This document shows, one piece after another, positions 1 to 64,000 of a DNA stretch of 64,000 bases. This stretch comes from an uncultured virus (IMG/VR IMGVR_UViG_2713897279_000003) (taxonomy: Duplodnaviria > Heunggongvirae > Uroviricota > Caudoviricetes). Below the pieces are notes generated by a model that saw nothing but the letters and a program-made list of their open reading frames with translations, did no database searches and was not told where the DNA came from. Made by a program: the position numbers and the translations under genes. The stretch lies in IMG/VR virus record IMGVR_UViG_2713897279_000003, one strand, 5' to 3'. How positions within the stretch are numbered: the first letter of the stretch is position 1; each line of letters opens with the position of its first letter.

Positions 1-3000
1 ATATTTATTTTGATTCGGATCAGGGATAGGTGGATTCTGCCCTCGCACTGTTGCAAATAATTTTGATTCACCATATGCAGTCATCTTAGGTTTTTCAGAT
101 GGCTTCCATTGCGCAATCCTACACATTAAGTTAACCCATATCTTCATTTCATTATCACTCAGTTGCTGTCTAAAGCGTCCATCACAATAATAAGTGCTAT
201 CCCCAGCTTCTGAATAATATACATTATCAATAAAACTTAACCATGGTCGATTTTCATGTGCAAACTTATAAATAGGTATTCCATTCAAACACTGGTTCCA
301 GTGACTTACACTTACATCAATTGTTCCTGTAAGTGGGTACGGATAGTTGAATGACGGATCAATCAATGTAATTTTATCACCACGTGTATATGGCTCATAA
401 TTAGCTTTTTTAAATCCAAACTCTTCAAGTAGTTTGATTGTATTTTTAATGTTACCAGATATCGTATCGTGACTAAATATGATTACTTTATTAGATGATG
501 CTTTAAACTTACGAACAAAATCAATCATGTCATCTGAAAAATCTGTACCTGCATTACAATCCGCAGGAGTAAAGGTAAGTACATCAAAATCCTCGACCTT
601 ATATTTATTCCAGTTTTGGTACACATCTTGTACTATCTCGATGCTTTTTGATATATCAAAGTTGCCATATCTTTTAACAGCTTCTTGGATAGATGTATGA
701 CCGAGAGGATTTGCTTCCAGAACAGATGGAGACAATTCTAAAACTCTAATCTTTTGGAACTCCTTAAAGTAAACTTCGTAATCACTTTCATCATTTCTTA
801 TAAAGTATTCTATAGATACCACAAACCGTGGTTCTAATTTTACTGACTGACAGAAGCTTAAATATTCTTTTTCGAATTTCTCTTTCATGACTTCTTCATC
901 TAACTCAAGTTCATAGAAAGCTTCTTCTCCTTCAATTAGCTTACGCTTTTTAGTGAATTGAAGATGTTTTCTAAATCCAGGGCGCTCTTTTGGTGTCACT
1001 CTTTTATAAGTCTGCAACCAAAAGTTCCAAAAATATGTGTCTGGATTTGAGTACGTAATTGGTCCCCATGCGCCCGACTTATAAGTGTCTTCTTTATCAA
1101 TAGCTTCAAGTTTTAATTTACCGTCAACATAAACCTGAAACTTATTTCCGATTACGCTAATTTTCACATCATGAGTATAAAACTTACGATTAGGAATCAG
1201 CTTATTATCTGATCCATCTGGATCCCACCATTCTGGGTCGTGTACTAATCGTATTTTACTAAAATTCAAGTGTCCTTTTCCTACTTGATCTGGATTTTTA
1301 CAAGTTAACTTATAAATAGCCATACCATTGACTCCTGCACCACCTGAGTCCCATTCAAAGGAATAGCCTGAGCATGTTTGAGGATCAAATCTAAATACAC
1401 ATCCATAAAGGTCATCATCCCATAATGTTCTGGATTCTACTTTAAATGAAAAAGCATAATCTTTTAATTCCACATGCTTTGGGTTATACCAACCAGAATA
1501 ATATCCTTGGTTAATTAAATTGATTACTTTATCATATCCTTTTTCAGGCGGTCCATGCCAGTCACCAGGTCCATCTATATGATTTCCCTTCGTATCAAAT
1601 ACTTTATCAGGATGCTGGTCCCATTGCTTCCACTCACCTGTAAAGTTTGATATATCAATTGCATTTCCGACTGGATACACGACTTCCATATCTACATCAA
1701 CGTCAAATTGAATATCTTCTGGTAAAAACATAGACATAGCACTAAAGGACTCATCTGCATGAAGTTTCTTAGGTGAACGATAACCCCAGTTAAAACATAA
1801 AGAGCCTTCATAGAATGGATCATTGTAATTTGGATTTTCTTTCTTTATTGGAATATCCTCTTGAAAGTCTAATTGAGTGTATTTTTTCTCTCCCAGATAG
1901 TTACGTTTAGTAGGGTCATGAAGTTCATCTATATGATACGACTGAAAATGAACCCAATCATATAGATTTAATACATCCTTATTAATCGTAAGAGTATGGT
2001 CTTTTATTTCATACTTTTTATTATCTAATAGAATCCCGTTCAAATAGATTTCTTTATAGCTACCCAATTCGTTAATCTGGAACACATTATGTATAGACCC
2101 TGTTGCATATTTGATATTAATCGTGCCAGGACGTATTCCGCTGCCGTGTAGTATTACAACATCATCTTCTAATGTCCATCCATTATTCTTATCTTGTGAG
2201 ATAAGGGTATTACCTACTTTTACATAAAGTATTTTAAATGCCCCACTTGCTTGAACTGGAATTTCGATTTTATCCATATATGATTTAATTTCATAGGATT
2301 GTGTCCATTCTTGATAATCACCTTGCACTTGCCACTTTTGTTCATAGGTTTGTGAAGTTAATGGGAATCTGTAATACGAACCAAATAAGCCATCTTCTTT
2401 CCCTTTCTTCTCTTCAATCCAAACCTTTATAAACTCATTATTACTTGTTACTTCAATTCGCTCTATGAATGTATTATCAGGATCATAATCTTTTGCAACA
2501 TTAGAATCATACGGATTCAGCTCTAATGGATTTTCTACAACAGTGATATCACTCATATTAGCTTGTAGGGTTTCTTTCGATTCCACCCAATTGGAGTACC
2601 AATCTGTATACCAGTTGTATGCATCAGTATGATTTGAAAAGAAATCTACCTTTGTTCCCTTTGGATTCAGCTTATATTTCACTCTAGGATTATTAGGAAA
2701 ATCTTTGTCGTATATGTCAATAAACGGACCTTTTAATGTCTCCATGTCTAAATTGTCAGGGAAAAATACAACTTCTGTAGATACATTCACCATATCAGCT
2801 TTCCCTGATCCATCTCCAAAGAACGGTCGCTTTCCATTTACTTTTCCATATCCAATATACTTACCAGAAGACCAAGGAACCCAACGTGGATTCTCCTTAC
2901 AATGAATAACGATATTATCATTCTCATTAGATGTTAATACAATTGGCATGCCAGATTTCCCCTCTTGTGCAAGAGATTCTGGTCGTTTATCTGCTGATTC

Positions 3001-5514
3001 TGTTGTTAATGTTGGATTGCTTTCATACCACATTACAACATCAGCGCTATTTGAAAATGCATCTAGTAAAAAGTGAATAACTTCAAAAGTATCAGGCATT
3101 CTGTCTTCTTTATCAATAGGATGATAAAAATGTTCAGGGCATGGTGGTATATGTGAAATCAAATCTTTATCACTTGTTATAACGCCAGAGTTTTTTATAT
3201 CTGCCGGGAAAATAGCTTTATACCATTCTGTTGTTTTTGCAATGACTTTTGTCCCTACTGGGATCCTATCGAAATCATCTCTGTTTGCCCATTTCACTTT
3301 ATCGTACTTAGGGTTTATTGTAGCTTCAATTGGTGTCATTTTATAGTAAGTCCACTTGTTTGGCTTAAAGGAAGCTAGCGGATTAAATGTTACCCATCCG
3401 TTATATGCAAATACTTTTTCTTCAAAAGTTTTCTTCAATTTTTCAATTGGGAACGTACAGCTCCACATGACTAATCTGATTCCATCGAAATCAAAATCAT
3501 CCCAACATTCATCAATAATTTCATCAGGTGGTTTAACTACTGGATCATCAATTCTACATCCACCATCTGATTCTTCAGGCTCCACATCTGGCGGAACAGG
3601 TTTAGGTTTCTTAACTGGCTTAACTAATTCATATTTTTCTTTTTTGTTAATGTAGTCCTCTCGATTAAAGAACTCATTGTAGTCATCCCTAAATACTTTT
3701 TTAATATCGTCAAACACAACTAGAGCTGTATTGAAATCTCTATGATCAGGGGTGACTTCTACTATTCCACATCGTACGTAGCATTTTGCGTATTTTTTAC
3801 CTGCATCAGGTGGATTATTATTTCGGGCTATAATTTGTCCAGTTTTCCCTGTAATGATTAGCGTCCCTGTTTTAGGGTCTACTACCTGTCCACTTATATC
3901 ATCCATAATAAATCCTGGTAGGTTCATCTTTTCGCTAACATAATCCTGTGCATTATTTGCAAGGATTTGATCACCTATCCCATTGAACTCAAAGTATTCA
4001 CTGTAGTTCTGAGGAAATCTACCACTATAGTCTTTCCATGTAGTGTAGTCTTTAGCGTGTACTGTGATTGGCCCATTCCTGCCTGCAACATCTATTGTTC
4101 CATTTTCAGCAACTCGTGTGTATCCATTTATATAAAAGATATCTACATCGCCATACCTTACATTGGCTGCGTCACACTTTCGCCTGAATCCAGCATCATT
4201 ATCTACATACCATGCTGCTACATCTGCTATCCTTTTATTTGGTTCATCAGTTGTATTCCATCCAGATTCAGGGATACGCCCCTCAATAATCTTGTATTCT
4301 GTAACTTTAACACCATGGAATTCAACAGCTTGTGATACGTTAAACATGCCAAAACTACCATGTCCCCACTCAGTGTTAAAATCATAGCATTTTATATAAG
4401 AGGCTCCTGGGTGTTGTCTAACAAAAATTTGCACATTGCTACCATTGGTTTTTATTTTAATGCCATGCATATTAAACATAGTCCAACCAAATCCATTACT
4501 TAGATCATCAACATAAACACGTTGCATGATACCATTTGTCACTTTGTAAATACGTTTATGTCGTGTACCCCAGCCTACATTGTTGCAATAATTACTCCAT
4601 GACCTTCCATCTCTAGAAACAGACCTTCTTACATATTCATCCCTATCATTAAAAACATCAATGCCATCTAAATTATCGGCTGCCCTTGAAGATTTATCAA
4701 TTCTCTCTTCTGCTTCCCAAAGCATCATATAAAAATTACTTGGATCTTTTGCTTGAAAAATCAATCCAACAACATCATCATCCCACTTAGGAGCGTCATA
4801 AAATCCACCAGTAGTAGGATTGTATCTTCTAGTGTCTTTATAGTTTTTCGCTCCATCATTTTCAATAGTCCTAAAATCAAATTCTGTCTCATAGGCATTC
4901 CAAGACATCATATTTCTTGCAATTACACCAGAAAAGAAGTCACGGTTTAATCCATCTAGTACATAACTCCCATCACGAGATAAATGCCATGTTGTTTTAT
5001 TGTCATTGTATCCAATATAAATACCTTTATCAGATGTAAATAAGTCTTTTACATCTCCATAGTCTTCGAGTTTGTACATGCCTTTCCAATCAACAGCATA
5101 TTCAGCTGTTCGCTTATCTCGAATACCTGTATGACCTTTCCAGTTAAAGGAGTACTGCATGTTTAATCGCCAAACTTCGGCTTCAAAACAAGCTTTCGCT
5201 TCCCATAGTCTTTTTACCGGTAACTCTTTTGTTTCTTCGATTTCGTAAGCAAGAGTCTTTTCAGGATGTGCGTTTACTTCAAACTGATAAGGTTTTTCGT
5301 TATATTTCTCTAACAATCTCCCGTCATAGCTAATTCCATATTCAAAAGGAATTTCTGGGTAAATCATTGTCTCGTGTTTTTTCTTCCCACGTAAACGAGC
5401 AGCGTATTGAAAATCCTCTACAACATCTTCTTTCTGAGGGCTTTTTGTAAATAGATCATCATTATCTCCAATACCTGAATGTATGGCATTTCTTTTATAT
5501 TTTGCTTTTGACAC
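1..5514 (-). CDS. Giant (>1838 aa, 3'-truncated by window edge) virion/baseplate-associated multidomain protein with two DDD-motif lectin-like domains, a Pro-rich linker and a DUF5057-like region
   Basis: Absent from the ORF track because it has no stop in the window. GTG at 5514 follows AGGGGG and begins MSKAKYKRNAIHSGIGDNDDL. The same frame was open in every segment I translated, down to base 1 (...NPPIPDPNQNKY). Motifs WDDDVVGLIFQAKDPSNFYMMLWE and WDDDLYGCVFRFD. Confidence 0.85.
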   Translation of the reverse strand, partial: MSKAKYKRNAIHSGIGDNDDLFTKSPQKEDVVEDFQYAARLRGKKKHETMIYPEIPFEYGISYDGRLLEKYNEKPYQFEVNAHPEKTLAYEIEETKELPVKRLWEAKACFEAEVWRLNMQYSFNWKGHTGIRDKRTAEYAVDWKGMYKLEDYGDVKDLFTSDKGIYIGYNDNKTTWHLSRDGSYVLDGLNRDFFSGVIARNMMSWNAYETEFDFRTIENDGAKNYKDTRRYNPTTGGFYDAPKWDDDVVGLIFQAKDPSNFYMMLWEAEERIDKSSRAADNLDGIDVFNDRDEYVRRSVSRDGRSWSNYCNNVGWGTRHKRIYKVTNGIMQRVYVDDLSNGFGWTMFNMHGIKIKTNGSNVQIFVRQHPGASYIKCYDFNTEWGHGSFGMFNVSQAVEFHGVKVTEYKIIEGRIPESGWNTTDEPNKRIADVAAWYVDNDAGFRRKCDAANVRYGDVDIFYINGYTRVAENGTIDVAGRNGPITVHAKDYTTWKDYSGRFPQNYSEYFEFNGIGDQILANNAQDYVSEKMNLPGFIMDDISGQVVDPKTGTLIITGKTGQIIARNNNPPDAGKKYAKCYVRCGIVEVTPDHRDFNTALVVFDDIKKVFRDDYNEFFNREDYINKKEKYELVKPVKKPKPVPPDVEPEESDGGCRIDDPVVKPPDEIIDECWDDFDFDGIRLVMWSCTFPIEKLKKTFEEKVFAYNGWVTFNPLASFKPNKWTYYKMTPIEATINPKYDKVKWANRDDFDRIPVGTKVIAKTTEWYKAIFPADIKNSGVITSDKDLISHIPPCPEHFYHPIDKEDRMPDTFEVIHFLLDAFSNSADVVMWYESNPTLTTESADKRPESLAQEGKSGMPIVLTSNENDNIVIHCKENPRWVPWSSGKYIGYGKVNGKRPFFGDGSGKADMVNVSTEVVFFPDNLDMETLKGPFIDIYDKDFPNNPRVKYKLNPKGTKVDFFSNHTDAYNWYTDWYSNWVESKETLQANMSDITVVENPLELNPYDSNVAKDYDPDNTFIERIEVTSNNEFIKVWIEEKKGKEDGLFGSYYRFPLTSQTYEQKWQVQGDYQEWTQSYEIKSYMDKIEIPVQASGAFKILYVKVGNTLISQDKNNGWTLEDDVVILHGSGIRPGTINIKYATGSIHNVFQINELGSYKEIYLNGILLDNKKYEIKDHTLTINKDVLNLYDWVHFQSYHIDELHDPTKRNYLGEKKYTQLDFQEDIPIKKENPNYNDPFYEGSLCFNWGYRSPKKLHADESFSAMSMFLPEDIQFDVDVDMEVVYPVGNAIDISNFTGEWKQWDQHPDKVFDTKGNHIDGPGDWHGPPEKGYDKVINLINQGYYSGWYNPKHVELKDYAFSFKVESRTLWDDDLYGCVFRFDPQTCSGYSFEWDSGGAGVNGMAIYKLTCKNPDQVGKGHLNFSKIRLVHDPEWWDPDGSDNKLIPNRKFYTHDVKISVIGNKFQVYVDGKLKLEAIDKEDTYKSGAWGPITYSNPDTYFWNFWLQTYKRVTPKERPGFRKHLQFTKKRKLIEGEEAFYELELDEEVMKEKFEKEYLSFCQSVKLEPRFVVSIEYFIRNDESDYEVYFKEFQKIRVLELSPSVLEANPLGHTSIQEAVKRYGNFDISKSIEIVQDVYQNWNKYKVEDFDVLTFTPADCNAGTDFSDDMIDFVRKFKASSNKVIIFSHDTISGNIKNTIKLLEEFGFKKANYEPYTRGDKITLIDPSFNYPYPLTGTIDVSVSHWNQCLNGIPIYKFAHENRPWLSFIDNVYYSEAGDSTYYCDGRFRQQLSDNEMKIWVNLMCRIAQWKPSEKPKMTAYGESKLFATVRGQNPPIPDPNQNKY

Positions 5515-5527
5515 TCCTAAACCCCCT

Positions 5528-6985
5528 TTATATATTAGAGTCCAATTGATAATCTTTCCATATGTCGATATTAGAATCCCACATATTTGGTACATACCCC
5601 AATCCTGTGAGTTTTTTATCAATGGTATCCCAGTACCCTTCATCCCATTTGAAATGATTCCACATTACTGGAGCTACCGTATTAATATACTCTACCCAAT
5701 TCAGCAACGTAGGGGTTGCCTGTCCATCTGATTGAAATAGAATTTTATGAACATCTTCTTTATTTTTATCGTATAATTGGTATTTTTTAATCCCATAGAT
5801 GAAACTAATTTCATGTGACCTACCGGTTTTTATGGCATATATTCTTACGTTTAAATGCTCATCTACATAAAATTGTTTATCTGTTAATGGTTGATTATCT
5901 ACACGTAATGTACGAGTATCTATATACTTTCCTGATTTATTCTTCAAAAAGAAATCTTTAGAATCATCTTTCCAAATTAATTTTTTGTTAGAACGATCTT
6001 TTCTTTGAATGAAATTCAATTCTCTTGCAATTCCATTTGTTAACCCTATATCATGTGAACCTGCTGGATACCTAAATACATCTAAAATTCTTTCCTTAAA
6101 GTCTGCGTTTCTTTCTAGATGCATCCTTTGAACACCTAATAGCAGGCCAAATTCATCAAATACATTCCAAATATGATAATCAATAGGTGTAATAACAACC
6201 TCCACATCACCTTGTTCATGTTTTGTTTTAATAATTATTTCACCATATTTTTGTACTGTATATAGTTTCATCTCACTATAATCAATAATTGCACCTTGAT
6301 TTTTATCATTATAAAAGAATTCTTTTAATGTTTCTAAAATAGGCACTTCAATAAGATTATTCTTTTTAAACAACCTCACGTTATCACTAGGCTTGATCTG
6401 AGGAATCTTATATAACTGAATCCAGTCTAAAGTATGAATATCAGCGGTATGAATATATTTTTGTTCTTGAATCCAGTCTAAATAATCTTGAACTTCTTCT
6501 AACTCAATACCAAAGAAATTTAAGAACTGTTGACCGGTACTTTCATTATCTTGCCTAACTTTACTCCATAACGGGTATTCATCTGCAAGTCTTTGAGTAA
6601 AGCTTGAATACCAATAATGATTCACAAAAATACAATAAACCCCTATTGATTGTACAGAAAGATTAATAGTCTTTTCTTTTTGATCAATAGTGTGTTTAAC
6701 TACATCCCATTCTTTTCTCTTTTCATCGTATCTACAAGCTTTGCAATGCTTTGCCTGTGCTTTTGTAAGTCGATTCGCAAATTTTATTTTCATAGTAATG
6801 GATTGAATGGGAACTTCTGAATCTAAATAAAACTGTAAATATGTTGGTTGAAAATCATTATATGTATCCTTATTTATAGTTAAATTACTATAGTTCAGGG
6901 TCTTGTTATATTTCTGAGTCCAACTTATTGGTTCTGTGCTCTCAATCCATATGTCTTCGTGTTGAATTATATAAATAAAAAACAC
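5528..6985 (-). CDS. Baseplate wedge-like protein (gpI/XkdT-like segment)
   Basis: Motif FDEFGLLLGVQRMHLERNADFKERILDVF resembles wedge proteins. The track start at 7321 overlaps the upstream gene and a terminator, so the real start is near GTG 6985 (AGGAGG adjacent; exact codon uncertain). Confidence 0.65.
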   Translation of the reverse strand: MFFIYIIQHEDIWIESTEPISWTQKYNKTLNYSNLTINKDTYNDFQPTYLQFYLDSEVPIQSITMKIKFANRLTKAQAKHCKACRYDEKRKEWDVVKHTIDQKEKTINLSVQSIGVYCIFVNHYWYSSFTQRLADEYPLWSKVRQDNESTGQQFLNFFGIELEEVQDYLDWIQEQKYIHTADIHTLDWIQLYKIPQIKPSDNVRLFKKNNLIEVPILETLKEFFYNDKNQGAIIDYSEMKLYTVQKYGEIIIKTKHEQGDVEVVITPIDYHIWNVFDEFGLLLGVQRMHLERNADFKERILDVFRYPAGSHDIGLTNGIARELNFIQRKDRSNKKLIWKDDSKDFFLKNKSGKYIDTRTLRVDNQPLTDKQFYVDEHLNVRIYAIKTGRSHEISFIYGIKKYQLYDKNKEDVHKILFQSDGQATPTLLNWVEYINTVAPVMWNHFKWDEGYWDTIDKKLTGLGYVPNMWDSNIDIWKDYQLDSNI

Positions 6986-7038
6986 CCTCCTGTCCTTGAA
7001 AGGCATTACAAACCTTAAATGTAAGAACAGTATAACAT

Positions 7039-7073
7039 AAAAAAGGACATACCACATAGGTATGCCTTCTTTT
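7039..7073 (-). terminator. Probable Rho-independent terminator
   Basis: Minus strand AAGGCATACC-TATGT-GGTATGTCCTT followed by a T run, directly after the stop of the Fn3 gene. Confidence 0.6.
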
Positions 7074-7076
7074 ATT

Positions 7077-7700
7077 TTACAGTGTATTATCATAAGATGT
7101 GATAACGTAGTAATACTTCGTATTATTTTCAACAGTTGTATCTTCAAACGTTGCCTCAGTAGCTCCTGTTGCACCAATTTTAGAATATTCCACGCCATCT
7201 TTTGTAGAGCGATAAATGTTATAACCAGCAAGATTTTCATTAAGCTCTGCATCAGATTCATTTTTAACTGATTGCCAGTCAATTCGAATCTTACCATCAA
7301 ATGCTGTAGCAGTGACGCCAACTGGAATAGAAGGAATTGTTTTTACTTCTAATTCAGCTGATTTTTCACCTTCTTGTGGTAATGCTTCATCATCAAATGC
7401 AGCAACAGCATAAATATAACTTGCACCATCTTTCATACCACTATCAGTGTATGTAGTTGCTGATGCACCAACTGATCCAACTAATGCAAACGTAGCTCCT
7501 GCTGTTTTCTTTCTAAAAATACGATAACCTTGTAAGTCATCAAGAACAGATCCATCAGCGTTCACTTTTAATGCGTCCCAAGATAGGATTACTTTTCCTT
7601 GCTCTATCGTATAATTTAATCCAACCACTTTACCTGGTGCAATTGTATCACCAGCTGTAGCAAATACTTGTACGGAATATCGAGATTCTAAAGTACTCAT
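7077..7700 (-). CDS. Tandem fibronectin type III domain protein
   Basis: Two Fn3-like repeats (VILSWD...GYRIFR...YIYAVAAFD; IRIDWQ...GYNIYR...YYYVITSYD). ATG 7700 fits the AAGGGG RBS better than GTG 7709. Confidence 0.85.
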   Translation of the reverse strand: MSTLESRYSVQVFATAGDTIAPGKVVGLNYTIEQGKVILSWDALKVNADGSVLDDLQGYRIFRKKTAGATFALVGSVGASATTYTDSGMKDGASYIYAVAAFDDEALPQEGEKSAELEVKTIPSIPVGVTATAFDGKIRIDWQSVKNESDAELNENLAGYNIYRSTKDGVEYSKIGATGATEATFEDTTVENNTKYYYVITSYDNTL

Positions 7701-7732
7701 TACTTCCACCCCTTAATTATATTTTATATATG

Positions 7733-8230
7733 TTAGGCTACTTGTTTGCAGCTAAACAACTTTGTTAGATACGGCGAGGTCGCCAATTGTTCAGGCGTTA
7801 CATCTCCATCAGCACAATTCGGAACAAGATCAATACCAATATCGTTATAAATATTATCGACAATTTCAGAGCAAACAACTTTATTTACTTCTTCAAAAAT
7901 TGCTGAAATACGAAATATCTTTTGCAATGCAAATGAAATAATATGTATCCAATCATAACCTTTATTGAGCTTTGCTCTTCGAATTGCTTGTTTAATAATT
8001 TTTGTTCTTTGCTCGCTAGTAAGTCCCTTTGTATAACGATAAATATCATATACCTCATGCTTCAGCGGACGTATAGCTAAATCTTTATTAATATCAATTT
8101 CTAGTATTAAACCATCTGCTACTATTATCCCAGCATGTGTATAATCTGATCCTGTAATCCAATTTATTAATCTAGAAATAATAGGTGTATTGCCTTTCAC
8201 TAAAACAATATCTCCTGTTTGTAACTTCAC
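7733..8230 (-). CDS. Permuted papain-like amidase (YiiX/YaeF, NlpC/P60 superfamily)
   Basis: GDIVLV, YTHAGI (His), YDW, VCSEIV (Cys) and VTPEQL in the permuted His-before-Cys order. RBS GGGAGG. Confidence 0.85.
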   Translation of the reverse strand: MKLQTGDIVLVKGNTPIISRLINWITGSDYTHAGIIVADGLILEIDINKDLAIRPLKHEVYDIYRYTKGLTSEQRTKIIKQAIRRAKLNKGYDWIHIISFALQKIFRISAIFEEVNKVVCSEIVDNIYNDIGIDLVPNCADGDVTPEQLATSPYLTKLFSCKQVA

Positions 8231-8260
8231 AGAATAACCTCCCTTCTGCGATTGTAATAA

Positions 8261-8289
8261 ATTATATACTGATTAAACTCTAGATACAA
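8261..8289 (-). promoter_or_regulatory. Candidate sigma-A-type internal promoter
   Basis: TTGTAT-17 bp-TATAAT in the intergenic gap upstream of the amidase gene. Confidence 0.45.
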
Positions 8290-8308
8290 AACTCATAGCA
8301 AGCCATTG

Positions 8309-8755
8309 TTAAGCTGTTCCCATGATATTTTGCTTTCTATCTATATGTTCTTTTCTGTTTTCTAATATTTCTTTCGCTTTTGCTTCTGCATACCCCATAT
8401 AATCAAATAACCAGTCAGACTTAGCTAAAGATGCGTCTGTAATTTGATGCATTTTTGCAATCTGCTCTAGATTCTCTTCAATTTCTTTCTCATCTACTGA
8501 AAGACTCAAGCCATTTACTTTCTTATTCATTATTCTCATAAAACCAAACAACACAAACTCTAGTGTAGATGATCCAATGTTAGGATTTATTTTCTCTGAA
8601 GCCATATTGAATAAAATCTGATTTACCTTCAATTGTTCTTCTTCAGATAGATTTTTAAAGCTTTCTGCGTTAATCTCTCCTGATAGAATCTTAGATTCTA
8701 GTGTTTCCTCTTTTCTTACATCATCTGATACAAATGAAATACGTTCTCTAGCCAT
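8309..8755 (-). CDS. Hypothetical helical protein, last gene of block B (possible fibre assembly chaperone)
   Basis: 148-aa ORF with AAGGAG RBS. The chaperone role is inferred from position only. Confidence 0.75.
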   Translation of the reverse strand: MARERISFVSDDVRKEETLESKILSGEINAESFKNLSEEEQLKVNQILFNMASEKINPNIGSSTLEFVLFGFMRIMNKKVNGLSLSVDEKEIEENLEQIAKMHQITDASLAKSDWLFDYMGYAEAKAKEILENRKEHIDRKQNIMGTA

Positions 8756-8774
8756 ATTTAATCTCTCCTTTATT

Positions 8775-10397
8775 TTATGCCCATGTTAGAGCGTAGTTTG
8801 ACAACTTATATCCTGGTGGGATAATTGCTTTTACTTTTAACTGTGTTCCTGCTGGTACTGCTCCATTTTCAAAGTAGAATAACTTCTCTGTTTCAATTGG
8901 AATCCATGTTTCGCCATTGTCACTAGATATAAAGTAAGAAGGCTTTTCTGTAGATTCACTGACACTAAGATTACTTTCATATATCTCTACTTCAGTAATC
9001 GCCTGATCTACTTTATTATTCGTTCGAATAAACTCGATTTTTCTTGCAGACTTATTAACAGGAACGCTCCAAACAGTAAATTTACTTGAAGTCCTTGCTA
9101 CTTCAACACCATCTGCAAGAATTTTACCGCCATACATAGGCCAGTCAGTAGGAGTATAAATAACCATATCACCTATGTCACGACTTTTGTTAAATGTAAA
9201 TATCAGCCCATCATCCGGTCCATCTCCATCATCCCAGATATAGTCTGTTTTATTTCCATCTCCAAGTTGACTTATATTTCGATTTGAACGAATGTAACTT
9301 TTACCAGTAGGTTGGATGTCAGATTCCAATACGATATTTTTACTATCTACTCTTACATAGCTCACATTATAAGCTATACCATTTTTTCCGTTAGGGCTCT
9401 TATCAATAATTGTTTCTCCTTCATTTTCATGGAAATCATAGTAAGCCATGAGTCCTTCTTCATTGCCAGTCAATTCTACTCCAGCTGTATCTACAACTTT
9501 ACTCCATAAACGAATGTCAGATAATATTCCGTCTACATAATCGGATTTACTGTCACCATCTACTTCCTGACCAATTGACCACTCTCTAGCAGAACTTGGT
9601 ATAGTTGACCCTGACTGCCCACTTATTATAAGCTTACCATCTACATAGATTCGTAGCTCACTTTTATTTTCTTTGAGCTCAATTACATATCGAAGCTTAT
9701 ACTCTTTTCCAGTTTGCAATGATATTCCATCAATTGTTGTGTTTACTAATCGAAGGTGAACTCTGTCTCCATAATATCCGCATATGATTTTATCTTCATT
9801 GAATGCGACAAAGGCTTGGTTGCCCTTTGAATTCAATGTGACAGTTAATTCACATGTAAATGTTTTTGAAGCGGGTCCAGTTATCCATCCAGGAAAATCA
9901 ATTCGAGAACTCTTTCCATTAAACTTTAATCCATATCTCCGCTTGCTAGGTGCAGGTACCTTTCGATATTCTTCTGAAAGAAGAATTACCTTCTCTGGAG
10001 AACTCTGCAATGGTTCAGCCACTGTTTCAACGGTGCAAGCTAGTGCTGAGTTGGATTCAATGAATCCAAACTGTGTATTATGTGAATATCCTGAGCTCTT
10101 ATCTGCATCAATGCCACTTGTATCAAGGAAATCATCAAAAATCATATTCTGCATTTTATATTTTGTTGTTTTTGCAATACTGTTTAATTTAGCATGTGCC
10201 TTCATAATGTTCACTGCATCATGAACAATAAGCTTATTTGCTCGTAATGATAACCCTTCTAAATACTTTTCTAAGCTATCAATACGTTCTTTTACGTTCA
10301 TGAATTTACCTTCTACACCGTCAGATAATGTTTGATTACGTAAGCTAGATTCTGCATCCTTGGCTTTATTCGCAATACCATAACTAATAGTATCCAT
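8775..10397 (-). CDS. Appendage scaffold protein with inserted LamG/concanavalin-like and galactose-binding-like domains
   Basis: LamG signatures (GLKFNGKSSRIDF, IYVDGKL, GILSDIRLWS, LMAYYDFHE, DKSPNGKNG). N- and C-termini are shared with 23384..24463. Confidence 0.85.
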   Translation of the reverse strand: MDTISYGIANKAKDAESSLRNQTLSDGVEGKFMNVKERIDSLEKYLEGLSLRANKLIVHDAVNIMKAHAKLNSIAKTTKYKMQNMIFDDFLDTSGIDADKSSGYSHNTQFGFIESNSALACTVETVAEPLQSSPEKVILLSEEYRKVPAPSKRRYGLKFNGKSSRIDFPGWITGPASKTFTCELTVTLNSKGNQAFVAFNEDKIICGYYGDRVHLRLVNTTIDGISLQTGKEYKLRYVIELKENKSELRIYVDGKLIISGQSGSTIPSSAREWSIGQEVDGDSKSDYVDGILSDIRLWSKVVDTAGVELTGNEEGLMAYYDFHENEGETIIDKSPNGKNGIAYNVSYVRVDSKNIVLESDIQPTGKSYIRSNRNISQLGDGNKTDYIWDDGDGPDDGLIFTFNKSRDIGDMVIYTPTDWPMYGGKILADGVEVARTSSKFTVWSVPVNKSARKIEFIRTNNKVDQAITEVEIYESNLSVSESTEKPSYFISSDNGETWIPIETEKLFYFENGAVPAGTQLKVKAIIPPGYKLSNYALTWA

Positions 10398-10412
10398 TTC
10401 GCACCATCCTTT

Positions 10413-12404
10413 CTATAGCCATGAGTATGAAATAGCGTGAAGTTCTTCCCCGCTTTTCAGAACGACTTTAACAACTAACTCTTTACCCTCTGGGAGTTTA
10501 TCTAAACTAACCAGCTTATCTTTTTCAATTCTCATCCAATCTTCTCCGTTATTTCGGGACACATAATATTCTAATCCTTCCGATTTAGAGGGATCTTGTG
10601 TCATAATGTCTTGATCTTTATTTTCAAAGAATGCAAGTTCATTCATAGTACCATGCCAATTATTAGGAACACTGGTAATTGTTCGAATAGCCCAGTATCG
10701 ATAGGAACCAATGCTATCAAACTCATATTCTTTCGGTGTCGCAGTTGGGCTTCCATTTACTTCAATTGCACCATGATTTCCAGAGTAAACAATTTTCCAA
10801 TTTGTTTTATCATTGGAACAGATAACTTGAAATTCTACAAGACTAACGGAAGATATATATACCTTCTCAATATGTTTTGGACTATCTTTAAAATCTAATC
10901 CCACATAGTAGTTGCGCCAGTTGTAATAGTAATGTGCATGAGTTGCACTAAGTTCTTCATTCCCATCAAACACCTGCCAAGGCTGTGTTCCTTTGAAGTT
11001 AGTTATAGATGTCTCCCAAATAACATTTAAACTATTAGATGTATTGGAAGTCAGAGGGGCTTCAGGATATTTTATCCATCCACTTTCTCTCGTTGCTTTT
11101 CCGGATATCCCTGACAATAGAAATAGTTTTGGCATCATATCTAATTGCTCGCTTACTGTAATAAATGTAGCTGGTTGTTGAGCATTACTTTGCTTCACCT
11201 TATGCTTCTTTTTATCGTATGTAATATTCTCAGATTTTTCAACGTCAATACCTGAGTTATCACCAAAATCATCTATAATCATATCTTTCATGTTATAGCG
11301 TTTTTTATCCAAAAGAGAATTTACCCTTAAATTATGCTTATTGAGATTTATATGGATACTCGTTTCTAAGTCTGATACACGATTAGGCAATGGGCGGATT
11401 TTGTATTTAATTTTAATAGAATCAATAGTTGGAAGAACTTCTCCATTTTTAAACTGCACTTTTAATTTCAGTTTCTTTCCATTCCTTGACTTAATATTCT
11501 TCCCATCCAATTCTATAAAATCAGAATCACTATTAGTCTTAGTTGAAACTTTAATATTTCCTGTCCCTACAACTTCAATAGCCGATAGCTCTAAGAAGTC
11601 ATTTCCTAAATCAATCTCTTGGGATATCCATTCTCCTTGATTAGTATATTCTAATGAAGGGCCAAGCATTTTTAATTCACCGATCTCTAATGATTTATCT
11701 CCATTGTTAGCAAGAACTGTTAATCTATAATATTGATAAGCTGTTCTATTTTGCGTGAAAAATCTTTTGGGATTTCCTGCTTTCCATCCTGATATGGCAG
11801 CTTCTAGTCCTATCATATTCCATGTCTCTCCATCATTGCTTCCATGGAATTTAAAATCTCTTGGTGCTCTAGTTTCTTCTAATCCATTGTCACCAAAGAC
11901 AGGGTGTATTTCATATGATGTAACTACTACTGGGCTATCATATTTATATTGTAACCATGTGTCTGATACAAAGTCTTCTACAAACCATCTGTCTTCCCAA
12001 GAATTCGTGGTACCATTGAATGCTCGATATGCAGGCCCGTTTGAAAGTGATTCTGCACTTGCACTTACTACTCCACTTGGTGCTGTATTACTTGTCATAA
12101 CTGGAATTAAATTAACGTTAGACTCTCCGCCGCTTTCTGTTTTATTTAATGAAAGCACACCTGTATCTGCATTTAGTCCAATAAAAGTTCCCTTTGCAAA
12201 ATCATCTTTTGTGTCAATGATAATTTCTTTATCTATCAATCCTTGTCGTTTCTTTTCTAATTCATCTAGACGAGCTTTAACATTAGCAAAAGTTCCTTTT
12301 ATATCCTTGTCTCCATTTTTGTAGTCACCTACACCTAGACGCTTATTCAGTGAGTCTAAATTTTTTCTTCCTTGCATTGCTTTAGAATAACTTACGATAT
12401 CCAT
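10413..12404 (-). CDS. Appendage scaffold protein with two F5/8 type C (discoidin)-like domains
   Basis: IPVMTSN...AYRAFNG...WLQYKY...FHGSNDGETW...YQYYRL...EIGELKM, plus a second copy (WQVFDG...SNDKTNW...YRYWAI). Paralog of 24479..25897. Confidence 0.85.
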   Translation of the reverse strand: MDIVSYSKAMQGRKNLDSLNKRLGVGDYKNGDKDIKGTFANVKARLDELEKKRQGLIDKEIIIDTKDDFAKGTFIGLNADTGVLSLNKTESGGESNVNLIPVMTSNTAPSGVVSASAESLSNGPAYRAFNGTTNSWEDRWFVEDFVSDTWLQYKYDSPVVVTSYEIHPVFGDNGLEETRAPRDFKFHGSNDGETWNMIGLEAAISGWKAGNPKRFFTQNRTAYQYYRLTVLANNGDKSLEIGELKMLGPSLEYTNQGEWISQEIDLGNDFLELSAIEVVGTGNIKVSTKTNSDSDFIELDGKNIKSRNGKKLKLKVQFKNGEVLPTIDSIKIKYKIRPLPNRVSDLETSIHINLNKHNLRVNSLLDKKRYNMKDMIIDDFGDNSGIDVEKSENITYDKKKHKVKQSNAQQPATFITVSEQLDMMPKLFLLSGISGKATRESGWIKYPEAPLTSNTSNSLNVIWETSITNFKGTQPWQVFDGNEELSATHAHYYYNWRNYYVGLDFKDSPKHIEKVYISSVSLVEFQVICSNDKTNWKIVYSGNHGAIEVNGSPTATPKEYEFDSIGSYRYWAIRTITSVPNNWHGTMNELAFFENKDQDIMTQDPSKSEGLEYYVSRNNGEDWMRIEKDKLVSLDKLPEGKELVVKVVLKSGEELHAISYSWL

Positions 12405-12425
12405 TGTTTCACTCCTTTCTTTCCA

Positions 12426-13883
12426 TTAGGCCCATGCATAAGAGATTGCTGTTAAGATTGCTGAATCTGTTGGCAAATTAATGCGGATTTTAAGTTGCTT
12501 ACCAGATTGTTTTGAGACATCTATTACATCCCCTGATTGAAAGGCATTCCAAGTGCTTCCGTTATCTAAAGAATATTGGAATGTACATTCTTGATGATCT
12601 GCTGCTATGACAAGTATTTTGCGATATGCAGGTAACTCTTCTGTATCAGTTTCTATTATACCAGTCCCACGATATAATTTTTCTTCTGAATTATAGAGAT
12701 TGCTACGTGAAATAGATGCCTTGAATACCTTATCTTCTTCTGAATAAACTAGTATCTTAGAATTCTTCGGTAATGCTTGCCATTGCTCTGCTGTAATGCC
12801 ATTCAATGACACCATGCCATGGTCTTTAAACACTTGATCTGTTACAGGTGCAGGTCCAACATCTATCCATGAATCAGATAACTTTTTAATCATTCCATCT
12901 GATTCAATGAGGAATCTTGTATTATTTACCTCCACATACATACGAATTGCAAACTCATATTGAATAGATATGCTTGGTCTTATATCAACATCACCATCGC
13001 TGCCACTTGGCACCCTGTAATTGAATGATTTCACACTTATTGGAAGTGACCCATCATTACTATAAATATCCCTTGCGACAGGATTTTCTTTTTCACTTAG
13101 TGCTGTTGCAGAAAAACCAACATAGTATGATTTTCCTTTTTCTAAAGCTACTGGCGAGGTGAATTCACTTCTCACCCATGTTCCTTTTTTGTCTGTGACA
13201 GTTGTTTGCCCTTTTGCAAGTAAGCCATTTCCATCCCATATCTTTGCTGTTCCAGTATTAGAAGAGTTAATTGTTGCTGGATGAACAAGCCACTCCATAG
13301 CTGTGACTACTACATCTTGTTTTACACTGATATAGTTTGCTATTGTACTCATACTATTTCCCCATATTGCATTTGCATCTGGACACATTTCAAAATACTT
13401 TCTTGGCTTCCCAATAGTAAAACCGACGCCAACCATAAATCTATTTCCCGTGGCACTTGCTCCAATTGCCGGCTCTTTTCCTGACCCGTAATTCGCACCA
13501 CTTGTTCCACCAAGAGAAGTCATTGCCTGATACAATTCATTTGTAATCGGATTTTCGTTTTCTGTAAAATAAAATTTAGCATCTTCACTTGATGACCTAA
13601 ACACAATTAAATACACTTTTCCTTTTTTAATTTCCACGCCATTTGCATTAATATATGTCTGAGAATTTCTTGCTGATGGAGTTGCTTCTACTAGTTTAGA
13701 TAGTATTTTTCCTGTGCTTTCTTCTACTTCCCATAATGACGCTTTATCCCAAGAAGAAGGAGTTTCTGTCCTTAGATATAATTCTCCAATATTGAAATCC
13801 TTTAATGCCTTAAATGAAGATCCCCTCCATGTTTTTGCGCTATCGCTTGAAATACTCGTAGTTGCTGACCATAAATCTGGCAT
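12426..13883 (-). CDS. Appendage protein: two DUF4082-like beta domains plus conserved C-terminal scaffold module
   Basis: KIWDGNGLLAKG...GTWVRSEFTSPVALEKGKSYYVGF. The last ~165 aa are closely similar to 25919..26977. Confidence 0.8.
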   Translation of the reverse strand: MPDLWSATTSISSDSAKTWRGSSFKALKDFNIGELYLRTETPSSWDKASLWEVEESTGKILSKLVEATPSARNSQTYINANGVEIKKGKVYLIVFRSSSEDAKFYFTENENPITNELYQAMTSLGGTSGANYGSGKEPAIGASATGNRFMVGVGFTIGKPRKYFEMCPDANAIWGNSMSTIANYISVKQDVVVTAMEWLVHPATINSSNTGTAKIWDGNGLLAKGQTTVTDKKGTWVRSEFTSPVALEKGKSYYVGFSATALSEKENPVARDIYSNDGSLPISVKSFNYRVPSGSDGDVDIRPSISIQYEFAIRMYVEVNNTRFLIESDGMIKKLSDSWIDVGPAPVTDQVFKDHGMVSLNGITAEQWQALPKNSKILVYSEEDKVFKASISRSNLYNSEEKLYRGTGIIETDTEELPAYRKILVIAADHQECTFQYSLDNGSTWNAFQSGDVIDVSKQSGKQLKIRINLPTDSAILTAISYAWA

Positions 13884-15524
13884 CTATTTCACCTCTACTG
13901 TCTTTATATTTGTAAATGATGCAAGACTTAATTCAGATACCTTACCTGATCCTAATTCTACTGTATTAGAAAACGCAACTTCTTGCTTTGTTTCTCCCGC
14001 ACCTGAAGAAGCAATAATTTTCATACTATCAGATTCACATGTATCTATTACCATGTCATGCATTTTATATTTTTCTGATTTAAGTAATGCATTACTTTTA
14101 AAATTGAGTTTTGCCATATTAATTGCATTGATTCGTTCTAGCTCTTTTAAACGCCCCTCAATTGTTAAGCTATTTGTTTCAATCTTGATGCTATGTAATT
14201 TAGGTGAGTTGCTTACAACTGGCACCGTCTCATATGCTAATTTATCAATTAATAATGTGTCCGTAACTGCATGTAAGTCTAAATAATATGCTAATCGTAA
14301 CTTCATTCCAGATAAAAAAGGCTTCCATGCTTCCTGTCTAACGTTATTAAATGTAGCAATATCCATACCCTTTGATTTTACATCATCTAAATCACTTATA
14401 TCAACAGGATGCCAAGATACACCATTAAATGCTGTCCATGTTGTGCCACTGTCATTAGATGCAATAATCTTGAGGACACTTTCATTTTGTACAGTTCCCG
14501 TTAATGTAAAGGACTTAATAGGCTTCTCAAATATCATATCTGTTTCTTGCATAATTAATTGTCGCTTTGGTATAGCAGTTACATTTACAGACGCACTGTT
14601 AATGTTTGTATCTCTTGTAAGAACTAGTATTTTAATATTATCTGATTCTAATTGATTCCATGCTGATTCAGGAATTACACTTAAATCTGTCATACCATGT
14701 TGCTTAAATTCATCTACTGTAGGCATATTCATTCCTCCTTCAATATTTTTCCATGAGTTATTTTCATATGTTTTTATTATATCACCATCTTGTATCAAGA
14801 GAAGACTAGGTTCTGATTTTAGTGTGATAGTAACAAACCCATTTCCTGCTCGATAGCTATTTTGTCCTAATTGATTTGACCCTAAATTATAACTACTTCC
14901 ACCTCCTCCACCTGAAATAATTGAACCACCACCGCCAAAGTATCCACCTCCCCCGCCACCTCCCCCGCCAGAGTAGCCTATTCCCTTTCCACCTTGACCA
15001 ATTGTTCCAGAAGTAGCAGTAACTGCGGTAGTTGTATTAGAAGCAGCACCACCATATACAGGTCCAGCACCAGCACCACCATACCAGGTAGTATTCCAGG
15101 ATTCACCTGCTTCGCCGTATTTGGTCCCGCCACCTCCTCCTTTTGTTCTTTCGTATCCACCCCCGCCACCTCCAGCAGCTACAATTGTTCGTTTATCTAA
15201 AGTCATTCCACCAATTCTTATATCAGATGATCCACCACCTGAAGCGGCACTTCCACTTGTATTTACAATTGAGCCCCCACCATTCCATCCGCCTGCAACA
15301 CTTCCATTTTCTACTTTTTTTCCTTGTCCACCTACCATTACATAAATAGGTTTGCCACCTTCTAGTGTAAAATCTCCTGAAACCAAAGCGCCTAATCCAC
15401 CTAATCCCCCAGAAGAAGAATTTCCACCTTGTGCGCCTTGAACTTCAATCTTGTATACTCCACTAACAGGCGGAGTGAATGTTTGCTCTGCTCCTGTATA
15501 ATTAAATGTCCATACTTGTGCCAT
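13884..15524 (-). CDS. Fusion of a glycine-rich (ALK/LTK-type polyglycine) domain and the scaffold protein paralogous to 26978..27820
   Basis: FNYTGAEQTF...GAQGG...VAAGGGGGG...GNGFVTIT, followed by MPTVDEFKQHGM. ATG 15524 has an AAGGTGG RBS. Confidence 0.85.
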   Translation of the reverse strand: MAQVWTFNYTGAEQTFTPPVSGVYKIEVQGAQGGNSSSGGLGGLGALVSGDFTLEGGKPIYVMVGGQGKKVENGSVAGGWNGGGSIVNTSGSAASGGGSSDIRIGGMTLDKRTIVAAGGGGGGYERTKGGGGGTKYGEAGESWNTTWYGGAGAGPVYGGAASNTTTAVTATSGTIGQGGKGIGYSGGGGGGGGGYFGGGGSIISGGGGGSSYNLGSNQLGQNSYRAGNGFVTITLKSEPSLLLIQDGDIIKTYENNSWKNIEGGMNMPTVDEFKQHGMTDLSVIPESAWNQLESDNIKILVLTRDTNINSASVNVTAIPKRQLIMQETDMIFEKPIKSFTLTGTVQNESVLKIIASNDSGTTWTAFNGVSWHPVDISDLDDVKSKGMDIATFNNVRQEAWKPFLSGMKLRLAYYLDLHAVTDTLLIDKLAYETVPVVSNSPKLHSIKIETNSLTIEGRLKELERINAINMAKLNFKSNALLKSEKYKMHDMVIDTCESDSMKIIASSGAGETKQEVAFSNTVELGSGKVSELSLASFTNIKTVEVK

Positions 15525-15541
15525 ACTACTACCCACCTTTT

Positions 15542-16816
15542 TTAAATACTTATCCAAGCCCCATCTTGATAAACTCTTATGACTTCTCCATCTTCAACAA
15601 GTAACAATTGTTTTCGCACAGTAAAGGCTGAACTCTCCTGATATGCAGATGTAGCTGTATTATTATCTACTGCTCTGACTCTTATTTTAGCATTTGTAAT
15701 ATTTAATCCATCGGGAAGTTTATATTCTACTGATACATCTGTTGTCTTTGAAGCAATAGGCACCCAAGAAGATTCGTTGTAGAAATCTACATCGTATGTA
15801 ATTGCCTCCCCCTCTGGATCCGTAGATGCATCCCATGATACTGTAATGGTTTCACCTGTTAGGTATACACTATTTGTACTTGCTGTTACTTTTAGATTTG
15901 TTGGCACTGTTGGTGGCATACTTCCTAATTCAACAAGTTGAATTTTAACATATCCATCACCAGATTTTCCCGTTGTTACAGATGTGTTTTCCCCGGATAT
16001 ATAGGAACCGCCGCCGCCACCTCCATATCCATCATTGTAACCGCCGCCACCTCCAGAGTAACCACCGCCACCGCCGCCAGGATAATTACCATTACCACCA
16101 CCGCCGCCAAATCCACCTACACTTGCGTCAGAACGTGCATAGCCACCTAGTCCGCCACTAATAAAAGCTTGCCCACCTTGTACAATGCTATTTTTTCCAT
16201 CCGCTTTCCCCCAGCTTACAACTGTCTGTGTTGCATATTCAACAGATTGTCCGTCACTATAAAAGCCACCGCCTGATCCAGCCGGATAATGTCCAGAAGG
16301 AACCGATTTCCCACCTTGCCCTGATGAACCTCCATATGGAGTCATAGAACCGTAAGATGATGTCCCTGAAGTGGATACGCTCCCATCGCTTCCATAGCCG
16401 CTGGAATTATTATTTGAACCACCGCCACCGCCACCGCCGACAATTAATGGTGTAGTCGATGATAAAACACTCCCTTTGGCTACAAAGCTACCACCACCGC
16501 CACCACCACCTTGTGGATAGCCCATACCTTGCTGTCCTACTAATACTTGAATTACGTCATCTTGTTTTAGTTCAATTTTCCCACTAGCAATTGCACCATA
16601 TCCCCCCCTTGCGGTAAGGCTTGAATTTGATGTTTTCCCACCTTGTGCACCTGCTGCTGTAATCTGATATTTCCCACTCATAGGAACTATCCATTTCATA
16701 ATTGTCCCTGACCGACCAATGTTCGTTGGGTTAAAATGAAGAGTATCATTTAAATTTAGTGTTTCTGGGTAATTAGTAGCACCAGAATACGTGTTATTAA
16801 TAACATGTGTTGCCAT
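15542..16816 (-). CDS. Glycine-rich receptor-binding-like protein with Fn3 domain and C-terminal motif
   Basis: GAQGG, PLIVGGGGGGG, GGFGGGGG, GGGGGGSY, then WDASTDPEG...IRVRAVD. Paralog of 27833..29125. Confidence 0.85.
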   Translation of the reverse strand: MATHVINNTYSGATNYPETLNLNDTLHFNPTNIGRSGTIMKWIVPMSGKYQITAAGAQGGKTSNSSLTARGGYGAIASGKIELKQDDVIQVLVGQQGMGYPQGGGGGGGSFVAKGSVLSSTTPLIVGGGGGGGSNNNSSGYGSDGSVSTSGTSSYGSMTPYGGSSGQGGKSVPSGHYPAGSGGGFYSDGQSVEYATQTVVSWGKADGKNSIVQGGQAFISGGLGGYARSDASVGGFGGGGGNGNYPGGGGGGYSGGGGGYNDGYGGGGGGSYISGENTSVTTGKSGDGYVKIQLVELGSMPPTVPTNLKVTASTNSVYLTGETITVSWDASTDPEGEAITYDVDFYNESSWVPIASKTTDVSVEYKLPDGLNITNAKIRVRAVDNNTATSAYQESSAFTVRKQLLLVEDGEVIRVYQDGAWISI

Positions 16817-16831
16817 GTAGCTTCCTCCTTT

Positions 16832-17953
16832 TTAAATAAACTCCCAGTTTCCATTTTTATAAGACTTATTTATATTTCCATCTTTAATTACATACAATTG
16901 CTTTGCTACTGAGAATATATTACTTAGCACATATTCAGATGCGCCATTTTCACTGTCATTTGCACGAATCCGTAGTTGTGCTTTATCTGTTGTAACTGAT
17001 GGAAGGATACAATCATAATTTGTATCTATAATATTTTTTGCAATACTTATCCATGCTGTACCGTTATAGAAATCCATTTCATATGCAATAGAATTCCCCT
17101 CTGGATCAGTTGATGCAGTCCATTCTAATGGAACAATCTCATTAGACTGATTCATACTCTTAGAGATTGGCTGTTTTGTAAGTGATGGTTCTGTTGGTGG
17201 TTCATTTGCAGAGCCGACAAATGTAATTTCAATTCGCCCATGACCTCTATTATAGCCTGACATAGATGACTGATTACTTCCTTTATTAAAAGAACCACCA
17301 CCACCAGCAGCATAGATAGACGCATTTCCACCACCGCCACCGCCCGTGTATCCACCGCCACCACCGCCAGCAGAGAATCCTGCACCGCCGCCTCCGTATC
17401 CACCATAATCAGTGGTATTATGACCATTGCCCCCAATTCCCCCATTAATAAAAGCATTTCCTGCATATCCATAGCCACTTCTATTTCCATCGCCATAGAA
17501 TCCACTGCCACCCGATCCGCCTGTAGAGCTTCCGCCATTCCCTCCATATCCTTCTTTGGTAAATCCAGCTCCTGAAGAATCTCCTACAGAAGATGTTCCA
17601 GGTCTAGCTTCGGCAATAGTATTTATATATTTATTAAATCCACCACCGCCACCTACTGTTCCATATTGAGAATTTGTATATGCCCCTCCCATTTGTCCAA
17701 TTAATATTTTTATTACTTGCCCTTTTTTTAGATTAAAGTTACCTTGTACTTTTGCCCCTTTTCCACCACTATTTCCACCTTCTGCTCCATAAGCCTCTAT
17801 TTTATACTCTCCATCATTTTGAACAATCCATGATATTATATCTCCTGAGGGTCCAGTTCTAGTATTACTAATCAGCAATACATCCCCACGCTGTAAGCTA
17901 GATGGAAATGTTACTACTGCACTCCCTGGCTGATTTACTATATATCTTGCCAT
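16832..17953 (-). CDS. Glycine-rich receptor-binding-like protein with Fn3 domain
   Basis: Gly-rich domain. The C-terminal ~135 aa are nearly identical to 29140..30357. Confidence 0.85.
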   Translation of the reverse strand: MARYIVNQPGSAVVTFPSSLQRGDVLLISNTRTGPSGDIISWIVQNDGEYKIEAYGAEGGNSGGKGAKVQGNFNLKKGQVIKILIGQMGGAYTNSQYGTVGGGGGFNKYINTIAEARPGTSSVGDSSGAGFTKEGYGGNGGSSTGGSGGSGFYGDGNRSGYGYAGNAFINGGIGGNGHNTTDYGGYGGGGAGFSAGGGGGGYTGGGGGGNASIYAAGGGGSFNKGSNQSSMSGYNRGHGRIEITFVGSANEPPTEPSLTKQPISKSMNQSNEIVPLEWTASTDPEGNSIAYEMDFYNGTAWISIAKNIIDTNYDCILPSVTTDKAQLRIRANDSENGASEYVLSNIFSVAKQLYVIKDGNINKSYKNGNWEFI

Positions 17954-17968
17954 GCTGTTTTCTCCTTT

Positions 17969-18796
17969 CTAAATAGTTTTCCATATCCCATTCTTGTACG
18001 ATTTCACTGTTTCCCCATCTCGTATGAGCAACATCTTATCGTATATAGAAAAGTCTTGGCTTTCTTTATATGGTGATTTATTTCCGACTGTATCTTTGGC
18101 TTGCACTCTTATCTTTGCATTATCTGTATTAATATGACGTGGAATTATAACTGAAATTGATATATCTGATACACTGTTTGCTACTGATAGCCATGCACTG
18201 CCATCATAGATATCAATATCGTAAGTGATGGGAGCCCCGATTTGACTCGTAGAAGCACCCCAATCAAGTTGTATACTTTCACTTGTTAAATATAATGTAT
18301 CTTGTATCCCTGTGATTTCTCCTGGCTGTGTTGGTGGGTCATTATCTAACTTATAATCGACACGACCATTAAATATCCTTCGTTCACTAAATCCACTACT
18401 TAATGTAGAAAAACCTGCTCCATTTATAAGAGTGACATCATCATTAGAAAAGCTAGTGTCTCCATTTGAATATGCCATATTACTGCCAGCTGGAGTAACC
18501 AATGCAAAACCTTTTATCTCTCCTGATTTAATCTTAACTTTCAATTTGGCTGGTATCTCAGTATATACTTTATTGTTATCAATAACATTCGTTGGAACAT
18601 TAGATACTATTTTAACCCATCCACCTGCTCCTTTTGCGTATCCTCCGTCCCGCACATAAATATCAACATAAGCAACTCCTCTAATTTTGAAGTAGGTTGA
18701 AAATCCTGTCACAAAAATATCTTTATTTGCTGTAACAGAAAACATAACTCCACTATTTCCATTTCCACCTTTATTAATAGTTTTAATATATGGCAT
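17969..18796 (-). CDS. Variable beta-rich N-terminal domain plus Fn3 and C-terminal motif
   Basis: ATG 18796 follows AGGAGG. The C-terminal half is shared with 30373..31347 and the N-terminal half is unrelated. Confidence 0.8.
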   Translation of the reverse strand: MPYIKTINKGGNGNSGVMFSVTANKDIFVTGFSTYFKIRGVAYVDIYVRDGGYAKGAGGWVKIVSNVPTNVIDNNKVYTEIPAKLKVKIKSGEIKGFALVTPAGSNMAYSNGDTSFSNDDVTLINGAGFSTLSSGFSERRIFNGRVDYKLDNDPPTQPGEITGIQDTLYLTSESIQLDWGASTSQIGAPITYDIDIYDGSAWLSVANSVSDISISVIIPRHINTDNAKIRVQAKDTVGNKSPYKESQDFSIYDKMLLIRDGETVKSYKNGIWKTI

Positions 18797-18810
18797 ATTG
18801 TTTATCCTCC

Positions 18811-20790
18811 TTACTGAATGGCTTTCCACACTCCATCTTTATATGACTTTACTATGTTATTATCTTGCACTAATAAAAGACGAGTTGCGATTGTAAACAC
18901 ATTTCCCAATGTGTAATCTGATTTTCCTCCTTTATTGTCTTTTGCTCTTACCCGAAACTGTGCTTTGTCTGTATCTAAACTTGGAAGAATAGTAGCATAA
19001 GAATTTACTGTTACACTAGATTCCACTGAAACCCAATCGGAGCCATTATATAGTTCCACCTCATATGAGATAGAATCTCCTTCTTTGTCAGTTGATACTG
19101 TCCATTCTAGTTGTACTGATTCCCCTGAGAGATTCATACTGTTTACGGTCGGCTGTTTTACAAATAGCTCTGGCTTAGTTGGTGGCTCATTTCCTTCACT
19201 ATATCCAATTACAGTGAAAGGGACACCATACTCTGGGTAATCTCCATCTATTGAGCTAGGAACTGTATTGTTTACATTATAGAAATACTTATGCATAGTT
19301 GTAGCACCATATTTATGCTCTGCAATTCGAGTAAAGCCAACTCGTGGGTTTTCATAATTATTTCTAACTTGCTGTAATAATACGACCTCTTCTTGTGGAC
19401 TTGGGATAGGAGTAGAAAACCCAATTGTCTTTTCAATACCACCAGTAAGAAACTTACCATTTCGATATACATTGATGGAACCAAATCCTAATCCTGTTGG
19501 TGATCTTGGCGTATCAACTGATACCGTTGAATCAATATCTTCTTTCGTTGCAATCTTATAAAAAAGAGATGATCCCATTGAACCATTACTTGTCGCTTCT
19601 GCAACTTTAGTATAACCAGATGGACTTATAATTGCAGAGTTCGAAATAGACCCTGTTGATTGTGCCATGACAACAATTAAATCCCCTACCTGGATGCCAC
19701 GTGGAACAGGCCAAGAAGTTATATAATTTATTCCACTATAGCTAGTAGCAGGAGCTGTAGTGCCAATGTGCTTTATCTTATTCTCCCTTTTAATATTTTC
19801 ATCTAAGATAATAAACTTTGTTCGTGAGTCCCAGCTATTTCTATATATTGTTACATTTGTATTTACAGGAACTATTGATGAACACATTTTTCCGTAACGT
19901 TCTGTAAGAGGAAGTAATGCACTGCTTCCGTCATTAAGAGAACTAGCTGCAATAACAGCAAACCTACTATTAACCCTAGTTGTAGTAACAGGAGGAAAAG
20001 AAGATCCACTTTTATCAACCATGCCATAGTTTACAACTTTAGCATCTGCAACAGACATCAATGACATCTCAATCCAACTTAATTGGGCTGTTGCGATACG
20101 TATCGGATACTCTTCCGGTTCATACTTTGTTGCTACTTTATACAACATAGTAGAAAATTCACTAGTATTTGTTTTTATAAATCCATCATTAGAATCAATA
20201 ATGGCATCATTATAATGATTGACATATAAAACTAGGACATCTCCTTCTTGTGTTCCTGTAGGTTTGGCGATTGTCTTAATACCTTTTGCAGAAGCAGTTG
20301 TACTCCTTACTCTTATTCCTTTAGGCTCATCTAATGTGTAATCAAACTTCCATTCTGGAAACTGAAGTGCGCTTCTCCCATACTTTCGACTAGCTGATTT
20401 AATTTCTAGATGCTCGTTTGATGCTCCATTAAATGGATCTCTGCTTCCGTGTGTACCATTATCATAATTAGAAGAGTCTTGTGTTATTGTCGTAAGACTT
20501 AGCCTATATGTTTTTCCTGAAAGCATTTTCACACCCTGAAAATTTTTCCATATATTAGGACTAATACTTACACGATTGTTATCTGCTGTTTCTTCTGTAC
20601 TTGAAATATCATAAACAATTTGTCCTGTTGATTCGTCGGCAATTCGAAGCCGATATACAATTCCTCCATATCCTCCGTTATACGTTTGAACATACACCTT
20701 ATTCATGATGATGTTTGTTTTAGGTGTTACCAATACATCGTAAGCAGCACCCCAGTTACCTTCTGATCTTGGTACTAATAATGAAGGCAT
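18811..20790 (-). CDS. Multidomain appendage protein (three beta modules, Fn3, C-terminal motif)
   Basis: ATG 20790 follows AAGGAG. Two P.G.Q.GD.[LI]V...YK[VI]AT modules. Ends LLLVQDNNIVKSYKDGVWKAIQ. Confidence 0.8.
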   Translation of the reverse strand: MPSLLVPRSEGNWGAAYDVLVTPKTNIIMNKVYVQTYNGGYGGIVYRLRIADESTGQIVYDISSTEETADNNRVSISPNIWKNFQGVKMLSGKTYRLSLTTITQDSSNYDNGTHGSRDPFNGASNEHLEIKSASRKYGRSALQFPEWKFDYTLDEPKGIRVRSTTASAKGIKTIAKPTGTQEGDVLVLYVNHYNDAIIDSNDGFIKTNTSEFSTMLYKVATKYEPEEYPIRIATAQLSWIEMSLMSVADAKVVNYGMVDKSGSSFPPVTTTRVNSRFAVIAASSLNDGSSALLPLTERYGKMCSSIVPVNTNVTIYRNSWDSRTKFIILDENIKRENKIKHIGTTAPATSYSGINYITSWPVPRGIQVGDLIVVMAQSTGSISNSAIISPSGYTKVAEATSNGSMGSSLFYKIATKEDIDSTVSVDTPRSPTGLGFGSINVYRNGKFLTGGIEKTIGFSTPIPSPQEEVVLLQQVRNNYENPRVGFTRIAEHKYGATTMHKYFYNVNNTVPSSIDGDYPEYGVPFTVIGYSEGNEPPTKPELFVKQPTVNSMNLSGESVQLEWTVSTDKEGDSISYEVELYNGSDWVSVESSVTVNSYATILPSLDTDKAQFRVRAKDNKGGKSDYTLGNVFTIATRLLLVQDNNIVKSYKDGVWKAIQ

Positions 20791-20808
20791 ATGCACTTCT
20801 CCTTTCAT

Positions 20809-20842
20809 AAAGAAAGGCGACCATTCAAAGAATGAATCGCCT
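20809..20842 (-). terminator. Intra-operon hairpin/weak terminator
   Basis: AGGCGATTCATTC-TTT-GAATGGTCGCCT-TTCTTT, identical to 32646..32679. Confidence 0.6.
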
Positions 20843-22046
20843 ATATTACTTCTATTTTTGTAATGGACTTATACTTTGTTCGGTCAATTGGAATCTCAAA
20901 TAACTTCCCGTCTGTATACGTTTCATTTAGAATGCCATCTATTTTATGAATGGCATTTACTTTTACGTCCGAACCAACTTGTGCTAAGAACTCATTCATC
21001 ACGAGCTTTGATTCTGGACTTGCTTGGTCAAACTCAAATGTCTTCTTATCTCCAACTTGTGCGCCACCGTTAAGTACTGCACGAAACTTCAAGAATCTTT
21101 TTTGCGGAAGAGTAGTTGGATTAAAGAATGCATAAGGACTAAATGTAATGCCATCATCAGAAGCACTTACTTCTACTCTTACAGAAGCAGGTGGTTTCCC
21201 ATATGTGCTGCCCAATGTTTGAACTGGCGTTGGAGCAGGTACCAATTGGTTGCCAATGAATTTTAATTTTGTTGGCTCATCTAATGTCGTATAAAAAACA
21301 GTAGAAAGAGTTCCACTATAAGGTCTATTATCCCAGTAATCTAATACATTACTTGCAATCAATCCAGGTGTATTCATGTTTGTTTCAACATACAAGTCAT
21401 TTGACTGTGTTAAGAATATAGTTCCATATCCCGATTTCTTAATAGACTTTACATTGCTTGCGAGTCTTGTAAAAGATCCGGCTGGTGATGTTGATCCGTA
21501 TAATTCACCAGCCTGATTCAGATACCTAAATCCCCTATAGTTACTATTTGCACCAGACGCTGCAACATCTTGCACCGCATCTACTGAATAGAAAGTTGCA
21601 CTAGGAGCTGTACCAAAATTTGCATTTGCAAAATATCCTTTTCCATCCAGTGACTTATAGGCAACAGTATAGTTTTCTAATACAACATAATCTACATTTG
21701 TTGCTACTTGTCTTTTGTAAGATGTACTGCCAATGTTAGCCAACCAAAGTGTGTTGTCATTCTTTACGTAAGCTAACATTTGATCTTCAGCTGAATCGGC
21801 TTGCTTTACATCTGTATCCATAAGCACTAATGTGCTTCCTCGCCAAACATATAAGCTACCACTCATTGAAATGTATCCGTCACAAGCGTTATCATAATCC
21901 TCATTACTAATAACAGCTTGCTTTACATTTGTTGCTACTTTTGTCCAACTACTATTTGAAAAGCGGTGTGTAGTGCTGTCACCTGTGCTTCCAGTTATTG
22001 CATACATATCATTGTTTACATCTACGTATCCAAATACACATGACAT
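20841..22046 (-). CDS. RCC1/BLIP-II-like beta-propeller repeat protein with conserved C-terminal module
   Basis: Repeats VATNVKQA, YVKNDNTLW, LASNVKSI, FLTQSNDLY, IASNVLDY. C-terminal SDDGITFSPY...LPQKRFLKFRA. Paralog of 32678..33904. Confidence 0.75.
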   Translation of the reverse strand: MSCVFGYVDVNNDMYAITGSTGDSTTHRFSNSSWTKVATNVKQAVISNEDYDNACDGYISMSGSLYVWRGSTLVLMDTDVKQADSAEDQMLAYVKNDNTLWLANIGSTSYKRQVATNVDYVVLENYTVAYKSLDGKGYFANANFGTAPSATFYSVDAVQDVAASGANSNYRGFRYLNQAGELYGSTSPAGSFTRLASNVKSIKKSGYGTIFLTQSNDLYVETNMNTPGLIASNVLDYWDNRPYSGTLSTVFYTTLDEPTKLKFIGNQLVPAPTPVQTLGSTYGKPPASVRVEVSASDDGITFSPYAFFNPTTLPQKRFLKFRAVLNGGAQVGDKKTFEFDQASPESKLVMNEFLAQVGSDVKVNAIHKIDGILNETYTDGKLFEIPIDRTKYKSITKIEVI

Positions 22047-22061
22047 AATATCTCTCCTTTC

Positions 22062-22399
22062 TTATCCGAATTTAACAGTAATGCCTGTTACTTTTTGCAT
22101 GCCGCTTCCTAAGTCAACGCCTTCTGATTCCCATGTACCAGAACCTACAAATGCTTGTGGTCCAATTTGTCGAAGCTGAATATTTCCTTCTTTAAATTCC
22201 GCATCATCAAACATGCCCTTGGTTAAATCAACATCATAAAGCTCTTTAACTTGTAAGTTAGATATTTGAGCTTCTATCCAATCTAACCTCTCATCAACAG
22301 AGTCAAATCGACCTTCTGCTCCCTTTCCTACTATCATTTCATTAAGCTGTTTAATTTCCTGAGCCACTTACTTGCCTTACTGAAAGAAATAATCTCCAT
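22062..22399 (-). pseudogene. Frameshifted paralog of 34977..35318 (or sequencing error)
   Basis: ATG 22399 with GGAGGTG RBS gives MEIISFSKAS. AGT-AA-GTG then lacks one A relative to the paralog (AGT AAA GTC), and this frame stops at TGA 22334-22336. The remainder (22062..22367) is intact in another frame. Confidence 0.75.
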
Positions 22400-22410
22400 T
22401 GTATCACCTC

Positions 22411-23187
22411 CTATAGCACAATCACTGTAACAGATGTACCAACAGATTCATTTTTACTTGTATCCACTGATTTAAGTGTAAATGTATGTTCTCCATTTGA
22501 AATGCCATTCAATACAATGGATGCACGTTTTGTGGTATCTAGTGGCGTCTTAATATTATCTATATAAACATTAATCTTATCTAAGTCAGCATCTGTAGAA
22601 TTCACCCACTCCAGATTTACAACGCCTTGAGATGGAGAACTACCAACTAACCCTTTTATATCTGCAGGTGCCGTTACGTCCACCTCTGTTCTAGTTTTAA
22701 TACCCGTGATATTTCCTTTAGGATCATAAGAATAAGTTTTTGTTACAGTAACTTTTTGTCCTTTATTATTTGCAAATGTTTGAACTGATTTACTTAGCTC
22801 ACCCGATGCTAAATCTCGATAAGAATACTCTACTATCATTTCTTTATCGCCTGTTGTAGTATGACGTATAATATTTCCATATTGCTCATCATACTCAAAT
22901 TTTTCATCATAGTTTCCAGAGTCTGTAGTGCCTTTCAAAATTGCAGATTCTAAATCTCGTTTTAGATTCTCAATGCGCTGTATTGTTAATATACCACCAT
23001 TCTCATAACCTCGAATCAAGTCATCAATAACAGCTTTTGTATTTGTATCAAACAAATCACTATTAATGTGTATAAAACGATCATAAACCGTATCATATAT
23101 CCCTTTTAATTTAATAATGTCATCAATAATTTCGATTAAACTATCTTCTAAATCATACTTTTGTATCTTTGTTGAAATTCTATTCAT
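22411..23187 (-). CDS. First gene of block B: helical N-terminus, YD-like beta hairpins, Fn3 domain
   Basis: EKFEYDEQYGNII, KTYSYDPKGNITG, LEWVNSTDADL...FTLKSVDTSKNES. Near-identical to 35330..36106 (both 258 aa). Confidence 0.85.
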   Translation of the reverse strand: MNRISTKIQKYDLEDSLIEIIDDIIKLKGIYDTVYDRFIHINSDLFDTNTKAVIDDLIRGYENGGILTIQRIENLKRDLESAILKGTTDSGNYDEKFEYDEQYGNIIRHTTTGDKEMIVEYSYRDLASGELSKSVQTFANNKGQKVTVTKTYSYDPKGNITGIKTRTEVDVTAPADIKGLVGSSPSQGVVNLEWVNSTDADLDKINVYIDNIKTPLDTTKRASIVLNGISNGEHTFTLKSVDTSKNESVGTSVTVIVL

Positions 23188-23229
23188 AATCGTGCCTCCT
23201 CTTTTATTTTTACTAAATTTTTATGGATT

Positions 23230-23364
23230 TCACATGAAATCCAGTTGTTTAAAGATAAATCAAAATGATCTTTATATATTGATAAATTCTTCATTTATCC
23301 CAAATTTTAGATTCTCTTCTCTCCTTACATCATCTCATACAAATGAAATACGTTCTCTATCTAT
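23230..23364 (-). pseudogene. Decayed remnant of the 8309..8755 paralog
   Basis: ATA GAT AGA GAA CGT ATT TCA TTT GTA TGA GAT GAT GTA versus ATG GCT AGA GAA CGT ATT TCA TTT GTA TCA GAT GAT GTA. The start codon is lost, there is a nonsense codon at 23335-23337 and the RBS is eroded. The 3' limit is approximate. Confidence 0.85.
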
Positions 23365-23383
23365 ATTAAATCTTTCTTTTGTT

Positions 23384-24463
23384 TTATATCCATGTTAGTG
23401 AATAATTTTGTAAAATTACATTTGGCGGTAACTCTATTTTAAATTTTAAATTACTTCCTTTAGGATGAATTTTATCATCAAAAAAGAATAGCTCTTCTGG
23501 AATAATCTGAACCCATGTGTCCCCATTATCACGAGAAATGTAATAGTTTGCTGACTCAACATTAAGGTTATCACTGCCCATTGTCACTTCATAAATATTA
23601 GGAAATCCATTCAATAAGAGTTCTGTGCAGTATATCCTATAGTATAAAAAGCTTTTATTATTCACAAAAGAAAATTCTTTCTTTTCATTTTCGTTAAATT
23701 TTTGATTTAGCACAGTATGTAAATTCTCATAAACTTCTCCATCATTACTCCCTTGAAGTATCCAACTCTGCGGATGTGCTACAGTTGCGCTGCTTCCCAC
23801 AAAAATAGAATACTTGTTGATATTGGTTTTATTTTCGAATTTATACCCAATCCAACAAGGAGGGCCACCTACATTATTTCCACCCCAAGAATTGCTAAGG
23901 TTTTTATCAAATACAAAATATGCTAATCTTGAGACTGTATCAGAGATCTCTTGCGGATTACTAGCAAACGCTTCTCCATACGGAGTTTTATTGGAAGTCA
24001 TAGCTGGGATTAGATTATCAGATATTCCCTTATTTTTTTGTAAATTAGTAATCAATATGACCTGAGAAGGTGCATGACTTAATGTTTCGGTTATTGTTTC
24101 AATAACACTTTCTCCAGTTGTTGCAAGTGTTCCGTTCTGAGCATCATGCACATAACCTGTACTCTTTTCAACATCAATGCCACTTAAATCTAAAAGATCA
24201 TCGAAAATCATATTCTGCATATTATATTTTGTTGTTTTAGCAATGCTATTTAATTTAGCATGTGCCTTCATAATGTTTACAGCATCATGAACAATAAGCT
24301 TATTTGCTCTTAATGATAACCCTTCTAAATACTTTTCCAAATTATCAATACGCTCTTTTACGTCTATAAAATTACCTTCTACTCCAGAAGATAATGTTTG
24401 ATTACGTAAGCTGGATTCTGCATCTTTGGTTTTATTCGCAATACCATAACTAATAGTATCCAT
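23384..24463 (-). CDS. Appendage scaffold protein with one discoidin-like insert
   Basis: MDTISYGIANK N-terminus as in 8775..10397. LIPAMTSN...WIGYKF...LQGSNDGEVY...YYRIY. Confidence 0.85.
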   Translation of the reverse strand: MDTISYGIANKTKDAESSLRNQTLSSGVEGNFIDVKERIDNLEKYLEGLSLRANKLIVHDAVNIMKAHAKLNSIAKTTKYNMQNMIFDDLLDLSGIDVEKSTGYVHDAQNGTLATTGESVIETITETLSHAPSQVILITNLQKNKGISDNLIPAMTSNKTPYGEAFASNPQEISDTVSRLAYFVFDKNLSNSWGGNNVGGPPCWIGYKFENKTNINKYSIFVGSSATVAHPQSWILQGSNDGEVYENLHTVLNQKFNENEKKEFSFVNNKSFLYYRIYCTELLLNGFPNIYEVTMGSDNLNVESANYYISRDNGDTWVQIIPEELFFFDDKIHPKGSNLKFKIELPPNVILQNYSLTWI

Positions 24464-24478
24464 TTCGCACCGTCCTTT

Positions 24479-25897
24479 CTATAACCATGAATATGAAATT
24501 GCATGAAGCTCTTTTCCATTTTTTAGAACGATCTTAACAAGCAATTCTTTGCCCTCTGGAAGTTTATCTAAATTAACAAGCTTATCTTTTTCAATCCTCA
24601 TCCATGATTCATTATTACGAGATACATAATATTCTAGGTTGTCTTCTGCATTCTCTTCAGTAACTGATGATAATAAAAACAAGGTAGGAATAGTCTCTAC
24701 AGACTCAACAGTTGTAATCAGTATAGCTGCCTGTGTCTTGTCCTTTGGCGTTAATTTATGGTTTTGTTGATCATGAAAAATATTCTTTGAATTTATTAAA
24801 TCAATGCCAGAGCTATCACCAAAATCATCAATAATCATATCTTTCATGTTATAGCGCTTTTTATCTAAAAGAGAATTTACTCTTAAATTATGCTTATTGA
24901 GATTTATATGGATACTCGTTTCTAAGTCTGATACACGGTTAGGCGATGGGCGATTCTGATAAGAGATTGCCACATTATTAAACTTATACGCTTCATCAAG
25001 AACAGTGACTTGTATTTGTAAGTTCTTTGAAAACTTACTTACTATTTCAAAACTATTTCCTACATCAATAAAATCATCTGTTGTTTTCACAGATACTTTT
25101 ACTTTATCTCTTGGCAAATCAACTGTTTCATCATGGGTTAGATAAAACTCTAGCTCATCAATGTTAACCGGATAACTACCTTCTTCTTGATATCCATTTG
25201 TTTCTGAAACATTAAGTCCATATTGCTTGTATGGCGTGTTGTTTTGAAAGAAAAATGTTCGCTCTTCATATTCATTCCAGTTTACTTGGTCAGTTTGTTT
25301 ATCAAGAACAACCCAATTCCCATCATCTGTCAAGCCTAAAAATGTCCAATTCTTAGGTGACTGATTAATATATTTAACTCTGCCTCTAGCTCTTATTTTG
25401 TAGCTGTTTACAACTTTTGCTGTTGGCCAAAAATATGTTAATATTTGAGGAAGAGCTGCACCGTCTGCACTTTGCCACCCTAATCCATCATTTTGTTGAC
25501 CATCAAACGCTTTAGAAGGAGGGTATATTTCAGAACCCCCAGCATTTCTATATGAACTCGCATTAGCTGCTCCTTCCTTGGCTAAGTTTTCACCAGATAT
25601 TGTACGTACACCTTTTACTTTTATTAATTTCAATTCAAGTGCGTCTTCTTCTAAATGAATAATATTAGAAGTCCAAACATCATTAGTGATGCTACCTTCT
25701 TGAGTTGAAACAACCTTTACTTTATCAATTAATCCTTGTCGTTTCTTTTCTAATGCATCTAGACGAGCTTTAACAGTAGCAAAAGTTCCTTTTACATCTT
25801 TATCTCCATTTTTGTAGTCACCTACACCTAGGCGCTTATTCAGTGAATCTAGATTCTTCCTTCCTTGCATTGCTTTAGAATAACTTACGATATCCAT
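24479..25897 (-). CDS. Appendage scaffold protein with one F5/8 type C-like insert
   Basis: ENLAKEGAANASS...PSKAFDG...SPKNWTFLG...IDELEFY. Scaffold segments are shared with 10413..12404. Confidence 0.85.
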   Translation of the reverse strand: MDIVSYSKAMQGRKNLDSLNKRLGVGDYKNGDKDVKGTFATVKARLDALEKKRQGLIDKVKVVSTQEGSITNDVWTSNIIHLEEDALELKLIKVKGVRTISGENLAKEGAANASSYRNAGGSEIYPPSKAFDGQQNDGLGWQSADGAALPQILTYFWPTAKVVNSYKIRARGRVKYINQSPKNWTFLGLTDDGNWVVLDKQTDQVNWNEYEERTFFFQNNTPYKQYGLNVSETNGYQEEGSYPVNIDELEFYLTHDETVDLPRDKVKVSVKTTDDFIDVGNSFEIVSKFSKNLQIQVTVLDEAYKFNNVAISYQNRPSPNRVSDLETSIHINLNKHNLRVNSLLDKKRYNMKDMIIDDFGDSSGIDLINSKNIFHDQQNHKLTPKDKTQAAILITTVESVETIPTLFLLSSVTEENAEDNLEYYVSRNNESWMRIEKDKLVNLDKLPEGKELLVKIVLKNGKELHAISYSWL

Positions 25898-25918
25898 TGT
25901 TTCACTCCTTTCTTTCCA

Positions 25919-26977
25919 TTAAGCCCATGCATAAGCGATTGCTGTTAAAGTTGCTGAATCTGTTGGCAAATTAATGCGGATTTTAAGTTGCTTACCAGAT
26001 TGTTTTGAGACATCTATTACATCCCCTGATTGAAAGGCATTCCAAGTACTTCCGTTATCTAAAGAATACTGAAATGTACATTCTTGATGATCTGCTGTTA
26101 TGACAAGTGTTTTGCGATATGCTGGTAACTCTTCTGTATCCGTTTCTATCATACCAGTTCCACGATATAATTTATCTTCTGAATTATAGAGATAATGCTG
26201 TGAAATGCTTGCTGTAAATTGTTTTTCCGTTTCTGTATAAACTAATATCTTAGAATTACTCGGGAGTGCTTTCCATTGTTCCTCTGTAATGTTATTTAAT
26301 GAGGACATACCATGATCTTTAAACATTTCGTATGTGACTGGTGCCGTGCCTACATCTTCCCATGTGCTATTAATTTTTTTGATTATATTTTCAGATTGAA
26401 TGAGAAACATTTGGATATTCGGTATTTTCACGTCATTATATAATCCGACTGGATCATTTGATACATCTGCGAATCTAGAATCAATATTATTAATCTTGAA
26501 CCCTGTTATTCCAAGTTCAGTGAATCTAACTTCGCCACTTCCTGACCCAATACTAACTCCCCCGTTATCTTTAAAGTAATAGCGAATACCATTACAAAAT
26601 ATCCAACAGTCAATAGGACCATAAATCATTCTAACTTTGTCCTCATTGTTGTTTTCTACTCGTTTCCATTGATTTGTATCTGTATCACGGTATTCGACAT
26701 AGGTAATAAAATCCTCCTTCCCAAGACCCTCATCAGGCAATCCATATGGTTTAATTTTTGTAATAAGAACCGGAAAATCAAATTCAATTCCCATCCAAGC
26801 AGAATTGGTTCCTTTCTCAAACCAAAAAGAACGATCAGAATTACTTTTGTTTCCATCATTTAATGAAGCTGAATCATAACTATTACTTGTACTCCAAGGT
26901 GCTGATGATTTTGCTACGCCTATTGTTTGCAAATTATCATCATATATTTCCTTGTCATTAAAATCAATACGTGACAT
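25919..26977 (-). CDS. Appendage protein: galactose-binding/discoidin-like N-domain plus conserved C-terminal scaffold module
   Basis: SLNDGNKS...AWMGIEFDFPVLITKI. C-terminus ...YSLDNGSTW...AIAYAWA as in 12426..13883. Confidence 0.8.
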   Translation of the reverse strand: MSRIDFNDKEIYDDNLQTIGVAKSSAPWSTSNSYDSASLNDGNKSNSDRSFWFEKGTNSAWMGIEFDFPVLITKIKPYGLPDEGLGKEDFITYVEYRDTDTNQWKRVENNNEDKVRMIYGPIDCWIFCNGIRYYFKDNGGVSIGSGSGEVRFTELGITGFKINNIDSRFADVSNDPVGLYNDVKIPNIQMFLIQSENIIKKINSTWEDVGTAPVTYEMFKDHGMSSLNNITEEQWKALPSNSKILVYTETEKQFTASISQHYLYNSEDKLYRGTGMIETDTEELPAYRKTLVITADHQECTFQYSLDNGSTWNAFQSGDVIDVSKQSGKQLKIRINLPTDSATLTAIAYAWA

Positions 26978-27820
26978 TTATTTCACCTCTACTTTCTTTA
27001 TATTTGTTATCGATGCAAGATTTAATTCAGATACCTTACCTGAACCTAAATCCACAGTATTCGAGAAAGATAATTCTTGTTTTAATTCCCCTGCACCTGA
27101 AGAAGCAATAATTTTCATACTATCAGATTCACATGTATCTATTACCATATCATGCATTTTATATTTTTCTGATTTAAGTAATGCATTACTTTTAAAGTTG
27201 AGTTTCGCCATATTAATTGCATTGATTCGCTCTAGCTCTTTTAAACGTCCCTCAATCGTTAAGCTGTTTGTTTCAATCTTGATACTATGTAATTTAGGTG
27301 AGTTACTTACAACTGGCACTGTCTCATATGCTAATTTATCAATTAATAGCGTATCTGTAACTGCATGTAAGTCTAAATAATATGTTAATCGTAATTTCAT
27401 TCCAGATAAAAAAGGCTTCCATACTTCCTGTGTAACGCCATTAAATGTAGCAATATCCATACCCTTTGACTTTACATCATCTAAATCACTTATATCAACA
27501 GGATGCCAAGATACACCATTAAATGCTTTCCATGTTGTACCACTGTCATTAGATGCAATTATCTTGAGGACACTTTCATTTTGTACAGTTCCCATTAATG
27601 TAAAGGACTTAATAGGCTTCTCAAATATCATATCTGTTTCTTGCATAATTAATTGTCGCTTTGGTATAGCAGTTACATTTACAGACGCACTATTAATGCT
27701 TGTATCTTTTGTGAGAACTAGTATTTTAATATTATCTGATTCTAATTGATTCCATGCTGATTCAGGAATTACACTCAAATCTGTCATACCATGTTGCTTA
27801 AATTCATCTACTGTGGGCAT
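26978..27820 (-). CDS. Appendage scaffold ('socket') protein with coiled-coil segment
   Basis: Near-identical to the C-terminal 280 aa of 13884..15524. GGAGGA spacing favours ATG 27820 over 27826. Confidence 0.85.
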   Translation of the reverse strand: MPTVDEFKQHGMTDLSVIPESAWNQLESDNIKILVLTKDTSINSASVNVTAIPKRQLIMQETDMIFEKPIKSFTLMGTVQNESVLKIIASNDSGTTWKAFNGVSWHPVDISDLDDVKSKGMDIATFNGVTQEVWKPFLSGMKLRLTYYLDLHAVTDTLLIDKLAYETVPVVSNSPKLHSIKIETNSLTIEGRLKELERINAINMAKLNFKSNALLKSEKYKMHDMVIDTCESDSMKIIASSGAGELKQELSFSNTVDLGSGKVSELNLASITNIKKVEVK

Positions 27821-27832
27821 ATTCATTCCTCC

Positions 27833-29125
27833 CTATATGGTTTGCCATGTGTTATTTTTATATGTTTTTATTATATCACCATCTTGAATAAGTAATAATT
27901 GTTTTCGTACAGTAAAGACTGCGCTCTCTTGATATGCAGATGCAGCTGTTTTATCATCTACTGCTCTTACTCTTATTTTAGCATTTGTAATATTTAATCC
28001 ATCGGGAAGCTTATATTCAACTGATACATCTGTTGTCTTTGAAGCAATAGGCATCCAAGAAGAGCCGTTGTAGAAATCTACATCGTATATAATTGCATCC
28101 CCCTCTGGATCCGTAGATGCATCCCACGATACTGTAATGGTTTCACCTGTTAGGTATACACTATTTGTGCTTGCGGTTACCTTTAGGTTTGTTGGCACTG
28201 TTGGCGGAAGACTAGCAAGCTGAGTCAATTGAATCGTAACATAACCATCTCCTGCATTATATCCTTTCATTGTAAATGCTGTAACTCTATCCGTATTTGC
28301 AGCTGAGCCACCGCCACCGCCGCCATATGAATTTTCACGTCCAGCAGCACCACCGGAATAACCACCACCACCTCCGCCGCCAAAATAACCATTACCAGCA
28401 CCGCCACCAAATCCACCTATTGCACCCTGACTTTGCGCAGATGAGTATGATAATCCTCCTTCTCCTCCTTTACGGAAAGCTCGCCCGCCTTGAGTATAGT
28501 TTCTTGAGTTCAATGCTGTTTCCCAACTTACTATAATATTATCTGTACCATACGAAACAGATTCTCCATCTCCATAGAATCCACCACCACCACCGCCAGG
28601 ACAGGAAGCAGCAGGTGCAGCTCTTCCTCCATTTCCATTAGTTCCACCAACTGGTGCAGAAGAATTTGGACCAAGTGTTCCTGATAATCCATTTGATGCA
28701 GTTGCTCCATTTCCAGTTCCACCAGAACCAGAACCAGCGCCACCACCACCACCGGCAACAATAATCATCTCAGATGAAGATAACAGTGACCCGATTGCAG
28801 TAAAGCTACCGCCACCGCCGCCACCACCATATGTATAACCCTTTCCTTGTTGGCCAACTAAAATTTGAACAACTTCATCTTTTTTCAAGGCTACTGTTCC
28901 AGTCATGATTATACCTTGTCCACCAATCCCTCTTCCATCTCCACTTCCTCCTTTTGCTCCTGCTACCGTAAAATTATATTTCCCTGAGATCGGAACAACC
29001 CATTTCATAATTGTTCCTGAACGACCAGTAGATGTTGGATTAAATTGTAGAATATCATTTAATGCCAATGACTCTGGATACTTTGTAACACCTGAATATG
29101 CACTATTAACCTGATGCGTTACCAT
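27833..29125 (-). CDS. Glycine-rich receptor-binding-like protein with Fn3 domain
   Basis: GAKGG, IIVAGGGGG, GGFGGGAG, GDGYVTI. The Fn3 domain is nearly identical to that of 15542..16816. Confidence 0.85.
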   Translation of the reverse strand: MVTHQVNSAYSGVTKYPESLALNDILQFNPTSTGRSGTIMKWVVPISGKYNFTVAGAKGGSGDGRGIGGQGIIMTGTVALKKDEVVQILVGQQGKGYTYGGGGGGGSFTAIGSLLSSSEMIIVAGGGGGAGSGSGGTGNGATASNGLSGTLGPNSSAPVGGTNGNGGRAAPAASCPGGGGGGFYGDGESVSYGTDNIIVSWETALNSRNYTQGGRAFRKGGEGGLSYSSAQSQGAIGGFGGGAGNGYFGGGGGGGYSGGAAGRENSYGGGGGGSAANTDRVTAFTMKGYNAGDGYVTIQLTQLASLPPTVPTNLKVTASTNSVYLTGETITVSWDASTDPEGDAIIYDVDFYNGSSWMPIASKTTDVSVEYKLPDGLNITNAKIRVRAVDDKTAASAYQESAVFTVRKQLLLIQDGDIIKTYKNNTWQTI

Positions 29126-29139
29126 ATAGTTTCCTCCCT

Positions 29140-30357
29140 TTAAATAGATTCCCAGTTTCCATCTTTATAAGTCTTTCTTATCTCTCCATCTTTAATTACA
29201 TATAACTGTTTTGCTACTGTAAATACATTACTCAACGAATATTCAGATGCTCCATTTTCACTGTCAGTTGCACGTACTCGTAGTTGTGCTTTATCTGTTG
29301 CAACAGATGGAATAATGCAATCATAATTTGTATCTATAATATTTTTTGCAATACTTGCCCATGTAGAGCCATTATAGAAATCTATTTCATATGCAATAGA
29401 ATTCCCCTCTGGATCAGTTGATGCAGTCCATTCTAATGGAACAATCTCATTAGACAGATTCATACTTTTAGAGATTGGCTGTTTTGTAAGTGATGGTTCT
29501 GTTGGTGGTTCATTTGCAGAGCCGACAAATGTAATTTCAATTCTTCCGTGACCACTATTTACACCTGGAGCATTATCCTGTTTACTTCCTGCGTTATAAG
29601 AGCCACCACCTCCCGCTGGAAAAGCCGCTGCATTTCCGCCACCAGTACCACCAGTATAACCACCTCCCCCACCGCCAGCAGAGAAACCACCGCCTCCTCC
29701 ACCGCCAAATCCACCTACAGTTATACCTTTTCCTTCAGTCCAAGATATTCCGCCTTGTCCACCAGAAACAAAGGAGTATCCATTCTTTCCTCCATATGCT
29801 GTTGAACTTGTGCCATCACTATAATATCCTCCTGCTCCCCCGGCACCAGTACCACCACCTGCATTTCCTCCTTGACCTTCTCCCCTTGATGATGGCCCGC
29901 TAGGAACAACACTGGCTAATTTTGTTATTTCACCTTGATACCCTGGCTTTGGATTGTTTGCACTATATTGAGTAACCCCTCCTCCTCCACCAGCAATTAA
30001 AAATGGAGTAGTTGTACCCAAAGAAATAAATGTGCCTCCTCCACCGCCGCCTTGATAGTAGTTATAAGTGTCTAATTCATAAGAGCCCATTTGGCCTATT
30101 AACAACCTAAATACTTGATCTTTTTTTAGAGTGAATTCGCCTTTCATTCTTGCTCCTTTTCCTCCGTACTGCAACTCACCTCCTTGTGCGCCCCACGCTT
30201 CCATTACATATATGCCATCATATGGGACTTTCCACTGAAGGATAGTTCCATTCTTACCAGTACTAGTATTATTAAAAATCATTTTATCTCCACGCTTTAA
30301 GTTAGTTGGAAATGCTGATGTTGCACTACCTGGTTGATTTATTGTATAAGTTGCCAT
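29140..30357 (-). CDS. Glycine-rich receptor-binding-like protein with Fn3 domain
   Basis: WGAQGG, GGKGARMKGEF, FLIAGGGGG, GGGGSYN, GHGRIEIT. Confidence 0.85.
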   Translation of the reverse strand: MATYTINQPGSATSAFPTNLKRGDKMIFNNTSTGKNGTILQWKVPYDGIYVMEAWGAQGGELQYGGKGARMKGEFTLKKDQVFRLLIGQMGSYELDTYNYYQGGGGGGTFISLGTTTPFLIAGGGGGVTQYSANNPKPGYQGEITKLASVVPSGPSSRGEGQGGNAGGGTGAGGAGGYYSDGTSSTAYGGKNGYSFVSGGQGGISWTEGKGITVGGFGGGGGGGFSAGGGGGGYTGGTGGGNAAAFPAGGGGSYNAGSKQDNAPGVNSGHGRIEITFVGSANEPPTEPSLTKQPISKSMNLSNEIVPLEWTASTDPEGNSIAYEIDFYNGSTWASIAKNIIDTNYDCIIPSVATDKAQLRVRATDSENGASEYSLSNVFTVAKQLYVIKDGEIRKTYKDGNWESI

Positions 30358-30372
30358 TGCATCTTCTCCTTT

Positions 30373-31347
30373 CTAAATAATTTTCCATATCCCATTCTTG
30401 TACGATTTCACTGTTTCCCCATCTCGTATGAGCAACATCTTATCGTATATAGAAAAGTCTTGGCTTTCTTTATAAGGTGATTTATTTCCTGCTGTATCTT
30501 TCGCTTGCACTCTTATCTTTGCATTAGCCGTATTTATATTACTTGGAACTACAATCGGAATTGATATATCTGATACGTTAGTTGCTACAGGCACCCATGA
30601 ACTTCCGTTGTACACATCAATATCATAAGTAATGGAATCTCCCTCTTGGTCAGCAGAAGCTCCCCAACTTAATTTTATACTTTCACCAGCTACATATAAT
30701 GACTCTTGAATTCCTGTAATATCACCAGGCTGTGTTGGCGGTTGATTCATCGTGACGATGGCAATACTAATACATTTGTCTGCGTTTGATACTGATGAGA
30801 TACCTGTTGTCCCTCCACCTGACATCCACTTATGTCCAGCAGAAGAAGAGGTAAAACTAACTATTCTAGTATTCCATGTCATTGACATTCCTGATGGAAT
30901 GGACATTGTTGATGACGAATGAGTAGTAAAAAATGATACATATAAAAAATCCATATCAAGCGAAATAGACACTGAACTTCCAGCATCCGGTCTACTATAA
31001 GATGTTTTAATTCCTAATTTTGTAGGCTGTCCACTATCAGTTGAAAAGTGTCCGATATTTACAGCAAACTCATCCTTAAAGTCAAAATCAAATACATACG
31101 ATGCAGGTTCATTACTAGTAGCTACCTTATACAAGACGGCATGAGAGTTGTATTTTACTCCTTTGGTATCTTCTAGTTTCTCCCAACCAGATGGATACCT
31201 AGTGATGGTTTCCCTACTACTCGTATGATTATCTGCTATAATATGTGCAACTAACAAGTCTCCTTCTAAGATTATCCCTGACGGACGAGAAACCGTTAAA
31301 GAATTTGTTAATGCACCTGCTGATGATTTTCCCTTAAAAATTATCAT
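30373..31347 (-). CDS. Beta-module protein with Fn3 and C-terminal motif
   Basis: PSGIILEGDLLVAHI...PSGWEKL...LYKVATSNEPASY module. C-terminus is shared with 17969..18796. Confidence 0.8.
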   Translation of the reverse strand: MIIFKGKSSAGALTNSLTVSRPSGIILEGDLLVAHIIADNHTSSRETITRYPSGWEKLEDTKGVKYNSHAVLYKVATSNEPASYVFDFDFKDEFAVNIGHFSTDSGQPTKLGIKTSYSRPDAGSSVSISLDMDFLYVSFFTTHSSSTMSIPSGMSMTWNTRIVSFTSSSAGHKWMSGGGTTGISSVSNADKCISIAIVTMNQPPTQPGDITGIQESLYVAGESIKLSWGASADQEGDSITYDIDVYNGSSWVPVATNVSDISIPIVVPSNINTANAKIRVQAKDTAGNKSPYKESQDFSIYDKMLLIRDGETVKSYKNGIWKII

Positions 31348-31374
31348 AATATTTATCCCCTTAATAAAATGTTT

Positions 31375-32628
31375 TTAAATAGATTTCCATACTCCATCTT
31401 TAAATGACTTTACTATGTTGTTATCTTGAATTAGAAATAACTTTTGTCTTGTTCTGAAAATAGCACTATACGAGTAATCGGAATATGCTCCTTTATCATC
31501 TTTCGCCCTTATCCTAAATTGAGCCACATCTGTATCTTTGTTTGTAATATTGAACCTTCTACTCGTGACCTTTATATCCTTTTCAAGAGAATACCAGTTT
31601 GAGCCATCTACAGTAAATTCCATTTCATATGAGATAGCATCGCCTTCTGGATCAGTGGAAGCATCCCAATTAATCTCAATAGAATCTCCATTTAAGCAGA
31701 GGCTGTTCTCTACAATTCCTAATACATTACCTGGTTTTGTTGGTGGTTGACTTGTAGGCGATAGCAATGTAATCTCTATTCTTCCGTGACCATTATTTAC
31801 ATCCCCACTATTATTTTGATTAGCCCCTATATTGTATGAGCCGCCACCTCCACCTCCATCTTCATAACCACCACCACCACCAGAATATCCGCCACCGCCG
31901 CCACCACGATGACCACCAGCACCACCACCACCAAATCCTCCGCTTATATTATTCCCTTGTCCTCCAGTTCCTCCATATCCACCATTTAAATAAGATTTAC
32001 CACCAGAACTAGAGCTTGCAGATGCGTTGCTGCAGTTGTTACCACCGTTTGTGTAAAATCCACCGCCGCCTGCACCATAACTACAAGATGATCCAGTTCC
32101 GCCATTTGTTGTTCTAGTACCAGAAGAACCTAAAGTTCCAGCACCGCCACCGCCACCATCAATACCACCTCGACCTGCTTGTGAATGGCCAAATGAACCA
32201 GTGTCCCCATTAATTGATGTGACGCCTCCAGAAGCTCTATTTCGACAATGACCCCCGCCACCGCCAGCAACAATTAATGGTATATTATTTCTTAAAACAA
32301 ATGTTCCCCCTCCGCCACCGCCAGAGTCGTTTGAACTACTTCCATCCTTATAGTTTTCACCCATTTGTCCAACTAATATCTTTATAACCTCATCTTTTTC
32401 TAAGACAAAATCCCCTTGCATTCTAGCGCCTTTTCCTGCATATGCTCCTCCGCCTTTTGCCCCCCATGCTTGCATGCGATATGAACCAGAATAAGGAACC
32501 TTCCAAGTTATAATTGTGCCACTATATCCTGTGTTTGTATTATTGATGACGATTATGTCTCCACCTTGCAGGCTAGATGGAAATGAAACCATTGCACTCC
32601 CTGAATTATTTGCTATATAAGTTGCCAT
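31375..32628 (-). CDS. Glycine-rich receptor-binding-like protein with Fn3 domain
   Basis: ATG 32628 follows GAGGAG. PLIVAGGGGG, GGFGGGGAGG. Ends LIQDNNIVKSFKDGVWKSI. Confidence 0.85.
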   Translation of the reverse strand: MATYIANNSGSAMVSFPSSLQGGDIIVINNTNTGYSGTIITWKVPYSGSYRMQAWGAKGGGAYAGKGARMQGDFVLEKDEVIKILVGQMGENYKDGSSSNDSGGGGGGTFVLRNNIPLIVAGGGGGHCRNRASGGVTSINGDTGSFGHSQAGRGGIDGGGGGAGTLGSSGTRTTNGGTGSSCSYGAGGGGFYTNGGNNCSNASASSSSGGKSYLNGGYGGTGGQGNNISGGFGGGGAGGHRGGGGGGYSGGGGGYEDGGGGGGSYNIGANQNNSGDVNNGHGRIEITLLSPTSQPPTKPGNVLGIVENSLCLNGDSIEINWDASTDPEGDAISYEMEFTVDGSNWYSLEKDIKVTSRRFNITNKDTDVAQFRIRAKDDKGAYSDYSYSAIFRTRQKLFLIQDNNIVKSFKDGVWKSI

Positions 32629-32645
32629 AATAACTCTCCTCTCAT

Positions 32646-32679
32646 AAAGAAAGGCGACCATTCAAAGAATGAATCGCCT
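32646..32679 (-). terminator. Intra-operon hairpin/weak terminator
   Basis: Identical copy of 20809..20842. Confidence 0.6.
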
Positions 32680-33904
32680 ATACCACTTCTATTTTTGAAA
32701 TGGACTTGTATTTTGTTCGGTCAACTGGTATTTCAAATAACACTACATCTGTATAACTATCATCTTTAACGCCATCTATTTTATAAACAGTTTTCATCTG
32801 TACATTAGCATCAACAGAAGAGATAAACTCATTTAGTACTAGCTTAGCTTCTGGACTTAATTGATCGAATTCAAATGCCTTCATCTCTCCAGTTTGAGTA
32901 CCACCATCAAGAATTGCACGGAATTTCAAAAATCTTTTTTGTGGAAGACTATTTGGATCAAAAAATGTATATGGACTAAATGTAATACCGTCATCAGAAG
33001 TGCTTACTTCTATTCTAGTATCAGCAGATATTCCATACGAGCTACCTATTGATTTAATTGGTGTTGGCGTAGAATTAGGACCACCTGCATTACCTTTCGC
33101 AACTTTTAATACAGTTGGGTTATCAAGCGTTGTATAAAATAAACCAGTTAATGAAGCTGCAAGAAGCATGTTTTCCCAGTAATCAGCAACGTTTGAAGCA
33201 ATTAATTGTAGCGTACCACCAGGAATTTGCTCATAATACAAATCATTTGAAAGCGTTAAAAATATGGAGCCCCTTCCCGCTTTCTTTACTGACTTTACAT
33301 TGTGCATAATTTTATAAAAGGTTGCACTCGGAACTGCACTTTCCGCTGTTCCATATAAGGTTCCATTAACATCAATGTACATATATCTCTTATAAGAGCC
33401 ATTCGAACCTGCCGCAGCGACATCTCGAACAGGTCCTTTATCAATAAACGATACATAAGGAGATGAAGTAAAATTTGTACTTACTGAAAAGAAACCTCTT
33501 CCATCCAATGTTTTATAAACCAATTGTTTGTTTGCTAATACAACATAATCAACATTATCTGCCACTTTATTTTTATAACTTGTATCTGATGCATTTGCCA
33601 TCCAGAGTGTATTATCATTTTTAACATAGGCTAGCATACGGTTCTCAGATGAATCCGCTTGCTTCACATTTGTATCAAAAAGGATTGCTGTTGTATTGCT
33701 ATTCCAAATATATAGATTGTTATCCATATCAATATATCCATCACAAGGTGAATCATAATCTTCATTACTAATAACAGCAGCCTTTACATTTGAAGCTGCT
33801 TTTGTCCATTGATTCATAGGAAAACTATGCCCTGAAGGACTTGTAGTGCCGGCCATTACATACATGTCATTATTCACATCCACGTATCCAAGGAAATAAG
33901 ACAT
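32678..33904 (-). CDS. RCC1/BLIP-II-like beta-propeller repeat protein with conserved C-terminal module
   Basis: Full-length paralog of 20841..22046. Confidence 0.75.
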   Translation of the reverse strand: MSYFLGYVDVNNDMYVMAGTTSPSGHSFPMNQWTKAASNVKAAVISNEDYDSPCDGYIDMDNNLYIWNSNTTAILFDTNVKQADSSENRMLAYVKNDNTLWMANASDTSYKNKVADNVDYVVLANKQLVYKTLDGRGFFSVSTNFTSSPYVSFIDKGPVRDVAAAGSNGSYKRYMYIDVNGTLYGTAESAVPSATFYKIMHNVKSVKKAGRGSIFLTLSNDLYYEQIPGGTLQLIASNVADYWENMLLAASLTGLFYTTLDNPTVLKVAKGNAGGPNSTPTPIKSIGSSYGISADTRIEVSTSDDGITFSPYTFFDPNSLPQKRFLKFRAILDGGTQTGEMKAFEFDQLSPEAKLVLNEFISSVDANVQMKTVYKIDGVKDDSYTDVVLFEIPVDRTKYKSISKIEVV

Positions 33905-33919
33905 AGTATTTCTCCTTTC

Positions 33920-34963
33920 TTATTCTATTTTGGTAATCGACTTATATTTTGAACGATTAATTGGGATTGCAAATAACTTCCCATCTGTGTATGCTTCATT
34001 TTTAATACCATCTATTTTATGAATGGCATTTACTTTTACGTCAGAACCTACAGATGATAAGAATTCATTTAATACTAGTTTTGTTTCTGGATTTTTTTGG
34101 TCAAACTCAAATACTTGCTTCTCCCCCATTTCTGTACCACCATCAATGATTGCACGGAACTTTAAGAATCTTTTTTGTGGAAGCTTACTTGAATTAAATA
34201 GTATATATGGACCAAATGTAATACCATCATCAGATTCAGCATATTCAACATCTACAGATCCACCAAGCTTAAATGAAAGATAGTTTGTATATCCAGATAA
34301 AGTTTGAAGTACATAACGCTTATTCGAACCATTTTCCCAAGTGTTGATATAAAAAGGCATAGAGGTTGCTTTAGTGTCACTTGAATTTAATCCATATCCA
34401 CTAAAATAGAATTCTATCTTATTTCTTTTAATGCGAATAGCAACAGGGAATCTATTAGATGAATTACTATAGTGTCCATAATATATCCAAATTAATGTAA
34501 CATTTTCATCAGAATAATATCTGCTATCAACTATCTTAGAATCAACACCATTAGAACCTTCAAAATCAAATGATATAACAGGATAAAAGCTGCCATTCAC
34601 GTAAGAGCGAGAAAAACCAGAATCGTAAGAAGCATTACTAAAGCTAGTAATTTCTTTATTGAAAAATTGTATACTACCTTCTGTGCTGATACCAATCCAT
34701 TTAGTAAAAGGGAAATCCTTTGAAAGCAAAGGTGTATGCATAATTAAATTCCCAATGCTATCATCACCCATTGCTGTACCAAATTTTGCATACGCCGGGT
34801 TCGTTGTAGTGCCAAACAAACCTAATGATATTTTTTCTTCATTAGCCCATTCAACCATTTTATTATACGCAGATGTAGACTCTAAATCGGTACTTAATTC
34901 ATAAGCACCGCTCATGACTTTAGAACCTTTACTTGTCTCATATGAAAAAGGTATACTTACCAA
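33920..34963 (-). CDS. Unique N-terminal beta domain plus the SDDGITF...LPQKRFLKFRA module
   Basis: TTG start with AAGGAGGTG RBS. The last ~110 aa are paralogous to 32678..33904 and 20841..22046. No block B counterpart. Confidence 0.8.
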   Translation of the reverse strand: MVSIPFSYETSKGSKVMSGAYELSTDLESTSAYNKMVEWANEEKISLGLFGTTTNPAYAKFGTAMGDDSIGNLIMHTPLLSKDFPFTKWIGISTEGSIQFFNKEITSFSNASYDSGFSRSYVNGSFYPVISFDFEGSNGVDSKIVDSRYYSDENVTLIWIYYGHYSNSSNRFPVAIRIKRNKIEFYFSGYGLNSSDTKATSMPFYINTWENGSNKRYVLQTLSGYTNYLSFKLGGSVDVEYAESDDGITFGPYILFNSSKLPQKRFLKFRAIIDGGTEMGEKQVFEFDQKNPETKLVLNEFLSSVGSDVKVNAIHKIDGIKNEAYTDGKLFAIPINRSKYKSITKIE

Positions 34964-34976
34964 ATGTCACACCTCC

Positions 34977-35318
34977 TTAATAATTCCTTTGAATTTTTAC
35001 ATCTAATATCTTTTGCATACCGCTTCCTAAGTCTATTACTTCAGATTCCCATACTCCTGATCCTACAAATGCTTGTGGTCCAATTTGACGAAGTTGAATG
35101 CTACCATCTTTGAACTCTGCATCATTAAATTGCCCCTTATTTAGATCCACTTCATATATTTCTTTTACTTGTAGATTTGACGCTTGAGCTTCTATCCAAT
35201 CTAACCTTTCATCGACAGAGTTAAATTGACCTTCCGCTCCCTCTCCTACTACCGTCTCATTAAGCTGCTTAATATCCTGAAAGACTTTACTTGCTTTACT
35301 GAAAGAAATAATCTCCAT
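34977..35318 (-). CDS. Small scaffold protein (coiled segment plus G.W.S...DLG half-domain)
   Basis: MEIISFSKASK...FNSVDERLDWIE...GSGVWESEVIDLG. GGAGGG RBS. Confidence 0.8.
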   Translation of the reverse strand: MEIISFSKASKVFQDIKQLNETVVGEGAEGQFNSVDERLDWIEAQASNLQVKEIYEVDLNKGQFNDAEFKDGSIQLRQIGPQAFVGSGVWESEVIDLGSGMQKILDVKIQRNY

Positions 35319-35329
35319 CTTAGTCCCTC

Positions 35330-36106
35330 CTATAGTACAATCACTGTAACAGATGTACCAACAGATTCATTTTTACTCGTATCCACTGATTTAAGTGTAA
35401 ATGTATGTTCTCCATTTGAAATGCCATTCAATACAATGGATGCACGTTTTGTGGTATCTAGTGGCGTCTTAATATTATCTATATAAACATTAATCTTATC
35501 TAAGTCAGCATCTGTAGAATTCACCCACTCCAGATTTACAACGCCTTGAGATGGAGAACTACCAACTAACCCTTTTATATCTGCAGGTGCCGTTACGTCC
35601 ACCTCTGTTCTAGTTTTAATACCTGTGATATTTCCTTTAGAATCATAAGAATAAGTTTTTGTTACAGTAACTTTTTGTCCTTTATTATTTGCAAATGTTT
35701 GAACTGATTTACTTAATTCACCTACCGCTAAATCTCGGTAAGCATACTCTACTATCATTTCTTTATCGCCTGTTGTAGTATGACGTATAATGTTTCCATA
35801 TTGCTCATCATACTCGAATTTTTCATCATAATCCCCAGATTCTGTGGTGCCTTTCAAGATTGCTGATTCTAAATCTCGTTTTATATTCTCAATACGCTGT
35901 ATTGTTAATATACCACCATTCTCATAACCTTGAATCAAGTCGTCAACAACAGCTCTTGTATTTGTATCAAACAAATCACTATTAATATGTGTAAAGCGTC
36001 CATAAACTGTATCATAGGTACCCATCAACTTAATAATGTCATCAATAATTTCGATTAAACTATCTTCTAAATCATACTTCTGTATCTTCGTTAAACTTCT
36101 ATTCAT
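35330..36106 (-). CDS. First gene of block A: YD-like hairpins plus Fn3
   Basis: Near-identical to 22411..23187. Confidence 0.85.
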   Translation of the reverse strand: MNRSLTKIQKYDLEDSLIEIIDDIIKLMGTYDTVYGRFTHINSDLFDTNTRAVVDDLIQGYENGGILTIQRIENIKRDLESAILKGTTESGDYDEKFEYDEQYGNIIRHTTTGDKEMIVEYAYRDLAVGELSKSVQTFANNKGQKVTVTKTYSYDSKGNITGIKTRTEVDVTAPADIKGLVGSSPSQGVVNLEWVNSTDADLDKINVYIDNIKTPLDTTKRASIVLNGISNGEHTFTLKSVDTSKNESVGTSVTVIVL

Positions 36107-36173
36107 AATCGTTTCTCCTCATTTTTTTACTTATTTTTGTGATAACATATAATCAAGGCGTTTAAATCTCGTT

Positions 36174-37046
36174 CTAAATAACCTTTATGTTTTGAGGTAT
36201 AATTTGTTCATCCTCCAAAAGCTTATGATTTGTTAAGAGCACTGCCTCATTATTTAAATGCAGCATTAATATTTCAAAATCAACTATTTTATCATTAATA
36301 TTCATAATCTCTTGCACTAAGTCATTGTAAATAAAGCCTTGTCCCATCTCAAATTTGCCGAAATGTTCTTGAAGTTTATTTTGTGTTTCAAAAGATATAT
36401 ATGACTTTTGCTGTGCGCTCGTTGATTCATGAAATGCTAACTGCACCGTTATATCAATTGGGATTTCAATTGGTGTAATGATATTAGGACGACTTCCAAA
36501 AGCTTTTATCTTTGATATTTGTTCCCCTACATTATGAAGCACTTCTTCTTTCTCGTATCCATACTCGGGTATCACAATAAAACTAAAACTTCCCGTTCCA
36601 TGAGTATACTCTTTACCAATTACATCTCTTACGCCATTCACTGTTAAGCAAGCTAATCTAAGTGCTGTATGGTTTGCGGTAGCTGATGCAGGAACGATTT
36701 GTATTAATTCTGCACGATACATATCATCATCTATTAACTTTTCTGTTAATATACCATCAGATCCACGAACTTGATGCATTCTTCGTTTATAACTAAACAG
36801 TCCACCAATTAAATCTAAATGCTCATTCGTTGCTTTACTAATAAATCCTTGATTTAATACTTCTTGTGCAAAATCATATAACGATATTCTTTTAGGATCA
36901 TCTCCTGAACCAATTTCAGGAGCAATTGCTTCTGTAATAGAACGGGCAATACTTCCTGCTGAGAAATTTGTAATAGGCGTATTCTCAGATATAGAAACAC
37001 AAGCATCTCTTATAATTTCTTGCGCACTACGTTTTAATAACATCAT
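36174..37046 (-). CDS. Baseplate J/gp47-like wedge protein
   Basis: ITNFSAGSIARSITEA, ATNEHLDLIGGLF, DDDMYRAEL, LTVNGVRDV, GTGSFSFIV. Follows the gp25-like gene. Confidence 0.85.
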   Translation of the reverse strand: MMLLKRSAQEIIRDACVSISENTPITNFSAGSIARSITEAIAPEIGSGDDPKRISLYDFAQEVLNQGFISKATNEHLDLIGGLFSYKRRMHQVRGSDGILTEKLIDDDMYRAELIQIVPASATANHTALRLACLTVNGVRDVIGKEYTHGTGSFSFIVIPEYGYEKEEVLHNVGEQISKIKAFGSRPNIITPIEIPIDITVQLAFHESTSAQQKSYISFETQNKLQEHFGKFEMGQGFIYNDLVQEIMNINDKIVDFEILMLHLNNEAVLLTNHKLLEDEQIIPQNIKVI

Positions 37047-37055
37047 GAAAACCTC

Positions 37056-37457
37056 CTATAATTCTAGTGGCTGTTTAACAACTACTTTCCCTTTTTTATC
37101 TGTACTTAATATAGCAAAGAACTCTATTGCTTCTATGCTAGTAGGAACAGCTCTAACATCTATATCTGCAATCTGAAATCGCCCATCGGCTGTTAATGTT
37201 TGATAAATTTGTTCCACACCTCTCAAGCCTGTTTCTCTAGTGTTTGGCTCTCCTTCTAGCAATTCTAAATCAGCACCTAGCCACTTATGAGATCGCCATT
37301 CTCCTTTTTGGGAATGCATGCGATTCGTAATGTCTTGTCTAGCAGATTCATATTGCTCTGTAAGTGCAAAATCACCTGATTCATTAACCATGTAATCCCC
37401 TTCGATTTCATTCTTAGTATCATAAAAACGAATATCAGATTCATTATAATTCCTCAT
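37056..37457 (-). CDS. gp25/gpW-like baseplate wedge (sheath initiator)
   Basis: GDFAL...RQDITNRM...GEW..H..LGADL...L..DGRF pattern, plus size and position. Confidence 0.75.
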   Translation of the reverse strand: MRNYNESDIRFYDTKNEIEGDYMVNESGDFALTEQYESARQDITNRMHSQKGEWRSHKWLGADLELLEGEPNTRETGLRGVEQIYQTLTADGRFQIADIDVRAVPTSIEAIEFFAILSTDKKGKVVVKQPLEL

Positions 37458-37459
37458 CT

Positions 37460-37816
37460 CTAATTCCCGCTTTCAATTTTATTGTTTAGCTGCAATAAAT
37501 CGTGTACGTCTTTTAGTTCATCTTTTATATACGAACTTACTTTCATGTCAGTATGCTTTTGAAGGTTTTGTGTAAAAACGTGCACACTTGGAGCAAACAC
37601 CATAAGCGCCTGCTTCTTTCTACTAAAACGAAATCCCAATCCATAATCCGCATATCCTTCTAAATCCCCATTTTCTCTAGCTAATATGCCAGCACCACTA
37701 ATAGAATTAATTACGCCCACATCATTCTCTTTCGCTTCAGTTGCTGTTTCTGTGAGAAAATCAATATCTTCTGTTACTCTTAGATCTAGATCCGTTAGCT
37801 TTTGTTTCCAGCTCAT
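37460..37816 (-). CDS. Hypothetical baseplate/spike-associated protein
   Basis: 118 aa with ATGA overlap with the upstream gene and short beta-strand periodicity. Confidence 0.7.
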   Translation of the reverse strand: MSWKQKLTDLDLRVTEDIDFLTETATEAKENDVGVINSISGAGILARENGDLEGYADYGLGFRFSRKKQALMVFAPSVHVFTQNLQKHTDMKVSSYIKDELKDVHDLLQLNNKIESGN

Positions 37817-38268
37817 AGTAACCCTCCACCTGGTAATAGTTCCTCAAAGAAACCAGCAACACGTATGCTTAAATTATTCCAAAATAGTTCTATTTGGTCT
37901 GGTTCTCTATAATAGGCTGTAGCTATTGGCATACTAGGATCACCATTAATAAACTGAATCCATACTCGGTCATTCTTTGTAAACCCTTTATCAATAACCC
38001 CCTGTGAATAAACAAAACAAGGGACGGCATATAATTTTTGAATTTTATTTCCTTGTAAAACGTCTACATCAACTGTGTGTTGCTCCCATACTTCTATCTT
38101 TTCTCCCTTATGTCTACCGCACCTACAAACACCACCTGCTTTTTTTGTACCTGTATTAGGATGATAATCAACAACTTTTCCAATAAGACCATAAGAGCGT
38201 CGTTCTGACGCTCTATCTGCTCCTTCATTTTGCAAATCTCTTCTTACTTGGCTTGCTTCTATACCCAC
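37813..38268 (-). CDS. Spike-like OB-fold protein (gpV/gp5 N-terminal type)
   Basis: IGKVVDYHP...TVDVDV...AVP...NDRVWIQFINGDPSMPI. Directly follows the hub gene. Confidence 0.65.
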   Translation of the reverse strand: MGIEASQVRRDLQNEGADRASERRSYGLIGKVVDYHPNTGTKKAGGVCRCGRHKGEKIEVWEQHTVDVDVLQGNKIQKLYAVPCFVYSQGVIDKGFTKNDRVWIQFINGDPSMPIATAYYREPDQIELFWNNLSIRVAGFFEELLPGGGLL

Positions 38269-38283
38269 AAGAAATTCCTCCTT

Positions 38284-41200
38284 TTACTTTTTACACAGCG
38301 GATAGGAACAATGTAAATGATTCCAATGTCCTTTAGGGTCATATTGCATTGCGCTTTCTCCATATTTACCATTCATTTCTTGAATAATATCCCAATCTCC
38401 AAACACTAATCCTCTAAATCCAGCCTTCAAGCAACACTCTACAAGCTTTCTAGCCTTTTCTTTATCAGTTCCATTTGGAAACCTCATTTTCCCATTAATA
38501 ACTCTCATTGTATTTGGAGTATCAAGATCAGCAGCCCAACCAGTACCATGCCACTGATTATCACCTGGTCGCCATCCACTTGTAATATTAAAGCTATCTC
38601 CTGTGGCAGCCTTATATAATTTAGCAACTTCTATAAGCAACTCACCTGTTGCTTTTCGAACTTTACTTGTACCGCCACCTCCTACAATCGTTAAACCAAA
38701 ATTACGTCCAGATAAATTATGTAAATCAATAATATCTGGAGCACCACCACTTCCTAGGTGATATTTACTTTTCCCTTCTTTCCCTGTTATAAGTGGACAT
38801 GAACTTGCACCACCAGAACCTTCGCCAACTGCCCCGCCACCTTTACATGCACCAGCAGGCAAATTACCATCATAGTAACGTAAAACTCGTTCTACATATT
38901 TAGAATCACCGTATCCTGGTGGAATCCTTGAAATTCTACCTACTTTTTTAACCATAGATTCTGAGAAACTATAGGCTAATTCATATGTGTATTTTCCACC
39001 TCTGCTCATACAGTAATCAATAAATCCACCGCCGAAGTTATAGGATTGCAATACTAGTTTGATATCACCTTTTGCTCTTGCAAGTTGGTTCTTGAAGTGC
39101 GTTACACCTTGCTTAATACTAGCATCTACATCTTTAATATACCCAATTGGTTTTCCCATCGATTCTGAGGATTGCATCACATCAGGGAGTTTGTGATAAT
39201 TACCGCCTGACTCCTGCATAGTTAAAGATTTTAATATCTCTGCATATGATCCGATTCCTTGTGCTTTTGCTTCAGCTTCAATCTTAGGACCAATTACATC
39301 AAAGTATTTTGAAAGACCTTTCGCTTTACCATCTGTCGGTACATCACCCTCAGGAACACAAGTACCATCATCTTTGCTTCCAAAGAAGGATGTAACTTTA
39401 TCCCACAGATCTTTAAACCAACCGGTTATTTTGTTTTTAATTTTATTCTTCCATTCTTCCCAAGATGTTTCTTCTTTTTCATATGTTGCTTTTGTATCCC
39501 TTTTTCCTAACAATTCTAATCTCTTATTAATTTGTTCTAAAGCTGCTTTGCGATCTTTATCATAAAGTTCAAACAGTTTTTCTGAAGTCGATACTTGTTT
39601 TTTAAATGTATTATAAAAGTTACTCGCTAATTTAGTTAGATCAATAGGTTGTTCTGTAGGTGTATCCGACTTTATCCCCATTTGCTCTTGAAGATTATCA
39701 TTTCTAAATTGCCAAGCATCCACACCAATAAATCCTAGAAGGAATGCAGAAACATCATTTGTTATAATTTTTTGCACAAAATCAGGTGCATCCCCTATGA
39801 CAGAACCCTTATGTCCATTTATACCTGCTGTATATTCAAATCCGCTTTTTTGTAATGGAGATATTAAACATGCCTGTCTCATAAATAACCATCGTTCAAT
39901 AAATTCTCCAATTGTTGATGTAAGGATATGAACTCCTAAAGCTTCTATGGCTAGTCCTAGCCAACCAATTGGCCCTGCCGTTATGTGCGCACCTGTCCAA
40001 AGAGACGTTACAACACCACGCCCACCTTTTAATACCTTACCTATGGATTTAGAACCTTTTGCAATTAGAGCACTTCCTTTAGCTTTCATCTTTACATTTT
40101 TAAAACTGTTATAGCCAAACTCTCTAGAATTCTGGAATATATTCTTTAAGTTGTTTGTGCCTTCTTCTCCTGTTAGCTTAGCAAGTTGTTCAAGTAATCC
40201 ATTCTTGGACCATCTCGCAATATCTTTGGAAGATATACCACCTTTTCTCAATTCATCAGCGGCAGCTATCTCTTTGCCATTTGGTGCCTTACCACCAGTT
40301 ACCTTATCCTGAAACTTTTGACCTAGCTTGCTCGTATCAAATCGCTCTTTCATCTTGTCGAATCGATTTTTTGTAGAAGACCATAAAGCATTCATAATTG
40401 GTAAATGTCCTGCGTATTTAGAAGTTCTTAATTTTTTACGTAACGTATGGGTAATTAATGCGCTACCTGCTAATGCTTGGACACTTGCAAGTAACGTCAT
40501 GGCACGGCGGTCTGTATTAACAACTACAACATCCGGTTTGATTAAAGTAACATACCCTTGTTCATGATTCATAATTTGTGTTACTTCCTTTACCTCTGCA
40601 GGACCTGAAATAGAATTATGCTCATCATTAATCCACATTTGATCAAATGGCTTTACAGATGGATCTCCCATAACCGTTAAATAGCCATCATACATATCTT
40701 TTACATAATCCCTTAAACCTGCTGCTGTTATTTTTACAGCAACTCCTTCATCGTAATACCACTTAGGCAATTTATTTAGTAAGCCACCAATCAGAGGGAT
40801 ATTTTGTATCATGCGAACCCCTTGCGCATTCATTGTCGTATCAATGTTTACAACTCTTTGTTTTTCAGGCCAAATATTTGTGTCAACAAACACTGGGGAG
40901 GTTGTATCCATCTCCCCTTCATTCATGTATAAACCAACAGCTACTGTATACATGTTATCTTCAGTAGTCTCTATTGAATTATCAATAATACTTGTTGCAC
41001 TATCGTAAACATGGAATTGTCTAAATGGCTTCAAAGCAGTACCTTTAACTTCTTCACCATCCACAACATAATCATAATGCAACGGGAAATATGGCTTTCC
41101 AGAAAATATAGTATTCCTAAAACCAAAGGGATGAACCGCAACTATGTGATCATCACCAACAGCCGCACATATATTTAATACATCCCAGACGGTCTTATCA

Positions 41201-44200
41201 AATAATCCAATATTAATACCAGGTTCATCTGCTTGCCCAATACCAAATGCATCCTTAATTTTATTCCACCAGCCATCATGCTCTTCGTTTGTTAGCCCCG
41301 TGGTTTGGTAGATATTCATATTAATTTCTCCAACAGTTCGGCTATCCTTACCAAATGTTACTCCACCAATAAATCCTCCAGCAACACCGCCAATAGCTGC
41401 TCCCATTGGTCCACCAATTAGAAATCCTCCAGATGCCCCTAATGCTGCTCCTCCAAAGAATCCTCCAAGCTCACCCCATCCTTGTGGAGCTTGCTGATGT
41501 CCAAAATGCATTATGCCTAAACTATGTTCTTGGAATTCATCATTAGATAAGCCAGCCCAAAGATTAGAAAAAAAGCCTCTTGAATCAGTCAATAATTCAT
41601 CTACAATTTCTGTTGGTTCTTGCTTAGAAAATAAAAATCCACCCTCTGTAGTTTCATTCACATCTGCTCTAATTTTATTTGTTAGTTCAATTCCATCGTC
41701 CTGCGCAATCACTGTAAGAGAAATCCCATTATTTTGAATAGATGTTATTGTTCCATTCATGATTGTTGGCATACTCATAGGGTTTGAACCATATCCCATT
41801 CTGAAATGAATACGTGTGCCAGTACGCAGCATAATACTCTTATAATAGTTTGCGTTCCTATGTCGTGAACGCTCTGCTTCTTTAGCCACCGCACCAGGCA
41901 TTGTTAGCATTTTAAAGACTTCACACCAACTTGTATTTGTTAAATCCATACCTTTTTCAGCGTCATCCAATGTTCCATAGATATTACACATCTCTATCGC
42001 CAATGTACTAGAAGCTTCTTTTCTGCTATTAGTATAAGTAATATCCATAACAGCTTGATAATTAAAGAATTGATCGGACATTTTAACAGTCCCCATATAT
42101 TTTCCTTCATCAATAAATGTCAGAAAAAATGTAGGGAATGCTCTGACTAATCTTCCACGCATATCATATTTCACCATGTCATGTAACATACCTGTATGTA
42201 TTCGGTTATCGTCTTTGAAATCACTTTCTTTCATGTTTTGTTCTTGTTTTTTTCCGTTTGGACCTGTGGTTTTAAAATCTTTCACAGGTAAATCTTTTGT
42301 TTTTTCTTTGATGGTTTGATCAGACCATTCTGGATTATAAGAAGATGAATTCAACACTTTATTAATAATGTCGATAACTTCTCTAGGTGGTTGTTTATTA
42401 TCTTTTAATAAATCTACATATTCTCGATCATAACCAAGATATAGCATAACCACCCCAGCAAAGCGTACCTTTTGTTGCTCCCAACCATTATTGGTATTCA
42501 ATCCAAAACAAGCATATACATTTTCTTCGTGATACATTTTTTTATCACTCGTATTTGATTTAGCAAGCATTTGGTTTAGTTCCGTGTAATATTGAGACAT
42601 CTTACGTACACCTTGTTCAACATTATATTCAATATTTTTACCAAGTAAATTTACATTAGAACCATACATTTTTCTGACTTTCATTATCCCAATGTATTCT
42701 CCATCTATAGATCCATCGTTATTTACATAGTATTTAAAGTTTTTATTCATCATAGTAGGAGAACTTGTTTTACTATTTACTACTTTATCCTGCCTTGTAT
42801 TTGTTCCTACATCATAGAATTGTTTTAATTCAGAATCTAGAGCCTTAGCAAATGCAACTGTAAAGTTTTGATTAATATGAAACTGTTGTGATTTTTCTCT
42901 AATAAGAGCTTCTGCTTGAGCCACAGAAAGGTTATTTTTATCAATAAGCTCTTCTGGGATAGCACTATAACTAACTTTATTTTTACCTACTGCATCCTCA
43001 TAGTCTTTTCTACTATTCTTTAATTCTTCAGATGTAATATCATTTATATTCTCAATATTACCACCGTTGATATTTGCTTCTCCGCCTTTACCATCCCTCA
43101 ATACTGTTTGATAATTTTGTTGTGCTACATTAACCAAATCCTCAAAGAATAACGTCCCTTTTTTGTACTTAATAAAAAAGTCAGGATCTACAAATACACC
43201 ATTATTATAGTTTTCTACCTTAAAACCAGCTTCCTCAACTTCGCCATAAGTAGGGAGTTCTAAGTCAGGATATACTTCAGCCGCTGCAAAGAACTTTTGT
43301 ATGGATTCCTCATAAATGGCTTGTTTTTTTGCATCCGCTTGAACATTAGAACCTCCTAAGAATGATCTTAATCCCACCCATGCTTCTTTCGCTGCCGGTC
43401 TATCCGCAACAAATTGAGCCCATCTATTTAATGGATTATCACCTATTCCGTCTTCAAACATTGTAGCTGGATTTAAGCTTGTTAAAAGACTCAAGACTCC
43501 TTGATTCTCAAATTTATCAATATCCCATTTAGCAGTCTCTGATAACCATTTAACCTCATTCATCTTTTTTTCTGCTCGATTGTATGCAATCATTGTTAAA
43601 GTGACTTCAAACATCCCTGGCATTCCTGGCACAGTATTTGTTTGCATATCTTCAATAGTTACATTTTTTACTCCAAATAATCTTGCAAGCTGATTATCAA
43701 AATCTAGAAATCCATTCGCCATCTCTTTATGATAGGTACGAATTAAATAAGAAGTTCTTCTCATTAGCCCTTCTAAGCTTGCAATAGACTCCATATCATG
43801 AGTAGTAAACTTTCCCGTGATTACTGTATCCTGAGATCCCATATACTGATGCGTAGGAGATTCATCATGTTGTAGTTGAACAGAAGTAATGGTGTTTTCA
43901 AATCCTATAGACAAATCAGTTAATGTTAAGTTAGGTAAATCCCACTCTTCGTAACCTACGTCATGTTCAAACATTGCCTTTTCATAAAATGCATCAATAT
44001 CTTTATTGAATTGTTTCTCTAGTTTTCCTGTATCCAGATAATCTTCTTGCTTCTCTTCAATATAACTCTTAATCAGTTTTTTCTTCTCATTATTCCATTT
44101 GTTCATCTTAACTAAATCATCTTCAGCGGCTATTCTAAATTTAAAATCATTATCTAATTCTTTATATAAAGGTTCATAATAAGAACGAAAAGATTTCGCA

Positions 44201-44703
44201 TTTTGAGGATTTAAATTTCTTTGATAATGCCATCTAAACAGTGGCCAATCAAACATCTCATCATATGTTCTATCCTCATCATCTGAAATATATGAATAAG
44301 GCTCAAATGAATATAATTGTATTTGAGCTTGTAAAGTTTGTGGAAATCCCGGTGTTGTTTGAACCGTTATTCCAGAAACAGTAACCGCATCAATCTTATG
44401 AATATCATTTAAATATGTATTTTCTATTGGTAAAAACGGACATTTTTTTACTTGAGATAATAAAGGTCTAAGTTCTTCATTTATATGATCTTTATCAGGG
44501 AAAAACAGGGTGATTTCAATCACCCTGTCAAAGTGCCCCGATTCTTTAGGTAAACTATTTCTAGCACGCAGAATTTTTACACGTTCATTTTTCATTTGAC
44601 GGTGTATACTAATCGCGGTAGGTGGTACAAAAAACGCTGTATCCCCTATGCGTAAATGATGTTCAAGCAAGCTCCCATAAGGAGTTCTCTGAGTAACTGG
44701 CAT
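38284..44703 (-). CDS. Giant baseplate hub/tail-associated lysin with C-terminal CwlT-like lysozyme and peptidase M15-like domains
   Basis: Hub motifs LRTGTRIHFRMGYG...MNGTITSI and GYLTVMGDPSVKPFD. Lysozyme motifs QESGG...DVMQSSES...QSYNFGGGF...YGDSKYV. M15 motifs ITSGWR...HGTGWAADLD...HLHCS. Confidence 0.85.
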   Translation of the reverse strand: MPVTQRTPYGSLLEHHLRIGDTAFFVPPTAISIHRQMKNERVKILRARNSLPKESGHFDRVIEITLFFPDKDHINEELRPLLSQVKKCPFLPIENTYLNDIHKIDAVTVSGITVQTTPGFPQTLQAQIQLYSFEPYSYISDDEDRTYDEMFDWPLFRWHYQRNLNPQNAKSFRSYYEPLYKELDNDFKFRIAAEDDLVKMNKWNNEKKKLIKSYIEEKQEDYLDTGKLEKQFNKDIDAFYEKAMFEHDVGYEEWDLPNLTLTDLSIGFENTITSVQLQHDESPTHQYMGSQDTVITGKFTTHDMESIASLEGLMRRTSYLIRTYHKEMANGFLDFDNQLARLFGVKNVTIEDMQTNTVPGMPGMFEVTLTMIAYNRAEKKMNEVKWLSETAKWDIDKFENQGVLSLLTSLNPATMFEDGIGDNPLNRWAQFVADRPAAKEAWVGLRSFLGGSNVQADAKKQAIYEESIQKFFAAAEVYPDLELPTYGEVEEAGFKVENYNNGVFVDPDFFIKYKKGTLFFEDLVNVAQQNYQTVLRDGKGGEANINGGNIENINDITSEELKNSRKDYEDAVGKNKVSYSAIPEELIDKNNLSVAQAEALIREKSQQFHINQNFTVAFAKALDSELKQFYDVGTNTRQDKVVNSKTSSPTMMNKNFKYYVNNDGSIDGEYIGIMKVRKMYGSNVNLLGKNIEYNVEQGVRKMSQYYTELNQMLAKSNTSDKKMYHEENVYACFGLNTNNGWEQQKVRFAGVVMLYLGYDREYVDLLKDNKQPPREVIDIINKVLNSSSYNPEWSDQTIKEKTKDLPVKDFKTTGPNGKKQEQNMKESDFKDDNRIHTGMLHDMVKYDMRGRLVRAFPTFFLTFIDEGKYMGTVKMSDQFFNYQAVMDITYTNSRKEASSTLAIEMCNIYGTLDDAEKGMDLTNTSWCEVFKMLTMPGAVAKEAERSRHRNANYYKSIMLRTGTRIHFRMGYGSNPMSMPTIMNGTITSIQNNGISLTVIAQDDGIELTNKIRADVNETTEGGFLFSKQEPTEIVDELLTDSRGFFSNLWAGLSNDEFQEHSLGIMHFGHQQAPQGWGELGGFFGGAALGASGGFLIGGPMGAAIGGVAGGFIGGVTFGKDSRTVGEINMNIYQTTGLTNEEHDGWWNKIKDAFGIGQADEPGINIGLFDKTVWDVLNICAAVGDDHIVAVHPFGFRNTIFSGKPYFPLHYDYVVDGEEVKGTALKPFRQFHVYDSATSIIDNSIETTEDNMYTVAVGLYMNEGEMDTTSPVFVDTNIWPEKQRVVNIDTTMNAQGVRMIQNIPLIGGLLNKLPKWYYDEGVAVKITAAGLRDYVKDMYDGYLTVMGDPSVKPFDQMWINDEHNSISGPAEVKEVTQIMNHEQGYVTLIKPDVVVVNTDRRAMTLLASVQALAGSALITHTLRKKLRTSKYAGHLPIMNALWSSTKNRFDKMKERFDTSKLGQKFQDKVTGGKAPNGKEIAAADELRKGGISSKDIARWSKNGLLEQLAKLTGEEGTNNLKNIFQNSREFGYNSFKNVKMKAKGSALIAKGSKSIGKVLKGGRGVVTSLWTGAHITAGPIGWLGLAIEALGVHILTSTIGEFIERWLFMRQACLISPLQKSGFEYTAGINGHKGSVIGDAPDFVQKIITNDVSAFLLGFIGVDAWQFRNDNLQEQMGIKSDTPTEQPIDLTKLASNFYNTFKKQVSTSEKLFELYDKDRKAALEQINKRLELLGKRDTKATYEKEETSWEEWKNKIKNKITGWFKDLWDKVTSFFGSKDDGTCVPEGDVPTDGKAKGLSKYFDVIGPKIEAEAKAQGIGSYAEILKSLTMQESGGNYHKLPDVMQSSESMGKPIGYIKDVDASIKQGVTHFKNQLARAKGDIKLVLQSYNFGGGFIDYCMSRGGKYTYELAYSFSESMVKKVGRISRIPPGYGDSKYVERVLRYYDGNLPAGACKGGGAVGEGSGGASSCPLITGKEGKSKYHLGSGGAPDIIDLHNLSGRNFGLTIVGGGGTSKVRKATGELLIEVAKLYKAATGDSFNITSGWRPGDNQWHGTGWAADLDTPNTMRVINGKMRFPNGTDKEKARKLVECCLKAGFRGLVFGDWDIIQEMNGKYGESAMQYDPKGHWNHLHCSYPLCKK

Positions 44704-44714
44704 AATCATTCCCC

Positions 44715-47700
44715 CTACATGTTTTGTCGTACTTTATCTCTATACCAAATACGATTTAATTGTTTTGTGTTGTCATTATGATTCACTGTAATTCTAGTTG
44801 GTCCTGCACTCATGCCTATTTCCCTCATACTGTGTTCAACTATATTAGAAAATTGTTTTTTATCCATGTTACTTCCTGTTGCTTGAATACTGATGGAAGC
44901 ATTTTGATTTACATAACTTTCATTTGGCATTTCTATCGATGGTACATGGTCTTGCTTTCTTGATTCATAATCTCCACGACTCGAATCATTGTAATGCATT
45001 ACAGATTTTTTATCACTAATAATATTGTACGATGTTATTCCACCTAGGGCAAGTGCATCACCCATTCTCATTGTTTTTTCCTGATTCATATTTCTTACTG
45101 TATCTAATAAATCATTAGCTTTCTCAGAGGCTTGTACTACAATACCTGTCCCTTTATCAATAACTTTATTTCTTATTTTATTAATAAGGTTTCTCGTATT
45201 TCCCCCTTTTTGTTGCATTAATGTTTGGGCCAATTCTGAAACACTTTTTATTCCTTCTAGACTTCCTTTTGATACCTCTATATTTTGATGCTTATCAAAC
45301 ATCCTGTGCCTAAAATTAGAAAACTCTCCTGAGGTTTTATTAAACCGTGTAACTTTCCCATTAAGATATTCGCGCTCATTTAATTTTTCTAAATTAAACT
45401 CATGGTTATAGGCTGCATTAATCATCTCAAGTCCCGTTGACCTTGCCCCACGTTTCGCATCAATTAATTCTCGCTTTAGACCATGTCCAAATTCTTTCAT
45501 TGTTTCATTTATTTGCTGAATATTACTAAATTCCCGATTTATAAATGCGTTTAAGTTAATTGCTGAGTCTCTTGTCATCTGACCCGCCTTTGAGACTATC
45601 TTTCTAGAGATATCTACAAAAGTTTTTCCAGTATGTTTCATATTATCTTCAACAACATTCTGTAAACTTGACCTACTATATTCACTTTCACCTAACGAAC
45701 CACTAATGTAAGAATAATAGCTCTTGGAGTCGGTATCTGAAAGAATAGGTGACAAGAAAGTTCTATAAACTTCACTTGTGTTCACATCATCATTTATAAT
45801 TATCTTTGTAAATGGCATTCCGTTATGTAAGGTATGATGATAATGTACATTTGTATTATACCTGTGCTTACTACCCTCTAATTTGGACCCCCATCCCATA
45901 TTTTCAGACATATTTCTTGAAATGACAGTATCTTTCTTTTCTTTATATATATCTTGCAATTTCAACAGAGTATTAAAATCCATCAAATTAGATAAACTCG
46001 ATTTAAATATGTTCATATTAACTTTATAAACATCATCAGATAACATATATTTTGAATGCATTAACCCTTTAATGCCATGATGATCTCGTCTACTTACAAA
46101 ACCTTGTAATTGTAATTGACCATAAAGTTGATTTTCTTCCTCTATAGGTGTTGGTGTTGATATAATATCGTCTATTTTTGGATATATACTTAAAACATGC
46201 TTTGGAAACTTTCTCAATTGAATATCTCCATCAGGAACATCTAAATTGGTCAATGGGGTAAATAACTGATTAATCTCTTTAACGTTATTTTTCTCATTAC
46301 GATTAAATATAGCTTTATCTTTCTGTTCTATACCATCATTTCTTCTAACCATGGAAAACTCTGACCCACATCTATGCTGATTCTCCAATTCATGGTATTC
46401 ATATCTCTCAGTTAAACTCTCTACCTTATCTTGACTTAACATTGTACCTGAGTATACATGCTTATCTTTATATTGCTCTAGTAGGGAACTGAACCCAGTA
46501 ACTAATATTTTCTTATAGAATAGGTGGTCTAAAGTAGGCATTATATTTCGGAACTCCTGAAAATTCCTTTTTAATATTTCTGAATGATTATGTTCAAATG
46601 TCTTTCCTTTTAAAAATCCTATGCCTTCACCTTTCAAATTAAAGCCATCATATAAATCATGTATTGGCTGGTTATTTCCCTCAAATCCAAATAATACTTT
46701 ATCTAATGCATCTAGATTGACGATTTCCGTAACACCTTTAGAACTTGTTGCTGTTTTAATACGCTTCTTATTGAAACCCTTATTAATCCCTTTCTCATTT
46801 GAAAAATTGTTATTTACTATTTCTTGCTCCTCATATAAACGTGGAGACTTTAAATAGTAAATGGAGCTATCTTGGTTGATATACTCAAATTCTTTTGATA
46901 GATTATTACCTTCTTTACTTTCAAACATTTCATGTTTTTTAACCGTCTTAATATCATTAAGCATACTACTGACGCCAAGTTTCATCCTTCTTGAAATACT
47001 TGATATATTTTCTGTCTCATTTTCAAATATTTGCTTAGCTCTTTTATTGGCTTCTTCATAGTTGCCATTATTAGCTGCATTCATAACATGAGCCGTTTCC
47101 CCTGTATATTCCTGCACTGCTTTTTTAGCCCTATTTAAATTTAGTCCTGTATCACTATGCATGTTTAAATTAAAACCATCTATTTGATGAACCTTATTAT
47201 TGATTAACGGCATTATAAATTCTACTGCATTATTTGATTGTACTCCATAATGCAATTGTTTTTGTACATTTTTATTATTTGGATTATCATAAACAAATAA
47301 TTTCATAGCTTTATTTGGATCCATAGTAAAAGTAATGTTTTTTGTAAAATCATGCTTTTTCTCACCAGAAACGGCCTTATCTAAATATTGAGAATTATTA
47401 AGGCCCAGCCGAGAAAATCTTTCTCTATCAAATATGTCTAAGTGATTCGTTAAATGTTTACTTAACTCTATTGTCTTTTCCGACATAGAGTTCTCATGAA
47501 ATGATAAAAAAATTTTTTCAGTAGCTTGGATTGCTTGCTTAATGATTTCTTTATTTTCTAACAGACTACGTTTCTTTGTATTTTCATTTATAGAAGGAAT
47601 TATTCCTTCTTTTGTGTTTTTATCATAATTAAGTTTACTTATATCTATTGCAATTTCACTTGTTGTCCTCGGGGATTCAGAATCCATAATTAGTTTTGTA

Positions 47701-50057
47701 TAATTATTACTTTGTTTTTTATCTATCCTACCTTGAGATTCTAAGTTTTTCGCTAAATTCATTAGCCGCTCTTTGATTAACGATTGTCTATCCTTCCCAT
47801 CTCTTACGCCTCTTTGAACATGATCATAGATGCTATTACGTGCAGAGTCTTCAGTCTCAAATTTAATAAAATGATGTTCATTTACTCCAACGTCAGCTTC
47901 CTTAGGTACTCCTGCTCTATCAGAAAGTAAATGCCAATATTTCTTTAAAGCAATATTTCTTTTTTGATTTATAGATTCTAGTGCTTTTTTTCTATCTGCC
48001 AAATTCAATTTTTTTGTTGTTCGTTGAGTATCTAAATGAAATTTCTCTTCAATTTTTTGTACTGTTTCAAGTAAATATGGTTTTTCATCTATCAATCTCT
48101 TATACATTTTAAAGAACGCATTCTTTTCAGATTCATTAAAGGTATATTGCTTTTTATGATCATCCCATAAACTATAAAAGTCCATTTTTTTGATAATATT
48201 AGTAGCCGTACTTATTCTGGCTACTTCCTTTTTAGCACGCTTTCTGCTATATCCATTTCTAATTAGTTCTTTAATTTTTTCGGCACGACTTTTCCCGGCA
48301 CCTTCTAAATACTCTTGCATAACCTTGATATTTTCAAGCATTCGCTTTAAACCTAAAAAACCCTTTGTTCTCTTTTCTACTATTTCACCATTACTAATTT
48401 TTAAACTTTCTTCCGTTCCATCTAAACTAAAAAAGCTATTATAATTTTTATAGGCATGATTAGACATACTTTGATGTTTAATTTCAATTTTTTTTTGCGG
48501 ATTAATATTCTCCCCATCATAAAATCGATTAAAAATAAAATCTTTTAGTTCCGAAAAAGCATTTTTTCCTTTTCTAACTACATAAGACACTTCATTCTTT
48601 TTCGGGTTAAAGAAACGAAAAGCTAATTTTTTCTCGTCTCCATCACTCATATCGTGAACACCAGCAAACTGATACAAAGTCTTTGCATTAATTATCGTTT
48701 CAGTGACACTGGTAGATTTATTAATAATGTGACCTTCGTCGTCAAATCCTACTTTAAACGAGTCATTATCGTCTTGGTAAACTTGTACATCCCCTAAAGC
48801 AAATAAAATTTGACCATTATTTAATTTTTTATCTTCCCATTTCATCTTTGTTTTATGAACCTTAAAACGTTGTGCTCTTGGAGAATAAGTTGATTCTAAT
48901 TTATTTAAAATATGTTTTCTTGATTTCGCAATTAACTTTGCAGTATAGTCTGTAGCATTCTGTATAGTATCTTGTATATCACTCCCTAACACATGTTGAT
49001 AAGCTACTAAGTTATCTTTATCATATGGATTTAATGGGGAATTATATTTCGGATTCATTTTTTTCTTTAAATCATTAGAATCCGTATAAGCTGTACGAAT
49101 TACATTCAAATAATCTAAATACTTAACATCTTTTGGGATCTTTAAATTTAAATTTTGAGCGAATGCATCCATAACTTGCATATCAAATTTATTTCCATTG
49201 TAACTTACAAAATATTTTTCTTTATTAGCATTCATTATTTTTATAACGGCTTGCATTGCTTCTTTAGGTGAGTGACCTAATTTAGTCATATTGTTTAGTC
49301 CACTCTCCATATATGGGATATATCGATTCATATGCTTAACAATTTTTGCATTATCAATTTGGTCATTAAAATCGAATACAGACTTGATAATAGAATGATG
49401 CTTAATTACTCCCCCTGTATATGAAAATGGAGTATCCTCCCCTGTTTTATAAGACGAGTAGCGCATTAAATTCACTAATGAGCGTTTTTCCCATTCATTG
49501 TAAGAGTTATATATATTTTTATCATGCTTAATTCCAATTATCTTATTTTGCAAATACTCTATTACATCCTTATTCTGATGAATAACCCCATTAAATCCTG
49601 TTCCTTTTAATAGTTTTCCACTTTTATCATATTCATTTAAGGAAATTTCAGATAAACCATAAGGTTTTATACGTTCTTGACTATCACCATGTATTTCAAA
49701 ATTAAATACATAATAATTAGCTGTTCTTACAAAGTTTTGAAATTGTTCCAATCTCTTTTGTTCTACATATGTAGGTTTAAAAGGATTAACTTGCATTACC
49801 TTTTTTCCTGTGTGAAATAGGGATTCTTTCTTGCAAATTAACTCTTCTATTTCTTCTCTCCTTGAAGCCTTATCAAGATTTAATTTAGTAATATAGTTTA
49901 GTATTTTATTTTCATATTCTTTATCAATACTATGAGTCGAGTATAATGCATTACTAGTATCGTCAGCTTTAAAATCATTCTGTTTTGGAAGAACAACACT
50001 TACCCTTAGATCTATGGGTAAGCTCGCTTTAAATTGATTAATATCCATGGAACCCAC
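44715..50057 (-). CDS. Large protein at the tape-measure position with a degenerate DnaQ-like N-terminal region
   Basis: 1780 aa between the chaperones and the hub, K/N/E-rich and helical-looking. The function is inferred from position. Confidence 0.6.
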   Translation of the reverse strand: MGSMDINQFKASLPIDLRVSVVLPKQNDFKADDTSNALYSTHSIDKEYENKILNYITKLNLDKASRREEIEELICKKESLFHTGKKVMQVNPFKPTYVEQKRLEQFQNFVRTANYYVFNFEIHGDSQERIKPYGLSEISLNEYDKSGKLLKGTGFNGVIHQNKDVIEYLQNKIIGIKHDKNIYNSYNEWEKRSLVNLMRYSSYKTGEDTPFSYTGGVIKHHSIIKSVFDFNDQIDNAKIVKHMNRYIPYMESGLNNMTKLGHSPKEAMQAVIKIMNANKEKYFVSYNGNKFDMQVMDAFAQNLNLKIPKDVKYLDYLNVIRTAYTDSNDLKKKMNPKYNSPLNPYDKDNLVAYQHVLGSDIQDTIQNATDYTAKLIAKSRKHILNKLESTYSPRAQRFKVHKTKMKWEDKKLNNGQILFALGDVQVYQDDNDSFKVGFDDEGHIINKSTSVTETIINAKTLYQFAGVHDMSDGDEKKLAFRFFNPKKNEVSYVVRKGKNAFSELKDFIFNRFYDGENINPQKKIEIKHQSMSNHAYKNYNSFFSLDGTEESLKISNGEIVEKRTKGFLGLKRMLENIKVMQEYLEGAGKSRAEKIKELIRNGYSRKRAKKEVARISTATNIIKKMDFYSLWDDHKKQYTFNESEKNAFFKMYKRLIDEKPYLLETVQKIEEKFHLDTQRTTKKLNLADRKKALESINQKRNIALKKYWHLLSDRAGVPKEADVGVNEHHFIKFETEDSARNSIYDHVQRGVRDGKDRQSLIKERLMNLAKNLESQGRIDKKQSNNYTKLIMDSESPRTTSEIAIDISKLNYDKNTKEGIIPSINENTKKRSLLENKEIIKQAIQATEKIFLSFHENSMSEKTIELSKHLTNHLDIFDRERFSRLGLNNSQYLDKAVSGEKKHDFTKNITFTMDPNKAMKLFVYDNPNNKNVQKQLHYGVQSNNAVEFIMPLINNKVHQIDGFNLNMHSDTGLNLNRAKKAVQEYTGETAHVMNAANNGNYEEANKRAKQIFENETENISSISRRMKLGVSSMLNDIKTVKKHEMFESKEGNNLSKEFEYINQDSSIYYLKSPRLYEEQEIVNNNFSNEKGINKGFNKKRIKTATSSKGVTEIVNLDALDKVLFGFEGNNQPIHDLYDGFNLKGEGIGFLKGKTFEHNHSEILKRNFQEFRNIMPTLDHLFYKKILVTGFSSLLEQYKDKHVYSGTMLSQDKVESLTERYEYHELENQHRCGSEFSMVRRNDGIEQKDKAIFNRNEKNNVKEINQLFTPLTNLDVPDGDIQLRKFPKHVLSIYPKIDDIISTPTPIEEENQLYGQLQLQGFVSRRDHHGIKGLMHSKYMLSDDVYKVNMNIFKSSLSNLMDFNTLLKLQDIYKEKKDTVISRNMSENMGWGSKLEGSKHRYNTNVHYHHTLHNGMPFTKIIINDDVNTSEVYRTFLSPILSDTDSKSYYSYISGSLGESEYSRSSLQNVVEDNMKHTGKTFVDISRKIVSKAGQMTRDSAINLNAFINREFSNIQQINETMKEFGHGLKRELIDAKRGARSTGLEMINAAYNHEFNLEKLNEREYLNGKVTRFNKTSGEFSNFRHRMFDKHQNIEVSKGSLEGIKSVSELAQTLMQQKGGNTRNLINKIRNKVIDKGTGIVVQASEKANDLLDTVRNMNQEKTMRMGDALALGGITSYNIISDKKSVMHYNDSSRGDYESRKQDHVPSIEMPNESYVNQNASISIQATGSNMDKKQFSNIVEHSMREIGMSAGPTRITVNHNDNTKQLNRIWYRDKVRQNM

Positions 50058-50063
50058 ATCCTT

Positions 50064-50951
50064 TTATACATAACGATTTGCATATTTCTTCAAGTGATTT
50101 TCTATTTCTTCTCTTCGATCTTCATGATAAGAGAAGTTTACATATGTTTCAGTGCCATGTGAGGGTGTAACTTTAACTTGTATATTTCTTAATCCTGTCC
50201 CTTGTAAATTATTTATAAGATTTTTTTTTAGAATATTAAATCCCTCAAAACTAGAATTTTCCTCTTTAGAAATAATATTTAAGTCCTCTTTATCTTCATG
50301 TAAACCTGGGGCCCAACGAAATAATTCGTTATTACTTTCTCTAAACTTAAAATTGCCTTTAGCCCCTTCTACTTTATTTACTTTTACATTATTTAAATCA
50401 TACCCTGGACGTTGACCTTCCCAAGCCCATTCAGGAATACCATATTTTTTCATGTAATATTCTAATGATTTTAGCTCTTTTATCCTATCACCAAAAATCC
50501 CCTTATGAACTCTCTCTTGATTTTCAGAAAATACTTTTAAGGTTTCTATTTGTTCTGGTCTTTCTTGTTTCGCTAATTGATGATGTTCATCCATTACTTG
50601 AATACTATCTTCGTTCCCCTGTATTCCTCGCATCCTGTTGATAGCTATTTCATCTTTTTTTCTTACAATTAATGGACCTTGATTATTTGAATTTTCCCCT
50701 GCAGAATAATGAATTATTTTTCCTTTTTTATTAAGAAACTGAATGTTTTTACCAAATACATCTGTTCCATCTCTTACAGTGAACGCATTTGCTGTCCCTA
50801 TAATTCTCATTCCAAAATTTCTAATAAATTTTGTCTCTTGTCTTTCCTCAGGACTTCTATAGAATCGCTCTGTCTCTCTTTGTTTGTTCCTATAGTCTTC
50901 AAAACGTAATTCTTGCATGAGTATCAAGCTCTCCTCTTTCAAGAATCTCAA
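50064..50951 (-). CDS. Hypothetical protein in the tape-measure region (possible collapsed remnant)
   Basis: 295-aa ORF. The start may be ATG 50918 (GAGGAG upstream). Confidence 0.6.
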   Translation of the reverse strand: MRFLKEESLILMQELRFEDYRNKQRETERFYRSPEERQETKFIRNFGMRIIGTANAFTVRDGTDVFGKNIQFLNKKGKIIHYSAGENSNNQGPLIVRKKDEIAINRMRGIQGNEDSIQVMDEHHQLAKQERPEQIETLKVFSENQERVHKGIFGDRIKELKSLEYYMKKYGIPEWAWEGQRPGYDLNNVKVNKVEGAKGNFKFRESNNELFRWAPGLHEDKEDLNIISKEENSSFEGFNILKKNLINNLQGTGLRNIQVKVTPSHGTETYVNFSYHEDRREEIENHLKKYANRYV

Positions 50952-50954
50952 ACA

Positions 50955-51719
50955 TTAATCAAACTCCCCTTTTAATTCATCTTGATGCTTAAACCACCCT
51001 AACTCAGGATGTAATTCTTCAAAATCAGTTGTTGGCGTTGTTACCTTTGTTCCTGATTGGGCTAGCATAGCCAATACCCCTTCCTCACTACTCATATCAT
51101 CTTCAAATAATATCTTTTCATCATTTTGATTGTTTTTTTGTTGTAAAATGACTTGCTCTTGTTTATGGATTTCTTGTTGTAACATTTCCTCATCAATTGG
51201 TTGATTATGTCGCTGCATCTCTCTTGCTATTGTTTCATTTACAGACTCTAGTATAACTCCTTTTAGATTTTGTAATATCCACTCCGCCCTAGATAAATAA
51301 TACATTGTTTTCCTCACTGGCCATGCTGCAATTGTTTCTATTGGATATTCTGGAAAGGCCTCATGAATCATACAATCTACTTGATAATCATAATTTAGCA
51401 TCTCTTCTCTATATTCATCTAATAATTCTTTTGCTTGATTTAAGTGTAGTCCTGATATCTCTAATATTACGTCTGATAATATCTCAGCAATCCCAGCAAC
51501 TCCATTAGAATAATCATACTCATACGGATATATAACTACTTGTGAGCAAATGATTTCTTGGAATTCTCCTAAATCCAAATCCATTAGAATAATCTCTTTA
51601 TACTCTTCTCTTCCTAGCGCCCGAAAGATATACGTCTGTTTCAAAATATCTAACTGATAGATATCACCAAATTGTTGTTTCCATTCAATAAGATCATTTA
51701 CTTTTAATTCTTCATCCAT
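50955..51719 (-). CDS. Tail assembly chaperone (gpGT-like, extended)
   Basis: EWKQQFGDIY...YIFRALGREEYKEI is paralogous to 51776..52273, with a C-terminal extension. Confidence 0.7.
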   Translation of the reverse strand: MDEELKVNDLIEWKQQFGDIYQLDILKQTYIFRALGREEYKEIILMDLDLGEFQEIICSQVVIYPYEYDYSNGVAGIAEILSDVILEISGLHLNQAKELLDEYREEMLNYDYQVDCMIHEAFPEYPIETIAAWPVRKTMYYLSRAEWILQNLKGVILESVNETIAREMQRHNQPIDEEMLQQEIHKQEQVILQQKNNQNDEKILFEDDMSSEEGVLAMLAQSGTKVTTPTTDFEELHPELGWFKHQDELKGEFD

Positions 51720-51747
51720 GTTAAGTTTTCACCCTCTTATAACAAAG

Positions 51748-51772
51748 ATAGCAGAACATATCGTCCTGCTAT
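51748..51772 (-). terminator. Hairpin/weak terminator between the two chaperone genes
   Basis: ATAGCAGGAC-GATAT-GTTCTGCTAT followed by CTTTGTT. Confidence 0.5.
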
Positions 51773-51775
51773 AAC

Positions 51776-52273
51776 TTAAAGCTTTATTGGTTCACTTTGT
51801 GCAACAAAACCAGATTTATCCATGATCATTTCAGACAATATACTTGGAATACCAGCTTTGCTCTTTAACATCTTTTCAATTGTAAAATTTCTTGGGAATA
51901 GTACACACTTTTCTGTCAACATCTCTTCACGATCTAAAGCTGTTAATGCTTGATCTCTAATTATTTCTCGATATTCAGGTCGTTTTAATGTTCTCCATAT
52001 AAATGTTTCTCCCTCAAAGGGCGTAAAGTAAATACCACCATATCGTTCTTTCCATTCTTCTACTTCACAACGTGTAGGACCGTTTTTTATTACGGGGGCA
52101 TTCCATTCATTTTCAGAATACTCTATCCCATCTACACCAGTAAAAACTAACTTTTCTCCTACATAATCTTTATTTATTGAACTTTCATCATCTACTACGT
52201 TCGTCGCACCTACCATATCTAATTGGTTATTATTATCTTTTTTAAGTTTATTCTCTTTTTTAGTAATTTTCAT
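51776..52273 (-). CDS. Tail assembly chaperone (gpG-like)
   Basis: EEWKERYGGIY...FIWRTLKRPEYREI...CVLFP...GIPSILSEMIMDKSGF. Lies between the tube genes and the tape-measure region. Confidence 0.75.
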   Translation of the reverse strand: MKITKKENKLKKDNNNQLDMVGATNVVDDESSINKDYVGEKLVFTGVDGIEYSENEWNAPVIKNGPTRCEVEEWKERYGGIYFTPFEGETFIWRTLKRPEYREIIRDQALTALDREEMLTEKCVLFPRNFTIEKMLKSKAGIPSILSEMIMDKSGFVAQSEPIKL

Positions 52274-52345
52274 CTTTACCCCTCCTGAATTGTAATGTAT
52301 TACACAACAATTATAATATCTTTATTCAAGTAAAAAAAGCTGTTT

Positions 52346-53215
52346 TTATTCAATTTGTCCAAATTGTATTGAGCGATAAATCGTTTCTACGGATTGTTCC
52401 TTATGTTCATTATTATTTCCTTGTGAAAAACTTGCTAAAGATCTTCCATTTAAATCTCTAGCAATAAATGAATATTGTTCTTGTATAGGGGATCCTTGAT
52501 CAGCTGTTGAAATGGATTTTGATACCCCTGCGAGTTGAACTCCATTAATCACATCTATTGTTAAATTAGGCTTACTAAATCTATTAGACTCATACAATTG
52601 ATTACTTATGTATCCGCTTGATTCTGATATCGCTCCATATTGAACTCTTATATCGAACCCGAATTGTGAATTATAAAAATAAGGAGCATCATCATAACTC
52701 ATATAATGACCATTATCCTTCTGAGCACCCCATATAGCATTTTCATATTCATCAGCAATTTGATCAAAAGAACTTTTACCTAATCGTTTTAAAATCTGAT
52801 CTAACTTTAGATTTTGATAATACTGTGGTTTTATTTTCCCTTCTTTTTCCCCAATAGAAACGGCATGGAAAATAGCATTTGCATTCTGCACAACTTGTTG
52901 CAAGTAGCCAACAGATGTAAAGTTTATTGAAAAAGCTCCCTGTATTAATCTCTTTCCGCGTGCTACTGCATCCATTGTATAAGAATTATATCCATATATA
53001 GGTAAAACTTCTTCAGATAATTGAAAGGAAATACTTGTAATTTCATCGACCCATATATCCCCAAAGTATAATTTCACATCTGCATTTGAGAAGTATTCAG
53101 AGTTAAATATTTGATACTCTACTCTTGTATCATTACGGGCATACATATCTTGTCGGGGTGTTAATGTACTTTGTAGTGATTGTCTTTTCCCAAAATATCC
53201 TTTATTTGTTACCAT
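52346..53215 (-). CDS. Tail tube paralog (tube initiator-like)
   Basis: YFSNADVKLYF...ISFQLSEEVLPIYG...ARGKRLIQGAF aligns with the tube motif FSGADIAATF...ISYSVSREVAPVY...SRGKRGIQGSL. ATG 53215 follows AGGAG. Confidence 0.75.
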   Translation of the reverse strand: MVTNKGYFGKRQSLQSTLTPRQDMYARNDTRVEYQIFNSEYFSNADVKLYFGDIWVDEITSISFQLSEEVLPIYGYNSYTMDAVARGKRLIQGAFSINFTSVGYLQQVVQNANAIFHAVSIGEKEGKIKPQYYQNLKLDQILKRLGKSSFDQIADEYENAIWGAQKDNGHYMSYDDAPYFYNSQFGFDIRVQYGAISESSGYISNQLYESNRFSKPNLTIDVINGVQLAGVSKSISTADQGSPIQEQYSFIARDLNGRSLASFSQGNNNEHKEQSVETIYRSIQFGQIE

Positions 53216-53227
53216 TTTTAACAACTC

Positions 53228-54112
53228 CTATAAAGATTGCAATTTCACTGAACCAGACAGATTTGTACGCTGTATTGGATCAATATCTAAAGCATAAAAT
53301 TCATACACATTTTGTGTAAAAATATCATCAACACTTAAAACCATGCCTTCAGTATAAGTACTTACACCATATATACTTAAGGAAGATTGAGCACTAAATT
53401 CGTTCGCCATTGATGTTGTAATATCAAATAACGGCATTTCATCCATCAACATTCTATAGCCAGCCTCTTTTATCTCCCTCATGCATCTATATACAATGCT
53501 TTCATCAAATACAGTAAAGCCTAGTACTCCAGTTACAGTCCGCATTCCTCTGGTAAAACCTTTCATACTTACACGCCCTAATGCCCTAACAGGATATTTT
53601 TCTCTATACACCGAGTAAGATAAGCTGGATAATTCACCAAAAATAACAGGTCCTTTTCCTGGAACATTAATACTACACACCATATCAGAGCCAGTGTAAG
53701 AATTAAAATTCTTATGATATGCATCTGGCCCTTTTTTATAAGGTACAGTTAATGTTTCTTTCTTTTTCCTTTGAGAATTTTCGTCTAGCTCTTTTATTCT
53801 CACTTGATATCTTCTTATATCTTGAATAGTGGATTCAATAAGCCGTATTACAACATCTTGCTCATTTCCTTTTAATATTTTCATGGCAAGTGAGATAAAG
53901 TTCCTCAAAACCATTAGTGCACTCTCTGAATCTAACCTTTGATTAATTTCTGAAACTGCTATCCTAACAAATAAAATAGGATCTTTAAATTGAGTACCTG
54001 TATTACCCATCCACTGAATTAAATCGTATGCCCCATTAGGAGAAGTTGACATGACTTTAGGGTTTCTAATATACGGAATTAAATTTTTAATTAGTAAATT
54101 AATAGATTCCAT
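53228..54112 (-). CDS. Tail tube paralog with helical N-terminal extension
   Basis: GELSSLSYSVYREKYPV...FTRGMRTVTG...DEMPLFDITTSMANEF matches the tube protein. Confidence 0.75.
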   Translation of the reverse strand: MESINLLIKNLIPYIRNPKVMSTSPNGAYDLIQWMGNTGTQFKDPILFVRIAVSEINQRLDSESALMVLRNFISLAMKILKGNEQDVVIRLIESTIQDIRRYQVRIKELDENSQRKKKETLTVPYKKGPDAYHKNFNSYTGSDMVCSINVPGKGPVIFGELSSLSYSVYREKYPVRALGRVSMKGFTRGMRTVTGVLGFTVFDESIVYRCMREIKEAGYRMLMDEMPLFDITTSMANEFSAQSSLSIYGVSTYTEGMVLSVDDIFTQNVYEFYALDIDPIQRTNLSGSVKLQSL

Positions 54113-54133
54113 GTATGCCTCCTTTTATTCTAA

Positions 54134-54161
54134 AATAGGACAGCAATTATGCTGTCCTATT
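54134..54161 (-). terminator. Rho-independent terminator after the tube gene
   Basis: Perfect 12-bp inverted repeat AATAGGACAGCA/TGCTGTCCTATT running into Ts on the minus strand. Confidence 0.75.
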
Positions 54162-54166
54162 GTGTA

Positions 54167-54934
54167 TTAAAATCCAGTTGCTAGAATATCACCAGAAGCA
54201 ACGTTACCAGAAGCGCCACCTTCTTGACGTAGATTATCTTTTGCTTGTACACCTTTAATTTTACGAGCAACAAATGTATAAGCCTTAGAGGTAATTACAT
54301 CGTCAACAGAAAAACCGGATGTTTCGTTTAATAACTGAATGCCGTAAATCTCCATACCAGCACGTTGCCCGTATTCATTGGCCATTGAAATAGTCACATT
54401 GAACGGCATTAATTGATCGGCATATTCAGGAACAAAGAAATCAGTTAAATTATCGGTATTAAATCCACCATTTTGTGCGCCGTCTGTACGAGCATATCCT
54501 AGACGAGTCATTTGTTCATCCCAAGTATTAATACCATATGTATTAGCACCATTTGGAGAAACTGATTTCAAACCACTTAATATCTCATCTTCAATCCCCA
54601 TTCGTCCAGAGCGAGCGCCTTGTCCATTTCCGTTTGCAATGTATTGTTGGAAACGCATTGGAGTCGGTGCACCTTTATATTCTTTTTTCATTTCCTCAAG
54701 TAATGCATCTCGATCAAATTGAACAAATACTAAGGATCCTTGAATGCCACGTTTACCACGAGAGAAAGAACGAGCATCTGGGCTGCCCATTGTATAGACT
54801 GGAGCAACTTCACGTGAAACAGAATAAGAAATTGCTTGTAGTTCTCCAATTATACGGCCGTTAAATGTCGCCGCAATATCAGCACCTGAGAACGTAGAAA
54901 AGGTGCGAGTATATTCTTCTGTATTAAAAGCCAT
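54167..54934 (-). CDS. Major tail tube protein
   Basis: Immediately downstream of the sheath, with a tube-like beta pattern and flanking stem-loops. Confidence 0.8.
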   Translation of the reverse strand: MAFNTEEYTRTFSTFSGADIAATFNGRIIGELQAISYSVSREVAPVYTMGSPDARSFSRGKRGIQGSLVFVQFDRDALLEEMKKEYKGAPTPMRFQQYIANGNGQGARSGRMGIEDEILSGLKSVSPNGANTYGINTWDEQMTRLGYARTDGAQNGGFNTDNLTDFFVPEYADQLMPFNVTISMANEYGQRAGMEIYGIQLLNETSGFSVDDVITSKAYTFVARKIKGVQAKDNLRQEGGASGNVASGDILATGF

Positions 54935-54968
54935 GAGTATTTCACCCCTTGTGAAATTTATTTAGTAT

Positions 54969-54999
54969 ATGTGCAAAGAGTTACTCACTCTTTGCACAT
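54969..54999. promoter_or_regulatory. Stem-loop between sheath and tube genes (mRNA stabiliser/processing site)
   Basis: Perfect 13-bp inverted repeat ATGTGCAAAGAGT/ACTCTTTGCACAT with no U-tract on the minus strand. Confidence 0.65.
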
Positions 55000-55005
55000 T
55001 ATTTA

Positions 55006-57927
55006 TTATAAGCTTGCACGTAGTGCTACACTTGTATAGATTTTACGAGTTTCATATGCCGGTACTAATTCAAGTTGAATATATGCGTTACCTAACACAC
55101 GATCTTTAGCTGAAGTAAAGATAGAAAATTTAAAGTTAGTTAAAACACCAAAATCTTTTAATTTATCTAAACCAGCCTGAATTTCTGTTGCCAAACTATT
55201 ACGCTGAGCTACACCATTTGGTAAACCAATAAATTTATCCGCTAATTTGCGAATTACTTGCACTGTAGCGTGTGTAATACGTACTGTAGATAAGCGTTGA
55301 TAATCACTCATTGGTCCCGCTGCTGTTACACCATCTTTTACAACGACAGAACGGTTGCCATTTATGCTCACTTTATTCTCAAATGTAACGTAATGTCCAC
55401 CAGCCAATTGATTATGCTGTGCTTCAGATAAATTGTAACGTAAACCAGAAACTGCAATTGGTTTATTTGTTGTAGACACCTCAGGACGCAATTGAGAAAT
55501 TAGAGCGGCGTAAATACCTGCGCCACTCGCAATATATGTGCCAAGCTTTTCATGCGCTAATCCTGTTTCAGGACCGAATACAACGTTAGCATAACGTCCT
55601 ATATCAATTGGTTCACCTTCGTCATTGAAAATACGCTCATTTGTTGCAAGATTATACATATAATGAGCATTTAAATAATTAGGATTAATACCACGAGAAT
55701 ACCAGTATTGAGCTGATTCTTCGTCAACCCCAATTCCCTTAGTTAATAAGTCAATGTATTGCTGGACCTCACGCAATCCCATTTCAGGGGCCGGAGCTAC
55801 ACCAATTACACCAATTGTTTCGTATGTTTTTGCACTAACCATTGCACAATGTTGTGCTAATTGAGTAGCAAAGTTTCGATTATTATCTATATAAGTTGAA
55901 CCATCATCAGCAATAGCACCAATTGTAGTGTTAGCAAATGCATCACATAGCCAAATAAGATCAACCGAATAGTTTTCTAATTTACTATATATTCCTTGTT
56001 CTACTAGATCATATTCATCTAAAGTAGCTGGAACCAACTCATATTTTCCGCCTAGAGAATCATATAATTCTTTCATAGCCATTAAATTAGTAGTATCATA
56101 AAAACCATCTCCACCTAACCACTGGAAACGTCCTGCATCATTTTCGGCTTTATTATCATCTACATATAACGAATATTTCCCTTCATCTTCGTTATATTTT
56201 TCACCTAAGTTAATTGGACGATAATCATAACGTCCATCAATTGGACTTACATTGTAATCCGTAACCATTAAACCCGTTATCGCTACATCACCAGTGTTCA
56301 CAGGAACTTCCAATCGAACAATGTTATTTTGTGGCAAGCTATTAATATAATTCGCAAACTCACGAATTGTGCGAATACCACGCATTTCTTTTGTTCTAAA
56401 GCGGATTTCAGTATCATTTGATGTTAATTTTTTATCTGAAGGTTTGATAAAGCGCACTACACGATTGTCCATATCAAGTGTACCATTTTCATTTACTTCA
56501 TATTCAACAGTGTATTTAACACCATAAAGGCTTTCAAAATCACGAATATCCTGAATACCACCGTACACTTTACCACCGTGTTTACCTAAAATACTAATTT
56601 TTGCACCTTGGGTAGCACCTTCACCTGTTTTATAATGTGCAAACAATTTAGCACCCACAGGAGCAACACCAGCTTTAATCATTACTTTTATTCTTTCTTT
56701 TCCATCTGGATAAATAACAGTAAAATGATCATTTGGCTTTAATGTGATACGTTTTCCGTTTAACTCGTAATATACTTCAAGAGAATCACTTACTGGTGTA
56801 TGTTTTAATACTGACTCTTTTTCAGCGCCTGGTACTACATACTCATCAGATTTTTGTATCTCTAAGTCGTTGTAATAGAAGTAATCTGCCACTACTAATA
56901 AAGCCGCTGTTAGTGCTGGGTATATACCCTTAGCTACTTCTTGTTGATATGCTTCAGTAAAACGAATACCGCCTTGTTTATATTCTTCTGCTGTAATGAT
57001 ATCAGTAAGATCGTTTTTCACCGCTGAATCGCCTTTACCAATACGCCATAAGCGTTCTCCAGATGTATTAACCATTGGAATAGCATTGACTCTACCTTCA
57101 GCATCTTTTGTATAAACATTTACTTGATGAATAGGCTCATCTGACCAATTTCCTACTTCTGAAGAAAAGTAATTTGTCATTGTAGGATTTTGAGTTAATA
57201 ATCCTAAAGTTGATGAATTAGTTTTACCATCCATGTTTCGTGTTACTTCTGAATAATTGCGTTTTTTAGCTTTGTAAATAACCTTAATAGTATTTTTAGG
57301 GCGAAACTTATCTTTTGTAAAATAAATTGTTTCGGATCCAGGTGTAATATCTACATTTTGATAGCCAGTGGAGTCTGGAAATGTTTTAACTGGATCCACT
57401 GCTGTATCAGTTCCTTCAAACTCTTCAATTTTTTCAATTTTTACTAATCGTTGATCTTTTTCAATGTTTAATCGTTTCGTAAAAGCAATATTACCTGGAA
57501 TTAAATTATTACCCAACATATCAGCTAACGGCTCTGTAACTTCACTATTTTCATCCTTAGCAAGGATCTCTGACATTGCTGTTTTACCAGAGATACGAAG
57601 TAAACGGATATCTTCGTTACCAGCACGTATTGCTTCCCACATTGCACGTATTAGTGTGCCCTGATGAGGAACACGAACTGTTTTTTCTACACCATTTTCA
57701 ACTATAGTCTTTTTCTCTAGTAAACCACCAAACATTTTTTCAGCAGCTTTAGGGCCACCAATTTGATTAACTGATACTGGCTCTCCAACCGGACCGTCAA
57801 TGGCAGTACCCATAATTAAAATAGCCTGTGTTCTTGAGTCTTCTACCTGTTTACCAGTATAAAGATTGCCATCTTCATAGGATACTTTTACACCCGGTAA
57901 GTTTTCATACTGTTCAAAGTTTGACAT
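55006..57927 (-). CDS. Contractile tail sheath protein with large inserted domains
   Basis: N-terminal LPGVKVSYED...GTAIDGPVGEPV...AEKMFG. C-terminal DGVT...RLSTVRI...DKFIGLPN...IQLELVPAYETRKIY. Confidence 0.92.
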   Translation of the reverse strand: MSNFEQYENLPGVKVSYEDGNLYTGKQVEDSRTQAILIMGTAIDGPVGEPVSVNQIGGPKAAEKMFGGLLEKKTIVENGVEKTVRVPHQGTLIRAMWEAIRAGNEDIRLLRISGKTAMSEILAKDENSEVTEPLADMLGNNLIPGNIAFTKRLNIEKDQRLVKIEKIEEFEGTDTAVDPVKTFPDSTGYQNVDITPGSETIYFTKDKFRPKNTIKVIYKAKKRNYSEVTRNMDGKTNSSTLGLLTQNPTMTNYFSSEVGNWSDEPIHQVNVYTKDAEGRVNAIPMVNTSGERLWRIGKGDSAVKNDLTDIITAEEYKQGGIRFTEAYQQEVAKGIYPALTAALLVVADYFYYNDLEIQKSDEYVVPGAEKESVLKHTPVSDSLEVYYELNGKRITLKPNDHFTVIYPDGKERIKVMIKAGVAPVGAKLFAHYKTGEGATQGAKISILGKHGGKVYGGIQDIRDFESLYGVKYTVEYEVNENGTLDMDNRVVRFIKPSDKKLTSNDTEIRFRTKEMRGIRTIREFANYINSLPQNNIVRLEVPVNTGDVAITGLMVTDYNVSPIDGRYDYRPINLGEKYNEDEGKYSLYVDDNKAENDAGRFQWLGGDGFYDTTNLMAMKELYDSLGGKYELVPATLDEYDLVEQGIYSKLENYSVDLIWLCDAFANTTIGAIADDGSTYIDNNRNFATQLAQHCAMVSAKTYETIGVIGVAPAPEMGLREVQQYIDLLTKGIGVDEESAQYWYSRGINPNYLNAHYMYNLATNERIFNDEGEPIDIGRYANVVFGPETGLAHEKLGTYIASGAGIYAALISQLRPEVSTTNKPIAVSGLRYNLSEAQHNQLAGGHYVTFENKVSINGNRSVVVKDGVTAAGPMSDYQRLSTVRITHATVQVIRKLADKFIGLPNGVAQRNSLATEIQAGLDKLKDFGVLTNFKFSIFTSAKDRVLGNAYIQLELVPAYETRKIYTSVALRASL

Positions 57928-57958
57928 TAGGGTTCCTCCTTTTAAATTAACCTCTTAA

Positions 57959-58645
57959 CTAAAGAGAATTATTAATCTTTGAAACAACTTGAACTTTTTG
58001 AATTTCATTAAGAAATTTAACTGTAATTTTTTCAAATCGCATTTTGTAATACATAGGTCTTTTAGCCAAGTTAATACCTTGATTTTGAATCACTTCATCA
58101 GTTCCTTGTGAATCAAATAGAATTTCTTGAACTCCATTCCTTTTAAAGAAACCAGTATAAGTTTGAATAAATTCCTCTAGGTCCAAAACTATTTCGTCTG
58201 CTTCTTCTGCACTTTTAGAAAAGATTACAAATTCAACTATTAAATCAAAAATCTGACCATAGAGTTCTACATATTCACCATCTCTATAAGGATGCCTAAT
58301 TGTACCCCTATGTCTTGGTTTGATATCCTTAAAATCTTTACTAACTTCCCTTTTCATGACTCGATAAGTTATACGAGGAAAATCAGCTTCCTCTTTCAGT
58401 GGAGAGTGACGTATAAACTCACCAGGTTGACCAGCATTGCTCCAAAGCTGCTGTAATTCATCCACAAAACTTAGAAAAGTAATAGGCTTATTTGAACGTA
58501 ATCGATTATCAATATATGGATCTTCTTCTGGAAGAATTTCATTATTTTTTCGAAGGCTACTCTCGTAACTTTCTAATTCCTCCTTTATGTAAGAAGGCAT
58601 ACTTTGTGCCTGTTGTATAGCTAAATATGGATCTATATTACTCAA
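57959..58645 (-). CDS. Probable tail terminator/completion protein
   Basis: FPRITY...VEFVIFSKSAEEADEIVLDLEEFI pattern. Directly upstream of the sheath. Confidence 0.6.
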   Translation of the reverse strand: MSNIDPYLAIQQAQSMPSYIKEELESYESSLRKNNEILPEEDPYIDNRLRSNKPITFLSFVDELQQLWSNAGQPGEFIRHSPLKEEADFPRITYRVMKREVSKDFKDIKPRHRGTIRHPYRDGEYVELYGQIFDLIVEFVIFSKSAEEADEIVLDLEEFIQTYTGFFKRNGVQEILFDSQGTDEVIQNQGINLAKRPMYYKMRFEKITVKFLNEIQKVQVVSKINNSL

Positions 58646-58660
58646 GACACATTTCTCCTT

Positions 58661-59713
58661 TTATTTATAAATACGAACAATTGAATGACCTGTTATCTTA
58701 TGAACAGAAAATATCGGAACTACTTCAATATTTACTTCAATAATTCCATATAGTTCGCTTATTTTTATAGAATAATCATAATCTCTAATCTTCCTATCTA
58801 ATATTCGCCTTAAACATAACGCCTCAATTATTTCTTCAATGTTAGAAGCTTGATATGTAATATTAGGTTTTCCAATAAATACTTCTAAACTTCTAGCTAT
58901 TTCATTTATAATTTCTTGTGCTATTCTAAAATTAGAGATATGTTTGTGGACACTGTCAGAAGTACTTACCGCACAACTAGAAGAAGAACACACAATACCC
59001 TTTTTAAAAGTATTTTTAAAACAGACTATCCCTACTTCTCTTAATTTAAGAATTTGTTCTTTTGTAAATTCAGCCTCTAATTTCACGTTAGGTATAGTTT
59101 TATTTATTGGACTTATTTCTGGATTGATTGCTGCTAATACTCCAGCATACACAGCGCTTGCTTTATTAAACTCCATTTGATTGATAACTAACGATAAGTA
59201 TTTCCCATTTTCTTCCAAATCATCACCAGAAAGCTCTTTTGTTAGATTATTAATTTTATTGAAATGCTTTTCAATATCAGAAAATTTATTTTGAAGAGAT
59301 AAAGACATAATACAATGAACCAAGTTTCCTTTATCTTCTTTTATTTTTGCAAATCTAATATAATTATCAATTAACTCGGAATGCTTATCAAACTGTACTT
59401 CATCAAGGTAAAGCAGGTCAAAATCGAAAGTCTCTAACACTGTAAATACTATATCAAACCTATTAGGCTCCATTCTCATAAGAAATACATTCAAATTCTC
59501 ATCTATTGAAGTGGCATCTTCATAACATTGGACAATTGGACCAGAGTCAAATATATCTATAACCATTTCTTTCCCATAAACAAGTGTTGGTTCGTAATAT
59601 TGACCTTTATTTGATTCGGCGACAATAATTAATCTTTTGCCTATCTCAACTTGTCTTTCTACGTATATTAATGGATGCTGTATAAAATCAACGCTTGGTG
59701 AGGGCCCATTCAT
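58661..59713 (-). CDS. Short tail sheath paralog
   Basis: VYAGVLAAINPEISPINKTI...ISNFRI...FIGKPN...IEVVPIFSVHKI aligns to the sheath C-terminal domain. ATG 59713 follows AAGGGGG. Confidence 0.8.
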   Translation of the reverse strand: MNGPSPSVDFIQHPLIYVERQVEIGKRLIIVAESNKGQYYEPTLVYGKEMVIDIFDSGPIVQCYEDATSIDENLNVFLMRMEPNRFDIVFTVLETFDFDLLYLDEVQFDKHSELIDNYIRFAKIKEDKGNLVHCIMSLSLQNKFSDIEKHFNKINNLTKELSGDDLEENGKYLSLVINQMEFNKASAVYAGVLAAINPEISPINKTIPNVKLEAEFTKEQILKLREVGIVCFKNTFKKGIVCSSSSCAVSTSDSVHKHISNFRIAQEIINEIARSLEVFIGKPNITYQASNIEEIIEALCLRRILDRKIRDYDYSIKISELYGIIEVNIEVVPIFSVHKITGHSIVRIYK

Positions 59714-60176
59714 CACAATCCCCCTTAAAGTCATATCGACTATATACTTGATAAAATTCTGTTCTTCCTTTTACTCCAAATTTAGGTTCAACAGCACTAA
59801 TTAATAACTTCTCTTTTATCTTGATTGGCATTTCTTTTTCATCCCAAACAACTTCTAATATTAGATCATTCTTTTCTGGTTTAGATCCATAGTCTAAATA
59901 ATACGTATAAGCCTTAGGTGCATATGTACCATATGGTTGTAATTGATTTACTTCAACTAATGTTTCAGAATCATAAGCTTCTTTTCTTCTTGCTAACTTC
60001 TTTTCAATCACCACTTCATATCCTGTTCCAAAACATCTAGAGCAATTTAATTTAGCTTCACCACTTCGTTCTATATAACATTTACACCGAAAATGGAGGT
60101 TTCTTCTTACATAGATAATTGAATGACCATATTTAGCAAGAACTTGCGCAAACTCTTTACGAATATCAATCATCAA
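59688..60176 (-). CDS. Neck/head-closure-like protein with Cys4 motif
   Basis: RCKC-x11-CSRCFGTGY, in the neck position. Confidence 0.6.
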   Translation of the reverse strand: MMIDIRKEFAQVLAKYGHSIIYVRRNLHFRCKCYIERSGEAKLNCSRCFGTGYEVVIEKKLARRKEAYDSETLVEVNQLQPYGTYAPKAYTYYLDYGSKPEKNDLILEVVWDEKEMPIKIKEKLLISAVEPKFGVKGRTEFYQVYSRYDFKGDCDEWALTKR

Positions 60177-60180
60177 ACCC

Positions 60181-61260
60181 TCACCCTTCTAGTAAGCTTG
60201 TTGCTGCACCAAATGAGCCTGAAACAGATTCGTTATGATTTTGTTTATTTTGCTCCATCATTACATCTAACCAAAATTTAATTTCTTTTTGATTAGACGC
60301 AATCATAATTTGCAGCTTTTTAAAAAGAGATTCTTCTTGAATACCATTTGGACTATCACTGGATTCATTGGCAGAGTTTAAATTATCTTGAATCATAAAA
60401 TCCCCCAATTGGATAGTACCACTTAATCCACCTTCATCTTCTTGCTTATATGAATTATTTAAAACTCGAAACATTAAACCTTGAAGTAAGAGCCTTACAG
60501 CCTCACGTACCACATATTTTGTTATTGCAAAATATGTATCATCCTGCTCTGTAGGGGGGCTATAACGACTATTGTTAGCATCTGGTATTTCCCCTATGTA
60601 TTGTAAAGCCTTTTGCCCAGCATCCCTTAATGCACAATATACTTCATTTAGAGAAAAATATTTAAATAAACTTCCAATTATATTTTTCACTTCTAAAGGT
60701 GTTGCAAAAATCGGCTCATATTTAGAGGTAAAAGTTAAAGTTTTTATTCCCCCTAAAGTTAATCCAGATTTTGATTTAATTTCATCACCTAGGACCACTT
60801 GATACGTATAATTATATTTTACTTTTTCTTCAAATAAGATTTCTACTTTTTTTCCCTCAACAGAAATGCTAGTAGGTATTTGAAATTCTGAACTGAACAT
60901 ATAATTATCCCCATCTAACACAACTACATCCCTATTATTTTCAAAACTAGGCGCACATTCAGATATAACAGTAAATTGTTCTTTTCTCTTATATTCTTTG
61001 CCCTTAATAGTAGCTATATAGGTTAAAACATATTCACCACTCTCCAAAATTTCAGGAATGGTATACTCACCACTATACGAGAAGTGGTTATCCAATGCTT
61101 CAAGTTTAACACTTTCTATGGCTTCTAATCCATATTGATCAAAACGCTCAATACTCACTGTTGGTGGAAAATCAACTGCAATATGTTTACTATCCTGCCC
61201 TAAAGTTAATAATTCTAAAAAAACCTTTGTTTTTTTAGAAAATTCCCCTATATGATCCAT
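60181..61260 (-). CDS. Ig-like domains plus head-tail adaptor-like C-terminal region
   Basis: Ig-like beta segments, then FATPLEV...helical region...TIQLGDFMI reminiscent of adaptors. Confidence 0.55.
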   Translation of the reverse strand: MDHIGEFSKKTKVFLELLTLGQDSKHIAVDFPPTVSIERFDQYGLEAIESVKLEALDNHFSYSGEYTIPEILESGEYVLTYIATIKGKEYKRKEQFTVISECAPSFENNRDVVVLDGDNYMFSSEFQIPTSISVEGKKVEILFEEKVKYNYTYQVVLGDEIKSKSGLTLGGIKTLTFTSKYEPIFATPLEVKNIIGSLFKYFSLNEVYCALRDAGQKALQYIGEIPDANNSRYSPPTEQDDTYFAITKYVVREAVRLLLQGLMFRVLNNSYKQEDEGGLSGTIQLGDFMIQDNLNSANESSDSPNGIQEESLFKKLQIMIASNQKEIKFWLDVMMEQNKQNHNESVSGSFGAATSLLEG

Positions 61261-61319
61261 ATCATCACCTTCTTTTAAACGTATCTTCTAACTCTATAAG
61301 CTGATAATATATTTTTCTA

Positions 61320-62258
61320 CTAAGTTCTTTCCACCAAAATGTAACACGAGGCAGTATTAACAGTATTAGTGTCTAATTCTTCAGAAAATTTAATTGTAAC
61401 TTTCTGAAAGGAATCTAGTGGATTATTGACAGACTTATTTTTAGGAAATACTTCTGTCACACTCAGTTTAGGTGAAAATTTGTTATCTGAATCCCATAAA
61501 GCTTCTTGTAAATTTTTTAATTGCTCCTGATTAACAGCTCTCGTAAAAGTTTGTAATATTACATCTTCTTTATCATCCATACCCCTAAATTCTTCTTTCT
61601 TTGAGGTTTGTATATTTGAGTCTATTTCTCCATCAAAATAAAAGCTAATTGGTTTTGACCAAGAACTACATATCCCTTTACAATCTACACTTCTTGCTCT
61701 TACATAATATTGTGCCTGCTTATATGAGATATCTAATTTAACACTTGTTTCATCTTCTAATAAATAAACTTTTTCACTATTTTGCGGCCACACTAAATTA
61801 TTGAATGTATTGCTCATAGAGATTTGCAATTCATAATAAAGAGCTTCTTCTATCTTTGTTAGGTGATATTCGGGTTTTTTCGTAATGATAGAAAGATCTT
61901 TGGGTTTCAGAATAATAGGCGGTTTAACAGAAACCATGTTTTTTGTATAAAATTCTAATTCATATGTTTCAGCCATAATTCTACCAGTTATATCCTTAAT
62001 TCCATTTTCTCCTCCAATGAGTTGTAGTTGATAATGACTATCAGGATTTAATATATTTAAGGATTTAACCTTTAAAACTTTGCGATTATATGTAAATGTA
62101 ACTGGTTCTACCTTGTTTTCCTTTAAATTTATCAATATAATATTTTCTTGCCGAAGGCTATTCACATTAATATCCAACATAAATATTATCTCTATTTCTT
62201 GATCTAAGTGAACTTCATCTTGCATATGATGTGGAAGTGTTTTATAAATCATACTCAT
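61320..62258 (-). CDS. Ig-like (Big_5-type) plus Fn3-like structural protein
   Basis: IEIIF..DIN..SL...LNPDSHYQL...IKDITG; YELQIS...YYVRARS...SSWS; ends in a partial second Ig-like repeat. Confidence 0.75.
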   Translation of the reverse strand: MSMIYKTLPHHMQDEVHLDQEIEIIFMLDINVNSLRQENIILINLKENKVEPVTFTYNRKVLKVKSLNILNPDSHYQLQLIGGENGIKDITGRIMAETYELEFYTKNMVSVKPPIILKPKDLSIITKKPEYHLTKIEEALYYELQISMSNTFNNLVWPQNSEKVYLLEDETSVKLDISYKQAQYYVRARSVDCKGICSSWSKPISFYFDGEIDSNIQTSKKEEFRGMDDKEDVILQTFTRAVNQEQLKNLQEALWDSDNKFSPKLSVTEVFPKNKSVNNPLDSFQKVTIKFSEELDTNTVNTASCYILVERT

Positions 62259-62261
62259 ACT

Positions 62262-62597
62262 TTATAACTCACTTGTATACTTATAATCAACAGCAATAAC
62301 ACATGTAGGCTGTGGCACTTGTTTAGAAGAAAATAATATTTCTCCGGTAAAATAATTAATGTAATAATCACCATCTAGAGTACCTTCGTTTGAAGCTCTT
62401 TTCATTCTCATTCCATTTTTATATATCTTTTCACTATTTCTTAAAGGCACGTGCACAAAGCGGAAATTTCGATTCACACCATCCTGTGCTCCTATTAATT
62501 GTTCTTGATCGGCTAGTTTAGAACCAGAAAAGTCGGGCATTACTCCGACCTTTTTTCTGAACTTAGGATAATCAGGGTGTTGTCTAACAAAAGCCAT
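62262..62597 (-). CDS. Small virion structural protein (DGVN..F / DY.I....GEI.F module)
   Basis: GAQDGVNRNFRF...YKNG...DYYINYFTGEILF...IAVDYKY. A related module is inserted in the sheath and in 63155..64000. Confidence 0.7.
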   Translation of the reverse strand: MAFVRQHPDYPKFRKKVGVMPDFSGSKLADQEQLIGAQDGVNRNFRFVHVPLRNSEKIYKNGMRMKRASNEGTLDGDYYINYFTGEILFSSKQVPQPTCVIAVDYKYTSEL

Positions 62598-62611
62598 TTA
62601 TTACTCCCCCT

Positions 62612-63139
62612 TTATCTCCACATCAAAGCAAAATCATACACATTTGGGCGTACGGTACCAGTATAAGTACATTCTACTTTGACTTGAATATATTTTCTTG
62701 GTGTTTCTAATAAAGTAGGCTGATCTACTCTTATTTCTTGCCAATCTGCTGATTTAGATGATCTAAAATAGAATTTAACGTAAGCCCCTTTATTAGGGTA
62801 ATCTTCAAAATTAGAGACAAGATTGATCTCCTCTGTTGGAAGTGGAAGCTCTAATAATGAACTTTCCCACGCTCCTGAATTGATAGAAAAACTTAATGTA
62901 TTTAATGCAGCTGTACTATTTTCATCTCGATCAGTATTATTTATAAAAGGTTCACAAAAATACATGTCATAAGGAGACACGAGGAGATACATATCATATC
63001 TCTCTCGTGTTGTTTTTAACTTAATTGCTTCTGCAATATTCTTTTGCATCATATTTAAGTGAAAATCATGTAATACTTGACCATCCAAAAAGGCGATTCG
63101 CTTCATATAGTCAGTTGCATAAGAAGGTACTGTTGCCAT
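62612..63139 (-). CDS. Hypothetical structural protein
   Basis: RIAFLDGQVLHDFHLNMMQ N-terminus, then GAWES...YFRS...W...KYIQVKVE beta-sandwich. Confidence 0.7.
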   Translation of the reverse strand: MATVPSYATDYMKRIAFLDGQVLHDFHLNMMQKNIAEAIKLKTTRERYDMYLLVSPYDMYFCEPFINNTDRDENSTAALNTLSFSINSGAWESSLLELPLPTEEINLVSNFEDYPNKGAYVKFYFRSSKSADWQEIRVDQPTLLETPRKYIQVKVECTYTGTVRPNVYDFALMWR

Positions 63140-63154
63140 TTTACATCCCCCTTA

Positions 63155-64000
63155 TTAGAATGTTACAGACCAAGTAATACGCATTCCTGTATTTTTATCT
63201 TTTGTTACTGGGCCGATACCAGAGATATTGAACATTTTCCCGTCAATTTTCTCATCGAACATAGCAACTTGGTATACATCATGAGTTGTTTTTTCATAGC
63301 TATGATTAATCGTTACAATGTCACCTGTACTAATGCTATTTGGAGTAATTGTTTTTCCGTCTAAGGAAATTGTATATTCATTAGATTCCAATGTTTTTGT
63401 AGTGCCGGAATGATTGACGATTACCTCTGGAACTATGAAAGCACCATTTTCTTCTTTTGCAATTGCAGCATCTAAGATAATAGATGTTTGTCCCGCACCA
63501 ACTGTAACTACTTTTTTCGTTTTTTCAATTGATGGGGCTGGTGTACCTTTCGGGAAATCCGCAATAAACTTAACAGTTGTGCCTGAATTCACCATATATT
63601 CGACTTGAATTTGACCTGGTGTATGTACTTTTGGACCACCTGTTGGTTCAGAACTGAATGTAATATGCCCAGTATTCGGATTTGAAACCCAAACATCACC
63701 TTGGCTAGGACGTAATCCATCTTGAACGATATTATATTCACGGACATTTGTACTATCAATTGCATCAATATGACGAACAGCTACAAGTTTTACCACTGGT
63801 GCTTGTCCTAATTGATAAATTAAATGACGATTATCTAATTTTAAACGATACTCTACTTGAACCGTGTGACCAATAGTTATGTCACTATCAGCAAATCGAA
63901 TAGATACTCCAGAAGTTTCATTTGTAACCACTGATACATTCGCTTTAATATCTGTGTTTGCTGTTACATTTCGCACAGAAATAATTTCTAGCAATTTACG
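63155..64000 (-). CDS. Tail-collar/fibre-like structural protein, 5'-truncated by window edge
   Basis: Frame open to base 64000. C-terminus QVAMFD...GKMF...VTKDKNTGMRITWSVTF resembles collar-fibre proteins. Confidence 0.7.
   Translation of the reverse strand, partial: RKLLEIISVRNVTANTDIKANVSVVTNETSGVSIRFADSDITIGHTVQVEYRLKLDNRHLIYQLGQAPVVKLVAVRHIDAIDSTNVREYNIVQDGLRPSQGDVWVSNPNTGHITFSSEPTGGPKVHTPGQIQVEYMVNSGTTVKFIADFPKGTPAPSIEKTKKVVTVGAGQTSIILDAAIAKEENGAFIVPEVIVNHSGTTKTLESNEYTISLDGKTITPNSISTGDIVTINHSYEKTTHDVYQVAMFDEKIDGKMFNISGIGPVTKDKNTGMRITWSVTF

Follow-up and report, generated by a model that had tools for sequence, protein, structure and literature searches.

Why should a phage carry two versions of the same block of putative adhesin genes behind one baseplate gene, and are both versions likely to be used? 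We addressed this question in a 64,000-nt stretch of DNA from an uncultured member of the Caudoviricetes (IMG/VR record IMGVR_UViG_2713897279_000003; hereafter the window). A preliminary description of the window had reported a tandemly duplicated appendage cassette with constant scaffolds and swapped binding domains in a tail locus, and had proposed either two parallel branched fibre sets or a recombination reservoir for changing host range.

Genomic setting and gene content

The locus lies within a contractile-tail module on a plasmid-like phage of ~140 kb from the Bacillus cereus group. Its sheath protein shares 33% identity with ORF139 of phage 0305phi8-36, and a 145-kb contig of a relative (G001:C2) encodes a ParM-like protein, a DnaB-like helicase, a primase, an SSB and an amidase. 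Homologous tail genes together with a plasmid-prophage gene set thus link the element, at a distance, to the 0305phi8-36/pBtic235 lineage, and it is probably a temperate plasmid-like myovirus that may form particles. Searches of the phage collection returned no DNA match to the window and no match to cassette gene 1 at E 1e-5. The phage-plasmid family to which the locus belongs is unstudied; one of its plasmids, pG9842_140, is without a known replicon (PMC4219350), and demonstrated induction is limited to pBtic235, a distant relative (cited in PMC8026635).

All open reading frames lie on the minus strand. Both cassettes (A, 23384-36106; B, 8309-23187) are found directly downstream of a Baseplate_J-like gene on the same strand; upstream are a tail-sheath gene and the gene for a giant protein of 2141 aa, probably the tape measure, that contains a lysozyme-like domain (Table 1). 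This arrangement agrees with the earlier assignment to a tail locus.

Table 1 Features of the duplicated locus (positions in the window)
Feature	Position	Strand	Evidence or remark
Baseplate J/gp47-like wedge gene	36174..37046	(-)	Pfam Baseplate_J E 4.8e-5; PHROG baseplate wedge 1.8e-13
A1, first cassette gene, 258 aa	35330..36106	(-)	94% identity to B1
A2, 113 aa	34977..35318	(-)	N-terminal motif common to genes 2, 10 and 11
A3x, additional gene-3 paralogue	33920..34963	(-)	blastp 72% to B3 C-terminus
A3, 408 aa	32678..33904	(-)	57% identity to B3
A4-A7, array of four group I genes	27833..32661	(-)	variable N-domain + Fn3 + conserved tail
A8, 282 aa, bare conserved core	26978..27826	(-)	94.7% identity to B8 C-terminal 282 aa
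A9, 352 aa	25919..26977	(-)	C-terminal 162 aa 80% identical to B9; N-domain differs
A10, 472 aa	24479..25897	(-)	weak discoidin match; both ends conserved
A11, 359 aa: N-anchor, discoidin insert, C-terminal Asp-box-like domain	23384..24463	(-)	Pfam F5_F8_type_C 31.7 bits
Dead 5' remnant of gene 12	23291..23364	(-)	lower boundary approximate
Copy of J-gene 3' end and J-1 spacer	23188..23290	(-)	holds B1 ribosome-binding site
B1, 258 aa, A1 paralogue	22411..23187	(-)	94% identity to A1
B2, frameshifted in window	22062..22399	(-)	longest ORF 22062-22367, 101 aa
B3, 401 aa	20841..22046	(-)	blastp to A3
B4-B7, array of four group I genes	15542..20808	(-)	paralogues of A4-A7
B8, 557 aa	13884..15557	(-)	Pfam ALK_LTK_GRD 99.6 bits
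B9, 485 aa, DUF4082-like N-part	12426..13883	(-)	Pfam 28.4 bits, equal to cut-off
B10, 663 aa, discoidin domain	10413..12404	(-)	Pfam F5_F8_type_C 38.8 bits
B11, 540 aa, LamG insert	8775..10397	(-)	Pfam Laminin_G_3 33 bits
Gene 12, 148 aa	8309..8755	(-)	single intact copy, after cassette B
Terminator-like hairpin	7046..7066	(-)	downstream of gene 7077-7709

Extent, junction and age of the duplication

Comparison of 23188-36145 with 8309-23187 (blastn) yielded 17 matches, mostly collinear and offset by ~13 kb. The strongest were 35011-36106 versus 22093-23187 (90.4% over 1096 nt), 26972-27889 versus 13878-14795 (93.2% over 918 nt), 25717-26364 versus 12224-12871 (88.6%) and 24152-24636 versus 10086-10573 (86.5%), with identities of 65-77% in the others. 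Exact matches of at least 30 bp numbered 28, the longest being 245 bp within gene 1 (35379-35623 / 22460-22704). The scaffold segments, previously called near-identical in DNA, are therefore shared, but are at best only 86-93% identical. All 11 collinear gene pairs proposed were recovered by blastp. Full-length pairs included 35330/22411 (94%), 32678/20841 (57%), 29140/16832 (58%) and 27833/15542 (61%), and pairs matching at one end included 26978/13884 (94.7%, C-terminal 282 aa), 25919/12426 (80%, C-terminal 162 aa), 31375/18811 (51%, C-terminal 125 aa) and 23384/8775 (73%, N-terminal 141 aa). The pairing had left out one block A paralogue, A3x (33920-34963), whose homology to gene 3 is confined to its C-terminal ~116 aa.

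In the 196-bp junction between the cassettes, a dead 5' piece of gene 12 is fused to a copy of the J-gene 3' end (its last ~40 nt) and of the downstream spacer. The remnant at 23364, paired with gene 12 in the preliminary description, proved to be genuine: it copies the opening ~25 codons of that gene and is dead, with an in-frame TGA at codon 10 in all four two-cassette genomes and a start codon that reads ATA in the window and ATG in three relatives. The intact gene 12 shares 56% identity with the same-position gene of a B. licheniformis plasmid. We also considered whether an assembler had joined blocks of two strains, for which nothing in favour emerged. The junction and the dead remnant recur in 4/4 two-cassette genomes, three of them complete plasmid records, with the 196 bp near-identical throughout, and 1330-nt contigs from three of four runs (X1, X2 and X3, from three studies, of which X1 may be the source sample) cover 23131-24460 and cross the junction with 0-1 differences. 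These observations argue so strongly against an assembly chimera that we regard this explanation as excluded for practical purposes.

Comparison of block number and insert content across six related genomes, all kin, revealed both one-cassette and two-cassette elements, with inserts that differ between strains. A single cassette was found in G002, NZ_CP097261.1, a B. licheniformis plasmid and an Oceanobacillus contig. Nucleotide distances in gene 1 were 0.5-2.7% within A1, 0.1-0.5% within B1 and 5.6-7.4% between A and B, and reached 9.8-13.3% between either copy and the single-cassette relatives. The locus thus combines collinear paralogues, a junction with a truncated flank and recurrence in separate assemblies, as in a tandem segmental duplication. 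By these sequence comparisons, a single ancestral tandem duplication is shown to have given rise to both cassettes: the ancestral arrangement would have been J-[genes 1-11]-12, and the junction indicates that the 5' part of gene 12 recombined illegitimately with the J-gene 3' end, leaving genes 1-11 in two tandem copies. The relatives show staged growth, from a seven-gene cassette without inserts in the B. licheniformis plasmid to 12 genes, and to 24 after one tandem duplication.

Exchangeable domains on conserved ends

Eleven domains were recognisable in the two cassettes, namely six ALK-type Gly-rich, three discoidin (one sub-cut-off), one LamG and one DUF4082; only seven of these reached the Pfam gathering score, and a further seven variable N-domains received no fold assignment. 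The roughly 20 ligand-binding domains estimated earlier are best taken as an upper bound. Pfam confirmed the contrast between discoidin and LamG at 23384 versus 8775; at 25919 versus 12426, described as discoidin-like versus DUF4082-like, DUF4082 fell exactly on the cut-off and no discoidin was found in 25919. Among the Gly-rich domains (in A4, A6, A7, B6, B7 and B8, with other N-domains in B4 and B5), scores against ALK_LTK_GRD (PF12810; cut-off 24.5 bits) were 99.6 for B8, 29.5 for B7, 28.0 for A6 and, below the cut-off, 16.4 for A7, while A4 and B6 were assigned solely by their 40-42% identity to B7. A structural model of B7 (pLDDT 87.5) matched a solved TG domain (Foldseek E 2.1e-11), with residues 21-297 superposing on that of human ALK (Z 28.4, rmsd 2.3 A, 229 aa, 35% identity); the model continues with Fn3 (298-403) and a hairpin tail at the C-terminus.

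The conserved parts lie mainly at the protein ends. Genes 4-7 end in Fn3 and a conserved ~22-aa C-terminal tail (pattern ...DG...K.Y..G.W..I), and other conserved segments are the protein-8 core, the N-motif of genes 2, 10 and 11 and, at the C-terminus in genes 9-11, an Asp-box-like domain. The core at position 8 occurs with no N-domain, with discoidin, with a Gly-rich domain or with another domain, and the scaffold at position 11, the same at both termini in A11 and B11, occurs with no insert, discoidin or LamG. These variants support and extend the notion of constant scaffolds with swapped binding domains. Natural fusions were also observed: in B8, an A8-like core (276-557) follows a Gly-rich domain and the tail motif (252-272), and in an Oceanobacillus relative the gene-2 N-part is joined to the gene-3 C-part. 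Conservation and these fusions suggest that the conserved end segments serve as anchors, and the exchangeable ALK-type TNF-like/Gly-rich, discoidin, LamG and DUF4082 domains may bind cell-surface structures.

The two copies of protein 1 differ at 15 of 258 amino acids, all within residues 1-157, and have identical Fn3 domains. The A1 model (AF2, pLDDT 81) comprises N-terminal helices, YD-like beta hairpins and a C-terminal Fn3 (170-258, Z 12.9). Protein 1, considered as a candidate wedge protein of the P2 gpI or T4 gp7 type, gave no Pfam match. Its fold searches returned Fn3 matches only (residues 170-258), and because these filled the match lists, the searches bear almost entirely on that domain and residues 1-169 gained no fold match from them.

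We further compared divergence between strains and between cassettes. Relative to G001, the flanks of the window showed dS of 0-0.01, as against 0.54 in A10, 0.94 in A11, 0.21 in B7 and 0.13 in A3, and cassette A of G001 carries a B8-type gene (99% aa, dS 0.07). Between cassettes, dS ranged from 0.18 to 1.75 by segment, and the number of group I genes in the array varied from roughly 3 to 7 per cassette. By these divergence patterns, the conserved segments are shown to double as recombination sites through which modules move between strains and between cassettes, so that the repertoire of adhesin-like proteins changes much faster than the backbone. B2 in the window has a 1-nt deletion near 22367 that puts its first 11 codons out of frame (three relatives encode 112 aa, and runs X2 and X3 have the base that is deleted here), and B7 is split in NC_011774.1, so not every gene appears indispensable. 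Defined swap-tolerant places, such as positions 8 and 11, may be useful for understanding host range in the B. cereus group.

Probable use of the two gene sets and comparison with known systems

The cassette genes are closely spaced (intergenic gaps mostly 0-27 nt), and 16 of 24 are preceded by a Shine-Dalgarno-like site. No terminator-like site was found on the coding strand at the A/B junction; the first one after the cassettes that has a clear T run is the hairpin listed in Table 1. All 15 A/B comparisons gave dN/dS of 0.06-0.56. Among sequencing runs listed as containing the region, none was an RNA run. Both cassettes would thus be transcribed as one late operon, giving two adhesin-like sets per particle or particle population. 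Of the two original proposals, parallel sets fit these data better, the branched form of the fibres being conjectural, and co-expressed late genes specifying two adhesin sets are the most likely reading, a silent reservoir being less so. Overall, we hold with moderate confidence that the region is a distal baseplate host-adhesion module in which genes 1-11 were duplicated, the adhesin sets are co-expressed and modules are swapped.

Co-expression could also serve a different end, with A1 or B1 acting as an adaptor that selects the A or B set per position or per particle and so yields a mixed population. The confinement of A1/B1 differences to residues 1-157 would fit one shared and one set-specific contact, and the two lineages stay distinct in 4/4 genomes; however, the protein 1 N-domain matched nothing in fold searches dominated by Fn3, and we consider this use possible but rather unlikely. 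A reservoir, in which one cassette is needed and the other stores modules for gene conversion or unequal crossover, draws on the B8-type allele in G001 cassette A, the 28 exact matches, the damage in B2 and B7 and the existence of single-cassette relatives. Alleles do move between cassettes and strains, yet in both cassettes full-length genes, preceded by ribosome-binding sites, would form one operon, dN/dS is below 1 throughout, both are kept in 4/4 subclade genomes, and we saw no silent, promoterless or 5'-truncated cassette copies and no inversion or site-specific switch, which makes this account improbable. More doubtful still is that the products are not host-receptor binders at all, but either non-virion proteins or accessory appendages that attach to matrix, soil particles or other virions (cf. 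the 0305phi8-36 corkscrew fibres). Discoidin, LamG and Fn3 are folds of general use in binding carbohydrate or protein, and the portions of PMC2147016 and PMC2222632 cited here describe large extra baseplate fibres and particle aggregation in the related lineage. Against this stand the post-J position, the usual site of fibre genes, the Gly-rich/TNF-like domain at the receptor-binding end of Pam3 gp24 (PMC9608196), and fast allele turnover on a stable backbone, typical of host-recognition genes and argued likewise for the 0305phi8-36 hyperplastic region in section 15 of PMC2147016.

As a less likely reading, we also consider an 'adhesin rack', in which a universal C-terminal plug (Fn3 and the 22-aa tail) might dock any number of varied binding heads, of which about 3-7 occur per cassette, on a scaffold of proteins 1, 2, 3 and 8, and the duplicated scaffold genes might supply a second rack on the same baseplate. 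The natural fusions in B8 and in the Oceanobacillus relative would then mark rack contacts. If true, this would be a cellulosome-like, freely extensible host-range design, in which the polarity of the ALK-type TNF-like/Gly-rich domain is reversed.

Two sets of fibre genes with constant and variable parts in one genome are also carried by the phage Mu G segment and the P1 C segment, where they widen host range. There, the copies are inverted and a site-specific invertase switches between them, so that one set is expressed at once. Here, by contrast, 11 genes form direct tandem repeats, and we found no long inverted repeats (only 17 inverted pairs of 20-25 nt with 76-91% complementarity) and neither a recombinase nor the reverse-transcriptase domain of a diversity-generating retroelement among the 49 window proteins scanned; an invertible cassette of the Mu G/P1 C type was rejected on these grounds. 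Phages CBA120, phi92 and PhiK64-1 bear multiple receptor-binding proteins. They resemble this locus in the many binding proteins per baseplate and in recombination hot spots at fibre genes, but theirs are individual genes with N-terminal adaptor domains, whereas here one duplication copied an entire block of genes, and the anchors are apparently mostly C-terminal. Seven fibres are reported for Schizotequatroviruses in the part of PMC12028318 cited here.

Closer in kinship, 0305phi8-36 and BtI1/pBtic235 share with this element three tail-tube-like paralogues, the giant lysozyme-bearing protein and a ParM-like protein, and their hyperplastic region likewise keeps the post-J gene order while swapping domains (PMC2147016 section 15; PMC8026635 section 9). 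The cited portions of these two papers give about 235 kb and 4-6 adhesion proteins for pBtic235-like elements (PMC8026635) and do not describe a cassette duplication.

With respect to the binding heads, the TG domain of human ALK/LTK (PDB 7nx3, 7lrz, 7ls0) has the same fold (Z 27.8-28.4, rmsd 2.2-2.3 A, 35-36% identity, 226-229 residues) and the same Pfam family, PF12810, but here it stands in a phage structural context without EGF or kinase parts. PMC9608196 describes Pam3 gp24, a myovirus fibre in which a TNF-like domain and a glycine-rich lattice domain together resemble the extracellular domain of ALK and make up the part that recognises the receptor; the S16 gp38 adhesin is cited alongside it. 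The same pair recurs here in six proteins. In Pam3, a single fibre gene encodes an N-terminal helical anchor and places the Gly-rich domain at the distal C-terminal end, whereas our six paralogues carry the domain N-terminally, followed by Fn3 and the conserved C-terminal tail; a gp24-type architecture was accordingly rejected, Fn3 (298-403) coming after the TG domain (21-297) in the B7 model. This opposite polarity was counted against our best explanation. Few phage instances of the ALK-like TNF-like/Gly-rich domain are known, and the locus adds many paralogues in a different architecture.

Extent of the duplication and its junction

Comparison of 23188-36145 with 8309-23187 by blastn yielded 17 matches, most of them collinear and about 13 kb apart, confirming the tandemly duplicated cassette of the preliminary description (cassettes A and B, downstream of a baseplate J-like gene, J; Table). 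All 11 A/B gene pairs that it had listed (A1-A11, numbered from 35330 to 23384, and B1-B11, numbered from 22411 to 8775) were matched by blastp, which also identified an additional paralogue in block A (33920-34963); all long ORFs in the window lie on the minus strand. Its wording of "near-identical" scaffold DNA proved too strong, since the longest of the 28 exact A/B matches of at least 30 bp is 245 bp. This tract (35379-35623 in A1, identical to 22460-22704 in B1) covers the Fn3 part of the gene, and A1 and B1 differ by 5.7% outside it; in sequence, the tract looks like a recent gene conversion.

Features of the duplicated cassettes and their surroundings
Feature	Position	Size or identity	Remark
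Terminator-like hairpin	7046-7066		
Small Fn3 protein gene	7077-7709		between gene 12 and terminator-like hairpin
YiiX/C92-type permuted papain-like hydrolase gene	7733-8230		between gene 12 and terminator-like hairpin
Cassette B	8309-23187		gene 12 at 8309-8755
A/B junction (A11 to B1)	23188-23383	196 bp	two pieces
Cassette A	23384-36106		
Baseplate_J-like gene (J)	36174-37046		directly upstream of A1
Small baseplate genes			contractile-tail module
Two giant genes	38284-44709 and 44715-50057		minus strand; upstream of baseplate genes
Three tube-like paralogues			contractile-tail module
Tail sheath		973 aa	contractile-tail module
A/B match (blastn)	35011-36106 / 22093-23187	90.4% over 1096 nt	
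A/B match (blastn)	26972-27889 / 13878-14795	93.2% over 918 nt	
Three shorter A/B segments (blastn)		88.6%, 86.8%, 86.5%	
Rest of the A/B matches (blastn)		65-77%	

The first piece of the junction, a dead copy of roughly 25 codons from the 5' end of gene 12, starts at 23364; the second comprises the final ~40 nt of J and the spacer between J and gene 1, including its ribosome-binding site. The gene-12 remnant carries an in-frame TGA at codon 10 in all four two-cassette genomes (the window; the second contig, C2, of its nearest relative G001; NC_011774.1; and NZ_CP132202.1), and over 230 nt aligned across the junction the window differs at 3 positions from the other three, which are identical to one another. 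Because junction and remnant are common to these four genomes, a single illegitimate crossover that linked gene 12 to the J 3' end made the duplication in their common ancestor. Contigs of 1330 nt from three sequencing runs (X1, which may be the source sample, X2 and X3) cover 23131-24460 with 0, 0 and 1 differences, while a contig from a fourth (X4) covers only 23263-24022. An assembly chimera is thus excluded, as the same junction occurs in 4/4 two-cassette genomes and is bridged by the X1, X2 and X3 contigs. The junction also contains a perfect palindrome with an 8-bp stem (23224-23243), which the original J-gene 1 spacer lacks at that place.

Single-cassette relatives and mosaic divergence

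We further compared the locus with relatives bearing one cassette. The 120.8-kb IMG/VR provirus record G002 (flanks 82-89% identical) has one A-like cassette followed by an intact gene 12, and the single cassette of NZ_CP097261.1, a rearranged 260-kb plasmid, ends after seven genes. Among more distant relatives, simpler single cassettes were found on a B. licheniformis plasmid (NZ_CP021670.1, 15986-22184) and an Oceanobacillus contig (L043, 9875-20200). The former has only seven genes separating J from the "low copy number virion structural protein" gene, with no group I genes (genes 3-7), a gene-11 homologue of 200 aa without lectin insert and a protein 1 without Fn3; in the latter, a 380-aa gene combines an N-part resembling gene 2 with a C-part resembling gene 3. 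Five plasmids of B. licheniformis, B. paralicheniformis and B. halotolerans, the seven-gene plasmid among them, carry one distant gene-1 copy each. Among 104 scored genomes of the family, strong A1 matches occurred only in G001 and G067 (two copies each), G067 possibly being a record counted already. A wider survey with an alignment of close protein-1 family members gave 5 loci, two of which fall within a single B. thuringiensis plasmid record (145,187 bp), a possible duplicate of a counted genome that was not scored as new. In distance matrices (rather than trees), gene-1 DNA distances were 0.5-2.7% within A1, 0.1-0.5% within B1, 5.6-7.4% between A1 and B1, and 9.8-13.3% between either and G002 or NZ_CP097261.1. 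These distances fit a duplication later than the split from the single-cassette relatives.

Synonymous divergence between the cassettes was very uneven among segments (dS = 0.18 for gene 1, 0.22 for the gene-8 core, 0.44 for the gene-9 C-part and 0.65-1.75 for every other segment), and A2 was nearer to gene 2 of G002 (DNA distance 7.7-11.9%) than to B2 (19-24%). On account of both patterns, either much of the interior of B derives from a more distant donor or genes 1 and 8 were partly homogenised between A and B. The backbones of the window and G001 hardly differ (dS 0-0.01 for J, B1, B4, B11, gene 12 and the 5528-7321 gene), yet dS reached 0.54 in A10, 0.94 in A11, 0.21 in B7, 0.13 in A3 and 0.14 in A9. 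The A cassette of G001 holds the B8-type gene (99% aa identity, dS 0.07), an A/B hybrid arrangement. Across the six related genomes compared, all of them kin, the middle array comprises roughly 3 to 7 genes per cassette. The position-8 core stands alone (280 aa) or follows an N-domain of discoidin (416-426 aa), Gly-rich (557 aa) or other type (586-588 aa). In all 15 A/B comparisons dN/dS was 0.06-0.56.

Two genes of cassette B are interrupted in single genomes. At 22367-22399, B2 has a 1-nt deletion in a run of A after codon 11 and encodes 101 aa in the window versus 112 aa in three relatives; the extra base is present in the X2 and X3 contigs, and X1 agrees with the window, so the missing base reflects a genuine frameshift or else a homopolymer error. 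At position 7 of cassette B in NC_011774.1, the B7-type gene is broken into two pieces of 140 and 125 aa.

Cassette proteins and their proposed working

Group I proteins (genes 3-7) have a common C-terminal module, which in genes 4-7 consists of Fn3 and, after it, a conserved tail of ~22 aa; this tail motif also lies at the fusion point within long position-8 proteins. Glycine makes up 16-23% of A4, A6, A7, B6, B7 and B8. The predicted structure of B7 (pLDDT 87.5; 35-sequence alignment as input) resembles the TNF-like/Gly-rich domain of human ALK over model residues 21-297 (Z = 28.4, rmsd 2.3 A, 229 residues aligned, 35% identity), and residues 298-403 are modelled as Fn3. The Gly-rich domain also matches cnidarian LTK-like, Branchiostoma TRIM-like and Bacteroidota T9SS proteins (E = 1e-18 to 1e-42), so that its family spans phage, bacterial and animal proteins. 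Sequence searches of solved structures with A1, B8, B4 and A3 gave no match below E = 0.007, and NCBIfam gave no informative match for the 24 proteins.

Group II proteins (genes 8-11) have a common C-terminal domain with an Asp-box-like motif, and genes 2, 10 and 11 have a common N-terminal motif. Between the conserved ends lie discoidin (A11 and B10; weak in A10), LamG (B11) or DUF4082 (B9), and the previously described contrast of discoidin with LamG holds for A11 and B11. The protein 1 model (pLDDT 81) has helices at its N-terminus, YD-like hairpins and an Fn3 domain; in three fold searches the lists were filled by Fn3 matches and the N-part (residues 1-169) had no match, and standalone ~170-aa homologues of the N-part are common. 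In the ESM Atlas, A8 matched unnamed clusters only and gene 12 had no usable match. Since gene 12 is kept in one copy only, its role is probably not set-specific.

The cassettes form one operon-like block on one strand, with gaps mostly of 0-27 nt and Shine-Dalgarno-like sites before 16/24 genes; on the coding strand, the A/B junction lacks terminator-like sites. Promoter-like sites were rarer than in shuffled sequence, and internal promoters are thus neither claimed nor excluded. We propose as most likely that both cassettes are made late and would supply two sets of predicted baseplate-anchored adhesins, although the frameshifted B2 of the window and the split B7 of NC_011774.1 speak against this. 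The conserved ends may dock the cassette proteins and double as crossover points for module swapping, and the variable domains are predicted to bind surface polymers of the host; that these proteins instead have an accessory, non-receptor role seems to us improbable.

Alternatively, each baseplate might take either the A or the B set, chosen by A1 or B1; the 15 differences between A1 and B1, all in residues 1-157, would suit such a choice, which we nevertheless consider unlikely. The preliminary description had also offered a recombination reservoir for changing host range. Exchange between the cassettes argues weakly for that role, but the genes of both copies are intact, constrained and translatable, and we regard it as improbable. 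No long inverted repeats were found, and a scan of 49 window proteins showed neither a recombinase nor a reverse transcriptase; we accordingly reject an invertible switch (no long inverted repeats, no recombinase) and a DGR (no reverse transcriptase).

The element and known systems

The window represents a contractile-tail module, whose sheath shares 33% identity with ORF139 of Bacillus phage 0305phi8-36. Three adjoining paralogues just downstream of the sheath gene (52346-54934, minus strand; 292, 294 and 255 aa) all match phrog_9206, labelled "major head protein". Of the two giant proteins, that of 2141 aa carries a Lysozyme_like domain (residues 1808-1923) and probably serves as tape measure; the 1780-aa one had no match in Pfam or PHROG. 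In G001, the same DNA lies on a 145,187-bp second contig (flanks 96-99% identical to the window) encoding a ParM-like protein, DnaB-like helicase, primase, SSB, a Pol III fragment and an amidase; further matches were plasmid records of B. cereus G9842 (NC_011774.1, 140 kb) and two B. thuringiensis strains. These features place the element among the plasmid-like prophages of the B. cereus group, with distant kinship to the 0305phi8-36/pBtic235 lineage. Of pG9842_140, PMC4219350 states no more than that it lacks a validated replicon, and the main text of PMC8026635 does not mention G9842, NC_011774 or CP001187.

After the cassettes, the hydrolase and small Fn3 genes keep the same place in relatives, and 1-7321 encodes a protein homologous to the "low copy number virion structural protein", as well as a giant ORF (>1881 aa) that extends beyond the window end. 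The G001:C2 relative of this ORF has PA14 and GLEYA domains, so the ORF is another candidate adhesin.

In a phage collection with near relatives left out, neither megablast of both blocks nor tblastn of B1 gave a match; tblastn of B10 and B7 gave single-domain matches only (discoidin, Fn3) in isolated phages. Phages with multiple receptor-binding proteins, with hyperplastic fibre regions or with ALK-like Gly-rich fibre tips are already known. The literature searched held no report of this duplication or of this plasmid family's fibre locus, and we did not find in it an 11-gene adhesin block duplicated once in tandem and retaining its junction, a stepwise series of 7, 12 and 24 genes, or reversed-polarity Gly-rich adhesins with a common C-terminal tail. 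These comparisons are based on six kindred genomes and two structure models. The one link between PF12810 and phages in that literature was the Pam3 paper (PMC9608196). There, the TNF-like/Gly-rich pair makes up the receptor-binding end of the cyanophage Pam3 fibre gp24, which, unlike the cassette proteins, is anchored by an N-terminal helix bundle.

Follow-up and report, generated by a model that had tools for sequence, protein, structure and literature searches.

A C-terminal tag on phage appendage proteins and its possible docking onto a split fibre domain

In chaperone-usher pili and TasA fibres, an incomplete beta-sheet domain is completed by strands of another polypeptide, a process known as donor-strand complementation. 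The hallmarks of these systems are a pilin or TasA fold that lacks one strand, an N-terminal donor strand and a dedicated chaperone or usher. Among phage adhesins, the N-terminal part of gp38 binds the tip of gp37, and the gp38-type layout places a fibre-attachment domain at the N terminus, ahead of a polyglycine-II sandwich. Branched RBP systems make use of short conserved N-terminal segments that dock onto dedicated branching domains (T4 gp10-like).

The excerpts of the literature considered here describe the gp38-type adhesins of T4-superfamily phages as separate small glycine-rich proteins that are held non-covalently on the fibre and set specificity (PMC3157838, PMC12892980). In the branched systems of Klebsiella, CBA120 and G7C-type phages, several RBPs are placed on one shared anchor protein, again according to an excerpt (PMC13579863). 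For phage 0305phi8-36, the portion of the source used here proposes that small repeated paralogue domains serve to attach a variety of other domains to the virion, and describes the BtI1/BwK1 relatives as lacking paralogue families a to c (PMC2147016).

The window analyzed here, a stretch of 64,000 nucleotides from an uncultured virus (IMG/VR IMGVR_UViG_2713897279_000003), is a myovirus-like, Bacillus thuringiensis-type phage element from the B. cereus group. Its proteins match PHROG families for the sheath (phrog_16991, E 0), the hub and one baseplate wedge family, as well as several 'virion structural protein' families, and a 2141-aa protein corresponds to phrog_20474. The gene order of the window is repeated in three viral contigs, and homologues are located on contigs of 206-219 kb. 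A megablast search of the region against phage records, from which close ones may be missing, gave no match. The fibre genes are arranged in two tandem blocks (A and B). A small gene in block B is frameshifted.

Tag-bearing plug proteins

Eight genes, all on the minus strand, end in the pattern hhh.D...K.Y....W..I, as an earlier note on this DNA had claimed. We refer to their products as plugs and to the terminal motif as the tag. In block A, plug A1 (31375..32628) consists of a glycine-rich head, an Fn3/Ig-like stalk and a tag at 31378..31440, and its start is likely the MATYIANN at 32628. Plug A2 (30373..31347) has a head without a glycine-rich domain, an Fn3/Ig-like stalk and a tag at 30376..30438. 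Plug A3 (29140..30357) has an ALK_LTK_GRD head, a stalk and a tag at 29143..29205. Plug A4 (27833..29125), the cognate of the socket described below, has a glycine-rich head, a stalk and a tag at 27836..27898. In block B, plug B1 (18811..20808) combines a 540-aa head without a glycine-rich domain, a stalk and a tag at 18817..18879, after which there is a single extra Q. Plugs B2 (17969..18829, for which the ATG at 18796 is the likely start) and B3 (16832..17953) have tags at 17972..18034 and 16835..16897, respectively. Plug B4 (15542..16816) has an ALK_LTK_GRD head, a stalk and a tag at 15545..15607.

A six-frame scan with the regular expression returned 13 rows, corresponding to 11 distinct true sites (8 terminal and 3 internal) plus repeats and junk; set aside were a site listed twice and a row from a junk frame in which the match reads across a stop codon. 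On 50 shuffles the expression gave a mean of 0.84 matches and a maximum of 3. We also used a profile constructed from 37 outside homologues and zero window sequences. When searched against 444 window ORFs, this profile finds six of the eight termini at E <= 2.1e-4 (A1, E 3.7e-5; A2, 1.4e-6; A4, 5.2e-7; B1, 2.1e-4; B2, 6.3e-6; B4, 1.3e-4). The A3 terminus was recovered at E 0.039, where the best off-target match among the same ORFs has E 0.035, and the B3 terminus, identified by the regular expression, was missed by the profile (E 4.8).

The ALK/LTK glycine-rich domain (PF12810, gathering cut-off 24.5 bits) scores above the cut-off in A3 (28.0 bits), B4 (29.5 bits) and the fusion protein 13884 (99.6 bits). 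Plug A4 scores 16.4 bits, under the cut-off, and is matched by PDB ALK chains at E 2.7e-5 to 2.5e-4. No PF12810 match at E <= 0.01 was identified for A1 and B3, yet both align with the other glycine-rich heads. The stalks had been labeled Fn3. Against Fibronectin type III (PF00041), three stalks score 19.2, 13.1 and 16.8 bits, below the gathering cut-off of 25 bits, and 18811 has no match. Thus, support for Fn3 proper is weak, and Fn3/Ig-like is the better name. PHROG Hoc-like and Ig-like matches also occur. Between the blocks, heads are swapped and stalk and tag are retained, the types of both being specific to position. In PHROGs, neither the plug family (phrog_22713) nor the fusion family (phrog_5811) carries a function or a virion annotation.

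The intact domain, the socket and the one-codon junction

The tag consists of the three strands with which a widespread ~190-aa domain opens. Three minus-strand proteins of the window contain the tag internally, joined in one chain to the remainder of the domain, which agrees with the earlier note. The first (12426..13883) has a DUF4082-like head and the motif from 12914 (FLIESDG...), and the second (25919..26977) has an N-terminal head, the motif from 26407 (FLIQSEN...) and then the socket part. The third is a natural fusion (13884..15557) in which an ALK_LTK_GRD head without a stalk is followed by the tag (14742..14804), the linker EGGMNM and the socket protein. All three encode the full domain pattern, hhLI.DG..IK......W..VG contiguous with P.T..MF...GM.DLS, then a strand and a beta-sandwich containing S.D.G.TW. 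The 26978 protein has the whole of this pattern minus the motif, and the eight plugs have the motif only.

The domain family comprises 549 matches at E <= 1e-3. The motif lies inside the alignment for 112 of the best 150 family representatives (of the 549 matches in all), and motif and socket part are also contiguous in other genera. We found no Pfam match to the domain region in a scan of 23 proteins of the region, no solved structure for the domain by sequence or profile, and no match at E <= 0.001 in a Foldseek search against the PDB. A wide structural search (VIA) matched the sandwich alone (residues 81-206, best Z 5.8). Only distant matches were returned by tblastn with the fusion, P0009 and P0003 as queries, run against phage records among which 0305phi8-36 was not seen.

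The socket protein (26978..27826, minus strand) is made up of an N-terminal half-domain (~27671..27820), an Asp-box beta-sandwich (~27296..27673) and a C-terminal helix module (26981..27295) that is common to other fibre proteins. A strong Shine-Dalgarno (SD) site precedes the socket start and favors the ATG at 27820, which was the start proposed earlier for a protein beginning MNMPTVDEFKQHGM...KILV. There is no separate socket gene in block B; the socket there is the fused 13884 protein.

Plug A4 and the socket meet at 27818..27835 (minus strand), where TAG (27835..27833), GGAGGA and ATG AAT ATG are in frame with both flanking genes. The counterpart in the fusion reads GAA GGAGGA ATG AAT ATG. 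A single codon distinguishes the split from the fused form: the window has TAG-GGAGGA-ATGAATATG, TAA occupies this position in L010 and G066, four fused copies have GAA, and P0182 has a Q. The stop is real, as four studies each contributed a run (X2 to X5) with contigs identical across the junction; these runs also hold second copies with TAA or GAA. The identical stop-SD-ATG layout occurs at the end of all other plug genes. We identified 18 GGAGG-N5-9-ATG sites on the coding strand, and the sole one that is internal and in frame lies inside the fusion (ATG at 14726), where it may act as an internal start.

Naked sockets of 273-281 aa that begin at the identical residue account for 8 of the 18 near-length matches. 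Their identity ranges from 96% down to 61%, plus two at 32-33%. Six further near-length matches have an F5/8C head without the meander formed by the tag strands. Judging from the models, naked and F5/8C-headed sockets may be stable without it. In the half-domain of split copies, the ratios of synonymous to nonsynonymous codon differences are 3:0, 4:0 and 7:0, indicating purifying selection. Plug genes outnumber socket genes by four or five to one, and the glycine-rich fusion falls into a single cluster when sequences are grouped at 95% identity. The nearest relative in the collection searched (G001) has nine tag-ending genes and sockets that are all fused. Of the family's genomes, 104 were scored in a search with P0180, which identified just G001 and G066, and no locus for the distant naked sockets P0009 and P0185 was found in viral or metagenome contigs. 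P0008 and P0119 were considered as N-terminal sockets and rejected as probable fragments, given that their clusters contain longer members. Re-classification of the 150 family matches by HMM and regular expression was noisy, mislabeling P0003 and variants without the W; three N-terminal socket cases and the P0003 sequence were kept.

The AF2 model of the intact domain has a pLDDT of 93, with tag strands at residues 6-11, 14-19 and 22-25 and the strand IKILVL at 62-67. In the model of the socket alone, IKILVL is coil and residues 21-50 have a pLDDT of 75-80, vs 90-93 when the domain is intact; the half-domain region still has a pLDDT of 75-86. The secondary-structure strings of the models suggest that the meander pairs with IKILVL. 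Three observations support the earlier proposal of a split domain: the contiguity in the family, the dependence of the predicted IKILVL strand on the motif and the one-codon polymorphism at a real junction.

Explanations for the tag and the split

The tag is homologous to the start of the domain, a single codon separates split from fused forms, naked sockets are long-lived and the model loses a strand without the tag. Together these make docking in trans plausible, from sequence and models, and the presence on eight appendage proteins of a tag that a neighbouring fibre protein's domain lacks at its start suggests that various binding heads snap onto one fibre. The best explanation, for which we see about an even chance, is that the meander of a plug completes the half-domain of the socket in trans and so fixes heads to the fibre. 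Both blocks would then encode one multi-component tail appendage, in which variable N-terminal binding heads (glycine-rich ALK/LTK-type and others) are carried on a constant Fn3/Ig-like stalk. The stalk ends in the three-strand beta-meander, and the remainder of the small domain (two short helices and the strand IKILVL) opens the fibre protein 26978. Plugs would bind this protein physically, with one socket serving all plugs by strand complementation, and plugs and socket would be present in the virion. Fused genes such as 13884 would make the equivalent contact in cis, and the ribosome-binding site embedded in the fusion probably also yields a free socket for other plugs. Docking in G001, which has fused sockets only, needs this putative internal start or another partner. 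The fuller proposal is more tentative, falling a little short of an even chance: natural split-domain docking in which four to five heads per block share one fibre to give mosaic tips, and the retained stop-SD-ATG junction acts as a single-codon evolutionary switch between covalent and non-covalent attachment.

Alternatively, the tag may be functional with a partner other than the socket, capping its own stalk or binding an assembly factor or some other protein of the fibre or baseplate, and the half-domain may work without the meander. We consider this rather unlikely, although it accommodates the common and conserved naked and F5/8C-headed sockets and the lack of a free socket gene in G001, and the socket-alone model is of moderate confidence. 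Position-specific stalk-and-tag types also fit such a partner, as they are unneeded if all tags bind one site; shared ancestry could explain them. It is harder to reconcile with the homology of the tag to the piece that adjoins the socket in cis in most relatives, with stop codons that in every plug gene fall exactly at the boundary between strand 3 and the linker, and with the loss of the IKILVL strand when the tag is removed from the model.

The tag DNA of 27833 is the same as that of the fusion from CAAGATGGTGAT onward and differs upstream, a pattern suggestive of a crossover within strand 1, and the blocks exchange heads. The tag could be a functionless relic at the place where duplication or recombination units end, its shared coding sequence being mainly a crossover point for head exchange. 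This seems improbable to us: tags that diverge widely in both DNA and protein keep the W (18/18 sequences), the D (at least 90%) and the strand/turn pattern, which points to the peptide, rather than the DNA, as the target of selection, and every plug gene comes with an SD and a start codon of its own. A split that is simply a defect (a nonsense mutation acquired by a decaying element or a stop codon that is read through, so that the fused protein alone matters) would suit two in-frame ORFs with a single stop between them and the frameshifted small gene of block B, but is highly improbable given stops that are both TAG and TAA in several elements and in four studies, naked sockets kept at such low identity, purifying selection on the half-domain of split copies and the strong SD before the socket start.

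Docking of the tag in trans, if it takes place, would let a phage mount many different heads on a single fibre by compact and portable means, with no need for DNA inversion or retroelements. It would then also provide a natural example of a gene split within a domain and rescued by fold complementation. In nature, split and fused forms occur side by side. The domain merits description either way, as its relatives in Firmicutes phage-like elements number in the hundreds and neither Pfam nor the PDB has an entry for it.

Comparison with described systems

The arrangement had been thought undescribed, and our literature search agrees: strand complementation was not found linked to tail fibers, and a search pairing it with bacteriophage and baseplate returned unrelated reviews only. 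The proposed docking resembles donor-strand systems at the level of mechanism only, in that an unfinished beta-sheet domain would be completed by a second polypeptide. The proposed donor here is a three-strand meander at the C terminus of proteins from another family, and the acceptor is a small alpha/beta half-domain rather than an Ig-like pilin, with no polymer implied. The Pfam scan of the 23 region proteins identified no chaperone or usher families, and pilin- or TasA-type structural matches appear only as Foldseek rows at E > 0.1.

Phage 0305phi8-36 probably belongs to the same or a related lineage, given the sheath, hub and baseplate PHROG matches and the 206-219 kb contigs, and the idea of repeated small domains as virion anchors is common to both; the portion of that paper used here mentions neither a tag nor a split domain (PMC2147016).

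Like the gp38-type adhesins, as these are described in the source excerpts, several heads of this locus are glycine-rich, matching Pfam ALK_LTK_GRD; none of the PHROG matches of the plug and fibre proteins is named adhesin. Compared by description, the proposed anchor differs from that of gp38 in being C-terminal and a fragment of the acceptor's own domain, and each block offers four to five adhesin genes as alternatives. The branched multi-RBP systems, as far as the excerpt describes them, likewise have several binding proteins with short conserved docking segments, for which one anchor is proposed here. No gp10-like branching family is present among the Pfam and PHROG matches of the region, and split-domain completion and a natural toggle between split and fused forms are absent from that description of the branched systems. 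The tag is a real feature of these genes, and is a variation on multi-adhesin fibre systems.

Genomic setting of the plug and socket genes

The window carries its long ORFs exclusively on the minus strand. By PHROG matches, the genes that precede the plug and socket region encode a tail sheath (55006..57927), baseplate wedge-like proteins (36174..37457) and, at 2141 aa, a protein with peptidase- and endolysin-like parts. The region is made up of two tandem blocks with identical gene order, block A (23384..36106) and block B (8775..23187). Of the relatives compared, the nearest is contig 2 of genome G001, a plasmid of 145 kb from a Bacillus thuringiensis strain; others are genome G066 and IMG/VR contig L010, and homologues are carried by B. 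cereus group contigs of 130 to 219 kb. Remoter viral contigs share the gene order and encode long cis forms only; no tag-ending genes were found in them.

Three neighbouring paralogues of 255–294 aa (52346..54934) each match the N-terminal part of phrog_9206, annotated as a major head protein, yet they are flanked by the sheath gene on one side and the long tail genes on the other. The 597-aa ORF at 5528..7321 has its match to phrog_21059 (virion structural protein) confined to residues 233 onward, and its initial stretch overlaps the 210-aa gene upstream (7077..7709). Translation probably begins far downstream, not at the listed TTG. Against the block A paralogue (34977..35318) and the G001 orthologue, the small gene of block B (22062..22399) shows a frameshift: an ATG at 22399 with a good Shine-Dalgarno (SD) sequence meets a stop after 21 codons, and the ORF resumes at a GTG at 22367. 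A single base is apparently missing close to AAG-TGG.

Stalks, tags and the domain opened by the motif

Reading of the ORFs bore out the earlier note's claim that eight genes terminate in the motif hhh.D...[KR].[YF]....W..I (31375, 30373, 29140 and 27833 in block A; 18811, 17969, 16832 and 15542 in block B), and that in three proteins (25919, 12426 and the 13884 fusion) it is contiguous with socket sequence. A regular-expression scan of the window returned 11 true sites and one spurious row, versus 0.84 expected from shuffles. When 18 tag-ending proteins of the window, G001 and L010 are aligned, a conserved C-terminal unit of ~125 residues emerges, made up of the Fn3/Ig-like stalk and the tag; the tag tryptophan is invariant and the aspartate occurs in at least 90%. 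The stalks score under the Pfam fn3 cut-off. The heads N-terminal to this unit are mutually unrelated, or distantly related at most. Those of 13884, 15542 and 29140 match Pfam ALK_LTK_GRD, and that of 27833 falls under the cut-off. Stalk and tag behave as the invariant, virion-facing portion of a set of exchangeable adhesins would.

Stalk-and-tag types follow gene position (plugs 1 and 2) across the two blocks, despite differing heads. The first plug of block A, with a glycine-rich head, and that of block B, with a 540-aa head of another kind, have only the last 125 residues in common; the second plugs share only about the last 175.

When 1.84 billion representatives were searched with residues 247–452 of the fusion (P0001), 549 matched at E ≤ 1e-3. 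Among the best 150, the alignment included the motif (start at or before query position 12) in 112 and began at positions 13–40 in 37; one was partial. The tag and socket pieces are contiguous in other genera of the class too (e.g., FLIQDGMDIEAYVSSTWTTIGSAPATQDMFDQNGMTDLS). A profile built from 37 outside sequences alone recognised six of the eight plug termini at E ≤ 2.1e-4 and 29140 at 0.039, and missed that of 16832. No Pfam model matches the domain, and sequence and profile searches found no solved relative. The modules preceding it in family members are varied and of carbohydrate-binding type (F5/8C, laminin G, SPRY, CE2_N, RCC1), consistent with variable binding parts mounted on a constant part that serves attachment.

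The intact domain, modelled from a 40-sequence alignment (pLDDT 93), is predicted to begin with the motif as three strands (residues 6–11, 14–19 and 22–25), followed by two short helices, a strand at 62–67 (IKILVL) and a beta-sandwich (81–206) whose likeness to reelin subrepeat B and CBM-type sandwiches reaches only Z ≤ 5.8. When the socket is modelled alone the helices are kept, IKILVL loses its strand state, and pLDDT drops to 75–80 over residues 21–50. That IKILVL pairs with the three-strand meander of the motif is deduced from this difference between models, not from coordinates.

A helix-plus-KY.M.DM..D module (BLASTP E 5.6e-9 to 4.1e-5; all minus strand) is common to the C-terminal part of the socket (26981..27295), the middle of 10413 (11271..11430) and 24479 (24827..25003), and the N-terminal part of 8775 (10134..10307) and 23384 (24200..24382). 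The module may form a shared coiled-coil shaft, to which different chains perhaps contribute.

The split and fused junctions

In block A, plug 27833 and socket 26978 are in frame across ...TGG CAA ACC ATA TAG GGA GGA ATG AAT ATG CCC, and the 13884 fusion reads ...ATT GAA GGA GGA ATG AAT ATG CCT. The toggle codon is TAA in L010 and one G066 copy, GAA in both G001 copies, the other G066 copy and block B, and a glutamine codon in P0182. This last, a fused glycine-rich/socket protein of a B. thuringiensis plasmid, ends early in unrelated residues after ~380 aa and is therefore probably frameshifted. Because the stop-SD-ATG layout likewise ends every other plug gene, and the fusion linker exceeds the family consensus W..VG..P.T..MF by about two residues, the fused gene resembles a gene junction from which the stop has been lost. 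The coding strand holds 18 GGAGG-N5-9-ATG sites: 11 at or near annotated starts, one at the start of the frameshifted small gene, five internal and out of frame, and one internal and in frame, inside the fusion.

The stop region of the window recurs unchanged in contigs from four sequencing runs of four studies, with zero differences in X2, X3 and X4 and, in X5, zero at the stop itself. A second copy in the same runs carries TAA (X2, X4) or GAA (X3, X5). Over the first 51 socket codons, three split copies differ by 3, 4 and 7 synonymous and zero nonsynonymous changes, and over the sandwich by synonymous:nonsynonymous counts of 14:14, 18:7 and 10:7 (the pairs are not independent in either case).

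Naked sockets of 273–281 aa make up 8 of 18 near-length matches at E ≤ 1e-20 (96, 94, 76, 65, 62, 61, 33 and 32% identity) and share one starting residue, M(A)(L)PT..(E/Q)F, in seven whole sequences and the start of P0002. Six matches of 416–426 aa carry an F5/8C head, which in the five inspected leads directly into the socket with the meander absent. Among 13 longer matches (E ≤ 1e-40), the glycine-rich domain occurs in one cluster only (546 aa, 95% identity). These comparisons thus mark the naked socket as the older and commoner state within the orthologue group, with the glycine-rich fusion of recent origin.

Proposed docking in trans and comparison with known systems

The tag is the piece absent from the neighbouring fibre protein, the socket, and the simplest link would be that a plug tag completes the socket half-domain in trans. 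From sequences and models, we consider such docking an evenly balanced proposition. Counting against it, tags fall into types specific to gene position, the sockets of G001 are all fused, so that docking there would need either a different partner or initiation at the internal start, and the socket may do without a meander altogether.

A literature search found nothing linking 'strand complementation' to 'tail fiber', and strand complementation with bacteriophage and baseplate returned general reviews only. The nearest literature concerns gp38-type adhesins (PMC3157838, PMC12892980), glycine-rich fibre domains and branched receptor-binding proteins (PMC13579863); small virion-anchor domains are proposed in the 0305phi8-36 comparative paper (PMC2147016). 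The plug and socket arrangement is best filed among multi-adhesin fibre systems, as a variant new to them.

What the first reader, a model, noticed from the sequence alone, without database searches (positions are those of the whole stretch)
32678..35318. Second split domain: small 113-aa protein plus alternative partners carrying the other half
34977 ends in KGQFNDAEF..G.IQL...GVWESEVIDLG, which parallels KGTFIGLN...GVLSL...GEWISQEIDLG in 10413. In 10413 and 62612 that beta-sandwich continues within the same chain (VST...LKLKVQF; YFRS..W..KYIQVKV). Here a matching second half (SDDGITF.PY...KRFLKFRA) is carried by two different downstream genes in block A (33920 and 32678) and one in block B (20841), each behind a variable N-domain. 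This is the same design as the plug motif: one socket with several partners.
Basis: inference. Interest (0 to 1): 0.7.

Follow-up and report, generated by a model that had tools for sequence, protein, structure and literature searches.

The report
Phage tail protein split mid-domain
A phage tail gene that is one piece in related phages is here cut in two in the middle of a folded domain, so a small anchor protein probably has to snap together with two or three different partner proteins that carry the other half.

Summary
34977 (113 aa) matches residues 1-110 of a family of phage tail proteins. The last ~113 aa of 33920, 32678 and 20841 match residues ~119-234 of the same family. In 49 of 59 cluster representatives, and in 12 of 13 viral loci, both parts lie in one chain, directly after a homologue of 35330. 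The break sits at a natural insertion hot spot: 13 of 59 representatives carry a ~150-aa insert there, and it is an F5/8 type C domain in all 4 scanned that have an insert at this site only.

In an AlphaFold model of an uninterrupted relative, one jelly-roll spans residues ~52-163, across the break. The C-module folded alone gives pTM 0.40 and no fold match (best Z 2.5).

The split is a clean gene boundary: TAA, a Shine-Dalgarno site, then TTG. It recurs in seven loci of Bacillus cereus-group elements and is under purifying selection (dN/dS 0.09-0.15).

The parallel with 62612 is not supported. The second half of 10413 is not detectably the same module.

I read this as a new variant of the anchor-plus-receptor-binding-protein design.

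The parts
34977..35318 (-). Small gene (113 aa). It holds the N-terminal helical module (residues ~1-54) plus the first half of the jelly-roll (~55-112), and ends exactly at insertion site 2 of the family.
   Evidence: HMM n1 9e-33 and n2 7e-9. phmmer finds 59 relatives, most of them longer single chains. phrog_34867 at 5e-66.
34964..34976 (-). 13-nt spacer between the TAA stop of 34977 and the TTG start of 33920. It holds AAGGAGGTG (the first A is the last base of the stop codon). There is a TGA in the downstream frame two codons before the TTG.
   Evidence: Read directly from the sequence. The frames differ (13 nt), so read-through cannot join the two genes.
34262..34963 (-). 33920 N-domain (residues 1-234), of no known family. 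Topologically it sits where relatives carry a site-2 insert.
   Evidence: No Pfam hit. The Atlas search gave no lead. Only P0001-P0003 and the L001 349-aa protein share this domain.
33920..34261 (-). 33920 C-module (residues 235-347): the second half of the jelly-roll (Cbeta, ~45 aa) plus a C-terminal tail module.
   Evidence: HMM cm 8e-24, residues 235-347. hhalign 99.6%.
33026..33904 (-). 32678 N-domain (residues 1-293), repeat-rich and possibly a beta-propeller.
   Evidence: No Pfam hit. Weak Atlas lead to RCC1-type clusters, score 0.79, below the reliable range.
32678..33025 (-). 32678 C-module (residues ~294-408).
   Evidence: HMM cm 9e-26. 58% identical to the 33920 module.
22062..22399 (-). 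Block-B copy of the small gene. The ATG is at 22399, and a 1-nt deletion after codon 11 shifts the frame. The ORF listing reports only the GTG-start 101-aa ORF 22062-22367.
   Evidence: The gene is an intact 112-aa ORF in G001 and G066. The deletion is also present in contigs of runs X1 and X2 and absent in X6.
20841..21188 (-). 20841 C-module (residues ~287-401). The N-domain of 20841 (21189-22046) is of the 32678 type.
   Evidence: HMM cm 1e-26. 73% identical to the 33920 module.
35330..36106 (-). Conserved upstream neighbour (258 aa), directly downstream of the baseplate-J-like gene 36174-37046.
   Evidence: An ORF with the same N-terminal TKI[LQ]..DL motif ends just before the family gene in 12 of 13 viral loci; L010 was not examined by my filter. 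Baseplate_J / phrog_6 hits for 36174.
10413..12404 (-). Paralogue with the same N-terminal helical module and first jelly-roll strands in one chain, with an F5/8 type C domain at insertion site 1.

Best explanation
This is a gene fission of a conserved phage tail/baseplate appendage protein.

The ancestral protein has three parts:
- an N-terminal helical module;
- a jelly-roll beta-sandwich with two loops that accept whole inserted domains;
- a C-terminal tail module.

In this Bacillus cereus-group element the gene is cut at the second insertion loop. 34977 keeps the helical module and the first half of the sandwich. Each partner gene (33920, 32678, and 20841 in block B) starts with what is topologically the inserted domain, and continues with the two missing sandwich strands and the tail module.

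I infer three further steps:
1. The two polypeptides reassemble non-covalently by completing the shared sandwich.
2. The small protein supplies the attachment to the baseplate.
3. The variable N-domains of the partners are the exposed, probably receptor-binding, heads.

Block A has two partner genes behind one small gene, and the block-B small gene is frameshifted here. So 34977 may serve up to three partners.

Shown: homology of both halves to single-chain relatives, the position of the break, separate translation signals, conservation and purifying selection.
Inferred: trans-assembly, the attachment role, receptor binding and partner sharing.
For: 1. Both halves belong to one family.
- Of 59 phmmer representatives of 34977, 49 carry the C-module (i-E <= 1e-3) in the same chain.
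- 9 of these are uninterrupted 225-234-aa proteins.
- 12 of 13 viral loci have n1, n2 and cm in one ORF. L004 and L005 are identical. L007 and L008 keep only the first ~50 cm positions.
- Only L001, 94% identical to the window, is split: 113 + 349 aa.

2. The break is an insertion hot spot.
- 13 of 59 representatives have a ~150-aa insert between n2 and cm.
- All 4 with an insert at this site only (among the 12 proteins I scanned) are F5/8 type C above Pfam's cut-off.

3. The break lies inside one modelled domain.
- AF2 of the uninterrupted P0033: mean pLDDT 83.6, with blocks on both sides of the break at 86-97.
- All 50 listed VIA rows align model residues ~46-165 as one unit. Best is 9nwi_Y: Z 6.8, rmsd 2.9, 107 aligned. 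34 chains reach Z >= 5.
- Relatives that swap the tail module keep the first ~45-50 cm positions.

4. The C-module alone is not a whole domain. pTM is 0.40. No chain reaches Z >= 5, the best is 2.5, and only residues 1-54 align.

5. The two genes are separate. TAA, a 13-nt spacer with AAGGAGGTG, then TTG, with a TGA in the downstream frame.

6. The split is kept and constrained.
- The small gene lies directly upstream of one or two C-module genes in 7 of 7 loci: window blocks A and B, L001, G001 A and B, G066 A and B.
- 11 small-form clusters at 65-100% identity; 9 of them are 112-113 aa. There are also 110-113-aa forms at 49-53% identity.
- dN/dS is 0.09-0.15 at dS up to 0.88, and 0.06-0.14 in the beta part.

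7. The partners' C-modules are conserved (mean pairwise identity 0.69-0.71) while their N-domains vary (0.45).
Against:
- The two long strands of the C-module stay at pLDDT above 90 when it is folded alone, so a single-chain model cannot show dependence on 34977.
- The fold matches are middling (Z 5-6.8), a range the tool warns may reflect only a common arrangement. Foldseek against the PDB gave nothing at E <= 1e-3.
- I could not inspect coordinates, so strand pairing across the break is inferred from aligned ranges.
- All seven split loci with known context are close relatives from one lineage. The context of the diverged short forms P0023, P0024 and P0034 is unknown.
- The block-B small gene is frameshifted in this window. 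At least one copy is therefore dispensable, decaying, or made in an N-terminally truncated form.
Confidence: 0.6

Rival explanations
1. The fission happened, but the halves no longer meet. The C-module proteins fold and attach on their own or through other proteins. 34977 is then an independent small baseplate protein with a truncated sandwich.
For: The two C-module strands keep pLDDT above 90 alone. No binding test was possible. G066 carries the 32678-type N-domain on a different C-terminal attachment motif, so these heads can use other anchors.
Against: The small gene and a C-module gene are adjacent in 7 of 7 loci. The half-sandwich of the small gene is under purifying selection. The C-module alone gives pTM 0.40 and no fold match. 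No N-half homologue is found in the partners.
Confidence: 0.2
2. The C-module is a complete autonomous domain, for instance a circular permutation in which its later strands replace those of the N-half. That would make the resemblance to a split superficial.
For: By eye, the later part of the module (FEFDQ...KLVLNEF, DGKLFEIPIDR..YKSITKIEV) resembles the first strands of such sandwiches. This is my reading of the sequences.
Against: In uninterrupted relatives the same later part coexists with the N-half strands in one chain. VIA rows for the whole model cover ~46-165, not 120-234. The module alone matches no complete fold.
Confidence: 0.1
3. One polypeptide is still made, by read-through, frameshifting or bypass at the 34977/33920 junction.
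For: The genes are only 13 nt apart.
Against: The frames differ. A TGA lies in the downstream frame two codons before the start. A strong Shine-Dalgarno site and a TTG start are present. 32678 and 20841 have their own starts further away.
Confidence: 0.03
4. The split is a recent nonsense or assembly defect in a decaying prophage.
For: The block-B small gene does carry a 1-nt deletion.
Against: The same end point (110-113 aa) is kept from 100% down to 49% identity. dN/dS is 0.09-0.15. The split is seen in several independent assemblies.
Confidence: 0.03

Closest known systems
Uninterrupted single-chain homologues (unnamed family; the window's halves correspond to phrog_34867 and the C-terminus of phrog_22575), e.g. 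P0033, P0037 (named by its source as a hypothetical protein of Priestia megaterium) and viral loci L002-L013
   Same: Same N-terminal helical module, same sandwich, same tail module, and the same position after a 35330-like gene.
   Different: They are one polypeptide. The variable domain, if present, is an internal insert rather than the N-terminus of a second gene.
Anchor / adaptor receptor-binding systems of podophages: K1-5 gp37 with gp46 and gp47, G7C gp66 with gp63.1, and truncated-anchor variants in Klebsiella phages (passages of PMC6872550)
   Same: A conserved anchor protein carries one or several exchangeable receptor-binding proteins encoded next to it.
   Different: There the second protein docks through a short conserved N-terminal peptide onto a T4gp10-like domain. 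Here the conserved part of the partner is C-terminal, and the junction runs through one beta-sandwich. No T4gp10-like domain was found (no Pfam hits).
Split distal tail protein proposed for KP36-like Klebsiella phages (passages of PMC6872550)
   Same: A tail protein that is one chain in a reference phage is divided between two genes, one of them fused to the receptor-binding protein.
   Different: That split is described as lying between two domains (A and B), not inside one domain.
Phage 812 baseplate arm: scaffold-protein linkers fill the gaps between arm-segment dimers to make continuous seven-stranded sheets (passages of PMC13433997)
   Same: Baseplate parts are held together by completing a beta-sheet between different polypeptides. 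A chain of that entry (9euf_0) is the second-best structural match of the whole model: Z 6.6, rmsd 2.7, 97 aligned.
   Different: The proteins are different. There is no evidence there of a fission, or of alternative partners for one half-domain.
Donor-strand complementation in chaperone-usher pili (recalled, no call)
   Same: An incomplete beta-sandwich is completed by strands of another polypeptide.
   Different: One strand is donated between like subunits to build a fibre. Here about half a jelly-roll would be supplied, by a product of a former single gene.
Invertible tail-fibre segments of Mu and P1 (recalled, no call)
   Same: One constant N-terminal part is combined with alternative variable parts.
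   Different: There the choice is made by DNA inversion and yields one covalent chain at a time. Here all the partners are separate genes that can be made together.

Membership tests
Helical-module + jelly-roll + tail-module family (uninterrupted relatives; phrog_34867 / phrog_22575) | N-terminal helical module and first sandwich strands (HMM n1) | tested here: met
   34977 at 9e-33, positions 1-79. phrog_34867 at 5e-66.
Helical-module + jelly-roll + tail-module family | Second N-half block (G.WES..DLG...; HMM n2) | tested here: met
   34977 residues 82-109 at 7e-9.
Helical-module + jelly-roll + tail-module family | C-module (S.DG.tF ... R[YF].KFR ... tail module; HMM cm) in the same chain | tested here: not met
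   Absent from 34977. Present in the separate genes 33920 (8e-24), 32678 (9e-26) and 20841 (1e-26). That absence from the same chain is the fission itself.
Helical-module + jelly-roll + tail-module family | Position directly after a 35330-like gene, downstream of baseplate J | tested here: met
   (12 of 13 viral loci; L010 not examined).
Jelly-roll / CBM-like beta-sandwich fold | Structural superposition on solved jelly-rolls over most of a domain | tested here: inconclusive
   VIA Z 5.0-6.8 with 80-107 aligned residues to phage tail proteins, Eph ligand-binding domains, CBM6/35 and Cry domain III. Foldseek PDB gave nothing at E <= 1e-3. One BFVD match at 1.3e-6.
F5/8 type C (discoidin) domain | Pfam PF00754 above the gathering score | tested here: not met
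   No hit in 34977, 33920, 32678 or 20841. It is met in 10413 (38.8 bits) and in the site-2 inserts of P0025, P0026, P0027 and P0030.
RCC1-like beta-propeller (32678 and 20841 N-domains) | Pfam RCC1 repeats, or a reliable structural match | tested here: inconclusive
   No Pfam hit at E <= 0.01. Atlas feature score 0.79 to RCC1 clusters, below the reliable range. The domain was not folded.
Anchor-branched RBP systems (T4gp10-like docking) | T4gp10-like domain in the anchor, and a conserved N-terminal docking peptide in the second RBP | tested here: inconclusive
   No Pfam or PHROG annotation of that kind. The partners' N-termini differ between types. No dedicated profile was available.
Chaperone-usher donor-strand complementation | Ig-like pilin lacking its last strand, with chaperone and usher genes | not tested
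   Considered only as a mechanistic analogy. Nothing in the window suggests pilus genes.

The most novel reading that the evidence does not exclude
The phage uses natural protein-fragment complementation as a multiplexing device. One half-domain 'socket' protein (34977) accepts any of several 'cartridge' proteins whose C-terminal half-domain completes the same jelly-roll. Different receptor-binding heads could then be mounted on one baseplate site and exchanged by cassette recombination. The recombination joint lies about 10 codons before the end of the small gene, where three tail types track the type of the next gene.
Probability: 0.4. Interest if true: 0.7.

Novelty: new variant of a known kind. 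Interest (0 to 1): 0.55.

Why it matters
Exchangeable receptor-binding proteins on a constant anchor are a known theme. The known joints are docking peptides or boundaries between domains.

Here the joint would run through the middle of a single beta-sandwich, at a loop that relatives use for whole-domain insertions. That links three things: domain insertion, gene fission, and the birth of a modular anchor/partner system. It also gives a natural split point for a jelly-roll scaffold.

If the halves do reassemble, the pair could serve as a small, genetically encoded way to attach chosen binding domains to phage tails. It would also help explain how host-range modules are shuffled in large Bacillus phages and plasmid-prophages.

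If they do not reassemble, this remains a well-documented fission with little wider consequence.

Tried and rejected
No binding verdict exists in either direction.
- The phage record collection gave no match by DNA or by protein for 34977 or the C-module.
- The search for related loci in genome contigs with A4 failed for lack of a conserved stretch. The smaller alignment A6 found only one named plasmid record, with both blocks.
- The metagenome scan gave one short contig (L022, 1781 bases) and no context.
- The genome search at family level found matches in 2 of 104 scored genomes.
- The contexts of the diverged short forms P0023, P0024, P0034, P0039, P0055, P0058 and P0074 could not be fetched. 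The cluster look-up gave only contig lengths and one source name.
- Foldseek against the PDB gave nothing at E <= 1e-3.
- The profile search of PDB sequences gave a best E of 0.045, to ribosomal protein S20, which I judge to be chance.
- The Atlas search gave no lead for the 33920 N-domain and a sub-threshold RCC1 lead for 32678.
- 62612 as a member of the same domain is rejected.
- The second half of 10413 as the same C-module is not supported.
- Read-through fusion is rejected from the junction sequence.
- The search of earlier findings returned nothing for this genome.
- Literature: 'gene fission' + 'tail fiber' + 'bacteriophage' gave 0 papers. 'strand complementation' + 'receptor-binding protein' + 'bacteriophage' + 'baseplate' gave 0 papers. 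'split' + 'tail fiber' + 'two open reading frames' + 'phage' gave 5 papers; I read passages of one. So I found no description of this split in the searched library, which omits most subscription journals.
- My early guess that the element is related to phage 0305phi8-36 came from recall and was not tested. The sections of PMC2147016 that I read do not mention this family.
Full report
SETTING. All genes of the window lie on the minus strand. The region is the tail and baseplate part of a large myovirus-like element. It has a tail sheath (55006, phrog_16991), baseplate W-like and J-like genes (37056 and 36174; Pfam Baseplate_J, phrog_6), and then two tandem blocks of appendage genes. Block A begins at 35330 and block B at 22411. 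A scan of species genomes found block A at 100% protein identity on a 145-kb plasmid record of Bacillus thuringiensis, by the title the tool printed. The nearest held genome shares 72% of the window's sampled words.

THE OBSERVATION. The last ~113 residues of 33920, 32678 and 20841 are 58-73% identical to each other behind different N-domains. 34977 resembles 10413 in two collinear pieces: residues 1-78 with 10413 1-88 (E 7e-5), and 75-109 with 10413 243-278 (E 0.017). These two pieces flank the F5/8 type C domain of 10413.

SINGLE-CHAIN RELATIVES. This is the decisive evidence. An exhaustive phmmer search with 34977 found 59 cluster representatives. I classified them with HMMs built from nine uninterrupted members: n1 = positions 1-80, n2 = 84-116, cm = 119-234.
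- 9 are uninterrupted 225-234-aa proteins with n1, n2 and cm in a row.
- 25 carry an insert between n1 and n2 (site 1).
- 4 carry an insert between n2 and cm (site 2).
- 9 carry inserts at both sites.
- 3 end after n2 without cm (P0023 113 aa, P0024 110 aa, P0034 262 aa).
- 4 end after n1 (80-97 aa).
- 5 are unclear.
In all, 49 of 59 have cm in the same chain as the N part. The site-2 inserts of all four site-2-only proteins are F5/8 type C domains above Pfam's cut-off; I scanned 12 proteins in that call.

THE SAME PROFILES ON THE WINDOW. n1 and n2 hit 34977 (9e-33 and 7e-9) and the block-B copy. cm hits only 33920, 32678 and 20841 (8e-24 to 1e-26). Profile-profile comparison of the uninterrupted family with the C-module alignment gives 99.6% probability over 111 columns. 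So 34977 ends exactly at site 2, and the partners resume exactly after it. Their N-domains stand where relatives carry an insert.

SYNTENY. In IMG/VR, 13 loci encode a relative. In 12 of them n1, n2 and cm lie in one ORF of 225-519 aa. L004 and L005 are identical, and L007 and L008 keep only the first ~50 cm positions before a different C-terminus. In 12 loci the ORF follows a 35330-like gene; L010 was not examined for this. Only L001, 94% identical to the window, is split, into 113 + 349 aa.

THE SPLIT STATE IN CLOSE RELATIVES. In two held genomes the split recurs in both blocks:
- G001 block A: 113 + 347 + 408 aa. Block B: 112 + 410 aa.
- G066 block A: 112 + 399 aa. Block B: 112 + 410 aa.
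The small gene therefore lies directly before one or two C-module genes in 7 of 7 loci. All seven belong to one lineage.

IS IT A REAL GENE BOUNDARY? 34977 ends with TAA. Thirteen bases later a TTG starts 33920, preceded by AAGGAGGTG. The frames differ, and a TGA lies in the downstream frame two codons before the start. A word-indexed search found 11 clusters of small forms at 65-100% identity. Nine of them are 112-113 aa and two are N-terminally shorter gene calls. They sit on contigs of 131-219 kb. P0023 and P0024 (49-53% identical) end at the same place. Between the block A and block B copies dS is 0.88 and dN/dS is 0.11-0.15. Between orthologues dN/dS is 0.09. In the beta part alone it is 0.06-0.14. 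The split is therefore old relative to these divergences, and the half-domain is under constraint.

IS THE BREAK INSIDE ONE DOMAIN? I folded the uninterrupted P0033 with a 37-row alignment. Mean pLDDT was 83.6 and pTM 0.57. Ten-residue blocks score 86-97 on both sides of the break, which lies at about residues 113-118.
- Foldseek against the PDB found nothing at E <= 1e-3.
- The exhaustive VIA search gave 34 chains at Z >= 5. All 50 listed rows align model residues ~46-165 as one unit.
- The best rows are a Pseudomonas phage tail chain (9nwi_Y; Z 6.8, rmsd 2.9, 107 aligned) and a phage 812 baseplate chain (9euf_0; Z 6.6, rmsd 2.7, 97 aligned). Eph ligand-binding domains, CBM6/35 modules and Cry domain III follow.
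- BFVD gave one match at 1.3e-6, with 29% identity over 110 columns.
These Z values are middling, so the fold class (jelly-roll, CBM-like) is tentative. The span of the domain is consistent across rows. It also agrees with natural variants that replace the tail module but keep the first ~45-50 cm positions.

I folded the C-module of 33920 alone with a 49-row alignment. Mean pLDDT was 73.6 and pTM 0.40. Two long strands score above 90 and the middle is poor. VIA then found no chain at Z >= 5; the best is 2.5, only 32 chains reach Z >= 2, and only residues 1-54 align. So the module does not model as a closed autonomous domain. This does not prove that it needs 34977.

MECHANISM. The best reading is that the small protein and each partner rebuild the sandwich in trans. 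The N-terminal helical module would then be the attachment device. It is shared by six window proteins: 34977, 22062, 8775, 23384, 24479 and 10413 (n1 hits at 1e-8 to 9e-33). The partners' N-domains would be exposed heads, standing where relatives place carbohydrate-binding discoidin domains. The C-modules are conserved (mean pairwise identity 0.69-0.71) and the N-domains are not (0.45).

The last ~10 residues of the small protein are its only variable part (0.37, against 0.71-0.74 for the rest). They come in three types. In the seven loci with context they track the type of the next gene: ILDVKIQRNY before the 347/349-aa type, and ITNIEMKIK or VTGIEIKFG before the 32678 type. DNA similarity between the blocks also stops about 10 codons before the stop. 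This could reflect either cassette exchange or co-adaptation of the joint.

WHAT IS NOT SUPPORTED. 62612 has no detectable relation to the family (hhalign probability 0.9%). The continuation of 10413 is not detectably the same C-module.

COMPARISON WITH KNOWN SYSTEMS. [quoted passage not shown] I read passages of PMC6872550 for these. In phage 812, baseplate proteins complete each other's sheets; I read passages of PMC13433997. What differs here is that the joint lies within one domain, at an insertion loop, and that the ancestral uninterrupted state is documented. My three literature searches found no description of this. The library omits most subscription journals.

VERDICT. The fission is well supported (about 0.9). 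Reassembly in trans is likely (about 0.6). Sharing of one small protein among several partners is plausible (about 0.4-0.5).

Noticed in passing
window 22062-22399 (-): The block-B copy of the small gene has its ATG at 22399 and a 1-nt deletion after codon 11 (AAA to AA near 22367). Only a GTG-start 101-aa ORF remains. Relatives G001 and G066 have an intact 112-aa gene. Contigs of runs X1 and X2 carry the deletion (X1 may be the source sample); the X6 contig has the extra base.
   Followed up: yes
window 13884-15557 versus 27833-29125 and 26978-27826 (-): A second fission/fusion polymorphism. 13884 (557 aa) holds a glycine-rich domain, the 'plug' motif (residues 252-272, 81% identical to the end of 27833) and then residues 276-557, 94.7% identical to the whole of 26978. 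It is one gene in block B and two adjacent genes in block A. The equivalent is fused in G001 and split in G066.
   Followed up: partly
L020 2537-3775 (G066): A 412-aa protein starts with the 32678-type N-domain but ends in the plug motif instead of the C-module. The same head can therefore be mounted through either of two attachment devices.
   Followed up: no
proteins P0039, P0055, P0058, P0074: These 80-97-aa relatives end right after the first block (n1), at the other insertion hot spot, where 10413 and 25 representatives carry an insert. They may be fissions at site 1. Two lie on contigs of 32 and 95 kb. Their contexts could not be fetched.
   Followed up: partly
window 8775, 10413, 23384, 24479, 22062, 34977 (-): Six proteins share the N-terminal helical module (MD.[IV]S..KA ... 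F..V..RLD), three per block. This suggests a common attachment site used by several appendage proteins.
   Followed up: partly
window 34977-35010 and 22062-22095 (-): Similarity between blocks A and B, at both DNA and protein level, stops about 10 codons before the stop of the small gene. The tail of the small protein comes in three types.
   Followed up: partly
protein P0023: The 113-aa relative at 53-55% identity is named by its source as a Campylobacter jejuni protein, on a 39-kb contig. That is an odd host for a family otherwise seen in Bacillus-type elements, and may be a contaminant contig.
   Followed up: no
window 15542-18829 and 27833-32661 (-): This is a run of genes with glycine-rich domains followed by an FN3-like segment and the ~21-aa C-terminal plug motif (L.L[IV].D....K.[YF]K.G.W..I). 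My regular expression caught 4 of them; by eye, more carry it.
   Followed up: no

Follow-up and report, generated by a model that had tools for sequence, protein, structure and literature searches.

Genes of the contractile-tail operon

The window, i.e., the whole stretch of 64,000 nucleotides that was analysed, carries every large ORF on its minus strand and contains at 36174-64000 a contractile-tail operon with the gene order of ORF127-ORF151 of phage 0305phi8-36. This is the neck-to-baseplate portion of a ~95-kb unidirectional tail and fibre operon, and the carrier is a ~140-145-kb low-copy-type plasmid of the pG9842_140 family from the Bacillus cereus group. Listed from the 64000 end, with the head-bearing plasmid NZ_CP097261.1 as the relative used for comparison, the features are:

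36174-64000, minus strand: whole contractile-tail operon
63155-64000, minus strand: virion-type protein, 605 aa, of which the C-terminal 281 aa lie in the window
62612-63139, minus strand: conserved virion-type protein, 175 aa, predicted fold of a long N-terminal helix and a CBM-like beta-sandwich
62262-62597, minus strand: small beta-sandwich protein, 111 aa (19 homolog clusters, AF2 pLDDT 78)
61320-62258, minus strand: Ig-like (Big_5) protein, 312 aa, homolog of virion protein ORF127 (Pfam Big_5 4.7e-14)
60181-61260, minus strand: weak Ig-like domain protein, 359 aa (Big_5 E 3.7e-4, below cut-off)
59688-60176, minus strand: homolog of virion protein ORF136, 162 aa (phrog_38102 1.4e-91; tblastn 2e-18)
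58661-59734, minus strand: sheath paralog, 357 aa, ORF137 position (phrog_279 'tail sheath' 6.4e-14)
57959-58645, minus strand: homolog of virion protein ORF138, 228 aa (phrog_20284 1e-98; tblastn 7e-13)
55006-57927, minus strand: main tail sheath, 973 aa (phrog_16991, 1128 bits)
54167-54934, minus strand: tail tube, 255 aa
53228-54112, minus strand: tube paralog, 294 aa
52346-53224, minus strand: tube paralog, 292 aa
51776-52273, minus strand: tail chaperonin homolog, 165 aa (ORF143, tblastn 1e-22)
50955-51719, minus strand: tail chaperonin homolog, 254 aa (ORF144, tblastn 1e-18)
50064-50951, minus strand: 295-aa remnant of a 2013-aa virion-type giant, ORF145 position, in-frame internal deletion
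44715-50057, minus strand: tape-measure-position giant, shortened, 1780 aa, homolog of the relative's 2309-aa protein
38284-44709, minus strand: baseplate hub giant, 2141 aa, ORF147 homolog (phrog_20474, 2996 bits)
37813-38268, minus strand: putative spike, 151 aa, P2 gpV position (by position relative to ORF148)
37460-37816, minus strand: baseplate-region protein, 118 aa
37056-37457, minus strand: gp25-position baseplate protein, 133 aa (phrog_975 'baseplate protein' 1.6e-7; ORF150 homolog, 2.7e-13)
36174-37046, minus strand: baseplate J-like wedge protein, 290 aa (phrog_6 1.8e-13; ORF151 homolog, 4e-30)
1-36106, minus strand: fibre/receptor-binding-type paralog arrays, continuing the operon (phrog_22713, phrog_22575, phrog_38477, phrog_5811)

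The main sheath has 64 homolog clusters and is 36.5% identical to the sheath of Moorella phage MTATph1 and 32.7% identical to ORF139 of 0305phi8-36, the latter match covering 52% of its length; a sequence search for solved structures found no relative of it. The sheath paralog matches ORF137 weakly (tblastn, 5e-4). The three tube-type proteins show 39-41% identity to ORF140/141/142 (tblastn), and the phage record notes ORF140/141 as tail tube and paralog, while ORF143/ORF144 are annotated there as 'hypothetical tail chaperonin'. The PHROG of the tube-type proteins, phrog_9206, is wrongly named 'major head protein'. The hub contains a cell-wall hydrolase domain (Pfam Lysozyme_like 1.8e-33 at 1808-1923; PDB 4fdy_A, 2.6e-19), and the J-like protein reaches 23.2 bits for Pfam Baseplate_J (cut-off 21.1). 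The 118-aa gene has no family match in PHROG/Pfam profile searches and is intact in all four headless sequences. The tail set proposed in the initial annotation was thereby recovered as sheath and paralog, tube and two paralogs, two chaperonins, hub, gp25-like and J-like proteins. Its spike is less well supported, by the position of the 151-aa protein and a sub-threshold Phage_base_V match (E 0.085); tblastn of ORF148 gave no match.

Upstream of the sheath, the 605-aa gene is complete in the replicon G001:C2 (36946-38763); its product is 98.7% identical to that of the head-bearing relative (dN/dS 0.03) and shows a weak DUF2460-like match below cut-off (E 5e-5). The 175-aa protein has 69 homolog clusters, the most distant members being mostly 55-74% and at the lowest 46% identical, and its predicted fold (AF2 pLDDT 90) matches just generic beta-sandwiches in the PDB (TM <=0.42), while the 111-aa fold has no PDB match at E <=0.001; both are generic beta-sandwiches rather than connector or tail-terminator folds, and the neck-type label of the initial annotation is tentative. 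The 312-aa protein matches ORF127 at 1e-18 (tblastn), and the 359-aa protein is 62% identical to a 379-aa protein of the relative. At the other end, the fibre arrays contain glycine-rich, discoidin and lectin domains and are mosaic from strain to strain.

Loss of the head and packaging genes

Over 31 kb (32642-64000) the window shares 99.4% identity with G001:C2, a 145-kb second replicon of the pG9842_140 family in the B. cereus group, and its positions 44000-64000 are 99.5-99.6% identical in DNA to NC_011774.1 and NZ_CP132202.1. As the window stops short of the head junction, the absence of head genes there was read in three near-identical sister replicons, G001:C2, G066:C2 and NZ_CP132202.1; G066:C2 and NC_011774.1 have equal length and gene coordinates and are counted as one. 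In NZ_CP097261.1 (260 kb), which is 82.5% identical and the one relative with head genes that was found in the B. cereus group, the same tail genes are directly preceded by terminase, portal, protease/scaffold and capsid genes. Upstream of its homolog of the 698-aa gene lie the capsid gene (phrog_3922, PF25209), a 407-aa gene and the protease/scaffold gene, and the module also includes the portal (phrog_9232), a 424-aa gene and TerL (phrog_2).

In the plasmid lineage the terminase, portal, protease/scaffold, decoration-position and capsid genes are deleted, and the gene after the capsid gene has decayed in place. Neither the five head genes and TerL of NZ_CP097261.1 nor ORF117 and ORF122-125 of 0305phi8-36 match G001:C2 or the window in tblastn. 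Six-frame profile searches detected the relative's genes (5e-34, 1e-59 and 2e-32) but gave no match to contig 2 in either G001 or G066. The initial annotation had seen no capsid, portal or terminase gene upstream and had asked for the flanks to be inspected; the absence holds in the three replicons, and head-protein queries found no homolog elsewhere in two complete host genomes. A portal query, run with a positive control, found nothing among 70 scored genomes of the genus. Among ten plasmids with a full-length sheath homolog, eight (200-260 kb) have portal and capsid, while the other two, both ~140 kb, have neither.

What is left in the ~140-kb lineage are scars, a 3' part of TerL with 65-66% identity and a 3' end of the capsid gene with 61-69%, in which all frames carry stops. 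These are far more diverged than the intact capsid gene of a much more distant B. licheniformis plasmid, which shares 80.6% identity with the gene of the relative, indicating that the head loss is old, and they are shared without alignment gaps by all three replicons with a visible junction, which points to a single origin. The plasmid's ancestor was a ~200-260-kb jumbo phage-plasmid, distantly akin to 0305phi8-36; the kinship named in the initial annotation is real yet distant, with conserved gene order and 25-41% protein identity.

Selection on the tail genes and decay elsewhere

The tail genes are intact under purifying selection, while most early/replication genes are gone. In the neck-tail-baseplate block 24 of 26 ORFs are intact and none is absent, compared with 9 of 13 absent in the packaging/head block and 79 of 97 in the early/replication block, and coding density is 0.98 in the tail-and-fibre stretch versus 0.43 in the early region. 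Sheath, tube and hub, described as intact in the initial annotation, belong to a conserved block of 29 genes without a stop or frameshift in any full-length read from four headless sequences (96 gene-by-replicon reads, the remainder lying beyond the window or being partly aligned). For the 9126 codons of the operon, ~29 stops would be expected at 0.02 neutral substitutions/site and none was seen. Pooled dN/dS against the relative is 0.11 (15 genes, dS 0.62), and among the headless sequences pN/pS amounts to 0.20 for upstream genes, 0.18 for sheath/tube/chaperone and 0.11 for hub/baseplate genes. Both complete replicons (G001:C2, G066:C2) also retain intact genes for a holin, an amidase endolysin and a sigma-like regulator, as well as an intact core replication set.

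The tape-measure region is indeed eroded. In the 295-aa remnant, residues 1-113 correspond to residues 1-112 of the relative's giant and residues 107-295 to 1815-2013, and the alignment of the DNA is interrupted by a gap of 5.26 kb, while this giant is still ~1980 aa in B. licheniformis and B. halotolerans relatives. The 1780-aa giant aligns with its 2309-aa homolog as two blocks and lacks ~480 aa of it; in NZ_CP132202.1 it has 1734 aa, compared with 1780 aa when the other three sequences are read from that start. Its DEDDh exonuclease-like domain (about 48933-49730; weak RNase_H_2/RNase_T matches) is inactivated as judged from its motifs, ExoI and ExoIII being lost in 4/4 headless and kept in 4/4 head-bearing sequences. 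Taken together, the 1780-aa giant and the 295-aa ORF evolve near-neutrally (pN/pS 0.76). Should the shortened gene encode the tape measure, its reduction could hamper tail assembly; decay of the exonuclease site and of the 2013-aa virion protein fits a loss of DNA delivery.

Recombination with head-bearing kin has occurred: in the tract of the 698-, 708- and 605-aa genes dS is 0.22-0.29, against ~1.0 in other genes, and headless members share only 93-96% identity in the 708-aa gene; polymorphism within the clade may therefore partly be filtered by selection in functional phages. Retention of the tail under purifying selection alongside decay of head, packaging and most early genes is what domestication predicts, in agreement with the domesticated machine suggested by the initial annotation.

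A proposed tailocin-like particle, its alternatives and known systems

The leading reading is that of a tail-only, tailocin-like particle, which is, judged from the genes, somewhat probable. The headless plasmid-borne operon would probably make DNA-free tail particles, perhaps for killing rival bacteria: upon induction, head-less contractile tails would be produced and released via holin-endolysin lysis, the variable fibre arrays would bind related bacilli, and sheath contraction would drive the tube and the hydrolase-bearing hub across the wall, so that the target would be killed without DNA delivery in the fashion of R-type tailocins. Several observations count against this reading. The element is rare (2/70 scored species-representative genomes of the genus; 9 member sequences in its sheath cluster versus 22 in the sister cluster of head-bearing elements), the gene in the tape-measure position is reduced in length and evolves near-neutrally, and comparison of the two folds with the PDB revealed neither a tail terminator nor a connector. 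Ten upstream genes of no known role are kept, which a minimal tailocin is not expected to need, and the tract mentioned above recombined with head-bearing kin. As the early region is heavily reduced, activators of late transcription may also be missing.

Rarity, the reduced tape-measure-position gene and neighbour, recombination and early decay would also suit an inert, degenerated plasmid prophage, whose functionless tail genes stayed intact through recent reduction or through repeated recombination with functional related phages. The sole printed opinion on a probable member, in a 2021 paper, is of this kind: CP001188.1, without terminase and capsid and with tail genes, is regarded as a degenerated prophage remnant (PMC8026635). 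However, we consider this unlikely, as the scars speak for an old head loss of single origin, the core tail genes are free of stops at a pN/pS of 0.11-0.20, decay differs sharply between gene classes, and recombination frequent enough for refreshing ~95 kb should bring back head genes too.

It is very unlikely that the plasmid is instead packaged in heads of a superinfecting or co-resident related jumbo phage, its own tails setting the host range of the particles. Purifying selection does extend to the upstream genes flanking the lost head module, the plasmid is smaller than its 200-260-kb head-bearing kin, and recombination shows that both kinds meet in the same cells; yet matching portal, capsid and terminase genes occur nowhere in two complete carrier genomes, the portal query had no match in the 70 genomes, neither a packaging signal nor a small terminase was recognised, the two upstream folds are not connector-like, and the decayed exonuclease site and virion giant fit loss of DNA delivery. 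Least probable of all is an ordinary complete phage-plasmid with head genes just past base 64000. The window does end within the 605-aa gene, but it is nearly identical to headless G001:C2, bears the derived marks of this lineage (the allele reduced to 295 aa by deletion, and loss of the exonuclease motifs) and shares merely 82.5% identity with the only head-bearing relative found in the group.

Compared with known systems, the tail operon has its closest counterparts in pG9842_140 of B. cereus G9842 (NC_011774.1) and in NZ_CP132202.1 of B. thuringiensis, which have the same gene order and head-gene gap, differ by strain-mosaic fibre arrays and have nearly every gene annotated as 'hypothetical protein'. 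The B. thuringiensis plasmid 'pd' (NZ_CP097261.1) is colinear around the circle, with tail proteins 62-99% identical and the shared replicon type rep_cluster_909; it differs in having terminase, portal, protease/scaffold and capsid genes and a complete early module (with RecA, ThyX, DnaN and others), and its giants are of full size (2013 and 2309 aa) and keep the exonuclease motifs. The complete lytic phage 0305phi8-36 (NC_009760.1; 219 kb) shares the order sheath paralog, virion protein, sheath, tube, tube paralogs, split chaperonin, giants, hub, gp25-like and J, and has accessory virion genes on the flanks of its head module (PMC2147016). Its kin include BtI1/pBtic235, and pBtic235 is described as an inducible prophage (PMC8026635). 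The pBtic235 sheath matches the query just in the C-terminal 29%, where identity is 31.6%.

The locus shares with Afp/PVC-type extracellular contractile injection systems the logic of sheath, tube, spike-hub and baseplate, but the gene order here is phage-like; the Pfam search of window ORFs gave no AAA+ ATPase and no eCIS-type family, nor did it detect the sheath or AAA+ families that are characteristic of PBSX/diffocin or Afp/PVC-type loci. The peptidoglycan hydrolase of the hub points to bacterial targets. With R-type tailocins (such as R-pyocins and diffocin) the locus shares, as far as genes tell, a headless contractile tail, adjoining lysis genes, selection and variable receptor-binding parts. 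Known R-type tailocin loci are about 10-40 kb in size and mostly chromosomal; unlike them, this locus spans ~95 kb, is plasmid-borne, originates from a jumbo phage-plasmid and has kept replication genes.

Tail operon content and kinship to 0305phi8-36

All large ORFs of the window are located on the minus strand and form a single co-directional gene array running from 64000 down to 1. Genes were named by PHROG and Pfam scans of the 48 window ORFs and by tblastn, using the Bacillus phage 0305phi8-36 (NC_009760.1) morphogenesis proteins as queries. ORF127, ORF136-144, ORF147, ORF150 and ORF151 of the phage match the window in the phage's order.

Genes of 36174-64000 with their counterparts in 0305phi8-36
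Minus strand, 312 aa with a Big_5 Ig-like domain, counterpart ORF127
Minus strand, 162 aa, counterpart ORF136
Minus strand, sheath paralog, 357 aa, counterpart ORF137
Minus strand, 228 aa, counterpart ORF138
Minus strand, sheath, 973 aa, counterpart ORF139
52346-54934, minus strand, tube and two paralogs, 255, 294 and 292 aa, counterparts ORF140-142
Minus strand, split chaperonin, 165 and 254 aa, counterparts ORF143 and ORF144
Minus strand, hub giant, 2141 aa, counterpart ORF147
Minus strand, gp25-position protein, 133 aa, counterpart ORF150
Minus strand, J-like protein, 290 aa, counterpart ORF151

With sheath, tube paralogs, split chaperonin, hub, gp25-like and J-like proteins in conserved order, the locus is a tail module of the 0305phi8-36 jumbo myophage/phage-plasmid type. 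The kinship to this phage, which the initial annotation had proposed, is real yet distant, with 25-41% protein identity in tblastn, and megablast of the window against phage records gave no match. The hub carries a Lysozyme_like domain (residues 1808-1923) with matches to two cell-wall hydrolases of solved structure, 4fdy and 4hpe, and the spike is assigned by position and by a sub-threshold match in a permissive family scan. All three tube proteins are caught by phrog_9206, named 'major head protein'; this is a mislabel, as the name was copied from the product names of ORF140 and ORF141, whose own notes say tail tube. The unnamed proteins gave only sub-threshold hints in permissive Pfam and PHROG scans. 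Of two putative neck proteins whose structures were predicted, the 175-aa one combines a long helix with a CBM-like beta-sandwich (pLDDT 90) and the 111-aa one is a small beta-sandwich; a PDB structure search returned no connector or terminator fold for either. A protein-atlas search found only unnamed clusters, all below 0.9, for the 175-aa protein and no usable match for a 698-aa protein.

Judged by Pfam families, the locus is not of the Afp/PVC type: no AAA+ ATPase, eCIS-type sheath or tube, or toxin cargo family was found among the 48 ORFs at E <=0.001. Judged likewise by Pfam, it is not of the PBSX/diffocin type, and the sheath and tube proteins match no Pfam family, including Phage_sheath-type sheaths and XkdM-type tubes. 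PBSX elements also carry head genes.

From 36106 down to 1 the operon goes on with arrays of paralogous fibre-type genes. Two copies of a cassette of three genes (258, about 110 and about 400 aa) lie at 35330-36106/34977-35318/32678-33904 and 22411-23187/22062-22367/20841-22046. Nine ORFs of this region match phrog_22713, three of them with a glycine-rich ALK_LTK_GRD domain, and several have a discoidin (F5/8 type C) or a lectin domain. At 7733-8230, among the fibre genes, a 165-aa permuted papain-like amidase is encoded (Peptidase_C92, YaeF/YiiX type; PHROG label 'enoyl-CoA hydratase-like'). Between strains the fibre region is a mosaic of shuffled modules.

Loss of the head and packaging genes

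The nearest genome to the window, G001, consists of two contigs. Contig 2 (G001:C2; 145,187 bases) is 99.4% identical to the window over 32642-64000 and 96.5% over 1-13355, the fibre arrays between being mosaic. Further headless plasmids are pG9842_140 of B. cereus G9842 (NC_011774.1; 140,001 bases, 99.5% identity to the window), which is probably CP001188.1, and NZ_CP132202.1 of B. thuringiensis (141,841 bases, 99.6%). NC_011774.1 and contig 2 of genome G066 share length and gene coordinates and were counted once. On G001:C2, genes for a replication initiator, SSB, an SNF2-type helicase, a HEPN/nucleotidyltransferase pair and a ParM-like segregation protein come first; tail and fibre genes occupy the next 95 kb or so (30.3-125.6 kb), and the stretch after them encodes primase, DnaB, holin, a subtilase, a sigma-like regulator, a RemA-like protein, Pol III alpha and an amidase endolysin. 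A lysis cassette of holin (PF04531) and amidase endolysin (PF01510 and PG_binding_1), of the kind by which tailocins are released, lies outside the window, and both genes are also intact in contig 2 of G066.

The B. thuringiensis plasmid NZ_CP097261.1 (259,656 bases, 82.5% identity to the window; hereafter the relative) has head genes. Its homologs of the 698-, 708- and 605-aa genes are preceded upstream, in transcription order, by genes for TerL (phrog_2), 106-aa and 424-aa proteins, portal (phrog_9232), a protease/scaffold-type protein, a 407-aa protein, capsid (phrog_3922, PF25209) and a 166-aa protein. Homologs of the 106-aa and 424-aa genes are still present in G001:C2; no tblastn match was obtained there for the terminase or for any of the five genes running from portal to the 166-aa gene. 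Large terminase, portal, prohead protease/scaffold and major capsid are also absent by PHROG/Pfam searches (main G001:C2 ORFs outside the window's stretch and window ORFs of at least 80 aa) and by six-frame profiles. The element is therefore not a complete tailed (pro)phage; as in tailocins, a tail structural set stands without head and packaging genes. The lack of capsid, portal and terminase genes upstream, first noted from the window, is seen in the sister replicons, where decayed scars are all that is left.

In G001:C2, the terminase 3' scar comprises about 260 bases with 65-66% identity to the relative, and the capsid scar about 290 bases (from the capsid 3' end across a conserved hairpin into the start of the 166-aa gene; 61-69%). 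Stop codons occur in all three frames of each scar. The G+C-rich hairpin, at about 32300-32345 just past the former capsid gene, is near-identical to the relative amid decayed DNA and may be a terminator or regulatory element still in use. The capsid is the family's most conserved gene: across the plasmid family, from B. thuringiensis to Paenibacillus and B. licheniformis, capsids are 83-89% identical vs 43-68% for sheaths and 52-66% for portals, and between the relative and the B. licheniformis plasmids the capsid protein is 89% identical and the sheath only 68%. As the intact capsid DNA of this distant pair is 80.6% identical, the scar of the far closer headless lineage is much more diverged than an intact gene, by roughly 0.2-0.3 extra substitutions per site. 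Among the three replicons with a visible junction, the scars align without gaps and are 0.6-1.4% apart. The divergence from the relative together with this near-identity shows that the head and packaging genes of a jumbo phage-plasmid were lost once, well before these plasmids split.

Portal, capsid and terminase protein queries had no match in either complete genome, G001 or G066, with a positive control for the portal query, and the portal query matched none of 70 scored genomes of the genus. Six-frame head profiles were strong on the relative and gave only weak chromosomal matches in the G001 and G066 hosts, with none on contig 2. Replacement by an unrelated head set elsewhere on the plasmid was rejected, since no capsid, portal or terminase family occurs in the scanned ORFs or six frames and the ORFs left unnamed are neither numerous nor large enough to make one up.

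Preservation and decay on the headless plasmids

In the conserved block (G001:C2 30357-69240), 29 of 29 genes are open in every full-length ortholog read (96 gene-by-replicon reads in four headless sequences; the window without five upstream genes, a few variable genes partial). Pooled dN/dS vs the relative is 0.11 (Nei-Gojobori, 15 genes, dS 0.62), and pairwise values among headless sequences are 0.13-0.32. Within the headless clade, each polymorphic codon was counted once; genes lacking an end-to-end ortholog alignment were excluded, and five variable or recombinant genes were treated separately (pN/pS 0.15).

Polymorphism within the headless clade (synonymous; non-synonymous; pN/pS)
Upstream genes: 51.5; 40.5; 0.20
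Sheath/tube/chaperone: 33; 22; 0.18
Hub and baseplate: 46; 19; 0.11
295-aa ORF and 1780-aa giant: 16; 52; 0.76

In the 9126 codons of the finding, about 29 stops are expected at 0.02 neutral substitutions per site and about 439 at 0.3, and none is observed. The tail genes have thus been kept by selection after head loss, with the caveat of recombination with functional kin. The 698-, 708- and 605-aa genes (G001:C2 32717-38763; window 63155-64000 is the end of this tract) have a dS of 0.22-0.29 to the relative vs about 0.5-1.3 for other genes, and the 708-aa gene reaches only 93-96% identity between headless plasmids; both observations point to recombination tracts that stop at the capsid scar.

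Each of the 252 ORFs of 80 aa or more in the relative was scored for its fate in G001:C2.

Fate of the relative's ORFs in G001:C2 (intact; length-changed; fragments; absent)
Neck-tail-baseplate, 26 ORFs: 24; 2; 0; 0
Packaging/head, 13 ORFs: 3; 1; 0; 9
Early/replication, 97 ORFs: 11; 1; 6; 79
Late, replication and lysis, 40 ORFs: 14; 2; 5; 19

Early genes were lost wholesale, including RecA, ThyX, DnaN, UDG, RNase H and several helicases, while the tail and fibre genes, some 95 kb, are strictly preserved, and lysis genes too. Coding density in G001:C2 is 0.43 over 1-30.3 kb, 0.98 in the tail-and-fibre region (30.3-125.6 kb) and 0.74 in the remainder. About 53 kb inside the relative's fibre region (about 239448-259656 and 1-33430; 53 ORFs scored absent) have no counterpart in G001:C2. 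PLSDB types the relative as mobilizable with a MOBP relaxase, so that a cointegrate is possible.

Within the tail, the tape-measure region is eroded beside intact sheath, tube and hub, as the initial annotation had perceived.

Eroded genes in the tape-measure region
50064-50951, minus strand, 295-aa ORF, residues 1-112 joined to 1815-2013 of the relative's 2013-aa protein by an in-frame deletion of about 1700 residues
44715-50057, minus strand, 1780-aa giant in tape-measure position, blocks 62% and 43% identical to the relative's 2309-aa protein with about 480 residues missing between

The two giants have about 1980 and 2288 aa in the B. halotolerans and B. licheniformis plasmids. Among headless plasmids, the gene in tape-measure position encodes 1780 aa in three and 1734 aa in NZ_CP132202.1 (L027, 32363-37567), and the DNA of the region contains no tandem repeats. 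A DEDDh-type exonuclease signature is present in this giant. Four of four head-bearing plasmids (the relative and those of B. halotolerans, B. licheniformis and Paenibacillus) keep ExoI 'FDIET.GD' and ExoIII 'AHN...D'; the four headless sequences all read 'FNFEIHGD' and 'IQNA---TD' at these positions, and ExoII is retained in all eight. The eroded parts plausibly served DNA delivery.

Possible roles of the headless plasmids

A full-length sheath homolog is found on ten plasmids. Eight (200-260 kb; B. thuringiensis, B. licheniformis, B. paralicheniformis, B. halotolerans and Paenibacillus) carry portal and capsid, and two (about 140 kb) carry neither. Homologs of the sheath form 64 clusters in a large protein collection, many of them on contigs of about 200-220 kb; the window's cluster has nine members (longest contig 139,950 bases) and a sister cluster, 88% identical, has 22. 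A further cluster, P0002 (sheath 89% identical to the window's; longest contig 130,723 bases), could be a second reduced lineage or a broken assembly. Of 70 species-representative genomes scored in the genus, two carry the sheath; one genome was unscorable. For window 50000-59999, four sequencing runs yielded only low-depth contig fragments, probably DNA, in two soil runs, and no usable signal in the two raw RNA runs.

Hardies et al. 2007 (PMC2147016) describe BtI1 and BwK1 as relatives of 0305phi8-36 with terminase, portal and capsid. They also place accessory virion genes on the flanks of the head module, which the survival here of the genes flanking the deletion fits. pBtic235 is presented in a 2018 review (PMC6199540) as a plasmid-phage hybrid with 0305phi8-36-like structural genes. 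For CP001188.1, Piligrimova et al. 2021 (PMC8026635) note that tail genes are present and that terminase and several capsid components are missing, and term it a Myoviridae degenerated prophage remnant. The passages of Zheng et al. 2013 (PMC4219350) on pG9842_140 give no validated minireplicon and leave phage genes unmentioned. In the literature on B. cereus/B. thuringiensis tailocins and phage tail-like bacteriocins, no paper was found that treats the element as a tailocin, and none was found on NC_011774.

On balance, we lean slightly toward a tailocin-like, tail-only particle. The plasmid would make DNA-free contractile tails, which would be freed by lysis and might act on related bacilli like R-type tailocins. 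Against this reading speak the rarity of the lineage and a possibly impaired tape measure; recombination with functional kin is also evident and could have imported pre-filtered variation. That the locus is an inert remnant, as the published term implies, is rather unlikely given the open frames and the low dN/dS across the tail genes. The 605-aa gene runs past base 64000, and the head junction is visible in three sister replicons; that the window's own replicon still has heads is very unlikely.

If tails are made, the tail-only reading would describe a jumbo-phage-plasmid-derived, plasmid-borne element in the B. cereus/thuringiensis group and, to our knowledge, by far the largest tail-only locus. 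As a natural experiment, the plasmids indicate which part of a giant virion's gene set belongs to the tail: genes without assigned roles survive on both flanks of the lost head module, and the gene after the capsid, most of the 2013-aa virion protein and the exonuclease active site are lost. They also caution against dismissing head-less phage-plasmids as junk from gene content alone. Very unlikely, in our estimate, is a tail-and-fibre satellite that lost its own heads and is moved in those of a related jumbo phage-plasmid, with its own tail and fibre genes of about 95 kb setting host range. Such an element would mirror the capsid-encoding satellites: those borrow tails, whereas here heads would be borrowed.
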